Source: an uncultured Desulfosarcina sp.
GTDB taxonomy: Bacteria; Desulfobacterota; Desulfobacteria; Desulfobacterales; Desulfosarcinaceae
DNA length: 64,000 nucleotides
Direction: 5' to 3'
Assembly: GCA_963674945.2 (NCBI GenBank)
Contig: CAXXWQ010000004.1
Coordinates: 928,001-992,000 of the forward strand
In this document: positions 1-64,000 of the stretch, piece after piece
How positions within the stretch are numbered: the first letter of the stretch is position 1
How the letters are laid out: each line of letters begins with the position of its first letter
The notes under the pieces: model-generated
What the model saw: only the letters and a program-made list of their open reading frames with translations
What the model was told of the DNA's origin: nothing
Database searches by the model: none
Translations under genes and position numbers: made by a program

Positions 1-681
1 GCTTTCGGCGTCGAAGATATGAGAATCTCACCGGTGGATAACGCATATCTGCTGACCTACAGCGCCTATTCCCGTCACGGCGTGCGGATTGCCCTGGCGC
101 GTACAAACGATTTTAAAAACGTGGAGCGCGTGGCGCTGATCACTCAGGCCGACCTGCGCAACGTCGTCATTTTCCCTGAAAAGTTCGATGGTCGCTATGT
201 GCGTCTGGACCGACCGCATTCGGAAATCTCGCCCTGGTCGATCTGGATTTCCTATTCTCCGGACCTGATTCACTGGGGCGATTCCCGGGTGATCATGAAG
301 CCCTTGGCCTATCACTGGGATGAGATGAAAATCGGGCCCGGCGCGCCACCCTTCAGAACCGATAAAGGCTGGCTGCATATTTACCATGGCGTTTTCAAGA
401 CCATGGCCGGAACGGTGTATCGACTCGGCGTAGCCCTGCACGACTTTGATGATCCGGCGACCATCATCGGCGTCTCCGATAGGTGGATTCTGCAGCCTGA
501 AGATCCCTGGGAGGTGACTGGCTATGTTCCCAATGTGGTCTTTACCTGCGGCGCGGTTCCGGAAGCCGATGGTACGGTAAAAATCTATTGGGGCGGTGCG
601 GATACGGTCATGTGCGCCGGAACGGCCGTGATCGATGATTTGGTCTCCCTCTGCCTCTCGGACTCCCGTCCAGCGGTTTAG
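1..681 (+). CDS. Glycoside hydrolase family 130 protein (5' part lies upstream of the window)
   Basis: Frame is open from base 1 (AFGVEDMRI..). Motifs GVED.RI, KIGPGAPP, W.HIYHGV and GYVPNVVF.CG are typical of GH130. Confidence 0.85.
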   Translation, partial: AFGVEDMRISPVDNAYLLTYSAYSRHGVRIALARTNDFKNVERVALITQADLRNVVIFPEKFDGRYVRLDRPHSEISPWSIWISYSPDLIHWGDSRVIMKPLAYHWDEMKIGPGAPPFRTDKGWLHIYHGVFKTMAGTVYRLGVALHDFDDPATIIGVSDRWILQPEDPWEVTGYVPNVVFTCGAVPEADGTVKIYWGGADTVMCAGTAVIDDLVSLCLSDSRPAV

Positions 682-829
682 CTGCTGCTTTCCGATCTAA
701 GTGCAGATCGAAGAACCCCGCTTTTTCTTAGGTCGGCTGGATTAGAATTCGTCATCCCCATTGCTTCAGCGTTGAATGCAAAGCATGAGGGCAACGAAAA
801 CATGCATTTAACATGAAGGACACCGGAAT

Positions 830-2311
830 ATGCAGGTTAAAAACCATACACCGTTGAAAGTTAAAAGAAAAGCGATCAAGATCGTCGGGGATACTTCTCG
901 GGTCATCACCAGGCTTCATCTGCCGGATGAGCGGTCTCGGATCAATAAAATCATTCAGCGTATCATTAACCTGCCCGACACGGTGGCTGAAGCGTTGATG
1001 GCGCAAATCATGGTAGATTTTGCCGGCCGGCACGAAGACATCGGGAACGTCTTTGAACGGAACCTGAAAGCGGTGCAGAATAATCTCCCACCGGATACCG
1101 TACTCAGCGATCTTAAAAAATCACTCATCGGGGCTTTCTTTACCAAGGAGTACTCCATTGAATCGGCGGCCCTTTTCAACCCTTCCATTGTTCCCCATCC
1201 GGATCAGAGCCGTTTGAAAAATGGCAGCCTGCGCTTCGTCATGAGTCTCCGGGCGACCGGTGAAGGTCATATTTCGTCCATCGTCTTTCGCAGCGGTGTC
1301 CTTGACCGACACAATCGGTTTCGCTTCGACCCGATCAGCGATTACGTGGAAACACCTGACCTTCAATTAAATCCGGATTACAAACGCGATCTTTTCCGGC
1401 GCAAATTGAACGAAATGGGGGCCGAAAATGAGATAACCGCCCTTATTCTAAATCATATGCCAGTTGATTTTACGTATAATGAGCTAATCGAAAGAATTGG
1501 CAAACTTCGAGTGGAACCAGTATTTCCCAAGAATCGTCAAAACAGAGCTTTCGAGATTATGTGGTGGCTTGCCAATTCCAATTATGAGGTAGTGTTCCAC
1601 CCGGATCACCGCATATCCGAACGAGTGATCTTTCCGGTCTCAAAAAACGAAAGCCGAGGTATTGAAGATGCCCGCTTCGTTCAATTTCTCACTGACCGGC
1701 AAGAAGCCACTTATTATGCGACCTATACCGCCTATAATGGGCATACGATCCTACCGCAACTGATCGAAACCAAGGATTTTATCAAATTCAACATTGTCAC
1801 GCTTAACGGAAAAGCAATAAAAAACAAGGGAATGGCACTTTTCCCGCGCAAAATTGGCGACCGCTATGCCATGCTCTCTCGCCAGGATGGCGAAAACAAC
1901 CATATCATGTTTTCGGACAATATCCATTTCTGGCAAACGTCCCAAATTATCCAGGAGCCTGAATATCCGTGGGAATTCATCCAGATCGGCAACTGCGGGT
2001 CGCCCGTAGAGACGGATCAAGGTTGGATCGTGCTCACCCACGGTGTCGGCCCCATGCGTCAATATTGTATTGGCGCCATTTTGCTTGATCTTGAAAATCC
2101 ATCGAAAATAATCGCTCGTCTGGTTGAACCACTACTCTCCCCGCATGAGAAAGAGCGCGAGGGATATGTTCCCAATGTCGTTTATTCATGCGGTGCGATC
2201 ATTCATAATAACGAATTGGTTATTCCCTACGCAATGTCCGACATCAACTCCGGCATTGCGATCGTCGCCGTGGATGAACTGCTGAATTGTATGCGGGCGG
2301 TGAAATCATGA
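830..2311 (+). CDS. Long-form GH130 glycosidase/phosphorylase
   Basis: SIESAALFNPSIVPHPDQ, LRATGEGHISSI, GIEDARFV, IGNCGSP, REGYVPNVVYSCG. Confidence 0.85.
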   Translation: MQVKNHTPLKVKRKAIKIVGDTSRVITRLHLPDERSRINKIIQRIINLPDTVAEALMAQIMVDFAGRHEDIGNVFERNLKAVQNNLPPDTVLSDLKKSLIGAFFTKEYSIESAALFNPSIVPHPDQSRLKNGSLRFVMSLRATGEGHISSIVFRSGVLDRHNRFRFDPISDYVETPDLQLNPDYKRDLFRRKLNEMGAENEITALILNHMPVDFTYNELIERIGKLRVEPVFPKNRQNRAFEIMWWLANSNYEVVFHPDHRISERVIFPVSKNESRGIEDARFVQFLTDRQEATYYATYTAYNGHTILPQLIETKDFIKFNIVTLNGKAIKNKGMALFPRKIGDRYAMLSRQDGENNHIMFSDNIHFWQTSQIIQEPEYPWEFIQIGNCGSPVETDQGWIVLTHGVGPMRQYCIGAILLDLENPSKIIARLVEPLLSPHEKEREGYVPNVVYSCGAIIHNNELVIPYAMSDINSGIAIVAVDELLNCMRAVKS

Positions 2312-2433
2312 AATCTTTAAATTGTGCGCGAAAAAACCACCGCAATTGGGCAAAGCATACGAAAACCGGATCCTACGTTTACGAGAAAACCTTTGGAATT
2401 CGACTGATGAAGAATAGCCAGGGGAGAAAGAAG

Positions 2434-4086
2434 ATGTTGACACTGCTTGGAAAAAGCGTTTCCCCAGGGATGGCGCAAGGGAAGGCCTATGTCTATAAGG
2501 ATGTGTTGTTAAGGGATTCCGAACTCTATCTGATCGACGAATCCCAGATGGATGATGAGAAAACCAGAATTAAAAGGGCGATCGACGATGTAAGAAAATG
2601 CCTGATAATCGATGCCAAGCAAATTGAGGGGAAGTTGGGCAAGCAATCGGCGGATATCTTCCGCGCGCAAGAAGCAATCTTGATAGATCCCCAATTGGCA
2701 AAGGAAATAAAACAGGTTTTGGAAACAAAGATGATCAATGCCGAGCAAGTGGTCAGAACGGTATTCCGAACACTGGCGCGCCGATTCAGAGACCTGAACG
2801 GTGAACTGCTAAGGGAACGTGGGGATGATATTGACGACCTGTCGCGCCGGTTGTTGCTGTCATTGGCAGGTATTCACGCGCATAGCCTCGAGAATGTGCC
2901 TGCCAACACGGTACTGGTGGCCCGTCGGCTGTTGCCGTCGGATACGGTGTTTCTTTCGCGTTCATCCACCGTCGGCGTTCTTGCAGAGTTCGCGGGGCCC
3001 TCGGCACATGCGGCTCTTATTGCCCGAGAGCTCGGCATCCCCTGTGTGGGGGGGATTCCCGGTTTGTTGCAAACGGTCCATACGAGTGACGTCGTGCTTG
3101 TTGATGGGACCAAGGGTACAGCGGTGATCAATCCGAACCCCCAAGTCCTGCGACATCACAACAAGGCATTTGAGGAAGTCCGCAAAAACCGTGAGACGAT
3201 GGCATATATCAGCACAGTTGAAGGAGCGGTAGCCGTGGATGGTGTTGATGTCTTGATCATGGCTAATGTCCGCAGTCGTGAAGATGTTGAACTCGCTATG
3301 GAATGCGGGGCGGATGGGATTGGACTGTTCCGAACAGAGCCCTTCTTTCTTTCGACCAAACATTTACCTTCAGGCAAGGACTTCCAGAGGTTTCTACATG
3401 AGAGCCTGGAACCGGTACGAGGAAGGCATATCGACGTTCGTCTTCTCGATATTGGTGCCGACAAGAATCCCATTTACCTTCATCTGCCACCGGAACCCGA
3501 CCCTTTTTTGGGCCGGCGGGGTGTGCGTGTGCTGCGTGAGTATCCAGAGTTGTTGGCTACACAGTTGCGGGCTGTCTTGGAAGTGTCTCAGGAATTCGAA
3601 ATCGGTGTCCTGATACCGATGGTCACGATCGAAAGCGATGTGACGCATGTTGTCTCACGGTTACAAAAATTTGCCACTGAAATGGGTATTCGCAAGCTGC
3701 CCCGTATCGGTGCAATGATCGAAACACCAGCCGCGGCATTATCAATCGCATCTCTGAAAAAACACGTGGACTTTTTCAGCATCGGCTCAAATGATCTCAC
3801 ACAATATACTATGGCCGCCGGACGGGAAAATCCCTTGGTTACGGAGTATTTCATTGACGACCATCCAGCGGTCTTACGGCTTATCGAATTAATCATTAAG
3901 GAATCCGGTGACACGCCCGTTTCAATCTGCGGTGAGTTGGCGGGCCGGGTTGACGTTATCCCAAAGTTGTTGAGAACCGGAATCAGGTCTCTCAGTGTGG
4001 CTGCCGCGCTCGTCCCGGACGTGAAATTTGCCGTAAGGAACATAAAAGTCGAAGATAAGGAAAATTATGTTGAAATTGTGGAATAG
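2434..4086 (+). CDS. ptsP: Phosphoenolpyruvate-protein phosphotransferase (PTS enzyme I paralog)
   Basis: G.SVSPG.A.G start, phospho-His motif GPSAHAALIARELGIP, GIGLFRTE, FSIGSNDLTQY, ICGE. The ATG at 2434 follows a GGGGAG RBS; the ORF track starts at 2287. Confidence 0.9.
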   Translation: MLTLLGKSVSPGMAQGKAYVYKDVLLRDSELYLIDESQMDDEKTRIKRAIDDVRKCLIIDAKQIEGKLGKQSADIFRAQEAILIDPQLAKEIKQVLETKMINAEQVVRTVFRTLARRFRDLNGELLRERGDDIDDLSRRLLLSLAGIHAHSLENVPANTVLVARRLLPSDTVFLSRSSTVGVLAEFAGPSAHAALIARELGIPCVGGIPGLLQTVHTSDVVLVDGTKGTAVINPNPQVLRHHNKAFEEVRKNRETMAYISTVEGAVAVDGVDVLIMANVRSREDVELAMECGADGIGLFRTEPFFLSTKHLPSGKDFQRFLHESLEPVRGRHIDVRLLDIGADKNPIYLHLPPEPDPFLGRRGVRVLREYPELLATQLRAVLEVSQEFEIGVLIPMVTIESDVTHVVSRLQKFATEMGIRKLPRIGAMIETPAAALSIASLKKHVDFFSIGSNDLTQYTMAAGRENPLVTEYFIDDHPAVLRLIELIIKESGDTPVSICGELAGRVDVIPKLLRTGIRSLSVAAALVPDVKFAVRNIKVEDKENYVEIVE

Positions 4087-4159
4087 GTAATCCAGTTTAA
4101 CCAGCTATATCTGACAGGTTGGACAGTTGATGCTGTTTTACCTTGAAATAGGATGTCCT

Positions 4160-5014
4160 ATGCAGCGCTACAAAATTCTTCATCGTACTTATTACAATTT
4201 CTCGGGGATGGTGAGGCTCGGCACCCATCACCTGCGCCTTCGTCCGAGGGAAGACTATGAGCTTCGTATCGAATCCTCTACATTGACGATAACGCCTCCG
4301 GCAACCCTGCTTTGGCACCGGGACGTGGAGGGAAACTCAGTGGCCATCGCGACATTTAATTCGCCCACCAACCAACTTGCGGTTGAAAGCGAAGTCATTA
4401 TCCAGCAATACAACGAAGCACCGCTCGACTTTCTTGTGACCGATTACGCCATCGATTACCCGTTCACCTATCCACCCGACGACAGGATTTTGCTGTCGCC
4501 CTATATGGCATCCTCGGCGCATAGTGTGGAAGGCATTTTGGGTGAATGGATTGCTAATTTATGGAAATCCGGTGAACGGATTCAGACTTACACGTTGTTG
4601 CAGCGCCTTTGCACTCTCATTCATCAAAAATTGTCATATAGAGTGCGGGAAGAACCCGGTGTACAATCTGCGGAGCAAACACTATCAGGCGGTACTGGTT
4701 CTTGCCGTGACTTTGCAGCGCTATTTATGGTCGCAGCGCGGTGTTTGGGTTTCGCCGCTCGCTTTGTAAGTGGCTATCTACATGTACCCCAATCAACCGA
4801 TAGTTTGGGGGCAACCCATGCCTGGGCCGAAGTATACCTGCCGGGCGCTGGTTGGAAGGGGTTCGATCCCACCAACGGAGAAATCGCCGGAACGGATCAT
4901 TTTGCCGTGGCGGTGGCAAGATTGCCAGAATCAGTTCCACCAATAGCGGGCTCGTTTGTGGGTTCTCCGGGGTCACGTCTTGATGTTGGCGTATGGGTAA
5001 CAATGTGGGAGTAA
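4160..5014 (+). CDS. Transglutaminase-like family protein
   Basis: N-terminal H.T.Y....H.LRLRPR domain; catalytic GSCRDFA..HAWAEVYLPGAGW.GFDPTN. Confidence 0.88.
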   Translation: MQRYKILHRTYYNFSGMVRLGTHHLRLRPREDYELRIESSTLTITPPATLLWHRDVEGNSVAIATFNSPTNQLAVESEVIIQQYNEAPLDFLVTDYAIDYPFTYPPDDRILLSPYMASSAHSVEGILGEWIANLWKSGERIQTYTLLQRLCTLIHQKLSYRVREEPGVQSAEQTLSGGTGSCRDFAALFMVAARCLGFAARFVSGYLHVPQSTDSLGATHAWAEVYLPGAGWKGFDPTNGEIAGTDHFAVAVARLPESVPPIAGSFVGSPGSRLDVGVWVTMWE

Positions 5015-5280
5015 AGAACGACTCCTGCTTTTATGAGTCAGGAAATCAAATCTTCTACTCTCAAATTAGGAAGAGCACTTGAAACTGCCTGGTAATTGAG
5101 ACCTTAATAGCCACCACCTCAAATACAATCGAAAACAGGTGTTAAGGACAGCCGATCCAAATCACACTCCTGAGGACTAGCGACCATAAGTGCTCTGTCA
5201 TGGCAAGATCAAAAGGTGAGGATTACTGAAGGCAATCCTCGCCCTTTCCATTGGTTAGAGAATGAGGCGATAGTTAAACA

Positions 5281-5394
5281 GTTTACGAGGTCCTTGTCCC
5301 ATGTATAAAGAAGGCAAAACAAAAAAAGCGACCCATAATGGTTGCTCACAATCCAAATCTTGCTGTTGTCTGTGATGCAGAACAAATATGTTAG
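5281..5394 (+). pseudogene. Relic C-terminal fragment of an ABC/SMC-type (TrlF/PHP-associated-like) ATPase
   Basis: Hand translation VYEVLVPCIKKAKQKKRPIMVAHNPNLAVVCDAEQI matches the H-loop signature (.THNPN.AV..DAE.I). It is bounded by stops. Confidence 0.55.
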
Positions 5395-5467
5395 GATATT
5401 CCAGAAAAATAAAAGGTTCTCTATTACATATGATGTGATGCCAGAATACTATACCGCTAATTGTACT

Positions 5468-6046
5468 TTACTTCCCTTTTCCCTTACTCTTTATCTTTGG
5501 ATGGTGAGAAAAAAAGGGACCGCCGCATCCCACTAAAAAATCGACGGAACAACGCAGTGTACTAGCCAGCTTAACGATCACATCCGTACTTGCGTGGTAA
5601 CCAGCTTCGATCCTTTTGATTTGATCGACTGGTAGCCCGGAACGTTTGGAAACCTCCGCGATGCTAAATCCCATATCCTCACGCCAATAACGAACCCGTT
5701 TACCCATTTCCGGATCTTTTGCCGCAGGAAGCCCATGGTCTTTGTTGGTTTTGGCATGAAGGTATTTTGGCACATCTTCTTTAACCATCGCATCCGGCAA
5801 ATCAGTCATTTGGTAAAAAACGTGTCCCCATAAAAAATAATCCATCGGTTTACCAGTGGCCACAGATACAGCTAATATGTAATTTAATGAAGGATTTTGG
5901 CTGGCTTTTGCGCTATGAATATTGGATACCACGTTGATCTTCACGCCAACTTTATTCGCCCATTCTGTCCTGGAATAGCCTTCCATTTCCTTCTCAATGC
6001 GTCGAAGGACATCTTTGAAATTGATGTCAATGTGATATTTTTTCAT
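5468..6046 (-). CDS. Repressor with two XRE-type HTH domains (module copy 1)
   Basis: Two HTH segments (SRTEWANKVGVK..NPSLNY and RVRYWREDMGFSIAEVSKRSGL..IEAG); divergent from the integrase. Confidence 0.8.
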   Translation of the reverse strand: MKKYHIDINFKDVLRRIEKEMEGYSRTEWANKVGVKINVVSNIHSAKASQNPSLNYILAVSVATGKPMDYFLWGHVFYQMTDLPDAMVKEDVPKYLHAKTNKDHGLPAAKDPEMGKRVRYWREDMGFSIAEVSKRSGLPVDQIKRIEAGYHASTDVIVKLASTLRCSVDFLVGCGGPFFSHHPKIKSKGKGK

Positions 6047-6063
6047 TTTCTATTATTTTTTTC

Positions 6064-6095
6064 TTGACATTAAGTTCATTTTTTATGTATATAGT
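6064..6095 (+). promoter_or_regulatory. Putative sigma70 promoter towards the integrase side
   Basis: TTGACA at 6064-6069 followed by TGTATATAGT. TTGACA is conserved at the same position in copies 2 and 3. Confidence 0.5.
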
Positions 6096-6135
6096 AACCT
6101 ACACACCCTCAATTGAACCTGATCTCCTATTTTCC

Positions 6136-6208
6136 CAGAATTGTCCCTCTTCAGAATTGTCCCTCTTCAGAATTGTCCCTCTTCAGAATTTTCCTAATAT
6201 TCAGAATT
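6136..6208. repeat. 16-bp tandem repeat CAGAATTGTCCCTCTT x3 plus two degenerate copies
   Basis: Perfect units at 6136, 6152 and 6168; degenerate CAGAATT at 6184 and 6202. Confidence 0.9.
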
Positions 6209-6479
6209 CTTTTGTTGTTAGCTAATGGTGAAGAAATAAGTTCCTTCTTTTAATTAATAATGTAGCCCTAAAACATGTGTCGACAAACAACATTGACTCA
6301 GCGTTTGATTTTCGATTTGCTGATATCGCTCACGGGAGGTTCATTTCTAAATTACATTAATACGTTAACGGAATCAAACCCTTTTCCATTAAACGTAGAG
6401 CAAATAAAATGAGAGTCGTCGAAAAACTCGAAAAAGAATTCAAAAGAAGGCTGAACTTCAATCCAGCAGGTAGGCTGAT

Positions 6480-6662
6480 TTGACTGAAACAATGCAAATA
6501 CAGAAAGATCTTGAGTCTATCAAAAAGCAACTAGCTACGCTGATGGACCATTTGGGAGTCGGGGCCACTCCTCAACGCTCAGATCGGGATATTCAACAAG
6601 AAATATCCAACCGTTTACATAAACAATTGACCCGTGCTAAAAAGTCGAATGGCCGTGCGTGA
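6480..6662 (+). CDS. Small hypothetical protein overlapping the integrase start
   Basis: 60-aa ORF directly upstream of and overlapping the integrase gene. Confidence 0.4.
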   Translation: MTETMQIQKDLESIKKQLATLMDHLGVGATPQRSDRDIQQEISNRLHKQLTRAKKSNGRA

Positions 6663-7686
6663 AATAGGGATAGGTAAATTTCAGTTGGATGTAAGCCGTG
6701 GTGTAGGTAAACGCACCCGTATGGTTTTTTATGGTTCAAAAGCTGAAGCTGAGAAAGCTTTCACCTATTTAAAGCGCCAGTGTGACCAGGAAGACGGCAG
6801 GGAAAAGAAATCCCACTACAATATTGGTGATCTAGTCGATGCCCACCTTGAGCATGAAAAGCTGCACAAAGCGAATAAAACATGGGAGGAAAAAAATAGA
6901 ATCATTCGCGGCCCTATAATGTCCATGTTCCGCAAAATGCACTTCGATTTCGTGTACACATCAACGATTGAAGCCTACAAGAAAAAAAGGGTCAACGATA
7001 TTGGCAAAAAGCACAGAGCCATCAACCTTGAACTGATCTATTTTTCAGGTTTCTGGAAATGGGCATATCAAAACGGGTACTGCCGAAACATGACTATTAA
7101 GATGCCAAAGCTCCCATATAAAAGGAAACCACCCAAAGTTTTAACAAAGTCTGAATGTATGGCCATCTTTCACCATGCTGGACCACATCGACAAGCCATG
7201 TTTCTTTGTTTGTACCACGCTGGATTACGGGCCAATGAAGTGATGACTTTGAAACGATATAATGTAGATTTCACGGGTTGTTCGATTACTGTGATCGGCA
7301 AGGGTGACAAGACCAGAACGGTGCCGATGACACAAACGCTATCCGAAGCGATGAAAAAACATTTTTCGTTGATGGACGATCGTATCTCGAATCCAAAAAC
7401 GAAAGTCCTGTGGGATGAAACCCTGGCCTTTCCGTCACTGCGGACCGGCAAGCAATTAACAGACATTCGCCGGCCATTATGGAACGTGATTGAAAAACCC
7501 GATATCTCGAGAAAGGTGATGCCGCATATTTTGCGACACAGCTTTGCAACCCACATGTTTGAAGCCGACGCGGATTTGAGAACGATCCAGGAATTATTGG
7601 GCCATGAAGATATTGCCACAACCCAGGTGTACAAGCACGTTGCCATCAATAAGAAGAGGACAGTCATTGATTTGCTCAAACAATAA
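6649..7686 (+). CDS. Tyrosine recombinase/integrase, intact (module copy 1)
   Basis: Catalytic R (GLRANE), K (GKGDK), [13 protein letters not shown] and Y (TTQVY). The N-terminal KFQLDV..KRTRMVFYGSKAEAE segment resembles an arm-binding domain. Confidence 0.92.
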   Translation: MAVREIGIGKFQLDVSRGVGKRTRMVFYGSKAEAEKAFTYLKRQCDQEDGREKKSHYNIGDLVDAHLEHEKLHKANKTWEEKNRIIRGPIMSMFRKMHFDFVYTSTIEAYKKKRVNDIGKKHRAINLELIYFSGFWKWAYQNGYCRNMTIKMPKLPYKRKPPKVLTKSECMAIFHHAGPHRQAMFLCLYHAGLRANEVMTLKRYNVDFTGCSITVIGKGDKTRTVPMTQTLSEAMKKHFSLMDDRISNPKTKVLWDETLAFPSLRTGKQLTDIRRPLWNVIEKPDISRKVMPHILRHSFATHMFEADADLRTIQELLGHEDIATTQVYKHVAINKKRTVIDLLKQ

Positions 7687-7708
7687 CCAATATGACTTTG
7701 GACGGCTG

Positions 7709-7724
7709 ATGACAAGCTTGTCAT
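7709..7724. repeat. Perfect palindrome ATGACAAGCTTGTCAT (putative integrase arm-type sites), junction 1
   Basis: Identical 16-mer at 19526-19541 and 35061-35076. Confidence 0.75.
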
Positions 7725-7776
7725 TTTTTCTTCGATTATTTATAGTTTTTTCGGTTACTTATTCTATAACCACCAA

Positions 7777-7822
7777 ACTCTTAATCAGTAGGTTGAAGGT
7801 TCGATTCCTTCACGGCCCACCA
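7777..7822 (+). mobile_element. att core = 3' half of tRNA-Lys(CTT), junction 1
   Basis: ACTCTTAATCAGTAGGTTGAAGGTTCGATTCCTTCACGGCCCACCA contains anticodon loop CT-CTT-AA, T-arm GAAGG/TTCGATT/CCTTC and a CCA end. No 5' half lies upstream. Confidence 0.9.
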
Positions 7823-7838
7823 TCATTAATTTTTTGTT

Positions 7839-7881
7839 TAAAAACGGGAAGTTAGGCTGTTCTGCCGCTTCCCGTTTTTTT
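7839..7881 (+). terminator. Rho-independent terminator after the att core
   Basis: AAAAACGGGAAG..CTTCCCGTTTTTTT. Confidence 0.75.
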
Positions 7882-7897
7882 GTATTTTCTTCCATTA

Positions 7898-7941
7898 TCT
7901 TAATCAGTTGGTTGAAGATTTGATTGCTTCACGGTCAACCA
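7898..7941 (+). mobile_element. Second, degenerate tRNA-Lys 3' half
   Basis: TCTTAATCAGTTGGTTGAAGATTTGATTGCTTCACGGTCAACCA. Confidence 0.75.
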
Positions 7942-8010
7942 AAAAATACTAAGTGAAATTGGTTCTTTATACCTGTTTCGCTTTTTTTTTTAGGGAGTCT
8001 CCATTAAAAA

Positions 8011-8031
8011 AATGACAAGGAAATGACAAGG
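8011..8031 (+). repeat. Direct repeat AATGACAAGG x2 (putative right-arm integrase sites)
   Basis: Same ATGACAAG core as the upstream palindrome; also present at 19832-19852 and 35360-35369. Confidence 0.65.
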
Positions 8032-8664
8032 TGGGCAACCATGTGATCGAACACAGATTTTCACGTGGAATACAGAAAATAATCGTGAGTTGAAACCAGT
8101 TCCCGAAAAGAGCGCTATTGGCAGCTACAGCTTGCCGAGGTCTTTTAATAATTGCCTGAAGGTAACAAGCACAAACTGCGTGAACTGTTCCATGTTCAGG
8201 CCCTCGAAAGCAGAAGGTGGGCGTTGTTCCGTTACACACAGTACCCCTTCAGAGCTTGTTGTTTCAAAATAGAGACTCAGGTTTTCAATGAACGTTTTAA
8301 ACCAGGCAGGGTATTTTTTCGAGAGCTGGTCAAAATCATCCAAGATGGCAGGCATGATTTGGCCGCTCCCGGTTAAAATGTCAAAAATATAGAAGAGGTC
8401 TTTGGCCTTCTTTTCAGGATCTTTTCTCCTTCTGAAAACCAGGCCCTTGTGAAACATATACGCGGCAGGAGTCGGTATCTTAACAATCAATGGGGATGAT
8501 TGTCCTGCTAGTACAGCATCATCAATCGTCACCTCAGTTACATTTTCAGTTACAATGGATATGAATCTGAGGGCTTCGGCATGAAGGCCTTTTTGAACCT
8601 CCAAAACAATTTCAGGGTTGGACCCTGTTTGATCAACCAAAAATTCGATCTCAACATCCATATT

Positions 8665-11120
8665 CAGAACACTGCATCTCCGGGAAAACTATGTGACACC
8701 TCCGGCATGATTTGAGGTGCTGCAGCCATTTAGTTCGAATATCATTTGCAGCTCGGTACCGGGGTATTTTACCTGCGCACTGTTCAGATGCGCAAACAGT
8801 TGGCAAAGAGCCCGATTGGCCGCTGGGAACGAAGCGCCGTGCAATCGTATATTCAATTGCTGATTTTCAATATCGGGCAGTACATCGCCTTCGGTCTGGA
8901 ACAGTGTCTGGAGAAGACTCCGTGCATCCGACGAGTTTACCGTCGGACCCGTGAGCAACCCAACCATTGCCGTCTCTGCACGATATGCAATCATACGAAC
9001 CGTGTCCATCAGGCGTTTTCTGCCCGGTTGTAAACGTAAAAATTTATCTTTTGCTTCAAGTTCTCCCCACGTGATGTGTTTACTTGTCTGTTTTCGTTTT
9101 TCTTTCAACTCGCTGAGTTGATACTCCATCTTTTCGATTTCTTCTAACAGCTCGGCCTTTTTCTCTATCCACTTCTTAAACTTTACCGGTTTGTCTTCAT
9201 TTTCAGGGTGAATGGTCATCTCGGCAAAACAGGCACGACGATATCGTAGCTTGTTCTGCAACGAATTACGGGATTGATTCAATTGCCGCCAAACGGGGTT
9301 GATTACCCGTTCGGTATCAGGAAATTCAACGACACCATAATCTAAAAGCACATCGATATCAAAATGTTGCATCATATAGTTGAAAAAGTTTTCCTGACAC
9401 CACCGGCTGAACATGCGTGCTGCCAATTGAGTATGCGGCAAATCGAAAGCGGTGCTGATTACGCTGGTCTGGTGTCCGGAATCGGTCAGTTTTCGCACTT
9501 GTCGCATCCATGTTGCACCCTTACCAGATCCCACCAAACTACCCATTTCGCAAAGCCGCATCTTCACCACCTCTTTGTTTGGCATCGCAACTTCATACTC
9601 GGTGAACCAATGCTCCGGCCATGATTCACCAGGATGCTTATGATACGTCATGCAGCCGATTCGATGGCGATCCCACATTTCCTTGAAGAATGCGGGACTA
9701 TATCCTTCCCTGTCGAAAACAAGAACGAACCGGCATAAACATGGGTTCTCTTGTAGTTGCTGCAAACCGGGTTGATTCGGAACGTCTTGCAACAACCGGG
9801 GAACGATATCGTCTCTTAAAACCGCCAATAATCCAGGATCGATCTGCTTTTCGACGACAAAAAAAGGTCGGCCAATCGCATCGTTAACCCAATAGTCGGT
9901 AATGCCCCTCATGCACAATCGTTCCCGGGACACGTAGCGGCGCGGTAGTCGGGTCAATTTTCCATGATAAACACGTACATGCCCGTCAACATAAAGCGCG
10001 CCAACCGATTCGGGCGCCTGTTCCATCCAGTATTTACCGAGGTATGCGGCCCACTTTTCCGCGCCGTGGTCTGCGCTCAACGCATCCATCTTGTAACGCA
10101 AACAGCGAACCTCCGGTGCACGATCCAAGCCCAATAACTTACCAAATTCTCCCGGAGCATGGCCTCGTATTTTTTCTGTCGTCTTGATCCTGCATAAGGC
10201 CATAAACGAAAGCAGCAACAAGACATGAAAGATCGTGTAATAGCCTTTGACTTGGCCGAGGAACTGTTTTGCGCCGGTAAACAACCCGTTTGCCACCAAT
10301 GACGGTATCGCACAAAGAACGCCTGCTTTGGGAACGTCCAGGCATCTGTCAAAACGAACCGGCGCACCAACCATTTTGCCCAATGATGCCAATATGCGTT
10401 CCCCGACTCGGTTGCAAGCCGTCCCCATACCATCGGCAGCAGCCATGTCGACCATGTCCCGATCTGATTTGGTTAGACACGGTTCACCAATCCTTGATTC
10501 GATTAACCGACCATCATCTATAGCTTTGCGAAACGTATCGTATTTAATGCCAAGTTCCAGGGCGGCATCTTTTTTCGAGCACCCTTGATCCAGTAAACGT
10601 TGGGCTTGTTCAAGCACCTCAGGTTTGAAAACCTTGCCGCCGCGTCGTCCCCGCCGCTGAACGAAAAATGCCTCGGCGCCGCCGGACCTGAGTTTGTTCA
10701 CGGATCGGATGACATTGCTCTTGGATACGCCGAATGTGTTTTGGATATCGATCTGGCGGCAATCTCCGGATTCAACCAGTTGGGCTGTTATCATCCGAAA
10801 CATTCGTTGATCGCCTTGTCTGTGAGAATAAATCGGAACTGTCGATAGAAAATAGGTCCATTTCGTATCGTCACGAAATACACTGACAAGCCCGTTGATT
10901 TGTCTTGCACCGCGAGGAATAAGTGGTAGTATCTGTTGAGGCATGGCATCCTTTTCCTTTCATTTATCCGCCAAGATAATAAGGTTAAAGGTGCCATGTT
11001 CATTTTCCGGTTGCAATACCTTACCGGCCTGCTGGATTCAGACTCCTATCTTTCTGTTTTTCAACCACTTACATTATGTTTTGCTTGCCATATGCAACAA
11101 TTAGGAAATCAAGTTTCCTG
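8665..11120 (-). mobile_element. Insertion sequence, 2456 bp, 5-bp target duplication ATATT
   Basis: Ends CAGAACACTGCATCTCC / CAGGAAACTTGATTTCC (12/17 match); ATATT at 8660-8664 and 11121-11125. Confidence 0.88.
8689..10944 (-). CDS. Large DDE-type transposase with N-terminal HTH, family not assigned
   Basis: LYVDGHVRVY, VFDREGYS and RWCQENFF motifs; only ORF inside the IS ends. Confidence 0.8.
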   Translation of the reverse strand: MPQQILPLIPRGARQINGLVSVFRDDTKWTYFLSTVPIYSHRQGDQRMFRMITAQLVESGDCRQIDIQNTFGVSKSNVIRSVNKLRSGGAEAFFVQRRGRRGGKVFKPEVLEQAQRLLDQGCSKKDAALELGIKYDTFRKAIDDGRLIESRIGEPCLTKSDRDMVDMAAADGMGTACNRVGERILASLGKMVGAPVRFDRCLDVPKAGVLCAIPSLVANGLFTGAKQFLGQVKGYYTIFHVLLLLSFMALCRIKTTEKIRGHAPGEFGKLLGLDRAPEVRCLRYKMDALSADHGAEKWAAYLGKYWMEQAPESVGALYVDGHVRVYHGKLTRLPRRYVSRERLCMRGITDYWVNDAIGRPFFVVEKQIDPGLLAVLRDDIVPRLLQDVPNQPGLQQLQENPCLCRFVLVFDREGYSPAFFKEMWDRHRIGCMTYHKHPGESWPEHWFTEYEVAMPNKEVVKMRLCEMGSLVGSGKGATWMRQVRKLTDSGHQTSVISTAFDLPHTQLAARMFSRWCQENFFNYMMQHFDIDVLLDYGVVEFPDTERVINPVWRQLNQSRNSLQNKLRYRRACFAEMTIHPENEDKPVKFKKWIEKKAELLEEIEKMEYQLSELKEKRKQTSKHITWGELEAKDKFLRLQPGRKRLMDTVRMIAYRAETAMVGLLTGPTVNSSDARSLLQTLFQTEGDVLPDIENQQLNIRLHGASFPAANRALCQLFAHLNSAQVKYPGTELQMIFELNGCSTSNHAGGVT

Positions 11121-11408
11121 ATATTTTCGATGTAGCCTTCGTAATGAATAACAGGAGGGATGTCCCTGCTTTTGAATACGGCTTCAAAACCTGCCTCCAC
11201 CAACACCTGATCAACCGTTTTTTCGCCGATGACCGGAACGGTTCTCGGAACCATCAAATCTATATCACGTGTACGGATTGGTTCATGACTTGTGTTTCCC
11301 AATAAATATCGGTGATAAACGAAAGGCGCCCATCCCCCTCCGATCACTATCACTGGGAGGTAATCTTTGAGTATCCAGAGTGTCTTTAAAAATCCAGAAA
11401 CAAAAAAG

Positions 11409-12521
11409 TCATTCACTCCGATTCACCTTTTCAAATAAAGGTTTAATCTTTTTGTCCATTAGATGCTCAGCCTGCTCCAGACCGCGAATTGGATAGCTAT
11501 GCAGATCCAGATACAGCTGAATATCTGAGACAACTCGAAGGCTATCGATAATTCGGCTGTCATGAAAAACGGAATGCTTGTAATAGGGAAGCATTAAAAT
11601 CAGATTTGCCCCTTGTTCTGCGTTTTCAAGGTTCAGCTGTTTTTCAAAATACTCCAAGGCCATTTTATTGCCGACGTACATATGAATTTCTTGATAAGCA
11701 GCATATGGGGCAACCAGATTGCCGCCGGCCTGAACACTAAGCGCATAATTGACATTGGAAGGTATTTTTAGATTTCGAATCTTATCCAAAACGTCAACCG
11801 AACTCGTTGCCATCAAAAAATAGCCGAAATTTTTGTTTTTATTGAAATTATAATTTCTGGTCCAGTCATCGAGGATGCTTACAGGATCTCGAAGTTTTAT
11901 TTTGGAATGAATCCGTGAAATATATTTTCGTTTTTCAAGCTCTTTTGCCATGCGCGAAACAAAGCCTGGATCCAAATGAACCCTTTGGGCCAACTCCCTG
12001 ACGCCCCACAGATGTCCACCATCTTTAAGAATAGATCGAAGGATGAGACTGGCTTTATCTGAAAACGGCCCCCTGCCCTTCCGTTCTTCCGGAAACTTAT
12101 TTGGGAAACCAGTTCGCTCCACATAGAGGCTTCTAAATTTGATGAACACGTTTCCGGAAAGGTCAACAAAACAAACACCCTGATCCCGACAAATGTTCTG
12201 CCGCTGTTGGCTTAGATAGGGAGCAGCCAAGACCGGCACTGCATCATTAGACGCGTTTGCTATCGTCTTGAGTCTGGATATCTTGTCTTTCAACACTGAA
12301 AGACTGGTTTTCGCCACAATCTCAATAGTCAACTGAAAACGCAAATCACCATACCGGGCTCGAGCAACAAGATCTGGCGAATCGGATTCGTTTGATATCG
12401 CGCCTGACACCATGTTGATTTTCAGATCGTCTAAAGATAGAAGCCCTTCTAAGGATCTTTCCAGCTCTTTTTTTATTTTTTGTTCAGGTCTCATGTTGTC
12501 TACTTTTAGAATGTTGTCCAT
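11409..12521 (-). CDS. Type IV TA AbiEi-family antitoxin (370 aa), copy 1
   Basis: FVDLSGN, wHTH GVRELA..LDPGFVSR, VSDIQLYLDL..RGLEQAE; overlaps the start of the NTase gene. Confidence 0.8.
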   Translation of the reverse strand: MDNILKVDNMRPEQKIKKELERSLEGLLSLDDLKINMVSGAISNESDSPDLVARARYGDLRFQLTIEIVAKTSLSVLKDKISRLKTIANASNDAVPVLAAPYLSQQRQNICRDQGVCFVDLSGNVFIKFRSLYVERTGFPNKFPEERKGRGPFSDKASLILRSILKDGGHLWGVRELAQRVHLDPGFVSRMAKELEKRKYISRIHSKIKLRDPVSILDDWTRNYNFNKNKNFGYFLMATSSVDVLDKIRNLKIPSNVNYALSVQAGGNLVAPYAAYQEIHMYVGNKMALEYFEKQLNLENAEQGANLILMLPYYKHSVFHDSRIIDSLRVVSDIQLYLDLHSYPIRGLEQAEHLMDKKIKPLFEKVNRSE

Positions 12522-12531
12522 TTGGACAACA
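12493..12531. promoter_or_regulatory. Operator-like repeats TGTTGTC(C/T)A, including inverted repeat TGTTGTCCA-TT-TGGACAACA
   Basis: Direct copy at 12494-12502 and perfect IR at 12512-12531, between divergent genes. Conserved at 25723-25761. Confidence 0.6.
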
Positions 12532-12595
12532 AGTTAATTAAAAACAACACTCACGTCAAGAATAAATTTGAAGCAACCATATGGAGAGGTGATCA

Positions 12596-13795
12596 ATGGC
12601 AACGATTAATCGCAAAGAACTCTACAAAAAGGTATGGGAAACGCCCATCACTCGATTGTCAAAGGAATATGGCTTATCTGATGTGGGCTTTGCCAAGATA
12701 TGCAGAAAACACAATATACCCAGGCCGCCACGGGGTTATTGGGCCAGAAAGGCGGCCGGATACAGGGTAAAACAGATCCCCTTGCCATCTGGGAAGAATG
12801 TTACAATTGAAATCAGCCCCAATCCATACATTCAGAAGGCCAATAAAAACAAAGAACTGGTTGCACAGATATCGCCGTCTGAACAGCCAAATGAGGCACC
12901 CATTGTTGTTCCCGACCGATTGACCAATCAGCACCATTTGACCAAACAAACTTCTGAAATCCTGAATGGCCGGCAACCAGACAAAGAAGGGATTGTACTT
13001 CCTACCAAGAAAGGATGCCTTGATATATCGGTTTCGAAAGCAAGCTTGAGACGAGCCCTTCGTATCATGGACACAATCCTTAAAGCCCTTGAGAAAAGGG
13101 AATGTGAAGTATACCTGTCCAAGGGGTACACCAAAACGAAAATCCATAACGTCCCCGTTAGTTTCAAAATCTACGAGAAATTGGTCAATAGGAGAAAAGA
13201 GCCCAAAGAACATAGTCTGGATAGCCGCTACCGGTTTGGGCACAGCAGGTTCATCGAAGAACGTATCCCCTCAGGGGATCTATGTCTCACAATTCACCAG
13301 GCCGATGGCTTTTATATTTACGGTTGTCAGCAAAACTGGAACGACGGGAAAAAATCAAAGCTCGAAGAGCGCATCAATAGTTTCATCGATGGCCTGGTAA
13401 CGGTCGCTGTTGCTAAGATCGCGCGTGACAAAGAAAAGATGGAGGAAGAAAAGCGAAGGATCGAACGGCAAAAAAGACTTGAAGAGGAAAGGGAGATACG
13501 CGCCGTGCTAAGACGCAAGTACATGGAAGAAGAAGCCAGGGTAAATCAATTAATAGCCGAAGCCGAAAATTGGAAAAAGAGCCAAATTCTCCGGGACTAC
13601 ATCGTTGAAATTGAAAGTAGCGCAACTAATGAAAATCTATCGCTTAGCCCCGAGAAGCCGTTAAACGAATGGCTAAAATGGGCCAAGGACCAGGCGGACC
13701 GGCTGGACCCTTTGAAACAAAGCCCGCCATCGATTCTCGACGAGGAATGCCCGCCGGAAGAGAAGCGAAATGAATATTCCTATTACCGATATTAA
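12596..13795 (+). CDS. Conserved hypothetical protein (ELY..VW..P...L....G.SDV...K.C....IP.P.RGYW N-terminal domain)
   Basis: 399-aa ORF with GGAG/GAGGTGA RBS, HTH-like N-terminus and coiled-coil C-terminus ending W..WA..QADRLDPL. Confidence 0.75.
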   Translation: MATINRKELYKKVWETPITRLSKEYGLSDVGFAKICRKHNIPRPPRGYWARKAAGYRVKQIPLPSGKNVTIEISPNPYIQKANKNKELVAQISPSEQPNEAPIVVPDRLTNQHHLTKQTSEILNGRQPDKEGIVLPTKKGCLDISVSKASLRRALRIMDTILKALEKRECEVYLSKGYTKTKIHNVPVSFKIYEKLVNRRKEPKEHSLDSRYRFGHSRFIEERIPSGDLCLTIHQADGFYIYGCQQNWNDGKKSKLEERINSFIDGLVTVAVAKIARDKEKMEEEKRRIERQKRLEEEREIRAVLRRKYMEEEARVNQLIAEAENWKKSQILRDYIVEIESSATNENLSLSPEKPLNEWLKWAKDQADRLDPLKQSPPSILDEECPPEEKRNEYSYYRY

Positions 13796-13809
13796 ATCAC
13801 GTTTTTGTC

Positions 13810-14991
13810 ATGAAACGAACCGAAACATACGAGGAAATCAAACCCCTGGTCGAGTTGTGTAAATCAGGCAAGCTTTTCGAGGTACAGGAATGGATTGCAT
13901 CTGGAAAACCGGTGAACCCTCCGCCATCGGAATTCGGATATAGAAAGAAAAGCCCTTTAGAAATAGCAATTGAAATGGGATTTCATAGTCTCGTTAAAGT
14001 TTTGCTCGAAGGAGGGGCTGACATCAATGAACCTCGGTATTGGCCATTAGATGAAGCCTTGCATAAACGTCGGTTGGACCTGGTCAAACTGCTTGTCGAG
14101 TACGGCGCTGATATCAATTCCGTCTCAATGGCAACCGTCTTTGAAACTTGGCAGCCCGATATCATGAAATGGTTTATTGAACAAGGCGCTGATGTCGAGA
14201 CCGACAATCCCCTTGCCTATGCCTTTTGTGAAAGGATAAGAACCGCTTTGGGTATATTTAAGAGCTACAGGGATCGGTTTCCCAGCTTCCAAGAACAAGC
14301 AAACATCGCTTTGCGTCATCACTGCAAGGAAGGTAACCTTAAGTGGGCGTCGCTTATGCTCTGGGTTGGAGCGGATCCGGAATCCAAAGGACCTTATTGC
14401 TGGAGCGAAGATCCGGACCCGGAGTTTGATCGAAATGCATTGGAATTGGCAGCTTTCTATGAGCATTTTGAAATTTTCAACCTGAAACCAATTCGTTTGG
14501 ATCCGGCAAAGCCTGAACTGAAAGAGATATTGTTAGAGGCATGTCATGCTAAAAATTCAGACTTTCTCAATAAACTGCTAAAAAAAGGATTCAAGCCATG
14601 TGAATATGAGAACAGCGGAACACCGTTGATACAGGCATTACTTTCCCGCCTGAGCTGGTATTTTGACTTCAATCGTTGGGACACCTGGAGTGATAATCGG
14701 ACTCCCAAAAGGGACAATGACAATGAAAAGGCCCGGGAGAAAATAAAGATGATTCACATGTTGTCGAAGCATGGTGCCAAATGGCTTCCCACTGACCGTT
14801 CAGAAATCGGAGACGCTCGTCGATCATTGCTGAAAATGAAACCAGATTATACTGTCGAGTTCATTTGGATAATGTCCAAATACAATGCCACTAAACGTGA
14901 AAACATCGAGGAGCTTATCCGGACACCTTCAATACGTTCCGTTGTTCATCAACATATGGTAAGGATAAATGAGCTCCTTAATAATTTTTAA
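13810..14991 (+). CDS. Ankyrin-repeat-containing protein
   Basis: SPLEIAIEMGFHSLVKVLLEGGADIN, LVKLLVEYGADIN, WFIEQGADV. Confidence 0.8.
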   Translation: MKRTETYEEIKPLVELCKSGKLFEVQEWIASGKPVNPPPSEFGYRKKSPLEIAIEMGFHSLVKVLLEGGADINEPRYWPLDEALHKRRLDLVKLLVEYGADINSVSMATVFETWQPDIMKWFIEQGADVETDNPLAYAFCERIRTALGIFKSYRDRFPSFQEQANIALRHHCKEGNLKWASLMLWVGADPESKGPYCWSEDPDPEFDRNALELAAFYEHFEIFNLKPIRLDPAKPELKEILLEACHAKNSDFLNKLLKKGFKPCEYENSGTPLIQALLSRLSWYFDFNRWDTWSDNRTPKRDNDNEKAREKIKMIHMLSKHGAKWLPTDRSEIGDARRSLLKMKPDYTVEFIWIMSKYNATKRENIEELIRTPSIRSVVHQHMVRINELLNNF

Positions 14992-15048
14992 GTGTCTGAA
15001 AAATGACCGATAATTTTAAGATTAGGGGCTAAAGGAAACAAATAAGTT

Positions 15049-15318
15049 TTATGAAATTGAAGCCTTTTGAGCTAAATAATGCTGATCTAAGGATTGACGT
15101 AGATAGGTTTTTATGACAGCTTGCCGGCTGATATTTAATTCCTTTGCAAGGACGTCCAGTTCCTTGAGCATATCAACACTAAAGTCCACGTTAACTCTCT
15201 GAATGGCCGGTTTCATCTCGCCCTTATTGGTAAAATGCTGAGAGATGTCCTCACCACTCATGGCCTTTTCGGCAATTTCGTCAGCGGTTATTTTTTTCTT
15301 TTTAGCTGAACTCATCAT
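15049..15318 (-). CDS. BrnA/CopG-type RHH antitoxin, copy 1
   Basis: RVNVDF...ML.ELD..A..LNISRQAVIK; overlaps the toxin stop. Confidence 0.8.
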   Translation of the reverse strand: MMSSAKKKKITADEIAEKAMSGEDISQHFTNKGEMKPAIQRVNVDFSVDMLKELDVLAKELNISRQAVIKTYLRQSLDQHYLAQKASIS

Positions 15319-15580
15319 ATAGTTGCTCTTCCTGTTTTGTTGATCTCCAGAGTGTGACAAGATGATAGTATTCACCTTTGTCATCTTCTCTGATTTCGTA
15401 TATTACCGAGTAAAGCCTTCCCTGCACCCATCCGATGGCACGAAACTGCTCTGGATCGTCACTACGACAGTCCACGTAATGGGGGTGCGTCCAAATTTCC
15501 TGGACCTCGGAGAAACCGATATTTCGGCGAGGGTCTGCTTTAAGCTTTTTACTCTTTCGACCGTCGTATTTAAACCTCAT
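15302..15580 (-). CDS. BrnT-family RNase toxin, copy 1
   Basis: F.YD..KS.....R.IGF.E.Q.IW..RAIG....LYSVIYE.R...HLVTLW. Confidence 0.8.
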   Translation of the reverse strand: MRFKYDGRKSKKLKADPRRNIGFSEVQEIWTHPHYVDCRSDDPEQFRAIGWVQGRLYSVIYEIREDDKGEYYHLVTLWRSTKQEEQLYDEFS

Positions 15581-15588
15581 GGATTTGA

Positions 15589-15617
15589 ACTGTATAACAG
15601 TTATACCGCATTGTCAA
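15589..15617 (-). promoter_or_regulatory. Promoter (TTGACA-17-TACAGT) with operator palindrome GTATAACAGTTATAC; nearly leaderless brnT
   Basis: The -10 box ends 8 nt before the ATG at 15580; palindrome at 15592-15606. Conserved at 33579-33607. Confidence 0.65.
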
Positions 15618-15722
15618 TGAAATAAGAAAAAGCACCGATAGCAACAAAAAAATGCTTGCTCATCGTATGCATCAAGGGGCACAGCTACCAACTGCGAAGA
15701 CACCAGATTGGAAAAACCGGTG

Positions 15723-15783
15723 TATCCGGCCTGAAGCCTGTTGCTTCCGCTTCGGCTGCAAGCTTCTCGGGAGAAATCTTCAT
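15723..15783 (-). pseudogene. AbiEii toxin remnant (first ~20 codons)
   Basis: MKISPEKLAAEAEATGFRPD is identical to the start of the 28317 gene, then homology stops. Confidence 0.8.
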
Positions 15784-16586
15784 GACACCTCTCCCCATGT
15801 TCGTTCGAGGACTTCGCTTGGGACCACCAAGTTCCATTCCGACACGAAGCGACCAGATTTCCGCTTGGAACGGTTTAGGTAATGAGGCTGCCTTGGACGC
15901 ATGTCGCGAAGCATATTAAGATGTCGGTCATCAACCATCAATGTTTCGCGGTGTTGATCGAGGAAAAACCCCACTTTCGCACCGGTGGTCGCATTTCCGA
16001 GCAGGAGCGCATATTCCACGACCTTATCGAGGTCGAAGAATTCGACGGACTCCAGCGACCGCCATATTTCCTCCCAACTTCCTGAGAGATCTGGACGATC
16101 AAGCACATCGACCAAGGTCCGTTCCAGGGTCGTAACCCTCAATTCCTGGCCAGACCGCTCTGCGGCCGAAACACCGAAATTTTCTTTCCCAGAACGGAGA
16201 AGCGCTTGACGAAACCTCGCTCCCCGGAAAACGTACGCTCGAAAATTCAAAGATCCAAGCGGACGGGATGCCGAGTAGACAAAGTGTGTATGAACCGAGT
16301 AAGCCTTGCCGTGAAATTCAAGCGCGGTGTAGTGCGACAGCACTGCATCCGGAGTTAACTTCGCTGCTACGAGAAAAGGGTCGATAGGATATGAATCGGG
16401 ATCGGCTCCCGGGGGAATAACTGCATACAACCCTCGTCGCACCAGGACAATCCGACCGGCCTTCCGGTGATAGGCTAAAAATGACTCCTGCGTTCGTCCA
16501 CGGACCTCACCCAGAGACGATAAATGACCAGTCAACTCTTTTCCGGTAAAAACCGGATGCTTTCGGAAAAACTCATCATGTTTCAT
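15780..16586 (-). CDS. Type IV TA AbiEi-family antitoxin (268 aa), copy 1
   Basis: VRRGLY, LSHYTALEFHG, VTTLERTLVDVLDRPDL. Confidence 0.85.
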   Translation of the reverse strand: MKHDEFFRKHPVFTGKELTGHLSSLGEVRGRTQESFLAYHRKAGRIVLVRRGLYAVIPPGADPDSYPIDPFLVAAKLTPDAVLSHYTALEFHGKAYSVHTHFVYSASRPLGSLNFRAYVFRGARFRQALLRSGKENFGVSAAERSGQELRVTTLERTLVDVLDRPDLSGSWEEIWRSLESVEFFDLDKVVEYALLLGNATTGAKVGFFLDQHRETLMVDDRHLNMLRDMRPRQPHYLNRSKRKSGRFVSEWNLVVPSEVLERTWGEVS

Positions 16587-16596
16587 CGTCGGCGTC

Positions 16597-16743
16597 CTTG
16601 ACTTTGTTTCATGTTACCCATAAAAATTCCATGGGTTTCATAATTAAATGTCAAGTAAAAGCATCGGTCCAATCTATCCAACCGACTTGACAGAATAACA
16701 CATAACCCATATCTAATTATGGGTTTCGCATGTGCGTGTCAAG
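16597..16743. promoter_or_regulatory. Two tandem symmetric boxes CTTGAC-N13-ACCCAT-N8/9-ATGGGT-N13-GTCAAG
   Basis: At 16597-16655 and 16686-16743; repeated at 29131-29189 and 29220-29277. Confidence 0.7.
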
Positions 16744-16824
16744 AGCCAAATGAGGAAATCGGGAGAAGTCGGATTTGTGGGATACAAAAAAAATGATTGA
16801 TTTGTCGGCGTATTTGCCGTAATA

Positions 16825-17985
16825 ATGCCGACTATGTTTACAAGAGAGTTGTTAAAAATTGAAACCTCTGCTTTTTTGCTTGGCCCCAGGGGGACGGGAA
16901 AGTCTACTTGGATTCAGCAAAACTATAAGGGCGATTCCGTTGTTTACGATCTTTTGAATACTACGGAATTGATTCGACTCAGCCGCGATCCTTCTCTACT
17001 TTACCAGGAAACAGCCCATTTGCCCCCGGACTCATGGGTTATCGTAGATGAAATTCAAAAAGTGCCGGATTTGCTTAATGAAGTCCACAGAATCATAGAG
17101 AACAAAAAGCTCCGCTTCATTTTGTCCGGTTCCAGCGCACGAAAAATTAGAGAGTCTGGAGTGAATTTACTGGCCGGCAGGGCACTTACCTACAATATGT
17201 TCCCTTTGGTGTCCAAGGAGGTCAACTTCGAGCTCGATCTGGAAAAGCAGATCGCATTTGGGATGCTTCCCAGTTCATTTTCAAATGCAAACCCCAAAAA
17301 ATACCTGCAGGCGTATGCGGAAACCTATTTGAAAGAAGAAATCAGGGCGGAAGCATTAACACGAAATTTCGGCAATTTTGCCCGCTTTTTGGAAATAGCC
17401 GCCCGCCAGAACGGCCAACTCACCAACACCGCTGCCATTGCCAGAGATGCGGGGGTAGCCCGGCAGACAGTTCAAGGATATTTCGACATTTTGAGTGATA
17501 CCCTGATCGGCTTTTGGCTTGAACCATGGAAACTGAAAAGGCCCACCAAACAAGTAGGCCATTCCAAATTTTACTTTTTCGATTCCGGCGTTGTCAGGGC
17601 TTTGTCCGGCCGGCTGCCTTATCTGCCAACACATGAAGAGTCAGGGCCGCTGTTTGAGTGCTTCATAATCAACGAACTAAGAGCGTACCTGCACTACACT
17701 GGGCGAGATTATCCGCTTCATTTCTGGAGAAGTCAGGGTGGCGTTGAAGTTGACATCATGCTTGAAACCGCAAGAGGTTATGTAGCCATCGAACTAAAAA
17801 ATGGTACCAGATGGGAGAAAAAGTTCAACCGTGGTATGCACAGATTATCAGATGCGTTGGGCAAAGACAAGGTTGCCTGTATCGGAGTTTTTATGGGTGA
17901 ACGACAGCTTACTATTGATGATGTTATCGTCTTCCCGGCGCTTGATTTTCTTAGGCAGTTATGGAGTGGCGAAATAATCTATTAA
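16825..17985 (+). CDS. AAA ATPase with DUF4143 and C-terminal PD-(D/E)XK-like domain
   Basis: GPRGTGKST, VDEIQK, SGSSAR, LAGRA, KFYFFDSG, EVD...AIELK. Confidence 0.85.
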   Translation: MPTMFTRELLKIETSAFLLGPRGTGKSTWIQQNYKGDSVVYDLLNTTELIRLSRDPSLLYQETAHLPPDSWVIVDEIQKVPDLLNEVHRIIENKKLRFILSGSSARKIRESGVNLLAGRALTYNMFPLVSKEVNFELDLEKQIAFGMLPSSFSNANPKKYLQAYAETYLKEEIRAEALTRNFGNFARFLEIAARQNGQLTNTAAIARDAGVARQTVQGYFDILSDTLIGFWLEPWKLKRPTKQVGHSKFYFFDSGVVRALSGRLPYLPTHEESGPLFECFIINELRAYLHYTGRDYPLHFWRSQGGVEVDIMLETARGYVAIELKNGTRWEKKFNRGMHRLSDALGKDKVACIGVFMGERQLTIDDVIVFPALDFLRQLWSGEIIY

Positions 17986-18026
17986 TCAGAAAAACGCCCC
18001 GACCCCTCAATTACTTAGTCCCTGTT

Positions 18027-18612
18027 TTAGTTGTTTCTCCTACGCTTCTCCGCTCTATTTAGGTGGTGAGCCACAGAAGTTCCACCACATCCCAGTAAAA
18101 AATCAATTGAACACCGCAATGCATTAACCAATTTAACGATCACGTCTGTGCTTGTGTGGTAACCGGTTTCGATCCTTTTGATTTGATCGACTGGTAACCC
18201 GGAACGTTTAGAAACCTCCCTAATGCTGAACCCCATATCCTCACGCCAATAAATAACGAACACGTTTGCCCATTTCCGGATCTTGGGCCACAGGAAGCCC
18301 ATGTTCTTTATTGGTTTTGGTATGAAGGTATTTGGGTATATCTTCTTTCACCATCGTGTACGGTGAATCAGTCGTTTGGTAAAAAACGTGTCCCCACAAA
18401 AAATAATCCATCGGCTTGCCGGTGGCCATGGATACAGCTAATATGTAATTCAATGAAGGATTTTGGCTGGCTTTTGCGCTGTGAATATTGGATACCACGT
18501 TGATCTTCACACCCACTTTATTTGCCCATTCCGTCCTGGAATAGCCTTCCATCTCCTTTTCAATGCGTCGGAGGACATCTTTAAAATTTATGTCGACGTG
18601 ATATTTTTTCAT
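18027..18612 (-). pseudogene. Double-XRE repressor copy 2, frameshifted
   Basis: A 4-nt duplication (CCAATAAATAACG vs CCAATAACG) near 18250 splits it into ORFs 18241-18612 and 18027-18302. Confidence 0.85.
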
Positions 18613-18942
18613 TATCTATTATTTTTTTCTTGACAATAAATTCATTGTATTTGTATTAATAATCTACACACCTTCAATTGAACCTGATCTCATATTATTA
18701 TAGAGTTGTTTCTCCTCAGTATCTTTATAGCATTCAGATCTTTTCAGCTATTGCTCTAATGGTGTAGAAGCAGGTCCTGATATTCAATTTTAATGTAATT
18801 CTAAAACATATGTCAACGAACAGCAAGGACTAATCATTTGATTTTCTATTTGCTAATATCGCTCACGGGAGATTCATTTTCAAATTACATTAATGCCTTA
18901 GCGGAATCAAATCCTATTCCATTAAACGTAGGACAAATAAAA

Positions 18943-19503
18943 ATGGATATCGCTGAAAAACTCGAAAAAAAATTTGCTCGGCCTCTCACCGCAAAAGAGT
19001 TGATGGCCACGAGCTGTTTGTTGATTGCCGTATGGATGAATAAATGTTTGGACGAAGTGAAATCCCACTTTTTGAAACAACACATGAAGAAAGTGGACAT
19101 ATCCAAACGGGGAAGCAATGGTGACAAGTCCAGAACGGTACCGATGTCACAAACGCTATCCGAAGCGATGAAAAAACATTTTTCGTTGATGGACGATCGT
19201 ATCTCGAATCCAAAAACGAAAGTCCTGTGGGATGAAACCCTGGCCTTTCCGTCACTGCGGACCGGCAAGCAATTAACAGACATTCGCCGGCCATTATGGA
19301 ACGTGATTGAAAAACCCGATATCTCGAGAAAGGTGATGCCGCATATTTTGCGACACAGCTTTGCAACCCACATGTTTGAAGCCGACGCGGATTTGAGAAC
19401 GATCCAGGAATTATTGGGCCATGAAGATATTGCCACAACCCAGGTGTACAAGCACGTTGCCATCAATAAGAAGAGGACAGTCATTGATTTGCTCAAACAA
19501 TAA
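18943..19503 (+). pseudogene. Integrase copy 2: C-terminal third only, fused to an upstream remnant
   Basis: Homology to copy 1 starts at GDK.RT, so the catalytic Arg and N-terminal domains are missing. Confidence 0.85.
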
Positions 19504-19593
19504 CCAATATGACTTTGGACGGCTGATGACAAGCTTGTCATTTTTTCTTCGATTATTTATAGTTTTTTCGGTTACTTATTCTATAACCACCAA

Positions 19594-19639
19594 ACTCTTA
19601 ATCAGTAGGTTGAAGGTTCGATTCCTTCACGGCCCACCA
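19594..19639 (+). mobile_element. att core = 3' half of tRNA-Lys(CTT), junction 2
   Basis: Identical to 7777-7822; followed by a terminator (19661-19699) and a degenerate second half (~19717-19760). Confidence 0.9.
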
Positions 19640-19861
19640 TCATTCATTTTTATGTTTAATAACGGGAAGTTAGGCTGTTTTGTTGCTTCCCGTTTTTTTG
19701 TACTTTCTTCCATTATTTTAATCAGTTGGTTGAAGATTTGATTGCTTCACGAACAAACCATAAATACTAAGCGAAATCGGTTATTTACACCTGTTTCGCT
19801 TTTTTGTTTTTTAGGGAGTCTCCATTAAAAAAATAACAAGGAAATGACAAGGTGGACAAGC

Positions 19862-20036
19862 GGATAGTAAACCCTCCAATGATTGCCGGCAAGATGAAGT
19901 CTCCCGGGATAGCACTGCCGCCTAAATCGAGACTGCCCTTCATCTTTCCCTTGAATTCGGCCATTGCGCTTTCGGTCTCATCCCGCAAGGCGAGCAGACG
20001 TTTGGCGTACTGGTATAGCAAGACGTCCACCCTTTC
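19862..20036 (-). pseudogene. Internal fragment of a LysR-family regulator
   Basis: LLYQYAKRLLALRDETESAMAEFKGKMKGSLDLGGSAIPGDFILPAIIGGF; cut by the IS66 end. Confidence 0.7.
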
Positions 20037-20117
20037 GTGTGTTTTCGGCAAGCGTGCATGAAATCCGCTGAGAGATGGGATATTATCGGTTGACCCCAAT
20101 AATAAGGAGGCCCGCCG

Positions 20118-20531
20118 ATGAATGACGATATCCAAGATGTTTCTATAATCGCTCCCAGCCTTGAGCAAGTTCAACAGCGGTTTGAATCCTGGCGAAAGCT
20201 GCGAAAGAAACGCACCCGAATTCCCCAAAACCTTTGGCAGGCAGCGGTCGCGCTATCAGAAGAGTACTCCATCTACCACCTGTCAAAGGCCCTGCGTGTA
20301 AACTACACGACGTTAAAGAAAAAAGTTGCCGGTACTCACTTGCCGGAAGAACACCCGTGCGAGATTTTCTCCACACCCTTTATAGAATTGCCGGCTCCGG
20401 CACCCCTTCTACCTGAATCCACCATCGAAATGATCAAAACGAACGGTTCGGTCATGAGAATGAATGTAAAAGGAGCCACCTGTTCCGATCTGGTGGAACT
20501 GGGAAAAGCATTTTTGGCTATGGCTTCATGA
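20118..20531 (+). CDS. tnpA: IS66 accessory protein TnpA-like
   Basis: F..WR......RIP..LW..A..L HTH-like segment; ATGA overlap with tnpB. Confidence 0.7.
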   Translation: MNDDIQDVSIIAPSLEQVQQRFESWRKLRKKRTRIPQNLWQAAVALSEEYSIYHLSKALRVNYTTLKKKVAGTHLPEEHPCEIFSTPFIELPAPAPLLPESTIEMIKTNGSVMRMNVKGATCSDLVELGKAFLAMAS

Positions 20532-20884
20532 TTGCCATCACGCCACACATGCGGATTTTTGTTGCAGTGGAGCCGGCTGATTTTCGAAAAGGCATCGACG
20601 GATTAGCCAAGCTTTGCCGTGACCATCTCAAGGCGGACCCATTTTCCGGTGCCGTATTTGTTTTTCGCAACAAACGGGCCACGGCATTGAAAATTATTGT
20701 ATACGACGGCCAGGGATTCTGGCTTTGTCAAAAGCGGCTGTCGAAAGGGCGGTTTACCTGGTGGCCCAATGGCACGGATGATGTCTTGCGTCGGCTCAAT
20801 GCGTATCAACTGCAATCGCTGATTTGGAACGGAGACCTTGCCACCATCGAGGTCGCCCCGCATTGGAAAAAGATTCATGCATAG
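20528..20884 (+). CDS. tnpB: IS66 accessory protein TnpB
   Basis: DFRKGIDGL, FVFRN, YDGQGFWLCQKRLSKGRF.W. Confidence 0.9.
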   Translation: MIAITPHMRIFVAVEPADFRKGIDGLAKLCRDHLKADPFSGAVFVFRNKRATALKIIVYDGQGFWLCQKRLSKGRFTWWPNGTDDVLRRLNAYQLQSLIWNGDLATIEVAPHWKKIHA

Positions 20885-20916
20885 GGGCTTGCGTTCCAGT
20901 AACGAGTGTGCTATGA

Positions 20917-21810
20917 ATGCCGACCATGGAAACGATTCTCACCTACCGCGGCAAAACCGTAACAGTTCAGGATGCGGCGTTTATCCAGCAGCTGATCGAC
21001 CGAAACCCGAGCGACAGCCGAAGACGCCTTTCCGTCAAACTTTGCCAAGCCTGGGATTGGCGCCAAGCCAACGGCGCCTTTCGGGATATGGTCTGCCGGG
21101 GCTTGATGCTCGCTCTTCACCGGGCCGGGCACATTCGATTGCCGGCCAAAAAAATGACCCCGAACAATCCTTTGGCCAGACGAAAAGAGCCTGAGAACAT
21201 CACCATTGAGCGATGCCCGATAGAAAGCAAGCTGTCAGCCATTACCCCCCTTACATTCCGACAGGTTCGCCGAACCGATGCCGAACCGTTGTTCAACAGC
21301 TTGTTGGAACAGTACCATTATTTGGGCTACACCCAGCCGGTCGGTGAACACCTGAAATACATCGTTTATTCTCAAAAGCGGCCCATCGCGTGCCTGTCCT
21401 GGTCATCGGCCGCCAGGCATATCGGATGCCGTGACCGGTTCATCGGTTGGTCCCAGCATCGGCGAATGGCGAACCTGCATTTGATGGCATACAACAGCCG
21501 CTTTTTGATATTGCCCTGGGTTCGCGTATCACACCTGGCCTCTCATATTCTGGGGCGGATGCGTCGTATCCTGCCAACGGATTGGCAAGCGATATACAAT
21601 CATCCCATTTATTATCTGGAAACCTTCGTGGACAAGGACCGGTTTGCCGGCACCTGTTACAACGCCGCCAACTGGATTTACCTGGGAGATACCACCGGCC
21701 GTGGGAAGAATGACCAAACCCACCGGCCGAACCGATCCATCAAAGCGGTTTGGGGATATCCGCTGGTCAAGATGTTCAGATCTCGTCTTACCGCAGGAAA
21801 AAGCGCATGA
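20917..21810 (+). CDS. DUF4338 (DruA-like) protein inside IS66
   Basis: HYLGY....GE.L.Y, RD.FIGW, NSRFLILPW...HLAS..L, ETFVD..RFAGTCY.AANW..LG.T.GRG. Confidence 0.8.
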   Translation: MPTMETILTYRGKTVTVQDAAFIQQLIDRNPSDSRRRLSVKLCQAWDWRQANGAFRDMVCRGLMLALHRAGHIRLPAKKMTPNNPLARRKEPENITIERCPIESKLSAITPLTFRQVRRTDAEPLFNSLLEQYHYLGYTQPVGEHLKYIVYSQKRPIACLSWSSAARHIGCRDRFIGWSQHRRMANLHLMAYNSRFLILPWVRVSHLASHILGRMRRILPTDWQAIYNHPIYYLETFVDKDRFAGTCYNAANWIYLGDTTGRGKNDQTHRPNRSIKAVWGYPLVKMFRSRLTAGKSA

Positions 21811-23366
21811 CACCGCCGCCCATCGAACTTTCGGCCGAGGAGCTTAACGCACTGATCGATCGGGTCAAATCTCGCAGCCTTTTGGATAAGGATTATGCAA
21901 CTATTGCGGCCATGGGCGAGACGATCAACGTGTTGAGTCACAGTGTGGATGAAAAAGCCGCATCCATCAAACGCTTGCTGAAAATGATCTTCGGCGCATC
22001 CACGGAAAAAACCGATACCATTGTCAAAAAACGAAAACCGAAGAGCGCTGATAAAACGCCCAAGGCCAAGAAAAAAGGCCATGGCCGAAATGGGGCTGAT
22101 GATTACACCGGTGCCGAGAAGATCACGGTGTCTCATGGTGAGCTTAAACATAAAGATCCGTGCCCGCTTTGTCCCAAGGGCAAGGTCTATGTATATAAAC
22201 AGCCCAAAACCCTCATCCGTGTCACCGGCACCTCGCCGTTAACAGCGTCGATATACGAGCTGGAAAAATTGCGCTGTAATCTGTGTGGAGAGATTTTTAC
22301 GGCCGATGCCCCACGGGATGTCGGCGAGGAAAAATACGATGCATCCGCCGGAGCAATGATTGCTCTTTTAAAATATGGCAACGGCTTTCCTTTCTACCGG
22401 CTTCAAAATCTGCAGGACAGTATCGGCATACCGCTGCCTGCATCGACCCAATGGGATATTGTCAGGGATTTTTATTGGCACGCCTACCCGGCCTTTGATG
22501 AACTGATCCGGCAAGCGGCTGGCGCAAAGCTGATCCATAATGACGACACCACCATGAAAATTCTTTCTTTGGTCAACGAAACACAAGATGCCAAAAGAAA
22601 GGGCATTTTTACCAGCGGCATGGTGGCGGTGTCGGACGATCACAAAATCGGGCTGTTTTTTACCGGAAACAACCATGCCGGAGAAAACCTGGCGGATCTA
22701 CTTACCAAGCGCCAGGCCGATCTGGGTCCGCCGATCCAGATGTGCGACGCGCTGTCGAGAAATGTGCCCAAGGATTTTGAAACCCTTTTGGCCAACTGCA
22801 TCTCACATGGAAGGCGGCGCTTCGTGGATGTATACGATAACTTCCCGGACGAATGCACTCATGTACTCAACGTGTTGGGCAAGGTGTATAAAAACGATGC
22901 CGATGCCAGGGAGCAAAACCTTTCTGACGATCAGCGCCTCGAATACCATCGGAACCATAGCGGTTCGTTGATGAAGGATCTTAGAGACTGGTTTGATGAG
23001 CAGTTCGAGGAAAAAAATGTGGAGCCCAACTCCGGGCTTGGCCAGGCCATCAAGTATATGTGCAACCACTGGGAGAAACTGACCCTGTTTTTACGTCAGC
23101 CGGGTGCCCCGTTAGACAATAATGTTTGTGAACGCGCCTTGAAAAAAGCGATTTTGAATCGGAAAAACGCCTTGTTCTACAAGACTGAACGTGGTGCCCG
23201 AGTCGGTGACCTGTTTATGAGCCTGATCCACACCTGCGAACTATGCACTGCAAATCCTTTTGACTATCTGGTTGCCATCCGGGAACACTCAGAGCAGGTG
23301 AAAGCCCGCCCGGATCAATGGATGCCGTGGAATTATGAACGGCAGACCTCTGAAATCAACTCCTAA
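21807..23366 (+). CDS. tnpC: IS66 DDE transposase TnpC
   Basis: Zinc finger CP.C..RC..CG, DDTT, C..H.RRRF, DNN.CERALK; ATGA overlap with DUF4338. Confidence 0.9.
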   Translation: MTPPPIELSAEELNALIDRVKSRSLLDKDYATIAAMGETINVLSHSVDEKAASIKRLLKMIFGASTEKTDTIVKKRKPKSADKTPKAKKKGHGRNGADDYTGAEKITVSHGELKHKDPCPLCPKGKVYVYKQPKTLIRVTGTSPLTASIYELEKLRCNLCGEIFTADAPRDVGEEKYDASAGAMIALLKYGNGFPFYRLQNLQDSIGIPLPASTQWDIVRDFYWHAYPAFDELIRQAAGAKLIHNDDTTMKILSLVNETQDAKRKGIFTSGMVAVSDDHKIGLFFTGNNHAGENLADLLTKRQADLGPPIQMCDALSRNVPKDFETLLANCISHGRRRFVDVYDNFPDECTHVLNVLGKVYKNDADAREQNLSDDQRLEYHRNHSGSLMKDLRDWFDEQFEEKNVEPNSGLGQAIKYMCNHWEKLTLFLRQPGAPLDNNVCERALKKAILNRKNALFYKTERGARVGDLFMSLIHTCELCTANPFDYLVAIREHSEQVKARPDQWMPWNYERQTSEINS

Positions 23367-23521
23367 CCGTGGGCAGGGGCTTATCACCCTGCCTACGTAG
23401 CCATTCTGTCAGCACCGTAGCCCCGCCTTGAGAAAAATCTGCTTACGCACCGTTGCCGAAAGGACACCTTTGCAAGGCGATCGATTCCGTGTCTCATTTT
23501 GGACTTAATAACTGTTGAAAC

Positions 23522-23561
23522 TTGACACATTGGTTTCATTTGGGTATCTTGACAGTGTCAA
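23522..23561 (+). promoter_or_regulatory. Promoter TTGACA-17-TATCTT with palindrome TTGACAGTGTCAA
   Basis: Directly upstream of the Xre-RES pair. Confidence 0.6.
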
Positions 23562-23592
23562 ATAAAACTATCAGATTGAAGGGCTTTGAACA

Positions 23593-23997
23593 ATGGAACA
23601 AACCTGCTTGGCATCGCTCGGATCAGAAAACAACCAAAGCCTGATCGCCCTGTGCAAATCTGGTTTAAGTGCCAAAATATTTGATGAAGTGGCCGATTGT
23701 TTACAGGTGCCGGACATCCGCCTAGCCAACATCATCAATTTAAAAAAAAGCACGCTCATCAGGCGAAAACGTGAAGGTCGGCTAAATTTTGAAGAGTCAG
23801 AACGGCTGTATCGTATCGTTCGACTGTTTAACATGGCTGAAAAAATTTTAGGCTCAGGTGAACATGCGCGGGAATGGCTGAACACACCCTCCAATGATTT
23901 CGAGGGCAAATCACCGCTCGATTATGCGGATAATGAAATCGGTGCAAGGGAGGTTGAGGCCGTATTAGACAGGATCGGTGACGGAGTGATCTTTTGA
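23593..23997 (+). CDS. Xre/MbcA/ParS-type antitoxin
   Basis: TL.RRK..GRL..EESERLYRI.R, WL..P...F.G..PL, GA..V..VL.RI..G. Confidence 0.88.
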   Translation: MEQTCLASLGSENNQSLIALCKSGLSAKIFDEVADCLQVPDIRLANIINLKKSTLIRRKREGRLNFEESERLYRIVRLFNMAEKILGSGEHAREWLNTPSNDFEGKSPLDYADNEIGAREVEAVLDRIGDGVIF

Positions 23998-24455
23998 TCA
24001 GAGCCTGGCGTCTCGTTGCGGCTACATATGCCGACCGGATCATGTCTGGAGGCGGTGCTTTCCGCCATGGAGGGCGATGGAACAGCCAGGGAAGAGCTGT
24101 GGTTTATATGTCTGAAAGCCTGTCACTCTGCGTTCTTGAGAACCTGGTGCACATGGTAAAACTGCCCGTGATGCGTAGCTTCAAGAGCATATGGGTGGAT
24201 ATCCCCGAATCATTAATTCACGCTTTAGAAAAAAAAGATCTGCCCTCTTCATGGAAAGAATTACCTGCTCCGGAAGCCACTAAAGAGATCGGCGACAAAT
24301 GGTTTGATGCAAAGGTGTCTGCTGTTTTGAAAGTGCCAAGTACTGTTGTTTCGGATGAATGGAACTTTGCACTTAATCCGGCACATCCGGATTTCGAAAA
24401 ATTGGTAATTGGTGAGATCCGCGATTTTGAATTCGATGAACGTCTATATCCATAG
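23994..24455 (+). CDS. RES-domain toxin (NAD+ phosphorylase/ADP-ribosyltransferase type)
   Basis: AWR, GGRWNS.G..VVY.SES.SL..LE, VPS.V...E.N..LNP.HPDF. Confidence 0.9.
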   Translation: MIRAWRLVAATYADRIMSGGGAFRHGGRWNSQGRAVVYMSESLSLCVLENLVHMVKLPVMRSFKSIWVDIPESLIHALEKKDLPSSWKELPAPEATKEIGDKWFDAKVSAVLKVPSTVVSDEWNFALNPAHPDFEKLVIGEIRDFEFDERLYP

Positions 24456-24602
24456 ATACTATCACTAATTCAGACAGGCCCGATTATTGGATTTGACTCA
24501 CAATGGAACGAAAAATTACGCTAAACTTATAGATGCCCGGTTGTGGGGTTTGTTTAGATATAGGGAAAAATCCAACAATCTTGTTTCAATCCGCCGGTTC
24601 CG

Positions 24603-24646
24603 GTCCAGAGCGTCTTTAAAAATCCAGAAACAAAAAAGTCATTCAC
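24603..24646 (-). pseudogene. Remnant (~15 codons) of the NTase toxin, copy 2
   Basis: MNDFFVSGFLKTLW matches the 11416 gene start, then unrelated sequence. Confidence 0.8.
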
Positions 24647-25751
24647 TCCGATTCACCTTTTCAAATAAAGGTTTAATCTTTTTGTCCAATAAATGCTCAG
24701 CCTGCTCCAGACCGCGAATTGGATAGCTATGTAGATCCAGATACAGCTGAATATCTGAGACAACTCGAAGGCTATCGATAATTCGGCTGTCATGAAAAAC
24801 GGAATGCTTGTAATAGGGAAGCATCAAAATCAGATTTGCCCCTTGTTCTGCGTTTTCAAGGTTCATCTGTTTTTCAAAATACTCCAATGCCTTTTCATTG
24901 CCGACGTACATATGAACTTCTTGATAAGCAGCATATGAGGCAACCAGATTGCCGCCGGCCTGAACACTAAGCGCATAATTGACATTGGAAGGTATTTTCA
25001 GATTTCGAATCTTATCCAAAACGTCAACCGAACTCGTTGCCATCAAAAAATAGCTGAAATTTTTGTTTTTATTGAAATTATAATTTCTGGTCCAGTCATC
25101 GAGGATGCCTACAGGATCTCGAAGTTTTATTTTGGAATTAATGCGTGAAATATATTTTCGTTTTTCAAGCTCTTTTGCCATGCGCGAAACAAAACCTGGA
25201 TCCAAATGAACCCTTTGGGCCAACTCCCTGACTCCCCACAGATGCCCCGCATCTTTAAGAATAGATCGAAGGATGAGACTGGCTTTATCTGAAAACGGCC
25301 CCCTGCCCTTCCGTTCTTCCGGAAACTTATTTGGGAAACCAGTTCGCTCCACATAGAGGCTTCTAAATTTGATGAACACGTTTCCGGAAAGGTCAATAAA
25401 ACAAACACCCTGATCCCGACAAATGTTCTGCCGCCGTTGGCTTAAATAAGGAGCAGCCAATACCGGCACTGCATCATTAGACGCGTTTGCTATCGTCTTG
25501 AGTCTGGATATCTTGTCTTTCAACACTGAAAGACTGGTTTTCGCCACAACCTCAATAGTCAACTGAAAACGCAAATCACCATACCGGACTCGAGCAACAA
25601 GATCTGGCGAATCGGCTTCGTTTGATATCGAGTCTGGCACCATGTTGATTTTCAGATCGTCTAAAGATAGAAGCCCTTCTAAGGATCTTTCCAGCTCTTT
25701 TTTTATTTTTTGTTCAGATCTCATGTTGTCTACTTTTAGAATGTTGTCCAT
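24639..25751 (-). CDS. AbiEi-family antitoxin (370 aa), copy 2
   Basis: Near-identical paralog of 11409-12521. Confidence 0.8.
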   Translation of the reverse strand: MDNILKVDNMRSEQKIKKELERSLEGLLSLDDLKINMVPDSISNEADSPDLVARVRYGDLRFQLTIEVVAKTSLSVLKDKISRLKTIANASNDAVPVLAAPYLSQRRQNICRDQGVCFIDLSGNVFIKFRSLYVERTGFPNKFPEERKGRGPFSDKASLILRSILKDAGHLWGVRELAQRVHLDPGFVSRMAKELEKRKYISRINSKIKLRDPVGILDDWTRNYNFNKNKNFSYFLMATSSVDVLDKIRNLKIPSNVNYALSVQAGGNLVASYAAYQEVHMYVGNEKALEYFEKQMNLENAEQGANLILMLPYYKHSVFHDSRIIDSLRVVSDIQLYLDLHSYPIRGLEQAEHLLDKKIKPLFEKVNRSE

Positions 25752-25825
25752 TTGGACAACAAATTAATTAAAAACAACACTCACGTCAAGAATAAATTTG
25801 AAGTAACCATATGGAGAGGTGATCT

Positions 25826-26010
25826 ATGACAACGATTAATCGCAAAGAACTCTATAAAAAGGTATGGGAAGCGCCCATCACTCGATTGTCAAAGGAATAT
25901 GGCTTGTCTGATGTGGGCTTTGCCAAGATATGCAGAAAACACAATATACCACGGCCGCCACGGGGATATTGGGCCAGAAAGGCGGCCGGATACAGGGTAA
26001 AACGGATCCC
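25826..26010 (+). pseudogene. Truncated copy of the 399-aa hypothetical gene
   Basis: Matches the 12596 gene for ~61 codons, then diverges. Confidence 0.8.
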
Positions 26011-26239
26011 ATTTCTCCGCCAACAGACGGGAGAAAGAAAAGACCGCGCCCCAGCCGTCGGCCGTGCCGCCCTGCCGGCGCTCATCCATGTGCCACATGG
26101 TGAGAGGGTTTCAAATTTGCGTGCCCCCCCGTCTTATCGCGGCGAAGCTGAAAGCGTAGACGGAAGCGACGATAAGGGTGAAGCCGTTGTAGGCTACTGC
26201 GATTCCTTGGTAACAACGATACATCCATTGATATTGATA

Positions 26240-26401
26240 AATGCTGGTGGCTGATAATGTGTAGTAGCCTAGTACAGCGGGACTATTAGTTTCCACGAGT
26301 ACGAATGTGGCTGCCACGTGTTTGCGGATATCCTGGCCGGCTTGCCTGTGCAGATAGCGGTCCAGGACAACTTTGCTGCATGTAAAAACTTTGCGATTGT
26401 G
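26240..26401 (-). pseudogene. GNAT acetyltransferase toxin fragment
   Basis: HNRKVFTCSKVVLDRYLHRQAGQDIRKHVAATFVLV...VLGYYTLSATSI; C-terminal half absent. Confidence 0.7.
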
Positions 26402-26473
26402 GCTGTATTGATCAAACGATGCACATGATACGTCCCCCGTTCTACCCTTTAAATTAGATATGCGATACGGTTA

Positions 26474-26520
26474 CTATTCTGTGCAAATTGGAACCCCATA
26501 TTCCAATTTGCACAGAATAG
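26474..26520. repeat. Perfect 20-bp inverted repeat with a 7-nt loop
   Basis: CTATTCTGTGCAAATTGGAA-CCCCATA-TTCCAATTTGCACAGAATAG, followed by TTGACA at 26523. Confidence 0.9.
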
Positions 26521-26550
26521 CCTTGACAGAGTCTCACCGCTTATTTAATC

Positions 26551-27732
26551 ATGCTGAATATGAAAGATTATATTCCGCGCCGAATCACCTCTGACATAGA
26601 GCGAAAATTCAAAACCACACCAGCGGTTGCGATTTTGGGACCGCGCCAGTGCGGAAAGACCACTCTTGCCAAGCGAATCCTTTCAACGCTGACATCGTCT
26701 GTTTACCTGGACCTGGAAAGGCGTGCCGATCTTAATAAACTTCGCGACCCGGATGCTTTTTTTGATTTAAACAAAGATCGGCTGATTTGTCTGGATGAAA
26801 TACAGCGCGTGCCGGAGTTGTTTCCGGAAATGCGATCGAGCATCGACAGACAGGATAAACCGGGTCAATTTTTACTTTTGGGTTCGGCTTCTCCCGAGTT
26901 GCTCCAACAAAGCTCCGAGTCCCTTGCCGGGCGAATCTCTTACGTAGAGTTGGCCCCTTTTAGCCTTCAGGAACTTAGCCCGCAGAGAATCGATTTGGAC
27001 TTGATGCGAACCCTCTGGCGAAGGGGCGGTTTTCCCCGCAGCTATCTGGTTGGTGATGAAGATGAAAGCTGGGAATGGCGTCGGGATTTCATCCGTACTT
27101 TTCTTCAAAGAGACATCCCACAACTGGGAATTCGGATACCGCAAAGGCGGCTTGAGCGTTTCTGGACTATGTGCGCTCATATCCACGGTCAGTTGTTGAA
27201 CCGCTCAAAATTGGGGGCGTCATTAGGAGTAAGCCACCATACGATCAATACCTATATCGATTTGCTTGACCAAACCTTTCTGCTGCGTGTGCTTGAGCCC
27301 TACCATGCCAATATAAAAAAACGTTTAATCAAATCGCCGAAAATTTTTTTGCGCGATACAGGCCTTTTACATGCGCTGCTGGACATAAAGAGCCATAATG
27401 ACCTGCTCGGGCATCCGACCTATGGATCGTCCTGGGAGAGCTTTGTCATTGAAAACACGTTAACCTCATCTCCGGAGTGGAAACCCTATTTCTACAGAAG
27501 TGCCGTGGGAGATGAAATTGACCTGTTGCTTCGAAAGGGGCGCCAACGGGTGGCCATTGAAATCAAAGCTTCGACATCCCCTGAGGTGACATCGGGATTC
27601 TGGCGGGCATTGAATGACTTAAACGTTGATAAAGCCATTATTGTAGCACCGGTTGAGTCGTCCTACCCATATAAAGGTGATATCCAAGTCATCCCACCAC
27701 AATCCGTCCGGGAGTACTTGGAATCCATATAA
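26551..27732 (+). CDS. AAA ATPase with DUF4143 (second, divergent paralog)
   Basis: GPRQCGKTT, LDEIQR, LLGSAS, ESLAGR, GGFP, SPKIFLRDTG, EID...AIEIK. Confidence 0.88.
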   Translation: MLNMKDYIPRRITSDIERKFKTTPAVAILGPRQCGKTTLAKRILSTLTSSVYLDLERRADLNKLRDPDAFFDLNKDRLICLDEIQRVPELFPEMRSSIDRQDKPGQFLLLGSASPELLQQSSESLAGRISYVELAPFSLQELSPQRIDLDLMRTLWRRGGFPRSYLVGDEDESWEWRRDFIRTFLQRDIPQLGIRIPQRRLERFWTMCAHIHGQLLNRSKLGASLGVSHHTINTYIDLLDQTFLLRVLEPYHANIKKRLIKSPKIFLRDTGLLHALLDIKSHNDLLGHPTYGSSWESFVIENTLTSSPEWKPYFYRSAVGDEIDLLLRKGRQRVAIEIKASTSPEVTSGFWRALNDLNVDKAIIVAPVESSYPYKGDIQVIPPQSVREYLESI

Positions 27733-28317
27733 ATCGTCCATTCTGAGAATTCGATGGCTGTCGAACAAGTCCCTAGCTTGTCGGCGCGAGAATAGCGCAG
27801 CCAATTTCCCGGCAGCCAATTCATTGAGATTCAGCACGGGAATTTCCGTTGCTCGCCACGTCCCGACAGCATGAGAATCTCTGATTGTCACTGGCCACAA
27901 TGGAACACGGAACATGAAATTAAGATCTACTTCTAAGTTACCACCCTGGCCAAGAGCGTTTTTATACCGCAACGACCACTTGCCTCCGGCGTGCTCTTCA
28001 GGCATCCGCCTGACAGTGAACCCCTCACGAGCAAAAACTGCCTGAACGGCTTGTTCGACCTTGGGGCGGTCAGCGAGCATGCCATCTCGATCTGCGGCTC
28101 CCACATAGTTCAAATCGATGTCGACAGAAAGCCGGGGTACATCAAAGACAAATAGGTTCAAGGCCGTTCCGCCCTTGAGCACCAGCTTCCCTTTGAGGAA
28201 TGGATGACTCCGCAATGCATCCAACAGCCCCAACAGCTGAGCAACCTTTTCGAGCATATCCGGCCTGAAGCCTGTCGCTTCCGCTTCGGCTGCAAGCTTC
28301 TCGGGAGAAATCTTCAT
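27729..28317 (-). pseudogene. AbiEii nucleotidyltransferase toxin, probably C-terminally truncated
   Basis: LKGGTALN, RLSVDIDLNY, AGKLAALF.R.QARDLFD. After ~196 aa it runs into antisense sequence of the convergent ATPase gene. Confidence 0.7.
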
Positions 28318-29120
28318 GACACCTCTCCCCATGTTCGTCCGAGGACTTCGCTTGGGACCACCAAGTTCCATTCCGACACGAATCGACCAGATTTCCGCTT
28401 GGAACGGTTCAGGTAATGAGGCTGCCTTGGACGCAGGTCGCGAAGCACATTAAGATGTCGGTCATCAACCATCAATGTTTCGCGGTGTTGATCGAGAAAA
28501 AACCCCACTTTTGCCCCGGTGGTCGAATTTCCAAGCAGGAGCGCGTATTCCACGACCTTATCGAGGTCGAAGAATTCGACGGACTCCAGCGACCGCCATA
28601 TTTCCTCCCAACTTCCTGAGAGGTCTGGACGATCAAGCACATCGACCAAGGTCCGTTCCAGGGTCGTAACCCTCAATTCCAGGCCAGATCGCTCTGCGGC
28701 CGAAACACCAAAATTTTCTTTGCCAAAACGGACAAGCGCTTGACGAAACCTCGCTCCCCGGAAAACGTACGCTCGAAAATTCAAAGATCCAAGCGGACGG
28801 GATGCCGAGTAGACAAAGTGTGTATGAACCGAGTAAGCCTTGCCGTAAAATTCAAGCGCGGTGTAGTGCGACAGCACTGCATCCGGTGTTAACTTCACGG
28901 CTACGAGAAAAGGGTCGATAGGATATGAACCGGGATCGGCTCCCGGGGGAATAACGGCATACAACCCTCGTCGCACCAGGACAATCCGACCAACCTTCCG
29001 GTGATAGGCCAAAAATGACTCCTGCGTTCGTCCGCGGACCTCGCCCAGAGACGATAAATGACCAGCCAACTCTTTTCCGGTAAAAACCGGATGCTTTCGG
29101 AAAAACTCATCATGTTTCAT
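28314..29120 (-). CDS. AbiEi-family antitoxin (268 aa), copy 2
   Basis: Near-identical paralog of 15780-16586; ATGA overlap with AbiEii. Confidence 0.85.
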   Translation of the reverse strand: MKHDEFFRKHPVFTGKELAGHLSSLGEVRGRTQESFLAYHRKVGRIVLVRRGLYAVIPPGADPGSYPIDPFLVAVKLTPDAVLSHYTALEFYGKAYSVHTHFVYSASRPLGSLNFRAYVFRGARFRQALVRFGKENFGVSAAERSGLELRVTTLERTLVDVLDRPDLSGSWEEIWRSLESVEFFDLDKVVEYALLLGNSTTGAKVGFFLDQHRETLMVDDRHLNVLRDLRPRQPHYLNRSKRKSGRFVSEWNLVVPSEVLGRTWGEVS

Positions 29121-29751
29121 CGTCGGCGTCCTTGACTTTGTTTCATGTTACCCATAAAAATTCCATGGGTTTCATAATTAAATGTCAAGTAAAAGCCTCG
29201 GTCCAATCTATCCAACCGACTTGACAGATTAACACAGAACCCATATCTAATTATGGGTTTCGCATGTGCGTGTCAAGAGCTAAATGAGGAAATAGGGGGA
29301 AGTCGGGTTTGTGGGGAAATCTGAAGGAAATCTGATCAGCTTCCAAAGCTGGGGTTTTTTAATGTGAATACATGTCCGATTATCGCAAATGATTGGCCTA
29401 ATAATGAGCGACCCTTGCGTTGGACAAACACACATTATAGGTCGTGCTTACCTAAACTAAAAAGTACCGGTGATAGAATCAATGGTCCGCCACTGGCCAT
29501 GACTCCTATTGCGGTTTCGTTCGGCAAACTTGTTGTTTCCAAAGGGAAACCGGGGCCGGGACCATCTTGAAGGATACAGATTCGAATTGATTGTTTGAGG
29601 AGGCATGAAAACATAGACCTGCCTATTATGGTGTCAGCTGCGGTCTGAAGATGCATCAAAGCTGGCGATTTAAAAATGTTCAATGATTATGCCGAGAAGT
29701 TTGGTCACCCGAGCCGTTTTTTTACGACTCGGGCGACTTTTCACGGCGGTT

Positions 29752-30507
29752 TTATCCTTCGATTTTCTCTTTCATACGATAGCTTTTCCCTTCGATGAGA
29801 ACGGTTTCGGCATGGTGCAACAGCCTGTCGAGGATAGCGGAAGTCAGCGTACTGTCGTTGTTAAAGATTTCCGGCCAGTCTTTGAAAGCTCGGTTGGACG
29901 TGATTGCCAGCGCCCCTTGCTCGTAGCGCCGACTGATGACCTGGAACAATAGATCCGCGCCGGCCTTGTCGATGGGCAGAAAGCCCAATTCGTCGAGGAT
30001 CAGAAGTGAGGGACGGGTATATTTTTTCAATTCCTGTTTCATCCGTCCCGCGGCCTGGGCAGCCGAGAGGGTGTTGATCACATCGATGGCCGTGGCAAAC
30101 AAAACCGTATATCCCGCAAGACAAGCCTCGTAACCCAAGGCGGATACCAGATGGGTTTTGCCCAGGCCCACACCGCCCAGGAAAATGATATTGGCCGGTT
30201 GTTTGACAAATTGCAACCTGAACATTTGCTGAACTTGAAGGCGGTTGATCTTCTTAGGCCAGGTCCAATCGAATGCGTCCAGCGTTTTAACCACCGGAAA
30301 ACGTGCCTGGTTAATACGGCGTTTGGTGGAACGATCTTTTCTCAAGGCCGCTTCGCCATCGGCCAGTTTTTCCAAATAGTCCTCATGGGACCAGTTGTTT
30401 TTGGCGGCCTGTTTTGCCATTTGGTGATGTTGTTCACGCATGAACGGCAGTTTCAAATATTTGAGATGACAGTCAAGGGGATGCTCCGGGAATTGCTTGT
30501 CGGTCAT
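29752..30507 (-). CDS. istB: IS21 helper ATPase
   Basis: GGVGLGKTHL, LLILDELG, ITSN, AILDRLLHH..GKSYR. Confidence 0.93.
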   Translation of the reverse strand: MTDKQFPEHPLDCHLKYLKLPFMREQHHQMAKQAAKNNWSHEDYLEKLADGEAALRKDRSTKRRINQARFPVVKTLDAFDWTWPKKINRLQVQQMFRLQFVKQPANIIFLGGVGLGKTHLVSALGYEACLAGYTVLFATAIDVINTLSAAQAAGRMKQELKKYTRPSLLILDELGFLPIDKAGADLLFQVISRRYEQGALAITSNRAFKDWPEIFNNDSTLTSAILDRLLHHAETVLIEGKSYRMKEKIEG

Positions 30508-31970
30508 GCGTCCTCCTTTTGGTAGATGGTCAGATCGGGCGATTGTACCGTCAACTCCAATAGATCCTCACGGCGGGTCAGATGCAAGGCGCCGGGTTCG
30601 GGCAGGCAACGGGTGCGCTGTTCGAGCAGATTGGCGATATACTCGCAGGAAAAGGCTTGGAAAACGAAGGCATCCTCCATTGCCCTGGCAACGGCCTCGG
30701 GGCCGTGAATTTCGCTTAGGGCGACGATTTTCTGCACATGATGATAGGGGTTCATGCGTCGCTGTTCGAGCTTTCGATAATATTGTTCGGATTTTGGCGA
30801 CAGGGATAAAAACCGCATGACGATCTTCTTTTCGCGGGCCTTTTTCCGCCATAGCAACAACTGCCTGGGATGATCCGGGTCCTCGAAGTCCTGGTGGCGG
30901 TCATAACTTCTCGCATGGCGAGCAATCAATTTGTTGTCGTGATAAAGACAAAGCCGGTCAGGATAGGTTTTTAGGGTCAGCCGGCGTCCGGCATACTCGG
31001 CCAGCACCGAGTAGCGGTTTGTATCGAGCGTTACGCGGAACTGGCTCGAAGCCCGGACCTGGGAAACGGTAGTGATGTCGAAACGATGCCTCGGCAAAGG
31101 GTTTAAAACAGATCGCTCTTTTTCGAACCGTTCGATGGGTTTTTCGTGGGTTTCGCCATGAATACGCGGGTTGGCCACCGAATCGATCCAGTACCTGGCT
31201 GCCGGATGAATCGAAGGAAAATCGGGAATGTCCAATCCGGCCAGAAAGTTCTTTTTCACATAGCCGACGCCGTTTTCCACGCGCCCTTTTTCATTGCCTT
31301 TGCCTACGTTGCAAGCCGCTATGTTAAATCCGTAGTAATTGGCAAAATCCAGGTACTTGGGATTGAAAACCGGGACCATACCGATAATTCTTTTGAGAAC
31401 GGCGCTTTTGAGATTGTCCACCATGATTTTGCGGGGCACCCCGCCGAAGTACTCAAAGGCGTTTTGATGGCATCCCAGAAAATGCTCCATGGTTTGGGAG
31501 ACGGTGAACTCCACATACATCAAGCGGCTATGGCAAAGCACCATTACGAAAAAACTGAGCCGTCTGCGTGTATTGCCGACATTGACGGAACCATAGGATC
31601 CCCAATCGACTTGGGCACATTCGCCCGGAGCGAACGACAGGGTGAGATATGCACTGGTCTTGGGCGGCCTGACCTTTCTGACGTAGTCCTTGACGATGGA
31701 ATAGCGGCCTGTAAAACCCTTCTCCAGGATACGTTGAAAGATCTGGGTGGCGGTGTAGGGATGGGCTTCGAGCGATCGAACGATTTCTTGTTTGAAGGGA
31801 TCGAGCTTGCTGGTGCGCGAAGTGCTTTGACGAGGTTTGAAGTGGGCTTCGCCAAGCCATTTGCGGACCGTTCTCACGTCCATTGAAAGCTCTTGGGCGA
31901 TCTGCGGGGCGGTCAATCCATCGCTTGTTCTCAGGTGGTTGATTTTGCAGTAAAGGGCATAATCGATCAT
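30504..31970 (-). CDS. istA: IS21 transposase
   Basis: PGE.AQVDWG, DNLKSAV, KGRVENGV, RIHGET. Confidence 0.93.
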   Translation of the reverse strand: MIDYALYCKINHLRTSDGLTAPQIAQELSMDVRTVRKWLGEAHFKPRQSTSRTSKLDPFKQEIVRSLEAHPYTATQIFQRILEKGFTGRYSIVKDYVRKVRPPKTSAYLTLSFAPGECAQVDWGSYGSVNVGNTRRRLSFFVMVLCHSRLMYVEFTVSQTMEHFLGCHQNAFEYFGGVPRKIMVDNLKSAVLKRIIGMVPVFNPKYLDFANYYGFNIAACNVGKGNEKGRVENGVGYVKKNFLAGLDIPDFPSIHPAARYWIDSVANPRIHGETHEKPIERFEKERSVLNPLPRHRFDITTVSQVRASSQFRVTLDTNRYSVLAEYAGRRLTLKTYPDRLCLYHDNKLIARHARSYDRHQDFEDPDHPRQLLLWRKKAREKKIVMRFLSLSPKSEQYYRKLEQRRMNPYHHVQKIVALSEIHGPEAVARAMEDAFVFQAFSCEYIANLLEQRTRCLPEPGALHLTRREDLLELTVQSPDLTIYQKEDA

Positions 31971-32344
31971 GGCCGGCCCTCCCCGATGCGCTTGAAGATC
32001 TGCCCAAGCCCCTGGAGCGCACCGCTGGTCCTTTCCGGCTCGGCCTCAATGGCCAGGACCTGATACAACGGCTTGCGATAGGCAATCAGGCCGATGTCGA
32101 TCAACTCGCCGCGAACCCGGGAAATCTCGTTTTCGTCCATTCCCAGACGCCCGGATAGGGTTCGTGTGGAATAATAGCTCATGCCCTTTGCATCGGCGAC
32201 CGTGACCAGGAACAAATACAAGGCCGCAGCCCTATGCGTGCAGCGGTCGATGTAATGTCCGCTGACCAACCGGTGATCGAGCCAACTGAACTGTTTTGGG
32301 ATTTTACGGATACGATCGGGGTAAATAGGATGTTTGGCTACCAT
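31967..32344 (-). CDS. Small winged-helix-like protein
   Basis: GGAGG RBS; FSW.DHRL...LYLFL..VAD..G.SYYS...L; ATGA overlap with istA. Confidence 0.7.
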   Translation of the reverse strand: MVAKHPIYPDRIRKIPKQFSWLDHRLVSGHYIDRCTHRAAALYLFLVTVADAKGMSYYSTRTLSGRLGMDENEISRVRGELIDIGLIAYRKPLYQVLAIEAEPERTSGALQGLGQIFKRIGEGRP

Positions 32345-32825
32345 GGCGGCCTCCTTGATATTGAGGGTTAAGGATATCGTCGCCCAATTGTTGCATGCGA
32401 CGAACGGCCATGGCGATGTCATCTTGTAACGCATACCCGGTTAATTGGGCAATAATACCAATTAATACGGTTGGTTGTCCCGTTACGAGATCTTGTAACG
32501 CACGATTTGCAAAATCAGTGATATTAACTGTTTTATCAATATGTTGTCGATTTAAGGGATCTTGTAACGCATCGCCGCTGTTTTCGGGCTTCTTTCGCCA
32601 GTATCCCGGATTGTCCTTTCGCCACTGCTGGACCCGCTCTACATTATCCGGCCCACGAAAGTAATCGACATTCTCGGGCTTTTGGTTCCACCGCTTCTGG
32701 CTATCGGCCTTGCTGGCCTTACGACATTCAGGCTTTTTGCAGTAACGTTGGCGGTTTTTGTTACGATGATCGGGAACGAATAACCGATGGCAATGACGAC
32801 ACTTTTTCCGTTTAATCCCTGACAT
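32304..32825 (-). CDS. Cys-rich (putative Zn-binding) hypothetical protein with ALQD repeats
   Basis: CRHC..YC..PEC; overlaps the next gene. Confidence 0.7.
   Translation of the reverse strand: MSGIKRKKCRHCHRLFVPDHRNKNRQRYCKKPECRKASKADSQKRWNQKPENVDYFRGPDNVERVQQWRKDNPGYWRKKPENSGDALQDPLNRQHIDKTVNITDFANRALQDLVTGQPTVLIGIIAQLTGYALQDDIAMAVRRMQQLGDDILNPQYQGGRHGSQTSYLPRSYP
32421..32571. repeat. 13-mer ATCTTGTAACGCA x3 with exact 69-bp period
   Basis: Starts at 32421, 32490 and 32559. Confidence 0.9.
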
Positions 32826-33038
32826 TGGTCGCGACCCTCCTGCGAGCCAATGTTATCCATCTCGTCATTGATTAGACCAACTTTTTACAGGCAAAAAAAT
32901 AAGATAAGAAAAAGAGAAGAATATAGGGTTAAAAACATATTGTGGAAGAAAATGATGCCTGTACCTGCGGACATTTTCAAATCGTCAGGAATAAGACAGT
33001 CTCAGGTTGCTGCTGGCATTATGGTTTGATATTTCCTT

Positions 33039-33308
33039 TTATGAAATTGAAGCCTTTTGAGCCAAATAATGCTGATCTAAGGATTGACGCAGATAGGTTT
33101 TTATGACAGCTTGCCGGCTGATATTTAATTCCTTTGCAAGGACGTCCAGTTCCTTAAGCATATCAATACTAAAGTCCACATTAACTCTCTGAATGGCTGG
33201 TTTCATCTCGCCCTTATTTGTAAAATGCTGAGAGATGTCCTCACCACTCATGGCTTTTTCGGCAATTTCGTCAGCGGTTATTTTTTTCTTTTTAGCTGTA
33301 CTCATCAT
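33039..33308 (-). CDS. BrnA/CopG-type antitoxin, copy 2
   Basis: Paralog of 15049-15318. Confidence 0.8.
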   Translation of the reverse strand: MMSTAKKKKITADEIAEKAMSGEDISQHFTNKGEMKPAIQRVNVDFSIDMLKELDVLAKELNISRQAVIKTYLRQSLDQHYLAQKASIS

Positions 33309-33570
33309 ATAGTTTCTCTTCTTCTTTTGTTGATCTCCAGAGTGTGACAAGATGATAGTATTCACCTTTGTCATCTTCTCTGATTTCGTATATTACCGAG
33401 TAAAGCCTTCCCTGAACCCATCCGATGGCACGAAACTGCTCTGGATCGTCACTACGACAGTCCACGTAATGGGGGTGTGTCCAAATTTCTTGGACCTCGG
33501 AAAAACCGATATTTCGGCGAGGGTCTGCTTTAAGCTTTTTACTCTTTCGACTGTCGTATTTAAACCTCAT
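33292..33570 (-). CDS. BrnT-family toxin, copy 2
   Basis: Paralog of 15302-15580. Confidence 0.8.
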   Translation of the reverse strand: MRFKYDSRKSKKLKADPRRNIGFSEVQEIWTHPHYVDCRSDDPEQFRAIGWVQGRLYSVIYEIREDDKGEYYHLVTLWRSTKEEEKLYDEYS

Positions 33571-33699
33571 GGATTTGAACTGTATAACAGTTATACCATC
33601 TTGTCAACGCAATACGAACTTGTTGAAGTGAAAATAAGGCAGTAAAAATTGGGAATTTAGATTCGCTTCTTTTGAGGTGACACTGAGCTGTCAATAGCC

Positions 33700-34248
33700 T
33701 CATCTACGCTTTCCTTTCTGATTTGGGTGATGAGATACAGAAGATACACCACATCCCAACAAAAAATCGATGGAACAACGCAGTGTATTGGCCAGTTTAA
33801 GGATCACATCCGTACTGGTGTGGTAACCGGCTTCTATTCTTTTGATTTGATCAACGGGCAACCCGGAGCGTTTGGAAACCTCCGCGATGCTAAATCCCAT
33901 ATCCTCACGCCAATAACGTACCCGTTTGCCCATTTCCGGATCTTTGTTGGTTTCGGAATGAGGGTATGTTGGTACATCTTCTTTCACCATTTTGTCCAAT
34001 GGATCAGTCGTTTGGTAAAAAACGTGTCCCCATAAAAAATAATCCATCGGTTTGCCGGTGGCCACTGATACAGCTAATATGTAATTCAATGAAGGATTTT
34101 GGCTGGCTTTTGCGCTGTGAATATTGGATACCACGTTGATCTTCACACCCACTTTATTCGCCCATTCTGTTCTGGAATAGCCATCCATTTCCTTCTCAAT
34201 GCGTCGAAGGACATCTTTGAAATTGATGTCAACGTGATATTTTTTCAT
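33700..34248 (-). CDS. Double-XRE repressor copy 3
   Basis: Paralog of 5468-6046 with an in-frame linker deletion. Confidence 0.8.
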   Translation of the reverse strand: MKKYHVDINFKDVLRRIEKEMDGYSRTEWANKVGVKINVVSNIHSAKASQNPSLNYILAVSVATGKPMDYFLWGHVFYQTTDPLDKMVKEDVPTYPHSETNKDPEMGKRVRYWREDMGFSIAEVSKRSGLPVDQIKRIEAGYHTSTDVILKLANTLRCSIDFLLGCGVSSVSHHPNQKGKRR

Positions 34249-34579
34249 TATCTATAATTTTTTCTTGACAATAAATTCATTGTATTTGTATTAATGATCT
34301 GCACGCCTTCAATTGAACCTGATCTCATATTATTCCAGAATTTTTTCTATTCGGCATTTCTATATCAGTCGGCTCTTTTCAACTATTGCTTTAATGGTGC
34401 AGAAGCAGGTTCCAATATTTAATTTTTAATGTAATTCTAAATTATATATATCGACAAACAGCAAGGACTCAAGATTAGATTTTCTATTTGCTAATATCGC
34501 TCACGGGAGATTCATTTTTAAATTACATCAATACGTTAATGGAATCAAATCCTATTCCATTAAATGTAGGACAGATAAA

Positions 34580-35053
34580 AATAGATGCCGCTGAAAAACT
34601 CGAAATAAAATTTGTTCGACCTCTCACCGCAAAAGAGTTTATGGCCACGAGCTGTTTGTCGATTTCCCTATGGATGAATAAATGTTTGGACAAAGTGAAA
34701 TCCCGATTTTTGAAAAAAAAATGAAGAAAGTGGGCATATCAAAACGGGGAGACAAGGGTGACAAGACCAGAACGGGGCCGATGACACAAACGCTATCCGA
34801 AGCGATGAAAAAACATTTTTCGTTGATGGACGATATTATTTCGAATCCAAAAACGAAAGTCCCGTGGGATGAAACCCTGGTCTTTGCTTCACTGCGAAGC
34901 GGCAAGCAAATGACAGACATCCGCCGGCCATTATGGAACGCGATTGAAAAAGCCGGTATTTCGAGAAAGGTGACGCCACACATTTTGCGACACAGCTTTG
35001 CAACCCACATGCTCGAAGGCGACGCGGATCTGAGACGATCCAGGAGTTATTGG
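34580..35053 (+). pseudogene. Integrase copy 3 remnant
   Basis: Only [22 protein letters not shown] remains; catalytic Arg and Tyr regions are deleted. Confidence 0.85.
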
Positions 35054-35128
35054 ATGACTGATGACAAGCTTGTCATTTTTACTTGGATTATTTATTGTTT
35101 TTACGGATAGTTATTCTATGAACACCAA

Positions 35129-35174
35129 ACTCTTAATCAGTAGGTTGAAGGTTCGATTCCTTCACGGCCCACCA
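35129..35174 (+). mobile_element. att core = 3' half of tRNA-Lys(CTT), junction 3
   Basis: Identical to 7777-7822; followed by a terminator (35195-35233) and a second half (35250-35293). Confidence 0.9.
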
Positions 35175-35790
35175 TCATCAATTTTATGTTTAATAACGGG
35201 AAGTTAGGCTCTTTTGCCTCTTCCCGTTTTTTTGTACTTTCTTCCATTATCTTAATCAGTTGGTTGAAGGTTTGATTCCTTCACGGTTCACCAAAAAATA
35301 CTATGCGAAATCGGTTAGTTATACCGGTTTCGCTTTTTTTAGGGAGTCTCCATTTAAAAAATGACAAGGCGGCCGACTTTGTGATCGAACAGATAGATAT
35401 TCTACATACCACTTAAAAGTTCTTTGATGAAATAAAAGCCGAATGTGCGGGTCAATACGTGGCATACAAGTCATTACGAGAGAAGAATGCCCTCTTGTCA
35501 AATTGTACTATTGTACTACTGAATCCGCTTGGCAAGCCCCCGTCTATCTGGGATGAACAATCTGATACCAAATGACCATAGCGAAAAACATATGAATCTA
35601 TGAAAATGGCAGTTTGGTAGGAAAATACAAGATGTTGGCGAATGGGAGGGCAATTCAAACGGATTCAGACTGAAAGGCAAAGCCATTCCGGCGATCCCAT
35701 AAAAAAAGATCCTACCGGTTTTTGTGTCCTTGCCACGGATGCAAAAATTTGGAAGTATGAGATATCTTCCGCAGCGATATATCATCATCC

Positions 35791-36349
35791 ATGGGAATCA
35801 AAAGCATGATAGACAAAGAGACCGATAGAGGCATGCAACGGACGCGGGTGATTACAGAACCCTTGCAAACCAAGATCGATCTCATCGGCCGCCTCGTGCG
35901 GCAGGTGGTCGGTCAACAGACCGGCGCTGAAACCGCCCGATTGATCGAAGATCTGATGGATCTTTGCGAGGCCGCTTCCCGTTCAAATCAGTGGCGGTCC
36001 CACACCGATCTGCAGCCGCGCATCGAGGCCCTGGAACTGGATCAGCTGGTCTGGATCTGTCGTGCATTTACCGTCTTTTTCCACCTGGTCAACGAGGCCG
36101 AACGGCAGGAAATCATCCGCATCAATCGCCTGGCGGCGCAAAAGGAGACACTGGAATGCCCGCACAAGGGATCGATTCTCGAAGCAATCCATCGTTTTGC
36201 GCAACCCCTACACCGATGTACTCAACCTGATCCAAGTCGAACTTCTCAAACGCTGGGCCGCAGACGCCGAAGAACAGTCCATACCCCTGCGCCAAGCCCT
36301 GTTTCTCAGCATCAACGGCATCGCAGCGGCCATGCAGAGTACAGGGTGA
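35791..36349 (+). pseudogene. ppc: Phosphoenolpyruvate carboxylase relic with a large internal deletion
   Basis: N-terminal RAF..FFHLVN.AE is joined out of frame to C-terminal LRNPY.D.LN.IQV.LL..SINGIAAAMQSTG. Confidence 0.85.
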
Positions 36350-36461
36350 TGCATGACCCTTTTCTACAAGCTTCGGATGGGTAAGCAGAAAAGGCAAAAA
36401 TCCAGGTCGTATCTTTTCCATGGATTGATATGGGTAAACCAGCACCGAAGTAATTTTCTGG

Positions 36462-37757
36462 ATGCTTTTTTACCACGGTCTCCTGGGCGGATTCGCTTTT
36501 TGTTCTGCTTCCGTTAACCACAATCTTGAAAGGATTGTGCAAATGATACCCACCAACCATTTATTGATGAGAGCATTCGCATTCCCCGTGATGATTGTTT
36601 TTCTGGCAACGGTTGTCGCATCTGTTCACGCGGCAGAGCCTATTGTCATTGACGACGATGTGCCTGCCGAGGGTGGCTTTCGCAGTATCACACTGCTTCA
36701 AGGGTTGGAGCACCCATGGTCCATGGCGTGGTTGCCCAATGGTGATCTGCTGATCACCGAACGGCCGGGACGGCTGCGTTTGGTGAAGGGGGGAAGACTG
36801 GTGCCTGCTCCTGTCGATGGTGTCTCCGAAGTATTTGCCGCTGGTCAGGGAGGCCTGCTCGATGTCCGTTTGCATCCCCGTTTTTCTGAAAACCACCGGA
36901 TCTATTTTTCCTATGCACACGGCAGTTTCAGGGCGAACCATACGCGCATCGCCGCGGCCAAATTCAATGGTGACCGCCTCGAAAACTGGACGGTGATTTT
37001 TCACGTCGGGATTCATAAATCAGGCAAACAACATTTTGGATCGCGCTTGCTGTGGCTTCCTGATGAAAGCCTATTGGTCTCCATCGGAGATGGCGGGAAT
37101 CCACCGATTCGACTCTCGGGGGATTGGATTCGTAAACAGGCCCAGAATAAACAAAACCATTTGGGAAAAATACTGCGGCTGGATGATACCGGCAATGCGC
37201 CCCGGGATAATCCTTTTTCTGGCACGGCGGATGCCGAGAAAACAATTTGGAGCTATGGCCACCGGAATATCCAGGGGTTGGCGTATGATTCGCTCCGAAA
37301 GGTGGTGTGGGCATCGGAACACGGGGCGCTTGGTGGAGACGAGTTGAACCGCATTGTCAAGGGCGGAAATTATGGATGGCCAGAGGCTACCTTCAGCCGT
37401 GAGTACCTGGGCGGTTTCAAAATCTCAGACCACGTATCGAGACCCGGCATGGTGGATCCAACGGTCGTCTGGATGACGGCCATTGCACCCTCCGGGTTGA
37501 TGGTATATACCGGCGATCGTTTTTCTCGGTGGCACGGTGATGTCTTCGTTGGAGGACTCAAGTCCCAGGATATCCGGCGAATCGACCTGGATCATTCCGG
37601 CCGGGTGATCGCTCAAACGGCCCTGCGCATCGGCCATCGCGTGAGAGATATTCGCCAAGGACCAGATGGACTGGTTTACGTTCTCACGGATGAATCCGAC
37701 GGTCACCTCATTCGCCTCGAACCGGCCGCGGATCGCCAGTCGCCGCCCTCGCCATGA
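36462..37757 (+). CDS. PQQ-dependent sugar dehydrogenase (glucose/sorbosone family)
   Basis: GLEHPW, ITERPGRLR, GQGGLLD, HFGSRL, SYGHRNIQG, GGDELN..GGNYGWP. True start is probably downstream (~36543). Confidence 0.9.
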   Translation: MLFYHGLLGGFAFCSASVNHNLERIVQMIPTNHLLMRAFAFPVMIVFLATVVASVHAAEPIVIDDDVPAEGGFRSITLLQGLEHPWSMAWLPNGDLLITERPGRLRLVKGGRLVPAPVDGVSEVFAAGQGGLLDVRLHPRFSENHRIYFSYAHGSFRANHTRIAAAKFNGDRLENWTVIFHVGIHKSGKQHFGSRLLWLPDESLLVSIGDGGNPPIRLSGDWIRKQAQNKQNHLGKILRLDDTGNAPRDNPFSGTADAEKTIWSYGHRNIQGLAYDSLRKVVWASEHGALGGDELNRIVKGGNYGWPEATFSREYLGGFKISDHVSRPGMVDPTVVWMTAIAPSGLMVYTGDRFSRWHGDVFVGGLKSQDIRRIDLDHSGRVIAQTALRIGHRVRDIRQGPDGLVYVLTDESDGHLIRLEPAADRQSPPSP

Positions 37758-37813
37758 TCGTGTTGGATCGACTCATTCAGGCAATTCTGCATTGTTGGTG
37801 ATCTTCTCCGGGG

Positions 37814-38665
37814 CTATTCCTTTAAACCGAGGATCAGGTAGTCGGCGTCCTTCTTTGAGACGCTTTCGGGTGTCCAGCGGCCCTCAACGGCGGGCTGGAT
37901 GACGGCCTGCTTGACTTCGGCATTCTCTCGGGCGGCCTGCTCGGGTGCGGCCAGCTTCCAGGCGTGGATCATCCCGCAAAGAACGACGACCGTGCGTTCG
38001 GGATGGACTTTGAGATATTCCAAGGCATAAACGGCCATGGCTGTGTCCCAGACGAGTTGGGCCTCACAGAAACGGCGAAAACCCGATTCCGAGCCGTGAT
38101 CGCCCAATACACGGCGCAGGAATTCCTCGTATTCCCGATCCACGCGACAAACGATGGGGGGCAGCTTGCCGATCTCCTCGGGCGTCAGGGACGCGAAGCC
38201 ATTTCGCGCCACCTTGCGTGTGATGCTTCGCGGCACGTTCAGGCCAACCATAGGGATGCTCCGGTCCCGGCAGTACAGGAAGATCTCCCGATACAAGTGC
38301 CAATCCTGACTCCAATTGCGGGCAAAGGCCCGGCGCATCTCCGCCTCGCTCAGCGCTCGGGCGACCCAGGCGTCGAGGATGCTCTGCTCGATGTGTTGAA
38401 ACATCTCCAAGCCCACGGCCAAGGTGCGTTTGCGCTTGTCAAGGCTTTGGATGACAGCCAACTGGGCAGCGTGGTGGGCGGCATTGTCGTGGAACTCTCC
38501 CACGTAGACAATGCCCGGTGATGACAATTTACCGGCCGCCTGGTCCAGGCTGATTTCGGCTTTGCCGGCTACGTCCCATAGGGTCATGTCCGCGGCGACA
38601 AGGGTGGTGCCGGGCATGAACAGGAATAATAACAGCAACGTTTGAAAAACAAATCGCAGTGTCAT
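37814..38665 (-). CDS. ChaN-family (iron/haem-uptake-associated) exported protein
   Basis: VGE.HDN..HH..QL, GLEMF, LNVPR, AQ.VWD..MA, G..H. Confidence 0.8.
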   Translation of the reverse strand: MTLRFVFQTLLLLFLFMPGTTLVAADMTLWDVAGKAEISLDQAAGKLSSPGIVYVGEFHDNAAHHAAQLAVIQSLDKRKRTLAVGLEMFQHIEQSILDAWVARALSEAEMRRAFARNWSQDWHLYREIFLYCRDRSIPMVGLNVPRSITRKVARNGFASLTPEEIGKLPPIVCRVDREYEEFLRRVLGDHGSESGFRRFCEAQLVWDTAMAVYALEYLKVHPERTVVVLCGMIHAWKLAAPEQAARENAEVKQAVIQPAVEGRWTPESVSKKDADYLILGLKE

Positions 38666-40778
38666 GAGCCTTTCTCCAGATCAATGACAAGGGGTGATCC
38701 GGACGCCTCGCCGACGCCCTTACCGGTGTTGACACCGTCCTTGAAGGACAGCCAACCATAGCGGCCGTAATGGGTAATCTTGCGGGCCGTTCGTACCACC
38801 GTCTCGAGGTCGGTGCCTTCCACGGGAAGGAATACGGCCACCAGCTTCTGTTTTGCCTTGAAGACCGCGAACAGCGTGTCGGCATTGTGACTGGAGACAT
38901 CCTCTCCCACGCGGAACGCCTCGGCCGAGAGCACCATTGCATCGCCCAGCGCCGACAACAGGTTGCGACCCTTTTCTCGTTTGGGCATGCCGAAGAAGAG
39001 TACGTCTTTGCCGACGGTATCCTCGGCAGCGAATCTGCTTTCACTCCAGACGGGGGTGCCACCATGATTGAGGCCTGTTAGAAGCCCTTGGAAAACTTCA
39101 GGCCAGGGCGAGGGGCTGTCTTCGGCGATCACGGCGGCCAGGGCGCCGGCGCCCTTTACCGCGTTGACGGTGGCCGGAATTTCCTCAGGGTAAAGAAGGC
39201 GAAACACATCGAAGTCGGGGTCGGCGGCAACGGTTCGCGGCGCCTGTTGCATCCGGATGCTGAATGCCGCTGTGGCGCCATCCAGGGCAACGGTCTCACT
39301 TCGGCTCACCGTGGCATCGGTCACCACCACCGGCACGCGGACGTCGTAGTGGGGGATTTCTGAAAGAGTACCCCTTCCGCCTGCGCACGGCCTGCCGCAG
39401 TAACCACCCGGGGGCGATCCATGGCCAATTGCAGGGCACCTGGACGGGTGATCCACTGATCGTGGAAGGTGCGCACCTCATCATGGCGCAAGCCGCCGTG
39501 CGCGGCAAACGCATCCATGAAGTGATCCCAGTTGGTTCTCTGGTAGAGCCGCTAAGCAAAAATGTCGCGCAATGCGTCCCAGAACGCCGCGTCACCGATT
39601 CGCAGGCGCATCATATGAAAGACAAACATGGCCTTCCCGTAGCCGATGGCCTGGCTGGCCGGATTGTAGCGGCTGCGGAAGGCCGACAGGGGAAAGTCCT
39701 GTGCGCCTGCGGCGAGAAGCGCATACTTTTCGAGCGTGCGCAGGCGATAGCCACGGGCCTCTTCCAAGGATTGCTCCTCCTTGGACAGGTAGTCGGCCAC
39801 ATAAGTGGTCAGCCCCTCGCACCAATTGCCCCCGGTCGCATCCACGAACACGCCGTTGCCCCACCAGCAGTGGGCCACCTCGTGTCTGAGACTGGTGTCG
39901 GAAATGAAGGGCAGCCGCAACACGCGGCTGCCCAGCAGGGTAAACGATGGAAAACCGTATCCGGTGGGAAAGAAATTTTCCACTACAGCGAATTTGGCAA
40001 ATGGATAGGGCCCGTGAAGCGCTTCATAGCGGCCGATGTGACGCTGCACGGCCTCCAGATAACGCTTTGAAAGCCCGGCATTGGCCGGGAAGAAATAGGT
40101 GGCGATGCGTACCTGGTCATGCATGCGCTCGCCTATGACGTAGCGGCCCGCAAACATGGCCAGCGGCCCCGATGGCCGTGCAATCGACCAAATCGACAGG
40201 CTCCTGTCGGCATCGTCGGTGTGGGCTTCGAGCCTGCCCTCCATCACTGCATAAACGCCCTTGGGCGCGGTCACCGACACCCGAAAGGTCTCGGGGACAT
40301 CGTCCGGGATCATTGGGTACCAGCCGCTGCCAGCCAGAAAAAAGGCTGCGTCCCGGGTTATGGAGCCCATGACCCCCTGCCCGGTGTTGTCCATGGAAAA
40401 GGGCTCGGGCTCGAAGGGGTCGTCGAAGACACCCTCGTAGTTCAGGACTACGGTGTGTGAAGACGAATCCGTTGCCTCGGGATGCAAATACAGTACACCA
40501 TCTTTGTGGGTGGTCGTGGCGCCCCCCACGGAAAGGATGTGCACACCGGGGCGAACGGTCACCCGCAGGCGCGACATACCCTGGGGAAGACGGATGGTGT
40601 CCATACCGCGCAGGACTTTGGCATCGTGCAGGATTTCCACCGCAAGCTCGTGGTGGAGGGCCTGCTGTGCTGCGGCATCGAAAGCTGCCGGAAACAGGAT
40701 CCACAGTCCTGCCATGGCAGCGATGAAAATCGGGCGCAGGCCGTGTAGCGCATGAGATTGTCTATTTTTTGATAGCAT
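38662..40778 (-). pseudogene. M1-family aminopeptidase, disrupted
   Basis: HEVAHCWWGN..NWCEGLTTY. In-frame TAG at 39552-39554, then a -1 frameshift in a homopolymer near 39351. Confidence 0.8.
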
Positions 40779-40898
40779 CGTGGGAATCGTTTTCTCAAAA
40801 ATTTGAAATTTACTATGCAGCCATATTGACTGCTGCGTTTCAGGCCGACTGTGTTTCAGATTTGGTTTTTTTCAACGTTTTCAAGCGGTGAACGCGCC

Positions 40899-41981
40899 CT
40901 ACAGGGGGCACTCGAAGGTCGGATCCACGGCACAGCGGTAGTATATTCGAAAACCCTCTATGGTTTCGACGAGTTCGGGAACACCGGTCATGATGTCACC
41001 CTCGGTGTAGTAGTCGCGTGAGTAGTAAGACTGGAGGGTGCCGTCGACGAACTTGACGATCGACATGCCCGGGGCACTGAAAGGGGCCCCGTTGAACTCC
41101 CCGGCCATCGTCCAGGTCGCCATGTATACGCCGTCGACCAGGGTTTCGTCCTCGACCGTGGTGTACAGGTCCGACGATCCGGCGAACAGCCGGCCGAGGA
41201 ACACGGCCATCGTGTCGGGGCCATAGATATCGACGATGGGGTCGTGGTATTCGTAGTCGCTTGCCAGGTATGGCAGCGCGGCCGTCCAGTTCTCGGCATT
41301 GATTTCGACCAGCTGACGACCGACCGCCAACTGCTCCTTGCGCAGCTGCGCCGGCGACAGCAGGCGGTTGTCGTTTCCAGGCAACACCTGCGGGTCGTCC
41401 GGCGCCCCAAAACCGATCCCGCTTTCGCTTCCCTCCGGAAATCCGTCGAGCGGGCACTCGAAGGTCGGATCCACGGCGCACCGGTAGTAGGTCCGGAAGC
41501 CCCCGATCATCTGGTCCAGGCCCGGAATGGTGGTCATGATGTCGCCCTCGGAATAGTAATCGCGCTGGTAGTACACCAGCGATGTGCGGGGCCGGAACTT
41601 GAAGGTCGAGATGCCCTTGGCCTCGTAGGGAACGCCGAGGAACTGGCCGGTCATGAACCACGTCGCCGAGTAGGTGTCCCCGCTCAGGGTCTCGTCCTCG
41701 ACAATTGTGACGAGATCGGGCGAAGCGTCCAGTAGCTGGTTGAGAAACCCGGTCATCGCCTCCAACCCGTAGATGTCGACGATCGGATCGTGGTATTCGA
41801 TGTCGTCCGTATAGTACGGCAGGACTTCCGCCACGTTCGTCGACTGCACCTCGAGCAGGGCACGTCCGACCTCGAGTCGCTGCTGGTCGAGCTGGTGCGG
41901 ACCGTCGTTTGAACAGGCCTGGGCCGTCAGGATCATGACAATGCCGGCGAGCAACGGGATTGCTTGTATCAACTTTATCAT
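40899..41981 (-). CDS. Exported protein with two tandem SnoaL/NTF2-like domains
   Basis: EYHDPIVDIYG..ATW.M.G.F.G..RDYY.EGDIM..YYRCAVDPTFECPL occurs twice; signal peptide ends in AQAC. Confidence 0.75.
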   Translation of the reverse strand: MIKLIQAIPLLAGIVMILTAQACSNDGPHQLDQQRLEVGRALLEVQSTNVAEVLPYYTDDIEYHDPIVDIYGLEAMTGFLNQLLDASPDLVTIVEDETLSGDTYSATWFMTGQFLGVPYEAKGISTFKFRPRTSLVYYQRDYYSEGDIMTTIPGLDQMIGGFRTYYRCAVDPTFECPLDGFPEGSESGIGFGAPDDPQVLPGNDNRLLSPAQLRKEQLAVGRQLVEINAENWTAALPYLASDYEYHDPIVDIYGPDTMAVFLGRLFAGSSDLYTTVEDETLVDGVYMATWTMAGEFNGAPFSAPGMSIVKFVDGTLQSYYSRDYYTEGDIMTGVPELVETIEGFRIYYRCAVDPTFECPL

Positions 41982-42076
41982 GGATAGGACTCCTTATCAT
42001 CGAATTGCTGATGGAAAATTTCCCAAAAACAGTAAAGCAGTAGCAAGGCCAACAGATCGATGGCCATTCGGATTTG

Positions 42077-45000
42077 TCACCAGGTTTGGCCTGCTTCCAA
42101 ACTGGCCCGCTCTTGCGCAAGCCGCCGGGCGACCCGACCGGGTGGATGCGTTCTCCGGGAGAGCAGGCTGTATGCAACCGGCACGACAAACAGGGTAAAC
42201 AGGGTCGCCGACAACACCCCGGCCAGAACGACGACGCCGATCACCATGCGGGTTTCCGCTCCTGCGCCCGAGGAGAGAATCAGGGGAATCGCACCCGTGG
42301 CCGTGGTGATGCCGGTCATCACGATCGGGCGCAGGCGAACTTCGGATGCCGTAAGAATTGCGTAATCAAACGATTTGCGTCGCTCCCGGAGTTGGTTGGC
42401 GAATTCGACAATGAGAATGCCGTTTTTGGCCGACAGCCCGATCAGCATGACCAGGCCGATCTTGGAGTATAGATTCAAGGTGCTTCCGGTTACATACAGC
42501 CCCATCAACCCGCCTGCAATGGCCAATGGCACCGTCAGCATGATCACAAGCGGATTGATATAGCTTTCGAACTGGGCGGCGAGAACAAGGAACACCACCA
42601 GGATTCCCATCAGGAATACGAATAGGATGGATTGGGTTGAGTACTTGTAATCCTGGGATTGCCCCTTGTAATCAATGATTGCGTGTTCAGGCAGGTGATC
42701 GTTGACCAATCCTTCCATGTAGGCAAGCGCATCACCCAAGGCCAAACCGTCGGCAAGATTGGCCTCGATGGTGATGGCCCTGACGCGGTTATAGCGGTTC
42801 AGGGCCGTTGAATCGGCAAATTCCGCTATCGTGACCAGGTTGGACAATGGAATCACTTCGCCACTGCGCGATGAACGCACAAAGATGTTCTGCAGATCGG
42901 TTGGCGTACGCTGGTGCTCACGTTCACCTTCCAGGATTACATCGTACTCTTCACCGGCTTCAAGATAGGTGGTCACACGCCGGGAGCCCAGCATCGTCTC
43001 CAGGGTTCGGCCGACATTGCCGATGGTCACCCCCAATTCGGCTGCGCGATCATAATCGATGTTCACCTGCAGTTGGGGTTTGGTTTCTTTGTAATCCCAG
43101 TCGATGCCGATCAGCCCCGGATTGTTGACTTCGATCTGGGCTAACAGTGTATCTCGCCATTGGGCCAATTCCGGATAGGTACCGCCGCCGATGACGAACT
43201 GCAGCGGCTTTTGAATGGATGCACCAAAGCCCTGGCGCATCACCGGGAAGGCGCGCACCCCCGGCAGTCCGCCCAGTCTGGCGCGCACCTCATCCATGAT
43301 GGCCCAGGCGGAACGCCGCTGATCCCAGTCGTTGAGAACGAAAATCACCATGCCGGTGTTGAAGTTCTCATAATTCGAAAAGGTGCGCGGCGCTCGAACC
43401 AGCAGCCGGGTGGCCTCCTTGCTTTCGACAAAGGGCATCAGCCGCCGCTCGATTTCGTTCATGTATTCCTCCATGTATGCATAGGAGGCGCCTTCCGGCC
43501 CGTTGACGATCACAAAGAATGCACCGCGGTCTTCCTTGGGCGCGTATTCTGTCGGAATCTGCCCGGCCAGCCACACCGTTGCCGCGATCAGCGCCGCGAA
43601 AAGACCCACCACCAGCCAGGGGTGCTTCATGGTGTAGCTGAGCCACCGGCGGTAGCGATTGCGGATAGATTCAAAAAGACGGTCCGTCAGGGCAGAACCG
43701 TTACGTCGGACGGAATGGCGCTTCAGAATTTTAGATGCCAGCATGGGAGAGAAGCTCAGGGCCACGATGCTGGAAAAGCAAACCGCCGCCGCCATGGTGA
43801 TGGCAAACTCGGAAAATAAACGACCCACATCCCCCTGCAAAAAAGCAATGGGTACAAACACCGCCACCAACACCAGAGAGGTGGCGATCACTGCGAAACC
43901 GACCTGCCGGGTACCGCGATAGGCCGCAATAAGGGGGGATTCGCCCCTTTCCGCCATGCGCCGGTAAATATTCTCCAATACCACGATGGCATCGTCCACC
44001 ACCAACCCAATGGCCAGGACCAGTGCCAGCAGGGTCAGCAAATTCACCGAGAAACCCAGCACGTATAAAACAGTTAAGCTGGCGATAATGGAAACCGGGA
44101 CGGTCACCGCTGGAACGAGCGTGGCCCGCAAACTGCCCAAAAAGAAATAGATCACCAAAATGACCAGGCCGATGGCAATCAGCAGCGTCTTGTAGACTTC
44201 CCTGATGGCGCCTTCGACAAAAACCGATGTGTCGTAGCTCTGCTTGATTTCCATCCCGTCGGGCAAGGTGGGGTTGAGGCGTCGCATTTCCGCCTTGGCA
44301 CCACGGGCCACGTCGATCGTGTTGGCGGTCGATTGTTTGATGATGCCCATGCCCACCATGGCCACGCCGTTGCCGCGAAAAAATGTCCGGTCCTCTTCGG
44401 TACCGCGCTCGACGCGGGCAATGTCTCCCAGGCGAACCAAGTGGCCGTCGGTGCCGCGAACCAGAACCAGGCGGCTGAAATCCTGGGCCGTCCGAAAGGC
44501 ACGCTTGACCCGCACCGTAAAGCCACGCTCCCGGGATTCGATGCTTCCGGCCGGCAGTTCCAGATTTTCCGACCGCAGGGCGCTTTCGACGTCGCTGACC
44601 ACAAGCCCCCGCGCCGCCATGGCATTTCGGTCGATCCAGATCCGCATGGCAAAGTTTTGACCACCGCCAATTCTCACCCGCGCGACGCCGTCTAAAACCG
44701 AAAACCGATCGACCAGATAGCGATCGGCATAATCGGTCAAGGCCGGGACGGTCATGCGATCGCTGACCAGATTCAACCACATGATCACATCGTCGTTGGA
44801 ATCGACCTTTTGGATCTCCGGCGGATCGGCTTCGTCCGGCAGATCGCCAAAAATCGCCGAGACCCGATCCCGAACATCGTTGACCGCCCCGTCGATATCC
44901 CGCTCGGTATCGAATTCGACCGTCACCGCAGAAAGCCCGTCTTCACTGGTTGAGGAAATAAATTCAATACCTTCGACGCCGGCAATCCGCTCTTCGATGA

Positions 45001-45196
45001 GTTCGGTAATGCGTGTCTCCACCACATTGGCGGAGGCGCCGGGATAGAGCGTTTCGATGGTTACCACGGGGGGATCGATGTCCGGGTATTCCCGCAGAGG
45101 AAGTCGGCCGAACGAAACCAGGCCGAAGACGATCAACAGTAAGGAGATCACGGCGGCAAATACAGGCCGCTTGACGGAAATGTCAGAAAGAATCAT
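42077..45196 (-). CDS. RND efflux permease (AcrB/MdtC-like)
   Basis: RPVFA, GLVVDDAIVVLEN, KNGILIVEFA, RLRPI.MT. Confidence 0.95.
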   Translation of the reverse strand: MILSDISVKRPVFAAVISLLLIVFGLVSFGRLPLREYPDIDPPVVTIETLYPGASANVVETRITELIEERIAGVEGIEFISSTSEDGLSAVTVEFDTERDIDGAVNDVRDRVSAIFGDLPDEADPPEIQKVDSNDDVIMWLNLVSDRMTVPALTDYADRYLVDRFSVLDGVARVRIGGGQNFAMRIWIDRNAMAARGLVVSDVESALRSENLELPAGSIESRERGFTVRVKRAFRTAQDFSRLVLVRGTDGHLVRLGDIARVERGTEEDRTFFRGNGVAMVGMGIIKQSTANTIDVARGAKAEMRRLNPTLPDGMEIKQSYDTSVFVEGAIREVYKTLLIAIGLVILVIYFFLGSLRATLVPAVTVPVSIIASLTVLYVLGFSVNLLTLLALVLAIGLVVDDAIVVLENIYRRMAERGESPLIAAYRGTRQVGFAVIATSLVLVAVFVPIAFLQGDVGRLFSEFAITMAAAVCFSSIVALSFSPMLASKILKRHSVRRNGSALTDRLFESIRNRYRRWLSYTMKHPWLVVGLFAALIAATVWLAGQIPTEYAPKEDRGAFFVIVNGPEGASYAYMEEYMNEIERRLMPFVESKEATRLLVRAPRTFSNYENFNTGMVIFVLNDWDQRRSAWAIMDEVRARLGGLPGVRAFPVMRQGFGASIQKPLQFVIGGGTYPELAQWRDTLLAQIEVNNPGLIGIDWDYKETKPQLQVNIDYDRAAELGVTIGNVGRTLETMLGSRRVTTYLEAGEEYDVILEGEREHQRTPTDLQNIFVRSSRSGEVIPLSNLVTIAEFADSTALNRYNRVRAITIEANLADGLALGDALAYMEGLVNDHLPEHAIIDYKGQSQDYKYSTQSILFVFLMGILVVFLVLAAQFESYINPLVIMLTVPLAIAGGLMGLYVTGSTLNLYSKIGLVMLIGLSAKNGILIVEFANQLRERRKSFDYAILTASEVRLRPIVMTGITTATGAIPLILSSGAGAETRMVIGVVVLAGVLSATLFTLFVVPVAYSLLSRRTHPPGRVARRLAQERASLEAGQTW

Positions 45197-46296
45197 CGGT
45201 CCTGACCTTTCCGATTGCTTTTCAGCAGGTGGGCCAATGGCTCGTCGCCGCCATCCACGGCAACGATGGTCACGGGCTGTCCCGGTTGGACGCGCAAGGT
45301 CCCGTCAACGACCACGAATTCTCCTTCTTCGAGTCCTTCGACAATTTCGACGTCACCCGGCCGGCGGTTGCCGATGGTCACTTGACGACGGTGAACGACG
45401 GTGGGGTCGGCGGATCGGTCCACGACCAACACGTGGTTAACACGCCCGGACGGAATCAGCGCTTCCTCGGGAATCACCAAAACGTCCCGCGGATTTTTCA
45501 TCAACGTGACGTACATCAGCAACCCCGGTTTAAGCAGACGCTCCGGGTTCGGCAACATCGCTCTGACGACGATCGCACGGGTGACCGGATCGATGCGGCT
45601 GTTGATGCTGGAAACGATGCCATCGAATTGACGACCGGGGAGGGCGGGGGATGTGGCGACAATTGGCAACCCGTTGGCAAGGCTCGCCAGGTAAATCGAC
45701 GGCACCGTAAAATCGAGTTTCATGACGCTGTCGTCGTCCAGGGTCGTGATCACGTCCCCCGGTTCGATGAGTGTACCGACACTGACATTGCGCAGCCCCA
45801 CAACCCCGGCAAACGGTGCGATAATCAAACGGTCCCGCAACTTGGATTCGATGGCCCGGAGTCGCGCCTTGGCGGTCTCGTACTCCCGCCGCCGTTGATC
45901 GAGCAACGATACGGACGCCGCCCCACGCTCGACCAGGGGGCGCAATCGATCATACTGCTTCTTGGCTTCGTTCAGCGTCGAACGTTCCTCTTCGATCAGG
46001 GCATGCTCCTCTTCATTGGTCATCTCAACCAGGATGCTGCCGGCGGCCACCCGCTGGCCATCTTCAAAGTGCACGGCCGAAACGATTTCGGAAACCGTTG
46101 CGGTCAACACGACGGCTTCGCTGGCACGTAGCGTTCCAAGCGCTTCCACGCGGTCCACAAAGCGATCGTTCACAACCGCCTTTACGATCACGGGGGCGGC
46201 CTGCTGAGCGCTTGTCTGGTCAACCCCACAAAACCCGATGATGGCCGCCACGGCCATGCACAGAGGAATTTGCAATGGTATGCTAAGATTCTTCAT
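45193..46296 (-). CDS. RND periplasmic adaptor (MFP)
   Basis: Lipoyl/hairpin pattern, IAPFAGVVG, LKPG; overlaps the permease start. Confidence 0.92.
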   Translation of the reverse strand: MKNLSIPLQIPLCMAVAAIIGFCGVDQTSAQQAAPVIVKAVVNDRFVDRVEALGTLRASEAVVLTATVSEIVSAVHFEDGQRVAAGSILVEMTNEEEHALIEEERSTLNEAKKQYDRLRPLVERGAASVSLLDQRRREYETAKARLRAIESKLRDRLIIAPFAGVVGLRNVSVGTLIEPGDVITTLDDDSVMKLDFTVPSIYLASLANGLPIVATSPALPGRQFDGIVSSINSRIDPVTRAIVVRAMLPNPERLLKPGLLMYVTLMKNPRDVLVIPEEALIPSGRVNHVLVVDRSADPTVVHRRQVTIGNRRPGDVEIVEGLEEGEFVVVDGTLRVQPGQPVTIVAVDGGDEPLAHLLKSNRKGQDR

Positions 46297-46297
46297 G

Positions 46298-47692
46298 TCA
46301 GGCCTCCATACCGGCTGCTTTCACCTGTCCACCCAGCACCCGCTGGAGTTGAATACGGAACCCCAGCAGTTCCCGCTGCTGTATGACGATGATGCGTTCG
46401 ATCCGCTGCAGCTCTTTGATTGCATCCAGGACCGGCAAAAAATCTGTCAGGCCATTGGTATACCGATCTCTGGTCTCTTCGACGGTGCGTTCCAGAAAGA
46501 GACGGCGACGCTCCAGACGATCCAGAAATTCGCGCTGTTTGCGCTCCTGGTAAAGCGCATTTTCAACATCTTCGATCGCCTGCAGATAAGCCTGGGAAAA
46601 TTCCGCCAGCCGTTCCTCATAAACAGCGCGGCTGCGCTCGACTTCGGCCTTGCGGGCCCCCCAGTCCAAAAGCGGTTGTACGATCGATCCCAGCAGGACA
46701 CCTGCGGGTCCGGTGAATTCCGAACCGTCCCCGTAAAAGAGGGATCCGTCAAGTGTGATTCGTGGCAGACGCTCGGCAATGGCCTGCCCGATTTCGGCAT
46801 CAGCGGCGATCAGCTCGCTTCTCAAGGCCCTCAAGTCCGGACGGTTGAGCAAGAGATCTGATGGGACACCCACCAATGGCAGGTCTTCAACATCAACGAA
46901 CCGATCATTGTCGTCTACGCGATCCACCGCATCCGGTGCCTGCCCGATCAACACATCCAATCGGTTTTCTGCAACGCGCAGCAGCGCTTCGGTGGGGGGC
47001 ACCAAGCTTTCGGTTTCGGCCAGCACGCTGCTTTGCTGCAACACATCCACCGATGCCGTCAGGCCCGCTTCAAAACGAAGCTCGGTCAGTTCCAATAACT
47101 CCCGGTCAGCCTCGATCTGTTGTTCGAGCAAGCGTAGTTGGGTGCGTTGTCCGACCGCATCAAAATAGGCAGCGGTTACTTCCGCGGACAAACTCAGCCG
47201 TATCGTTTCCAAATCTTCAGCACGCGCGGCGCGCTCACTGCGACGTGCTATTTCAGCAGATCCGAGCCGATTGAAAACATCGACCTCCCAGACCAATGCG
47301 CCACCGACCCGATCCAAGTGATTGCGTGTCTCACCATCCGCCCAGTCCCTCAGAATGCTGCCTTCGAGGTCAACCTGGGGCAGGCGCGCTGCCCCGGCCT
47401 GGCGGGTGAGTGCAGCGGCCTGGTCGATCCTTGCCATGCCCCGCATGATATCGAAATTGCCATTCAGTGCATCATCGATGAGTTCATCCAGCTTGGCATC
47501 CTTGAACGAAACCCACCAAGGATCACCGATGGGTTTTTTAGTGGGCGAAGGGATGCTGTAGACAACGCCACCAGTTTGCAGCGGTTCCGGAGTTGGGTTG
47601 ATGGTATGCGGTTGACAGCCTGAAAGCAGCACGCTTGCCGTTCCAAGTAAGACAATCCAGCGATGTTGACTGATTCCTGTTGACCATTTCAT
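46298..47692 (-). CDS. Outer-membrane efflux lipoprotein (TolC/NodT family)
   Basis: Lipobox LSGC, WW..F.D..L, WE.D.F, PS.LL..RPD. Confidence 0.92.
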   Translation of the reverse strand: MKWSTGISQHRWIVLLGTASVLLSGCQPHTINPTPEPLQTGGVVYSIPSPTKKPIGDPWWVSFKDAKLDELIDDALNGNFDIMRGMARIDQAAALTRQAGAARLPQVDLEGSILRDWADGETRNHLDRVGGALVWEVDVFNRLGSAEIARRSERAARAEDLETIRLSLSAEVTAAYFDAVGQRTQLRLLEQQIEADRELLELTELRFEAGLTASVDVLQQSSVLAETESLVPPTEALLRVAENRLDVLIGQAPDAVDRVDDNDRFVDVEDLPLVGVPSDLLLNRPDLRALRSELIAADAEIGQAIAERLPRITLDGSLFYGDGSEFTGPAGVLLGSIVQPLLDWGARKAEVERSRAVYEERLAEFSQAYLQAIEDVENALYQERKQREFLDRLERRRLFLERTVEETRDRYTNGLTDFLPVLDAIKELQRIERIIVIQQRELLGFRIQLQRVLGGQVKAAGMEA

Positions 47693-48032
47693 GGCTCGTT
47701 ATCCCACATACGTGACGAATCCCTCACAACGCTTCATATGTCCGTAACCAATGGTAATAAACTTCAGACCCAGTCGGCTAATTGGCAATATGAGACATTT
47801 GACCGGTATTCGGTAGGTCAAAACTATCAACATGCCAGAGATATTCATGGCAAACGGATGGTGCCTTTTTTCGGTGCCTGCATTGGAGGAAAAATTGTAC
47901 CGGGGTTTTGTTCAAATGTAGATTTGTCTATCCCATAAAAGTCAGCATTGAACCAAGAGCAACGACTTTCTATAGGACGCCTCGCCGACAACAGGTATGA
48001 CGGTTTGCTGAGATTTGCTGCCGTTGATAGGA

Positions 48033-49514
48033 TCACGTCCCGCAATAGGTTCGATAAGGCTCAGCCGAAGGGGGCGGTGGCAGGTGATAGCCGGCCTGTT
48101 CCGGCGGATACTGGTATGGTTGGGAAAGAACATCCAGCAGTTTTTCCATGACCGTAAAATCGGACCGTTCCACGGCCGCCTCCAGGGCCTCTTCCACTTG
48201 GTGGTTGCGAGGGATCACTGCCGGGTTGTGTGCGTTCATGAGACGGATTGATGCCTCCCAAGTATCCGGTTGCCGCTTTAGCCGGGCCTGCCAGCGTTCG
48301 TACCACTGATTAAATTCCTGGGTCTGAAACACGGAGGCCTCCGGAAAGGAATCGGATGCCAAATCGCGAAAAGTGTTGGTATAATCCGCCCCTTGCCGGT
48401 GCATGCAATCTAATAGGTCCTGCATCAGTGTGCTGTCATCTTCCTCATGGTTGAACAGCCCCAATTTGGAACGCATTCCCGCCAGCCAATATTGACGAAA
48501 TGTATCGGCAAATCCGGAAAGGGCATCGGTGGCCATCGAAACAGCCTCCTGCGGGTCCTCGTGAATAAGCGGCAACAGCGTTTCGGCAAACCTGGCAAGG
48601 TTCCACTGGGCAATCTGTGGCTGGCGGCCATAGGCATACCGACCGTTGTGATCGATGGAACTGAAGACGGTATTCGGATCGTAGGCGTCCATGAAGGCGC
48701 AGGGTCCGTAGTCTATCGTTTCACCGCTTAGGGTCATGTTGTCGGTGTTCATGACGCCGTGGATGAAGCCGACCAGTATCCAGTCGGCGACCAATGAAGC
48801 CTGTCGTTCCATGACGGCCCCAAGCAAGGCAAGATACGGGCTGCCGTCCATGGTCAAATCGCGGAAGTGGCGGCGGATGGTGTAATCAGCCAGGGCTTGG
48901 ATCTCGTTCTGATTGTCCCTCGACGCCGCATACTGGAAAGTACCTACGCGGATGTGGCTGGCCGCCGTACGGGTCAGGATCGCCCCCTGCAAAGGGGTTT
49001 CCCGGAAGACTGGTTCACCTGTCGTCACCACTGCCAGGCTGCGGGTCGTCGGTACGCCAAGGGCGTAAAGGGCCTCGCTGATAATGTACTCCCGAATCAT
49101 CGGCCCCAGGGCCGCCCTCCCATCTCCTCGCCTCGAAAAGGGGGTTTTACCGGATCCTTTGAATTGGATGTCAAAACGCTCACCTTTCGGCGTCACTTGC
49201 TCTCCCAGCAGTATGGCCCGCCCATCCCCCAACATGGTGAAAGAGCCGAATTGATGCCCCGCATAGGCCTGAGCAAGCGGTTCGGCGCCCTCGGGGATCC
49301 AGTTGCCAGAGAAAATGGCGGTGCCCTCATCACCTTTAAGAGCATCAGGGTTCAACCCCAAAAACTGCGCCAGCGGCCTGTTAAAAATCACGAGTTTAGG
49401 TGTGCTTACCGGTTCGGGATTCACCCGGACATAAAAAGCCTCCGGTAGCCGAACGTAGCTGTTGTCAAAATTAAATCCTACATCCCGGCGATTCTCTCTG
49501 CGTTTGATCGTCAT
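48033..49514 (-). CDS. selO: Protein adenylyltransferase SelO/YdiU
   Basis: [47 protein letters not shown]-terminus. Confidence 0.95.
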
Positions 49515-49663
49515 GTCATCCTCCAGCCCCTAATAGATGTAGAGAATAGTTAGCTAATGTGATGACTAAAGTATGTTTAACTTAAGTTCGACTCACTGAA
49601 AGATCCTTTCATCTTTATCCACCTTGTCTGGCCCCTTAAGATGGCCGGTTCTTTTGAGACCCC

Positions 49664-49701
49664 AAAAAATAGGCAGAGCCCCGTTAGAGGCTCTGCTTTT
49701 T
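49664..49701. terminator. Bidirectional terminator-like hairpin
   Basis: AAAAAATAGGCAGAGCC-CCGTTAGA-GGCTCTGCTTTTT. Confidence 0.7.
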
Positions 49702-49875
49702 CGGCGGCTGCCGTCATCAAATTAGAATGCCTGCTATTTCGAAGCTCTGCCGTTTACTATGCCCTTAGAGCTTGCATGATTCTTCCAATGACCATCCGTT
49801 TATACATCTGTTTGCGAAGTAAGCAAGAACTGCAATCGTCAAAATTGTTCCTAACATAGGGCACCTACCTTTCGG

Positions 49876-50010
49876 TTATCCCGCCACATCGATCCCTGGA
49901 TCACATCCCAGATGTTCGTCTTTGTTATCACATTCGAAATTTTTCTCACGTGTATCAACATGTCCTTCGTTCCTGTCGTCGGTATAGTCCTGAACTTTTT
50001 CTTCGACCAT
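49876..50010 (-). CDS. Small acidic 44-aa ORF (below the ORF-track cutoff)
   Basis: Strong GGAGGTGA RBS 4 nt before the ATG; MVEEKVQDYTDDRNEGH..CDPGIDVAG. Confidence 0.45.
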   Translation of the reverse strand: MVEEKVQDYTDDRNEGHVDTREKNFECDNKDEHLGCDPGIDVAG

Positions 50011-50651
50011 TATATCACCTCCCATGTTTTTCTGAATTTTGCTGTATTTTCTCTACTACATTGAAAAATACGGCATGATCGCAATTAGGCAATGTGAGTC
50101 GGTTAGTTGAAGTGTGGCAGGTAGAAACTACCATCAACCCAAGGAAGAAGCGGCAGATAAAGACTTGAACTGCTCCGAATGGGAAAGGGTAAAGCCTCGC
50201 AATCTCCAAGGGAATTATAAAGGTGGACGCTTAGATTTTTTTTGAGGTGGGCGATAGTCTAATTTTGCACGATTGCAAATATGGATAAGAAACCTTGGTA
50301 CACGTGTCCCAAGCGACTGCAACAACATTCTTAAAATTGAATTCTCTATAATAGACATTATTATCTGTAAAATAAATGCCAAACGCATATAATTCGGAAT
50401 TCGAAAGGAAGGTTACATATGAATTCATCAAGTACAAGTACTGACCAAGGTGAAAGATACGAAGCAAAAGAGAAAGAGGCTGCTGCCAATTCAAGTTCAA
50501 GGGGAAAAAAAGGTATTTGGGAAAAATATACTGAACGGTTGAAGGATACAAAGTGTTCGAGGACGTCGCAGGATTGCGAATAATAATAATGACACCCACA
50601 GAGACCAGGCTTGGTGAGCCCCCCCTCGAAGGAGGCTTGAATCCATCTCAA

Positions 50652-50686
50652 TGAACGTCGAACGTCCAACTTCGAACATCGAATAT
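50652..50686. repeat. Degenerate heptamer run (CGAACRT-like x5)
   Basis: TGAACGT CGAACGT CCAACTT CGAACAT CGAATAT. Confidence 0.6.
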
Positions 50687-50699
50687 GGTATTTTTTTAT

Positions 50700-50957
50700 T
50701 TACATCAGAGAGGCAACGCAAAGAGATCCTACCAACAACAAGAGACCCGTTCCGATCAGCAGCAATGATAATTTGAGATTACTCTTTTCGGTTGCGGGTC
50801 CTGTTTCGTCTTTTGGTTGTGGATTCCCTTTGTTTTGCTTGTATAGTGCCACGATTTCATCCATGGGCAGATAATCCAGATCCCAATGGGTGACGCGTTG
50901 GGTTTTCTCTTTCTCTTTGTAGACGCGAATTTTTGGATGACCGTTGTTCATTGTCAT
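50700..50957 (-). CDS. Small hypothetical protein with a C-terminal TM helix
   Basis: AGGGAG RBS; hydrophobic C-terminus. Confidence 0.55.
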   Translation of the reverse strand: MTMNNGHPKIRVYKEKEKTQRVTHWDLDYLPMDEIVALYKQNKGNPQPKDETGPATEKSNLKLSLLLIGTGLLLLVGSLCVASLM

Positions 50958-51180
50958 CTCCCTTCGGTTACTTCTTCTAAAGCGATTTATTTAGTCAACA
51001 CCCACGAGTAAACATTTTATTGGGTGTTTGTCACTTCTTTGTCAATCGTTAAAATAATGCATCTGGAGAGATCGACAACCATGGCCGATTGACCGGATGG
51101 TAGCAGTCAGGAACTACCACCATGAACTTTTGCCTTGGTCTACGAATACCGGATATACGGGTCGAAAAAAGATGCACCGT

Positions 51181-52586
51181 CACTCTTGTCCAAGAACCGA
51201 TTTGAACAGAAGTAATTCGATAAGCACTTGAAAAAAAGCCTCCTTGTAAGGCATGGTTTAATCGCCAAAAGAAACCGTTAGCCAAACAAAGGAGGCAGAC
51301 AGATGGTACGCCATGCAAGCTTGTTCAGTCAACTGGTTGCTTTGTTTCATCGAGGTCAATTTTTCAATCTGGTTTTTCGTCATCAAGCTGAACGTTACGC
51401 AAAAGGCTTCAGCAGTTGGGACCATTTTGTAGCCATGCTTTTTTGTCAACTGGCTCAAGCCAAGAGTCTGCGTGAAATTTGTGGCGGATTATCCTGTTGC
51501 CTTGGCAAACTCCGTCACCTTGGGGTGAAAAAGGCGCCGAACAAATCCACGTTGTCCTATGCCAATGCCCATCGGCCCTGGCAAATGTATCGCGACCTTT
51601 TTTACCAGACACTTGATGTGTGCAAGATGACAGGTCCAGGCAAACATCGGTTCCGATTTAAAAATAAGTTGCTGTCGCTGGACAGTTCAACCATTTCGCT
51701 GTGTTTGTCGCTTTTTCCGTGGGCAAAATTCCGCCAGACCAAGGGGGCCGTTAAACTTCACTTGCTATTGGATCATGACGGGTATCTGCCGACCTATGCT
51801 TATATCTCCAACGGCAAAAAGCATGATGTCACCATTGCCCGTAAGATTCCTCTGTCACCCCAATCGATCGTCGCCATGGATCGGGGGTATAATGATTATC
51901 GGCTATTTGCTTACTGGACGGAAAATCAGATCTATTTTGTCACCCGTTTAAAGGACAATGCCGATTACACGGTGATTGAACAACGACAGGTCCCTTTCAA
52001 TAGAAACATCCTGTCCGACGAATTGATCCAGTTCAACGGTCACTACGCTCGTAAGAATTGTCCCCACACGCTACGAAAGGTAACCGTTTGGGATAAAGAA
52101 CAGGATCGTGAAATCGTATTGCTGACCAATCATCTGGAATTTGGGGCCACCACAATATCCGCCATTTACAAAGATCGATGGCAAATAGAATTGTTCTTCA
52201 AGGCACTCAAACAGAATCTGAAGGTGAAAACCTTTGTTGGAACCAGCGAGAATGCGCTGTATATCCAGATTTGGACAGCATTAATTGCCATGCTGCTAAT
52301 CAAGTACCTGAAGTTTAAGTCCCGATTCAATTGGTCGTTGTCAAATCTGGTTGCTTTTCTCAGATGGAATCTTTTTACTTACAGGGATTTATGGGAATGG
52401 ATTGACAAACCATTCGATGTTCTCCCCGGAATGATTCAGCATGTCCAATATCAACTTCCATTTAAAGGAATTGGACAGCACAAGTTGAAAATGGGAACCT
52501 GATCTTGAAGTTTGCGGTTTATACCGCCTAAACAATTGAAATTTCAAAGAGCAATTAAGAATTTCTATTTATTTTGGACAGCAGTG
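51181..52586 (+). mobile_element. IS4-family element, 1406 bp, 9-bp target duplication ATGCACCGT
   Basis: IRs CACTCTTGTCCAA / CACTGCTGTCCAA; TSD at 51172-51180 and 52587-52595. Confidence 0.93.
51303..52502 (+). CDS. IS4-family transposase
   Basis: LDSSTI, KLH, DRGY, YK.RWQIELFFK.LKQ (YREK motif). Confidence 0.95.
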   Translation: MVRHASLFSQLVALFHRGQFFNLVFRHQAERYAKGFSSWDHFVAMLFCQLAQAKSLREICGGLSCCLGKLRHLGVKKAPNKSTLSYANAHRPWQMYRDLFYQTLDVCKMTGPGKHRFRFKNKLLSLDSSTISLCLSLFPWAKFRQTKGAVKLHLLLDHDGYLPTYAYISNGKKHDVTIARKIPLSPQSIVAMDRGYNDYRLFAYWTENQIYFVTRLKDNADYTVIEQRQVPFNRNILSDELIQFNGHYARKNCPHTLRKVTVWDKEQDREIVLLTNHLEFGATTISAIYKDRWQIELFFKALKQNLKVKTFVGTSENALYIQIWTALIAMLLIKYLKFKSRFNWSLSNLVAFLRWNLFTYRDLWEWIDKPFDVLPGMIQHVQYQLPFKGIGQHKLKMGT

Positions 52587-52858
52587 ATGCACCGTATGAA
52601 CACAGCTACAGTTTAAATTGGATGGCATCCAGCAACAGTCGTTTGAGCGTGATATTGCGGTGCCGGTGAGGCGTTTTCATAAGCGGCGCTTCGGAAGGGG
52701 TTGGCCAAATGGTGCTATTGATAAAAACCCTGTCTGGATTGTACAATAGGGTAAGTGCTGCGTCGTTAAAAAAATGAAGCCCAGTCGAATCGGAACAAGA
52801 AACACAGAAGAAACGCAAACCAAAGCAAAGCCAAGGTGCCGTAACAGGCTACCTTCGC

Positions 52859-54133
52859 ATGATTGACCAAACAATCGAGGGAAAATTTCATTCGAACATC
52901 ATGGAAGCACAAACCCACCAATTGATTCAAGTTGTCTATTGCAGTACAGCTACGGACGAAATGACGCGGGATAAAATCGAACGCTTGCTTCGGGCTTCTC
53001 AAAAACGCAACGAGAAATTGGGTATCACGGGCATGCTGCTCTGCGCGGGGCGAAGTTTCCTTCAAGTGATCGAAGGTGAAAAAAAGAATGTCGACAAGCT
53101 CGTCTCCTCCATTGAGAGGGATGAGCGACATCAAAACATCACTGTCATCATCCGCGAGCCCATCGCCAAACGCGCCTTCGGTGACTGGACAATGGGCTAC
53201 GCCGACCTGAAAATGGCCGATGTCGAAACCATCATCGGCATCAACGATTTTTTCCAGCAGGATGAACCGTTTACCCAAATTGAACACGGAAGGGCAAAAA
53301 AACTTCTGGATTTGTTCAAAAAAGGCCGCTGGCGGGCAAAAATTCGCAACCATGTCGATCAAAACGGTCCCGTTTGCCGGTACCGCTGCAATGCGGCTTT
53401 TGCAGCCGCTACAGCCAGCACACCGCCGGCTGGCGCATCCTATTCCTTTGCCTTTCAACCCATCGTGAATACCAGCGACTGCACCATTTTTTCCTATGAG
53501 GCACTTTTACGGGGCACGGACGAAGAATCTGCTATGGATGTCATGAACACCATTCCTCCTGCCGGACGGGCTGCATTTAGCGATGAATCCTGCATCCAGG
53601 CCCTGCATTGGGCGGCCTATCGGGGACTTTCCACGCGTTTGAACCTGAATATCATGCCGTCGATGGTGTCCTCCTCGCCTTCTTCCATCGTGTCGATCCT
53701 GGAAGCGGTGGAGCGGCTGCACATCTTGCCGAAGCAGATCGTATTGGAAATCCTGGAAAGCGAGGTCGTCGGGTCGTTGAAAGGTTTTTCAACTGCACTG
53801 CGGGATTACCGCAGAACAGGGTTGCTTTTCGCGATTGACGATTTCGGGGCCGGATACGCCGGATTGAATCTGCTCGCCGAGTTTCAGCCCGACTTTCTCA
53901 AATTGGACCTGCGCCTGGTTCGAGACGTCGAAAAAAAAGGACCCAAACAGGCGATTATCCGAGGAATCCGTCGCACCTGCCTCGATCTGGGCATAGAGAT
54001 CATCGCAGAAGGGGTTGAAACGGAAAGCGAATTCCGCTGGTTGCAGGAAGAGGGCATTCGTTTGTTTCAGGGATATCTCTTTGCCCGACCGGCCTTCCAA
54101 AAATTGCCGGCTTCACTCTTTGGTCCTGCTTGA
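52859..54133 (+). CDS. BLUF-EAL blue-light-regulated c-di-GMP phosphodiesterase
   Basis: BLUF Y.S, RN...ITGML, FLQV.EG, WTM; EAL domain YEALLR, IDDFGAGY, AEGVET, QGY. Confidence 0.9.
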   Translation: MIDQTIEGKFHSNIMEAQTHQLIQVVYCSTATDEMTRDKIERLLRASQKRNEKLGITGMLLCAGRSFLQVIEGEKKNVDKLVSSIERDERHQNITVIIREPIAKRAFGDWTMGYADLKMADVETIIGINDFFQQDEPFTQIEHGRAKKLLDLFKKGRWRAKIRNHVDQNGPVCRYRCNAAFAAATASTPPAGASYSFAFQPIVNTSDCTIFSYEALLRGTDEESAMDVMNTIPPAGRAAFSDESCIQALHWAAYRGLSTRLNLNIMPSMVSSSPSSIVSILEAVERLHILPKQIVLEILESEVVGSLKGFSTALRDYRRTGLLFAIDDFGAGYAGLNLLAEFQPDFLKLDLRLVRDVEKKGPKQAIIRGIRRTCLDLGIEIIAEGVETESEFRWLQEEGIRLFQGYLFARPAFQKLPASLFGPA

Positions 54134-54399
54134 TCGAGTTTTTCGGATCATTTTCGGTCATGTCTTGCTGGAAATCGTCAGGAATGTGTTTCCGCACATT
54201 CGGTAAAATTTCTCTTGCGCCTTGATCGCGACCGGACATACCGATTTCTTGATACGAAATTGGTAGGATTAACCTACCGGCAACCGGTCAACTGTCTCAT
54301 ATTGCTGCAATCCGTACCTGTATTACTATCATGCCATACAAAATCTATAAGCAAACACAGACAACCTTCTGTGATTGGTTGTCTGCAGGGGGTGTAGCC

Positions 54400-55479
54400 A
54401 TGAAATGGTCTGTCAAAATAGGAAGATTCGTCGGTATCGATGTACATATGCATTTGACTTTCCTGCTGTTGATTGGATGGATCGCGCTGATACACTGGCA
54501 AGTTGGCCGCAGCGTTTTGGCAGCCCTGGTCGGGGTGATGTTTGTCCTCGCCATCTTCATGTGCGTGGTCCTGCACGAATTCGGCCATGCCTTGATGGCC
54601 AGGCGCTATGAAATTGCGACCCGCGACATCATTTTGCTGCCCATCGGCGGTGTGGCGCGCCTGGAGAGGATGCCCAGCCAACCGATTCAGGAGCTGTGGG
54701 TCGCCTTGGCCGGACCCGCCGTGAATGCGGTCATCGCCTTGGCATTGTTCGTATGGCTGAAATTGACTGCCTCGTGGGAGCCGTTCCAGAGCCTGACCGT
54801 AACTGCCGGTCCTTTTCTCGAGCGTCTCATGGCGGTCAATCTTTTCATGATCGCCTTCAATATGATTCCGGCCTTTCCCATGGACGGGGGGCGTGTCTTG
54901 CGTGCCATACTGGCTACCCGGCAGGACTACAGCCGCGCAACGGGCATCGCCGCCGCCATCGGCCGCACAATTGCCTTGTTGTTCGCCGTGATTGGACTCT
55001 TCTACAATCCGTTTTTGATTCTCATTGCGCTGTTTGTCTGGATGGGTGCGACCCAAGAAGCCGGCATGGCGCGGCTGAAATCTGACATCGGCGGTATTCC
55101 GGTTCATCAGGCAATGGTGAGTGATTTTAAGACGCTTTCCATCCAGGACAGTTTGCACCGCGCCGTTGAATTGTCCTTGGCGGGGACCCAGAAAGATTTT
55201 CCGGTGATCAGCGACGGGGCTTTGGAGGGTATGCTCAGGCAAACCGACCTGTTGAGGGCCTTGTCCGCACACGATGCCCAGTCGACCGTGGGATCCGTGG
55301 TCAGACAGGACGTGGCCACCGTTGACTTCACGGAGATGCTGGATGCTGTGGTCGCCAAATTTAGCGCCTGTCAATGCCACACCCTGCCCGTCACCCGAGA
55401 CGGCGAACTCGTCGGCCTGTTGACATCGGACAATCTCGAGGCCTTGGTGCGCATTCGGGCTGCCGCGTCCAACTCGTAA
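54400..55479 (+). CDS. Site-2 (M50) protease with CBS domains
   Basis: [34 protein letters not shown], two CBS domains. Confidence 0.93.
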   Translation: MKWSVKIGRFVGIDVHMHLTFLLLIGWIALIHWQVGRSVLAALVGVMFVLAIFMCVVLHEFGHALMARRYEIATRDIILLPIGGVARLERMPSQPIQELWVALAGPAVNAVIALALFVWLKLTASWEPFQSLTVTAGPFLERLMAVNLFMIAFNMIPAFPMDGGRVLRAILATRQDYSRATGIAAAIGRTIALLFAVIGLFYNPFLILIALFVWMGATQEAGMARLKSDIGGIPVHQAMVSDFKTLSIQDSLHRAVELSLAGTQKDFPVISDGALEGMLRQTDLLRALSAHDAQSTVGSVVRQDVATVDFTEMLDAVVAKFSACQCHTLPVTRDGELVGLLTSDNLEALVRIRAAASNS

Positions 55480-55496
55480 TGGAGCGGAACAACATT

Positions 55497-56465
55497 TCAT
55501 GGCAGCAGTCCCGCGTGCCTTGCGTAACGATGCACGACTTCACGCGATGCGGCCGTTGACGAACGCCGAACCAACGGATAAAGCCGCCGGCAATCGTCCA
55601 GTGACAATTGGTCGGTGAGCATACCGACGTTCAGTTCATCGCGCGTATGCGGGTACGATGCGTCGTCATCGATGATCTCCTCCTTGACAATCAGTTTGTT
55701 GTAGATCAATGCACGCGCCGCAAGAAGATCCTCGGCGTGGAATCGGCCATGGGGATGAAACCGATAGTAGAGGGTCAACAGGTCACCGGGTCCGAACAGA
55801 TGGCGACGACAGCCTAACTGACGCACAACACCGGTCATGAGAAAATGGACGCGCAAGGGATAGCCGACCGGCAGTCTCCGCCTGAGCGCTTGCCAGAGGG
55901 GATAGTGAATTTGACCGGCTTCGATGTACGTCTTGCCTGTTTCCCTTAAAAGAGCCGCCATTGCCCGGGCCCGCATGCCGTCGCGCAGGGTGAACCGCTT
56001 AGCATCTGCCCGGGCGAAGCGTTTGACCGCTGCTACGGTGGTCTCGAAATTGCCGGTGGTGGATGTGTGGTAAAAATCGAGCAGGGCCTTGGCGGCCGAG
56101 CGTTCAACCCGATAAACGCGCTGTTGATCCGTGCCTGCAGGCAGATCCTGCGGCCCCTGACCGTTGGCAAACAAGTCGTGGATTGCCAGAAGAACATCCA
56201 TGAAAGGATCGAGCTGAACCAGCCGGGCGCCGGCCCGATGCAGCTCGCGCAGGATTTGGGCCATACGATGGCTGAATGCCGGGTATTCTATATCCTGCGT
56301 TTCGAGATAATCCGCGATGGAAATCCCACCATCGAGCATGGCTGCAAAGCGGTCGTCCACCGGCTCTTCCAAAATAATCGTGTCGTGGGCCACCATCAGC
56401 TGCCGAGCAAGCGGCAGGGTTTCCGGACGATGATTGGCCAAAACGAGGATCGCGGACATCGTCAT
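55497..56465 (-). CDS. Hypothetical protein
   Basis: 322-aa ORF with GGAGGA RBS. Confidence 0.65.
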   Translation of the reverse strand: MTMSAILVLANHRPETLPLARQLMVAHDTIILEEPVDDRFAAMLDGGISIADYLETQDIEYPAFSHRMAQILRELHRAGARLVQLDPFMDVLLAIHDLFANGQGPQDLPAGTDQQRVYRVERSAAKALLDFYHTSTTGNFETTVAAVKRFARADAKRFTLRDGMRARAMAALLRETGKTYIEAGQIHYPLWQALRRRLPVGYPLRVHFLMTGVVRQLGCRRHLFGPGDLLTLYYRFHPHGRFHAEDLLAARALIYNKLIVKEEIIDDDASYPHTRDELNVGMLTDQLSLDDCRRLYPLVRRSSTAASREVVHRYARHAGLLP

Positions 56466-56657
56466 GCCTTCCTCCTTGTGCGTTTCTGTCCCGCAATTGT
56501 CGTTTACAAGACGGCAATCTTCATGCGATGATTCATTCTATTCCTCATATTTCTGATCGTGATTGGATGATCGGTATCCGCCCAGTATACGTATACTTCG
56601 AACCAATCCGCGGAACCATATCCCATTGACCGTTATCGCTCTACAAAAGGAGAATTC

Positions 56658-57983
56658 ATGCTGGAATTTACACTCTCACCGGAGCAGATCGAACTCCAAC
56701 AAAAAGCCCGCACGTTTGCCTTGACGGAGATCCTGCCGGTTGCGTGGTACTACGATGAAGCCGATGAGATGCCGCTGTCCGTGCTGCGCAAAGCCTACGA
56801 TGCCGGTATCATGAATATCGACATCCCCAAATCCTACGGCGGTCAGGGACTGGGCCTGGTGGAAGCCGCCATCCTGACCGAAGAAATGGCGGCAGTTTGC
56901 CCGGGTCTGGCCACATCGATTTTTGACAATTCTCTGGGCATGGAACCCTTGCTCCTCTCTAACAACGAAAGCCTGCGCGCGCACTACCTACCGAAAATTC
57001 TCAAGGAATTCAAAAAAATCAGCTTTGCCACCTCCGAACCACTGATGGGTTCGGATGTGGCCGGCATTCGCTGCAACGCCACAGCGGACGGGGACGACTA
57101 TATCCTCAACGGAACCAAATACTGGATTACCAACGGCGGTGTGGCGGATTATGTCTCGGTGTTCGCCACCGTCGATTCCAAGAAGCAGCATGACGGCATT
57201 TGTGCATTTCTGGTGGAGACAAACTGGCCCGGCGTTCGCGTGGGGCGTCCGATCCCCAAGATGGGCCAACGCAGCTCGAACACGGTGGCATTGAAATTCG
57301 ACAATGTTCGTATTCCGCGAGGCAATATCCTGGCCCCACCGGGAAAGGGTTTCGTCCTGGCCATGAAGACCTTCGGCCGCACCCGTCCCATCATCGGTGC
57401 ATTCGGTGTGGGTGCCGCACGTTCCGCCATGGAATTCTCACTGGATTATGCCAAAAAGCGCAAGGCCTTCGGCATGCCCATCTCCGGGTTCCAGGCCATC
57501 CAGTTCAAAATCGCCGAGATGTACCAGAAAGTCGAAACCGCCCGGCTTCTCACCCTCAAGGCCGCCTGGGAGGCCGACCAGGGTATCGATCCCACTCTGA
57601 ATGCGTCCATCGCCAAATTCTATGCCACGGAAGCTGCGTTCGAGGTGGTCAACGAGGCCCTTCAGATCTTCGGTGGCTTTGGCTACACCAAAATGTTCCC
57701 CGTGGAGAAGCTTCTGCGCGATGTCCGCCTGCTGCGCATCTATGAGGGGACCAGCGAGGTACAGCGGTTGATCGTCGCCGGTCATGTGATGGGCCAGTAC
57801 CAGCCGGTCATGCCGCCACTGGAAGATCTGCCCCTGCATCGCGAGACCGACCCGCTGGCCGATGGCGGTGGGCAGACCACATGGCGCTGCCGTATATGTG
57901 GTCATGTGCATTACGGTGACGAGGCGCCCGACGAATGTCCCTACTGCTTTTTCCCCGCAACGGCGTTCAAGAAAATGGGATAA
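56658..57983 (+). CDS. Acyl-CoA dehydrogenase with C-terminal rubredoxin-like domain
   Basis: SEP..GSD, NGTK.WITNG, KMGQR, FGG.GY, IYEGTSE; WRCRICGHVH....P..CP.C. Confidence 0.92.
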   Translation: MLEFTLSPEQIELQQKARTFALTEILPVAWYYDEADEMPLSVLRKAYDAGIMNIDIPKSYGGQGLGLVEAAILTEEMAAVCPGLATSIFDNSLGMEPLLLSNNESLRAHYLPKILKEFKKISFATSEPLMGSDVAGIRCNATADGDDYILNGTKYWITNGGVADYVSVFATVDSKKQHDGICAFLVETNWPGVRVGRPIPKMGQRSSNTVALKFDNVRIPRGNILAPPGKGFVLAMKTFGRTRPIIGAFGVGAARSAMEFSLDYAKKRKAFGMPISGFQAIQFKIAEMYQKVETARLLTLKAAWEADQGIDPTLNASIAKFYATEAAFEVVNEALQIFGGFGYTKMFPVEKLLRDVRLLRIYEGTSEVQRLIVAGHVMGQYQPVMPPLEDLPLHRETDPLADGGGQTTWRCRICGHVHYGDEAPDECPYCFFPATAFKKMG

Positions 57984-58030
57984 CCGTCACCGGGTTGGTA
58001 ACCATCCGCATCCTTCGGCACTGAGGCGTA

Positions 58031-58756
58031 TCATTTCTTCTTTGGACTCTCTTTGTGCGTGCCGATCATTCGTTTGGTCTGGTTGATGCGCTTGGTAATC
58101 AAAATCGACCGCGGACAGGCCCGGGTACATTGAAAATGATTTTGGCAAAGCCACACGCCGCTTTTGTGATCCAGCACATCCATGCGTGCCTCGAATCCAT
58201 GATCCCGCGTATCCGCAAGAAACCGGTAGGCCTGGACGATGGCTGCCGGGCCGAGAAAGGCGGGGTTGTCTGCCAGCACCGGGCAGGCCGAATAGCAGGC
58301 CGCACATAGGAGGCAGTTGGTGGTGTCATCGAACTGCATCCGTTCTTCCTGGGATTGGATGCGCTCTTTTTCGGCCACCGGCGCATCATTGATCAAATAA
58401 GGTTTGATCGATCTGTATTTTCTGAAAAAATCACTCTGATCGACAATCAGATCCCGTTGGACCGGTAAAAAACGCAGCGGTGCCACTGTAACGGTGTCCC
58501 CCTCTTTGTCGACCACATCCTTGATCAGGGTCTTGCAGGCCAGGCCGTCCTTGCCGTTGATGCGCATGGCGTCCGAACCGCAGACACCGTGGGCACAGCT
58601 TTTGCGGAAACACAGGCTTCCATCCTGAAAGCGCTTGACCTGCATGAGCGCATCCAGGAGCCGGTCGTTGGGTTCGGCATCCACCGTATATTCCTGCTCG
58701 TAGGGTGCCTCGTCGGTGTCGGGATTGTACCGTTGGATCTGTAAGATGATTTTCAT
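58031..58756 (-). CDS. sdhB: Succinate dehydrogenase/fumarate reductase Fe-S subunit
   Basis: SCAHGVCGSDAM..LAC, CLLCAACYSACP, C.....CT..CP. Confidence 0.93.
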   Translation of the reverse strand: MKIILQIQRYNPDTDEAPYEQEYTVDAEPNDRLLDALMQVKRFQDGSLCFRKSCAHGVCGSDAMRINGKDGLACKTLIKDVVDKEGDTVTVAPLRFLPVQRDLIVDQSDFFRKYRSIKPYLINDAPVAEKERIQSQEERMQFDDTTNCLLCAACYSACPVLADNPAFLGPAAIVQAYRFLADTRDHGFEARMDVLDHKSGVWLCQNHFQCTRACPRSILITKRINQTKRMIGTHKESPKKK

Positions 58757-58771
58757 ATTCGGCTCCTTGGT

Positions 58772-60508
58772 TCAATAGGTGCGCGCCTTGGGTTCCCAGA
58801 TGGAAGTATCCACCGCCTTATGGTCAAGCCGCACCGCATCGTCTTCCAGATAGGCCAGCGAATGTTTGAGCCAGTTGGTGTCGTCTCTTTCCGGAAAGTC
58901 CTCGCGGCTGTGGGCCCCCCGGCTCTCCTGGCGATGGAGGGCCGCCGCGGCGGTAATCAGGGATAGATCCAACAGGTTGCCCAATTCGATGATTTCCAAA
59001 AGGTCGGTATTGAACGATCTGCCCGTGTCCTGGACCCTGACCGATCGATAACGCTCCCGCAGGTGCTGCACCGCGTCCACTGCCGACTGCATATCGTCGG
59101 CATTACGATAGATGCCCACCTTCTCCATCATCGTGGTTTGCATCTCGTCGGTGATGTGGCCGCCGTGGGGGCCGGAGGTGCCATCGGTGAGACGCGCGAC
59201 CAGGGCAAGGGAATCGTCTTTGGCCTCGGCTGGCGGTTGGGGCATGGCGGCATGTTTCACATAATCACCAATGTGTCGACCGGCCCGCCGTCCGAAAACC
59301 ACCAGGTCGAGAAGGCTGTTGGTGCCAAGCCGGTTGGCGCCATGAACGGATACGCAGGCGCATTCCCCGGCTGCGTAAAGGCCGTCGACGATGGTCCCTT
59401 CACCGTCCAATACGACACGTCCATGGTCATCCGTGGGAATTCCGCCCATGGCGTAATGCGCCGTGGGCAGCACCGGTATGGGTGTCTCGGCCGGGTCGAT
59501 GCCCAGATAGGTTTGGCAGAATCCGCTGATGTCGGGCAATTTGCTATTCAGGGTCGTTTTGCCCAAATGGGTCGCATCCAGATGCACATAATCGTCAATT
59601 CTGCGGTCCCCGCGGATTCCCCGCCCTGACCGCACCTCGGTGAGGATGGAACGGGCCACGATGTCCCGGGGGGCCAGGTCCAGGAGGGTCGGCGAGTGGT
59701 GCTCCATGAAGCGCTCTTTGTTTCGATTGCGCAGGATTCCGCCTTCTCCACGAACGGCTTCGGAGATCAGGATGCCCAGGCCCATGATACCGGTGGGATG
59801 GAACTGGAAGAATTCCATATCCTCCAGCGGGATTCCCCGTCGGGCACACACGGCCGGACCGTCGCCGGTGTTGGCGTAGGCGTTGGAGGTGATCTTGAAG
59901 ATTCGCCCGAAGCCGCCGGTGGCAAAAAGGACCGCCTTTGCGGCAAACACATGCAGGTCCCCGCTGGCCAGCTCCACGGCCACGACGCCCTGGGCCGTGT
60001 TGCCATCCAGTATCAGGTCCAGCACCTGAAATTCGTCGAAAAAGGCCACATCGTTCTTGATGCACTGCTGATAGAGGGTCTGTAGGATCATGTGCCCGGT
60101 GCGGTCGGCCGCATAACACGCACGACGAACGGGACCTTCCCCGAAATTTCGGGTATGCCCCCCGAAGCGACGCTGGTCGATGCGACCTTCCGGGGTGCGG
60201 TTGAATGGCAATCCGCGGTTTTCCAGGTCGTATACGGCCTGGACCGCCTCTTCGGCCAAGATTGTCGCCGCCTGCTGATCGACGAGATAATCGCCCCCCT
60301 TGACCGTATCAAACGCATGCCATTCGGGTTTGTCCTCCTCCACGTTGCCCAGCGCGGCGCTGATCCCTCCCTGGGCCGCCCCGGTATGGCTGCGAATGGG
60401 GTACAGCTTGGAGAGAACCGCCGTTTTCGATCGCCGGCCGGCCTCCAGGGCCGCGTAAAGCCCGGCCCCACCGGAGCCGACGATCACCGTGTCGTAGTGG
60501 TGAATCAC
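58772..60508 (-). CDS. sdhA: Succinate dehydrogenase/fumarate reductase flavoprotein
   Basis: [45 protein letters not shown] start after AAGGAGG. Confidence 0.95.
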
Positions 60509-61208
60509 GAGCACCTCCTTATAGTTTGATTCCCTTTGATCCAGGAACAATTTCGAAAAGAGACCCTTAACGCAATGGGTAACGATATGAACGCGCTTTC
60601 AACATCCATCAATCGAAAAGAAAATCAAAAAAGCCGCTGGCATGAGGAAGCGTTGCGCAGAGGAGCTTGGAATACGGCCACAAAGCAGGGAATCGATGAA
60701 ATCAACGATGCGCCGTTCAACAGTAGCGAACCTCGTCGTGCACCGCAAGAAGAATCACTTCGGTAGGATAGGACCGCCCCATCTTTGTCAATCCAAAGTA
60801 TGGGGCGGGTAACATCAAAATTACCTTACAACGTTTGCGGTTTACACAAATTTTCGGCCTTTGCTCCGCTGCGTCCACAGCCCTCGCAGTAATGCCGATG
60901 TAATCAGTAATGAAATCATTGACCTTGTTATAATATTTGGTAATATGATGCAGCAAATACTTACAAGGTTACCTCAACGCTTGAAACCGAACCTGCGATT
61001 CAGCCCCATTGAACTGACTTTCCGGTCCATTATTCGCCTTATATGAGGAAACCATGGAGGCCATCGGCAAGGCGGCACCGGTTTCTATTCCCGGCTAATG
61101 GTTGTAGCGAAAAATCTGTAAAAGGCCGAATGGCTGTATTCAGCCTTTTTGCGCTTTTATAGCATGGCTTCATATAAAATGTTGATAATGCAGAAGGAGG
61201 TTCATCCG

Positions 61209-61820
61209 ATGAAAGTACTGATCGTTTATTATTCCACCTATGGACACGTTCATAAAATGGCCGAGGCAATTTCAGAAGGCGTAAAACAGGTCGATGGCGC
61301 TGAGGCAGTCATGCGGCGCGTTCCTGAGACGCTGCCCGACGAAATACTCGAAAATATGGGCGCCGTAGAAGCGCAGAAGGCCATTTCACATGTGCCCATC
61401 TGCACCGTGGACGAGCTGGCCTCGGCTGACGCCATCATTTTCGGGACACCGACACGTTTCGGCAACATGTGTGGACAGATGCGCCAGTTTCTGGATGCAA
61501 CCGGTCAGCTCTGGTCCCAGGGTGCCCTGGTTGGCAAGGTCGGCAGCGTTTTTACCAGCAGCGCCACGCAGCATGGCGGCCAGGAGTCCACCCTTCTTTC
61601 GTTCCACATATCACTGTTGCATCATGGCTTTTTAATCGCGGGGCTGCCCTACGCCTTTCAGGGCCAGATGAAGATCGACGAGGTGACGGGTGGCTCTCCA
61701 TATGGCGCTTCGACGATCGCGGGCGGATCTGGGGAGCGAATGCCCAGCGAAAACGAACTGGACGGCGCACGCTTTCAAGGCAAACATGTCGCGGAGATAG
61801 CCAAAAGGCTCGTAGCGTAG
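61209..61820 (+). CDS. wrbA: NAD(P)H:quinone oxidoreductase WrbA
   Basis: [29 protein letters not shown]. Confidence 0.95.
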
Positions 61821-62077
61821 ATTTTGATCTCCGCAGCCAGATGGGGTGAACAAACTTCAATCCACATACCAACCTCTTATTATCGAGGCATACTCTTTTT
61901 TATGACGAAGCGCCGACCCGCCGCCTTGAACAAACACGCGACATATTGGATCGGTTTTACCGAATCCATTAACGGTTGACCCATCACGGATTCTGGTGTG
62001 GAATACGAAAAATCGTTATGAATTGAAGTCATTTCCTCTTGCGTAGCAGATAAACTTGAACAAGCGTTGCATAAACA

Positions 62078-63082
62078 ATGGACTCGTTAACCCAGTTAAC
62101 ATTTGGCGCCGCCTGTGGAGAGGCCATCCTTGGTAAGAAGGTCGGAAGGAAGGCACTTTTCTGGGGTGCCGTCTTGGGAACATTGCCTGATCTGGATGTC
62201 TTCATTCCCCTCGGTGGCCCGGTAAATGACTTCGTATACCACCGCGGCTTCAGCCATTCTCTCATTCTTTTGGCGCTCTTATCGCCGATTGTAGCCTGGC
62301 TGATTTCGAACATCCATCCTGACACAAAACGATATTATCGCCGATGGGTGCTGCTTTCCTTGATCGTACTGGAAACCAGTGTGCTTCTGGATCTGCTGAC
62401 CATATACGGCACACAAATCTTTTGGCCTTTTGACACCACGCCCATGGCAATCCCGGTTCTGTTCATCATCGATCCCCTTTTTACGTTGCCGGTTCTCTCG
62501 GGCGTCCTGGTTGCCCTGGTGTTGAAAAGAAGTCGTTCCCTGGGTCATCGGCTCAATACGATTGGCCTTTTTCTCAGCCTAACCTATCTTGCCTGGTCAT
62601 TAAGTGCCGGTGAATTCGTCAGACACAGGGTAACGAAAAAGCTTGCTCACCAGGAGGTGTTCTATTCCCAGTACATCGCCTCCCCGGCACCGTTCACCAC
62701 TCTGCTATGGCGGGTCGTGGGCATCGACAAAGACCGATATTTCGAAACCTATTTTTCACTATTCGATCAAGATTTACCGTTGCTCGTGGATTTCTTCCCC
62801 AGGAACTTGGCTTTAATGAACGGAATCGAAGAGCACCCACCGGTTGTCAAACTGAAATGGTTCACCAGGGGCTATTATGCCTTTTCGACTGTGGGTGAAT
62901 ATGTGGCCATGACCGACTTGCGCATGGGATCGGAACCCGATTATGTCTTCCGTTTCAAGGTTGCCAGATTGAACGATTGTCATCCCCAACCCGTTGACGA
63001 TGAAAGGCTGGCAACCAAACTGGATTGGCGGGGCCTGGCTTGGGTATGGAAGAGAATCTGGAACGTCATTCCGCAATCATGA
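62078..63082 (+). CDS. Inner-membrane metal-dependent hydrolase (YdjM-like)
   Basis: MDSLTQ..G, LPDLDV, HRGFSHS, YGT...WP, IIDP.FT. Confidence 0.85.
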   Translation: MDSLTQLTFGAACGEAILGKKVGRKALFWGAVLGTLPDLDVFIPLGGPVNDFVYHRGFSHSLILLALLSPIVAWLISNIHPDTKRYYRRWVLLSLIVLETSVLLDLLTIYGTQIFWPFDTTPMAIPVLFIIDPLFTLPVLSGVLVALVLKRSRSLGHRLNTIGLFLSLTYLAWSLSAGEFVRHRVTKKLAHQEVFYSQYIASPAPFTTLLWRVVGIDKDRYFETYFSLFDQDLPLLVDFFPRNLALMNGIEEHPPVVKLKWFTRGYYAFSTVGEYVAMTDLRMGSEPDYVFRFKVARLNDCHPQPVDDERLATKLDWRGLAWVWKRIWNVIPQS

Positions 63083-63179
63083 GAAAAATAGAATCGCTAC
63101 ATGCACCAGAACATTGCAACGAAAATATCATTATAACCAGTGGACAAATACGATCCCATCTTTAGCTTTGTAAAAGCGC

Positions 63180-63974
63180 TTGAATGAAAAGGGGAAAATT
63201 ATGTGCCGCGTAACGAAGACATTTATATTTTGCTTTACCTGTTTTCTTTCGCTGTTATTGGCATTGCCAACCTCGGCGGCTGAACAAAATAACGGGAAGC
63301 GTTTTCGTATGACATTGGAAGGTGGGCCGGTCTGGCAAGCCAAAAACGATGTGCGAATTCCCGGCAACACCGGTACGGCGTTTTCGTTTGCGGATTTGAC
63401 CGGAAGCGGGCCCTATGCTGCGGGCCGGTTCACCTTTGACTGGAATTTCCTGGAACGGCACGGATTGCGGTTAGAAGTGGCACCACTGAGAATTGACGGC
63501 AGCGGCACGTTTCATCAGCCGGTCTCATTTGCAGGTACAACATTTTCCCCTGGTACGCCAACCGAAGGCAAATACAAATTTGATACCTACCGGGTTTCCT
63601 ATCGCTATCGATTTCTCAACAAAAGCGCATGGCGCATGCATGTCGGTGCTACGATTCTGCTGCGTGATGCCAAAATCGAACTCGAACAGCCTGGCCGAAA
63701 GGCGTCCGATAGTAATGTGGGCGTCGCCCCCCTGCTTAACTTTTCGACGCGGTGGGCCTTTGCCAGACGATGGGCAGCGATTTTCGACTTCCAGGGACTT
63801 GCCGGCGGACCCGGTCGGGCATTGGATCTGGCGTTACAACTACGCTACGATCTTACTGACAGCTGGAGCATAGGAGGCGGTTACCGGATGTTGGAAGGTG
63901 GCTCCGATACTGATGATGTCTACACTTTCAGCTGGTTCAATTACGGGTTTGCGACGGTGGGTTATCAATTTTAA
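63180..63974 (+). CDS. Putative outer-membrane beta-barrel protein
   Basis: Signal peptide, alternating beta pattern, C-terminal Y.F. Confidence 0.7.
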   Translation: MNEKGKIMCRVTKTFIFCFTCFLSLLLALPTSAAEQNNGKRFRMTLEGGPVWQAKNDVRIPGNTGTAFSFADLTGSGPYAAGRFTFDWNFLERHGLRLEVAPLRIDGSGTFHQPVSFAGTTFSPGTPTEGKYKFDTYRVSYRYRFLNKSAWRMHVGATILLRDAKIELEQPGRKASDSNVGVAPLLNFSTRWAFARRWAAIFDFQGLAGGPGRALDLALQLRYDLTDSWSIGGGYRMLEGGSDTDDVYTFSWFNYGFATVGYQF

Positions 63975-64000
63975 TTGTTACCGATTCACCAAGGAGGAAA

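Follow-up and report, generated by a model that had tools for sequence, protein, structure and literature searches.

Introduction

According to the ICESt1/ICESt3 model, a CIME lacks integration and transfer genes, keeps its att sites and comes to stand in tandem behind an incoming integrative and conjugative element (ICE) at the same tRNA end; the account of this model gives a history of three steps, namely integration, decay and accretion, and reports the transfer of CIME-ICE tandems (PMC5704250). For S. salivarius, gene-less relics bounded by att sites (microCIMEs, 130-220 bp) have been described, together with composites of two or three elements of which the most decayed lies farthest from the target gene; the same source notes tandems at tRNA-Lys(CTT) for S. 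agalactiae (PMC7563491). Tandem arrays of SXT/R391 elements at one site are reported to recombine by means of RecA, which results in deletions and hybrids (PMC5812530). A narrow literature search yielded no paper on integrative and conjugative elements or genomic islands of Desulfosarcina.

The window analysed here is a stretch of 64,000 nucleotides from the genome of an uncultured Desulfosarcina sp. (genome G000, contig C4; positions without a contig name are those of the window). With a probability of about 0.72, the window contains the terminal part, on the right, of a likely ICE of ~157 kb inserted at tRNA-Lys(CTT), plus two remnants of the same family whose integrases are dead and which would leave the chromosome most likely only as passengers of the ICE. 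Such an array fits the published tandem accretion of ICE, CIME and microCIME, an ordinary route, known from earlier work, by which genomic islands accumulate, and leaves the general principles unchanged. It extends this accretion, so far mainly streptococcal, to a sulfate-reducing bacterium.

Three exact copies of a tRNA-Lys(CTT) half

Positions 32-77 of tRNA-Lys(CTT) were matched in 46 of 46 nucleotides at 7777, 19594 and 35129 (E 1e-19 each). Core 1 (7777..7822, + strand) is identical in 46/46 positions to C4:778920-778965; core 2 (19594-19639) lies inside a tract that is identical to junction 1; core 3 is followed by a spacer, a degenerate core with 4 differences in 44 and a left arm (together 35129..35369, + strand). 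The core-to-core spacings of 11,817 bp and 15,535 bp delimit two CIME-like remnants, unit 1 between cores 1 and 2 (7777..19593) and unit 2 between cores 2 and 3 (19594..35128). An initial annotation had recognised the three identical 3' halves, the size of the units and an accretion at tRNA-Lys(CTT) with identity from the anticodon loop onwards, all of which is borne out by these matches. It had also expected an intact tRNA-Lys(CTT) gene upstream, and this gene is located at C4:778889-778965 on the same strand, whereas ARAGORN found no tRNA in the window. The distance from the left junction (C4:778920) to core 1 is 156,857 bp. One contig carries the intact tRNA, the tra backbone, the intact integrase and the three exact cores, all in direct orientation.

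Repeats of this kind might be an assembly artefact, a possibility that had been raised from the outset: a long identical tract (see below) and many IS copies might confuse short-read assembly, and in the runs examined no contig covers a whole junction with both flanks. Outside the tract, however, the copies show differences of 8-13%, and the genome is assembled in 4 contigs. Read depth in run X1, which may be the source sample, was 71.9-72.8 for the repeated block and ~24 for unique parts, so that the shared block is present three times and each unique part once. The depth therefore excludes an assembly duplication, and an artefact is extremely improbable.

Across the exact cores, none of the 46 columns is variable; the right flank has 31 variable columns out of 198 (Fisher p 0.002; pairwise p 0.012-0.035). 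Conservation of the cores could stem from gene conversion with the tRNA rather than from selection. The decay of the array elements grows with distance from the tRNA, as is the rule in the composites described for S. salivarius (PMC7563491). Farthest away, a fourth, more decayed element starts (35370..35590), consisting of scraps of the ICE left end and its Integrase_1 gene: 35426-35480 matches C4:779080-779134 and 35545-35590 matches C4:819481-819526. No right end matching this element was found.

The element upstream of the array

Behind the intact tRNA lie traL, E, K, B, V, C, U, trbC, H, G, traD, parB, ssb, a RepB primase gene and radC; a replication-initiator-like gene is also present between the intact tRNA and the intact integrase. 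The F-type T4SS includes a VirB4-like TraC and a coupling protein, the SXT-like TraD, and the integrase has att sites at both ends of the element. The tra backbone of ~40 kb is 71-92% identical in G007 and G016, where it stands directly behind tRNA-Lys, and it is conserved in four relatives (G007, G016, G004, G015). Since an F-type backbone that is conserved in relatives follows the intact tRNA, the intact integrase most likely terminates a ~157-kb ICE anchored at tRNA-Lys(CTT) and not an islet, to which it had initially been assigned. The earlier statement that replication and conjugation genes are missing holds inside the two units, but tra, traD, parB, ssb and RepB primase genes lie upstream of them.

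G007 and G016 carry the same repressor-integrase-core end on another contig than the backbone, so that the linkage of the two element ends is presumed in these genomes. The one-contig genome G009 contains cargo corresponding to C4:821-933 kb between tRNA-Lys and rpsF. The same ICE is broken up by rearrangement in G004; in G015, the backbone occurs in the absence of this integrase, and the tRNA-Lys is empty. Relatives of the integrase with context were found at two loci in genome_contigs and three in metagenome_contigs; none has the triple array, and at L067 another island end follows the integrase.

An IS interrupts traG, which is left with 807 aa versus 1052-1108. No relaxase was detected by Pfam among 139/145 ORFs scanned (C4:770-930 kb), and a search of G000 with the profiles PF07514, PF08751 and PF03432 gave nothing in the element; other relaxase families were covered by the Pfam scan only. 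PF07514 gave only weak matches, away from the element, in five relatives, and searches with a 184-aa ORF before traD gave no longer relatives and no Atlas match. As no relaxase was found, the upstream element is a decayed ICE at best. Together with the cut traG, this means that transfer, if any, is past or helper-dependent; by its gene content, the ICE looks transfer-defective and unable to transfer alone.

The span from tRNA to integrase may not be one element. As caveats, rpsF, the usual downstream gene in the genus, is located on another contig (C3:1767670), and a part of the cargo (C4:920-930 kb) recurs, at 75-90%, in unrelated places of many further genomes of the genus. No true right end was found for the composite as a whole, and no core precedes rpsF on C3.

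At the right end of the ICE lies repressor 1 (5468..6046, - strand; HTH_3, PF01381), which is intact with 192 aa and whose homologues adjoin the integrase in G007, G016 and L068. An ORF of 60 aa (6480..6662, + strand) stands directly before the integrase here as well as in G016, G007 and L068; it has no PHROG match and is possibly a directionality factor. The tyrosine integrase (6634..7686, + strand, ATG at 6649; PF00589) contains R199, K223/K226, H298, R301, H324 and Y333, as assigned from motif positions, and a dN/dS of 0.09-0.14 against G016 indicates purifying selection. These residues confirm that one integrase is intact, and it is the only cognate enzyme in the genome. The three repressor-integrase copies previously counted need qualification: a diverging repressor-like gene does precede each integrase, but a frameshift disrupts repressor 2, and of integrases 2 and 3 there are only remnants, which have one deletion in common. 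The left arm of junction 1 (7698..7776) contains a 14-bp palindromic arm-type site (7710-7723), a motif also found in G007, G016 and L067. Left arm and palindromic site are retained at all three junctions.

Contents of the two units

Unit 1 runs on into a piece of the ICE interior (8044-8123, similar to C4:827155). A gene for a nucleotidyltransferase toxin (8125..11416, - strand; PF12281, PF21804) is split by an IS of the Transposase_29 family (8665-11120), which has a 5-bp target duplication and ~27 copies in the genome. The adjoining AbiEi_2 type IV antitoxin (11409..12521, - strand; PF09952) is intact; it recurs at 24639-25751 in a block that is 96.8% identical, where its toxin is a stub of ~35 bp. 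A 399-aa protein and a 393-aa ankyrin protein follow (12596..14991, + strand); the former matches unnamed clusters only and no named family, and its version in unit 2 is shortened to 63 codons. A BrnT/BrnA-like type II pair (15049..15580, - strand; PF04365 below the cut-off with E 1.5e-5, RHH_1) is intact and has a 96.0% identical copy at 33039-33570. An intact AbiEi antitoxin is accompanied by an AbiEii stub of 38 codons (15723..16586, - strand; PADLOC); the same module adjoins the repressor in G007 and G004. The AAA_14-DUF4143 ATPase (16825..17985, + strand), PADLOC candidate PDC-S01, has a distant paralogue (27%) at 26551-27732. The unit ends with the frameshifted repressor 2 (18027..18612, - strand) and integrase remnant 2 (18943..19503, + strand), an open frame of 186 aa that comprises residues 223-350 only.

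Unit 2 contains an IS66-family element with a DruA-like passenger (20037..23467, + strand), which has five full copies in the genome. In runs X5/X8 this site lacks the element; of unit 2, no more than the start was seen in a sample of another study. Assignment of DruA to a Druantia system was rejected, as it is a passenger of this five-copy element and has no PADLOC match. An intact Xre/RES type II pair (23593..24455, + strand; PF09722, PF20432, PF08808) is followed, beyond the AbiEi_2 copy, by an AbiE module at 27619-29120, whose AbiEii matches only 196/306 profile positions. Next comes an element of the IS21 family (29752..33020, - strand), which comprises istA and istB and carries two passenger genes upstream. 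Its HTH_36 gene, the only replication-like gene found inside the units, adjoins istA in 10 of 11 loci and has six dispersed copies in G010; being a passenger of IS21, it was rejected as a replication gene of unit 2. Repressor 3 (33700..34248, - strand) is open with 182 aa and an in-frame deletion of 24 bp. Integrase remnant 3 (34578..35049, + strand) has the deletion of remnant 2, a frameshift and a loss of the catalytic Tyr region. In both remnants, everything ahead of residue 223 is missing, and with it the first catalytic Arg. An integron-like cassette array was also considered and rejected: six module boundaries, inspected by eye, have no motif in common and fall close to promoters or within genes.

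The toxin-antitoxin genes and ATPases that had been described as filling the units are present, but IS DNA makes up 21% and 43% of the two units, and the defence cargo is largely broken. Conjugation and mobilisation genes were not detected in the longer ORFs scanned with Pfam, PADLOC, NCBIfam and PHROG. The units have neither an integrase of their own, apart from the remnants, nor a relaxase, as an IME would.

Phage satellites of the PICI and P4-like type are defined by primase/replicase and capsid-interference genes. The units resemble them in their size of 10-15 kb, a repressor adjoining the integrase at the tRNA end and defence-type cargo. However, no primase/replicase and no helper- or capsid-interference genes were found in the units, the integrase is dead, and the units are linked to the ICE by their arms and cargo. 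On both sides, each unit has att sites that derive from the target gene, with exact 46-bp cores on both sides and conserved arm motifs, and neither has a functional recombination gene. The units share with the ICE family the left arm, the repressor, the end of the integrase and the AbiE module, which points to derivation by deletion from an ICE or IME. As judged from sequence, the units are decayed relatives of the upstream ICE and not the satellite-like islets originally proposed. They are comparable to the tandem CIMEs described in PMC5704250 in being att-flanked units without integration and transfer genes, stacked at a tRNA end. Unlike the CIMEs of ICESt1/ICESt3, they retain a repressor and an integrase stub with a common deletion, and two sister remnants of one lineage are therefore stacked here. 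A further difference from the streptococcal cases is the host, likely a Desulfosarcina relative, with an F-type T4SS.

Junctions and excision

Each exact core is followed by a gene-less, microCIME-like spacer with a terminator hairpin (7823..7897, + strand; copies at 19640-19715 and 35175-35249; z -5.8, -4.0 and -5.4), which was present in G000 only among 65 genomes searched. A second, degenerate tRNA half begins 119-121 bp after each exact half, with 4, 6 and 10 differences in 44. At junction 1, the degenerate core (6 differences) and an ICE-type left arm with two arm-type sites and a decayed terminator occupy 7898..8035 (+ strand). This segment is 83% identical to the DNA behind the intact tRNA, and its decayed hairpin has -12.7 versus -22.2 kcal/mol. 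In comparison to the microCIMEs described in PMC7563491, the relic of 119-121 bp core to core is slightly under the range, is repeated at all three junctions and has a degenerate second core.

Measured from the exact cores, the right-hand arm-type sites are 231-249 bp away; measured from the degenerate cores, the distance is 112-129 bp, and at the working left junction it is 117/128 bp. This spacing bears on the initial proposal that the intact integrase excises the units singly in trans as 11.8-kb and 15.5-kb circles and re-inserts or reorders them. In favour of the proposal, exact cores flank each unit, the left arm is conserved, the integrase is intact and the arm of junction 2 is identical to that of its own junction; the repressors diverged under purifying selection (dN/dS 0.10-0.14), and for one streptococcal composite, an excision at an internal, chimeric junction has been reported (PMC7563491). 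However, the right-hand arm sites exceed the proper distance from the exact cores by ~120 bp, and those cores that do stand at the proper distance are degenerate, which disfavours independent excision or reordering. Moreover, the units are at single-copy depth in X1, the sole replication-like gene belongs to an IS, and the cargo is decaying. Independent islets are thus quite unlikely, and the spacing of the arm sites favours excision of the units together with the ICE, as molecules that would comprise 157, 169 or 184 kb. In the assembled contigs examined, which do not phase across the 46-bp core, no circle, excision or transfer was seen. With a single integrase and left junction, with three right junctions whose divergence is graded, and with a junction whose arm is displaced, the locus provides a clean natural test set.

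Origin of the array

A tract of 497 bp that covers integrase end, arm and core 2 (19145..19644, approximate span) is identical to 7331-7827; as judged from the mismatch list, it shows a recent exchange between junctions 1 and 2. By way of RecA, this tract could also set unit 1 free as an 11.8-kb circle. Most other junction parts differ by 8-13%.

For the ICE with passenger remnants, the following history is proposed. Decay would have reduced an early element to its repressor, a stub of its integrase, an arm and a core, while a microCIME relic of ~120 bp stood at its left end. In different strains, sister versions of this remnant would have come to sit directly behind the tRNA, a position that would have kept their tRNA half intact while the flanks drifted by ~10%. 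An ICE would then have integrated at the tRNA, displaced a remnant downstream, excised with it by recombination of its left junction with the right junction of the remnant, and delivered it to a strain already holding a sister remnant. Cargo and repressor alleles could finally have been swapped by homologous recombination among the stacked copies, which would also have left the identical tract. The sister-strain step has no direct witness, because a search of 65 genomes of the family turned up this composite junction in G000 only.

Alternatively, one decayed remnant may have been duplicated in place by unequal homologous recombination, followed by divergence, differential gene loss and patching by gene conversion, with no site-specific step after the first integration. 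The integrase deletion and the composite left end common to both units, shared cargo blocks that are 96-97% identical, the identical tract and the similar divergence of most junction parts are all compatible with such a duplication. However, the shared modules differ in order: BrnTA and AbiE stand in opposite order in the two units, which rules out one duplication plus deletions as the sole source. A dS of 0.40-0.56 for the repressors versus 0.06-0.12 for the cargo requires several sources, and the exact cores remained unchanged while the neighbouring flanks drifted. A duplication in place is therefore unlikely.

Recombination comparable to that of SXT/R391 (PMC5812530) is suggested by the identical tract, and the F-type T4SS and SXT-like TraD add to the likeness. 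The ICE studied here differs in its target, tRNA-Lys instead of prfC, in that no MOBH relaxase was found, and in that its tandem partners are remnants and not whole ICEs. As a speculative extension that we regard as improbable, the integrase-dead unit could be a long-lived non-autonomous lineage: its selected repressor could act on the related ICE, it would multiply via the ICE integrase despite the arm displaced by ~120 bp, and it would trade toxin-antitoxin modules between sister copies, creating a reshuffling defence and immunity array at tRNA-Lys. The array is today mostly decaying. All four of its type IV toxins are broken and their antitoxins are intact; islands rich in toxin-antitoxin genes can thus be mostly disarmed, with type IV toxins lost and antitoxins kept.

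A single tRNA-Lys(CTT) gene and three further copies of its 3' half

The genome of the Desulfosarcina sp. (G000; 7.08 Mb in four contigs), of which the window covers C4:928001-992000, contains a single tRNA-Lys(CTT) gene, located at C4:778889-778965. This is the intact gene that the initial annotation expected upstream; it lies on the same strand as, and 156,857 bp ahead of, the first of three 46-bp repeats at window positions 7777, 19594 and 35129 (cores 1, 2 and 3). The repeats match tRNA positions 32-77 exactly, and the core-to-core distances of 11,817 bp and 15,535 bp define unit 1 (7777-19593) and unit 2 (19594-35128). The identity starts one base ahead of the anticodon loop, where tyrosine integrases often cross over. 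In the contigs of sequencing run X1, the depth was 71.9-72.8 for the block common to the junctions and 23.8-29.4 for unique stretches of both units, which indicates that the three spaced copies are real and that the units are not amplified; X1 is perhaps the source sample itself, and its depth is not independent support.

Behind each exact core come a 75-bp spacer with a terminator, a degenerate core (6, 10 and 4 differences in 44 positions at junctions 1, 2 and 3, respectively) and an arm resembling the DNA behind the intact tRNA. None of the 46 columns of the exact cores is variable, compared to 31 of 198 in the right-hand flank (p 0.002). Since a tract is common to junctions 1 and 2, the test was rerun in pairs with junction 3 (p 0.012-0.035). 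The invariant cores beside a drifting flank suggest that, once the copies had diverged, each core supplied the 3' end of a functioning tRNA or was restored from that tRNA; alternatively, their sameness might be due to gene conversion. No difference separates junctions 1 and 2 over a 497-bp tract reaching from the interior of the integrase end to just beyond the core, a sign of recent conversion or unequal exchange.

The element upstream of core 1

Behind the intact tRNA follow a replication-initiator-like gene, F-type tra genes, an SXT-like traD whose product lacks the N-terminal part, parB, ssb, and genes for a RepB primase, DUF932 and RadC. This backbone (C4:779-820 kb) also encodes an Integrase_1-family recombinase. 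It is conserved in G000 and in the related genomes G004, G007, G015 and G016; in G007 and G016 it is collinear (71-92%) and located immediately behind tRNA-Lys. TraC was found in 6 of 64 family genomes other than G000. A close integrase was detected only in G007 and G016 among 30 relatives, there too between repressor and core.

The span from tRNA to integrase is likely one ICE of about 157 kb. This reading is based on the backbone and integrase end in G007 and G016, on the lack of ribosomal protein and aminoacyl-tRNA synthetase genes in the cargo between backbone and integrase (domain scan of 139 of the 145 ORFs of at least 90 aa in C4:770-930 kb, six straddling tile edges being left out), and on G009, where most of this cargo is found between tRNA-Lys and rpsF. 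However, the left and right ends fall on different contigs in G007 and G016, left arm and backbone are about 240 kb apart in G004, the G015 backbone lacks this integrase, and some of the cargo is common across the genus. Moreover, rpsF, normally found next to tRNA-Lys(CTT) in this genus, is located on contig C3 in G000. A rearrangement has removed the original right flank of the composite island. The ICE is damaged, since traG is interrupted by an IS and no relaxase was found in the Pfam scan of these 139 ORFs or in family searches of G000. PF07514 gave no match at the element in five relatives.

The cargo of about 110 kb (C4:821-933 kb and window 1-5014) encodes FtsH, HSP20, an extra ATP synthase operon, an extra GroEL, PEP-utilising enzymes and GH130. 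This stress and carbon-metabolism cargo is also at tRNA-Lys in G009 and is partly duplicated in both genomes. The rpsF gene (region G000:C3:1767545-1767670) follows tRNA-Lys(CTT) in most genus genomes examined and is unlinked in G000.

Decay and mosaic composition of the units

The initial annotation listed three repressor-integrase copies, only the first of which is whole. Integrase 1 contains every catalytic motif and shows a dN/dS of 0.09-0.14 against its G016 counterpart. Integrases 2 and 3 have lost the first two thirds through one common deletion, copy 3 having an additional frameshift and deletion, and repressor 2 is frameshifted. The repressors (pairwise dS 0.40-0.56) show purifying selection (dN/dS 0.10-0.14). 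A 16-bp tandem repeat of about 3.5 copies (6136-6194) lies between repressor 1 and integrase and is missing in copies 2 and 3. Short coding remnants at 18943-19110 and 6409-6480 point away from the repressor; the piece retained in copies 2 and 3 and absent from copy 1 was read by eye as possibly an old excisionase-like gene, and a PHROG search with it gave no match.

Cargo blocks common to the units have a dS of only 0.06-0.12, compared to 0.40-0.56 for the repressors, and two modules are in reversed order; by these sequence criteria the units are mosaics. None of the four type IV toxin genes is whole, each being split, stubbed or truncated, and all four antitoxin genes are open. Two BrnT/BrnA-like pairs (the BrnT match being under the Pfam cut-off) and one Xre/RES pair are apparently intact. 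IS elements account for 21% of the DNA in unit 1 and for 43% in unit 2. In unit 1, a Transposase_29 element with a 5-bp target duplication interrupts a nucleotidyltransferase toxin gene. In unit 2, an IS66-type element (20037-23467) carries a DruA-like (PF14236) passenger gene; it is one of five identical genomic copies, two others of which have 8-bp target duplications whereas this one has none. Upstream in the IS21-family element of unit 2 (29752-33020) lie two conserved passenger genes, one for a 173-aa protein and one for an HTH_36 protein with weak likeness to phage replication initiators. The element with passengers occurs in 11 of 64 family genomes, and the gene pair accompanies istA in 10 of 11 loci.

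At 12596-14991, a 399-aa protein, which belongs to a widespread family without a name (Atlas score 0.97) and has no Pfam match, adjoins an ankyrin protein weakly like the PADLOC candidate PDC-M72A; they are possibly a defence pair. Fragments of GNAT-type toxin and LysR-type regulator genes in unit 2 (26231-26430 and 19850-20036) were named by eye from translation.

Probable accretion behind a likely ICE

The left arm of the units is that of the ICE family, and in unit 1 it continues into 80 bp of sequence from inside the ICE. The AbiE module of the units also adjoins the repressor in G007 and G004. Past junction 3, fragments derived from an ICE left end and from the second ICE recombinase gene, further cargo scraps at C4:999221-999506 and genes shared with the tRNA-Lys island of the related genome G038 indicate that a fourth, older element probably starts there.

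At the working left junction, the putative arm-type sites, so labelled from their position and conservation, are spaced 117 and 128 bp from the core. At the internal junctions, they are 112-129 bp away when measured from the degenerate cores and 231-249 bp away when measured from the exact ones. By these distances, every internal junction should be a good right-hand and a poor left-hand site. This disfavours the satellite-like excision in trans proposed initially. The likely reactions would instead join the left junction to junction 1, 2 or 3, such that units are carried out with the ICE. Repeated rounds between strains holding sister remnants could have built the array. The idea of accretion itself was right: remnants are stacked behind a likely ICE at tRNA-Lys.

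PMC5704250 models the history of such elements in three steps (integration, decay to a CIME, accretion) and notes transfer of CIME-ICE tandems. According to PMC7563491, CIMEs span 1.2-13 kb and gene-less microCIMEs 130-220 bp, and decay is most advanced in the element at the greatest distance from the target; the array described here shows the same pattern. PMC10201445 reports CIMEs frequently in composites with ICEs, and PMC5812530 describes RecA-made hybrids of SXT/R391 tandems. A literature search naming the genus Desulfosarcina found no paper. Judged from its sequence, the locus adds a new case of ICE-CIME-microCIME accretion, modestly unusual in two respects, namely sister remnants keeping the repressor and a double-core junction occurring three times.

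A separate study provided one sample (runs X5 and X8) in whose contigs unit 2 begins without the IS66 element; X5 contains the integrase at 97%. Relatives carrying variant units therefore exist. On a marine metagenome contig (L067:1387-7506), the same integrase and core precede a different island that encodes an integrase of its own, an instance of unrelated elements accreting at one site. Elsewhere in the window (47785-54305), two imperfect inverted repeats of 46 bp, separated by 6.4 kb, flank selO, an IS4-type transposase gene and a BLUF-EAL gene.
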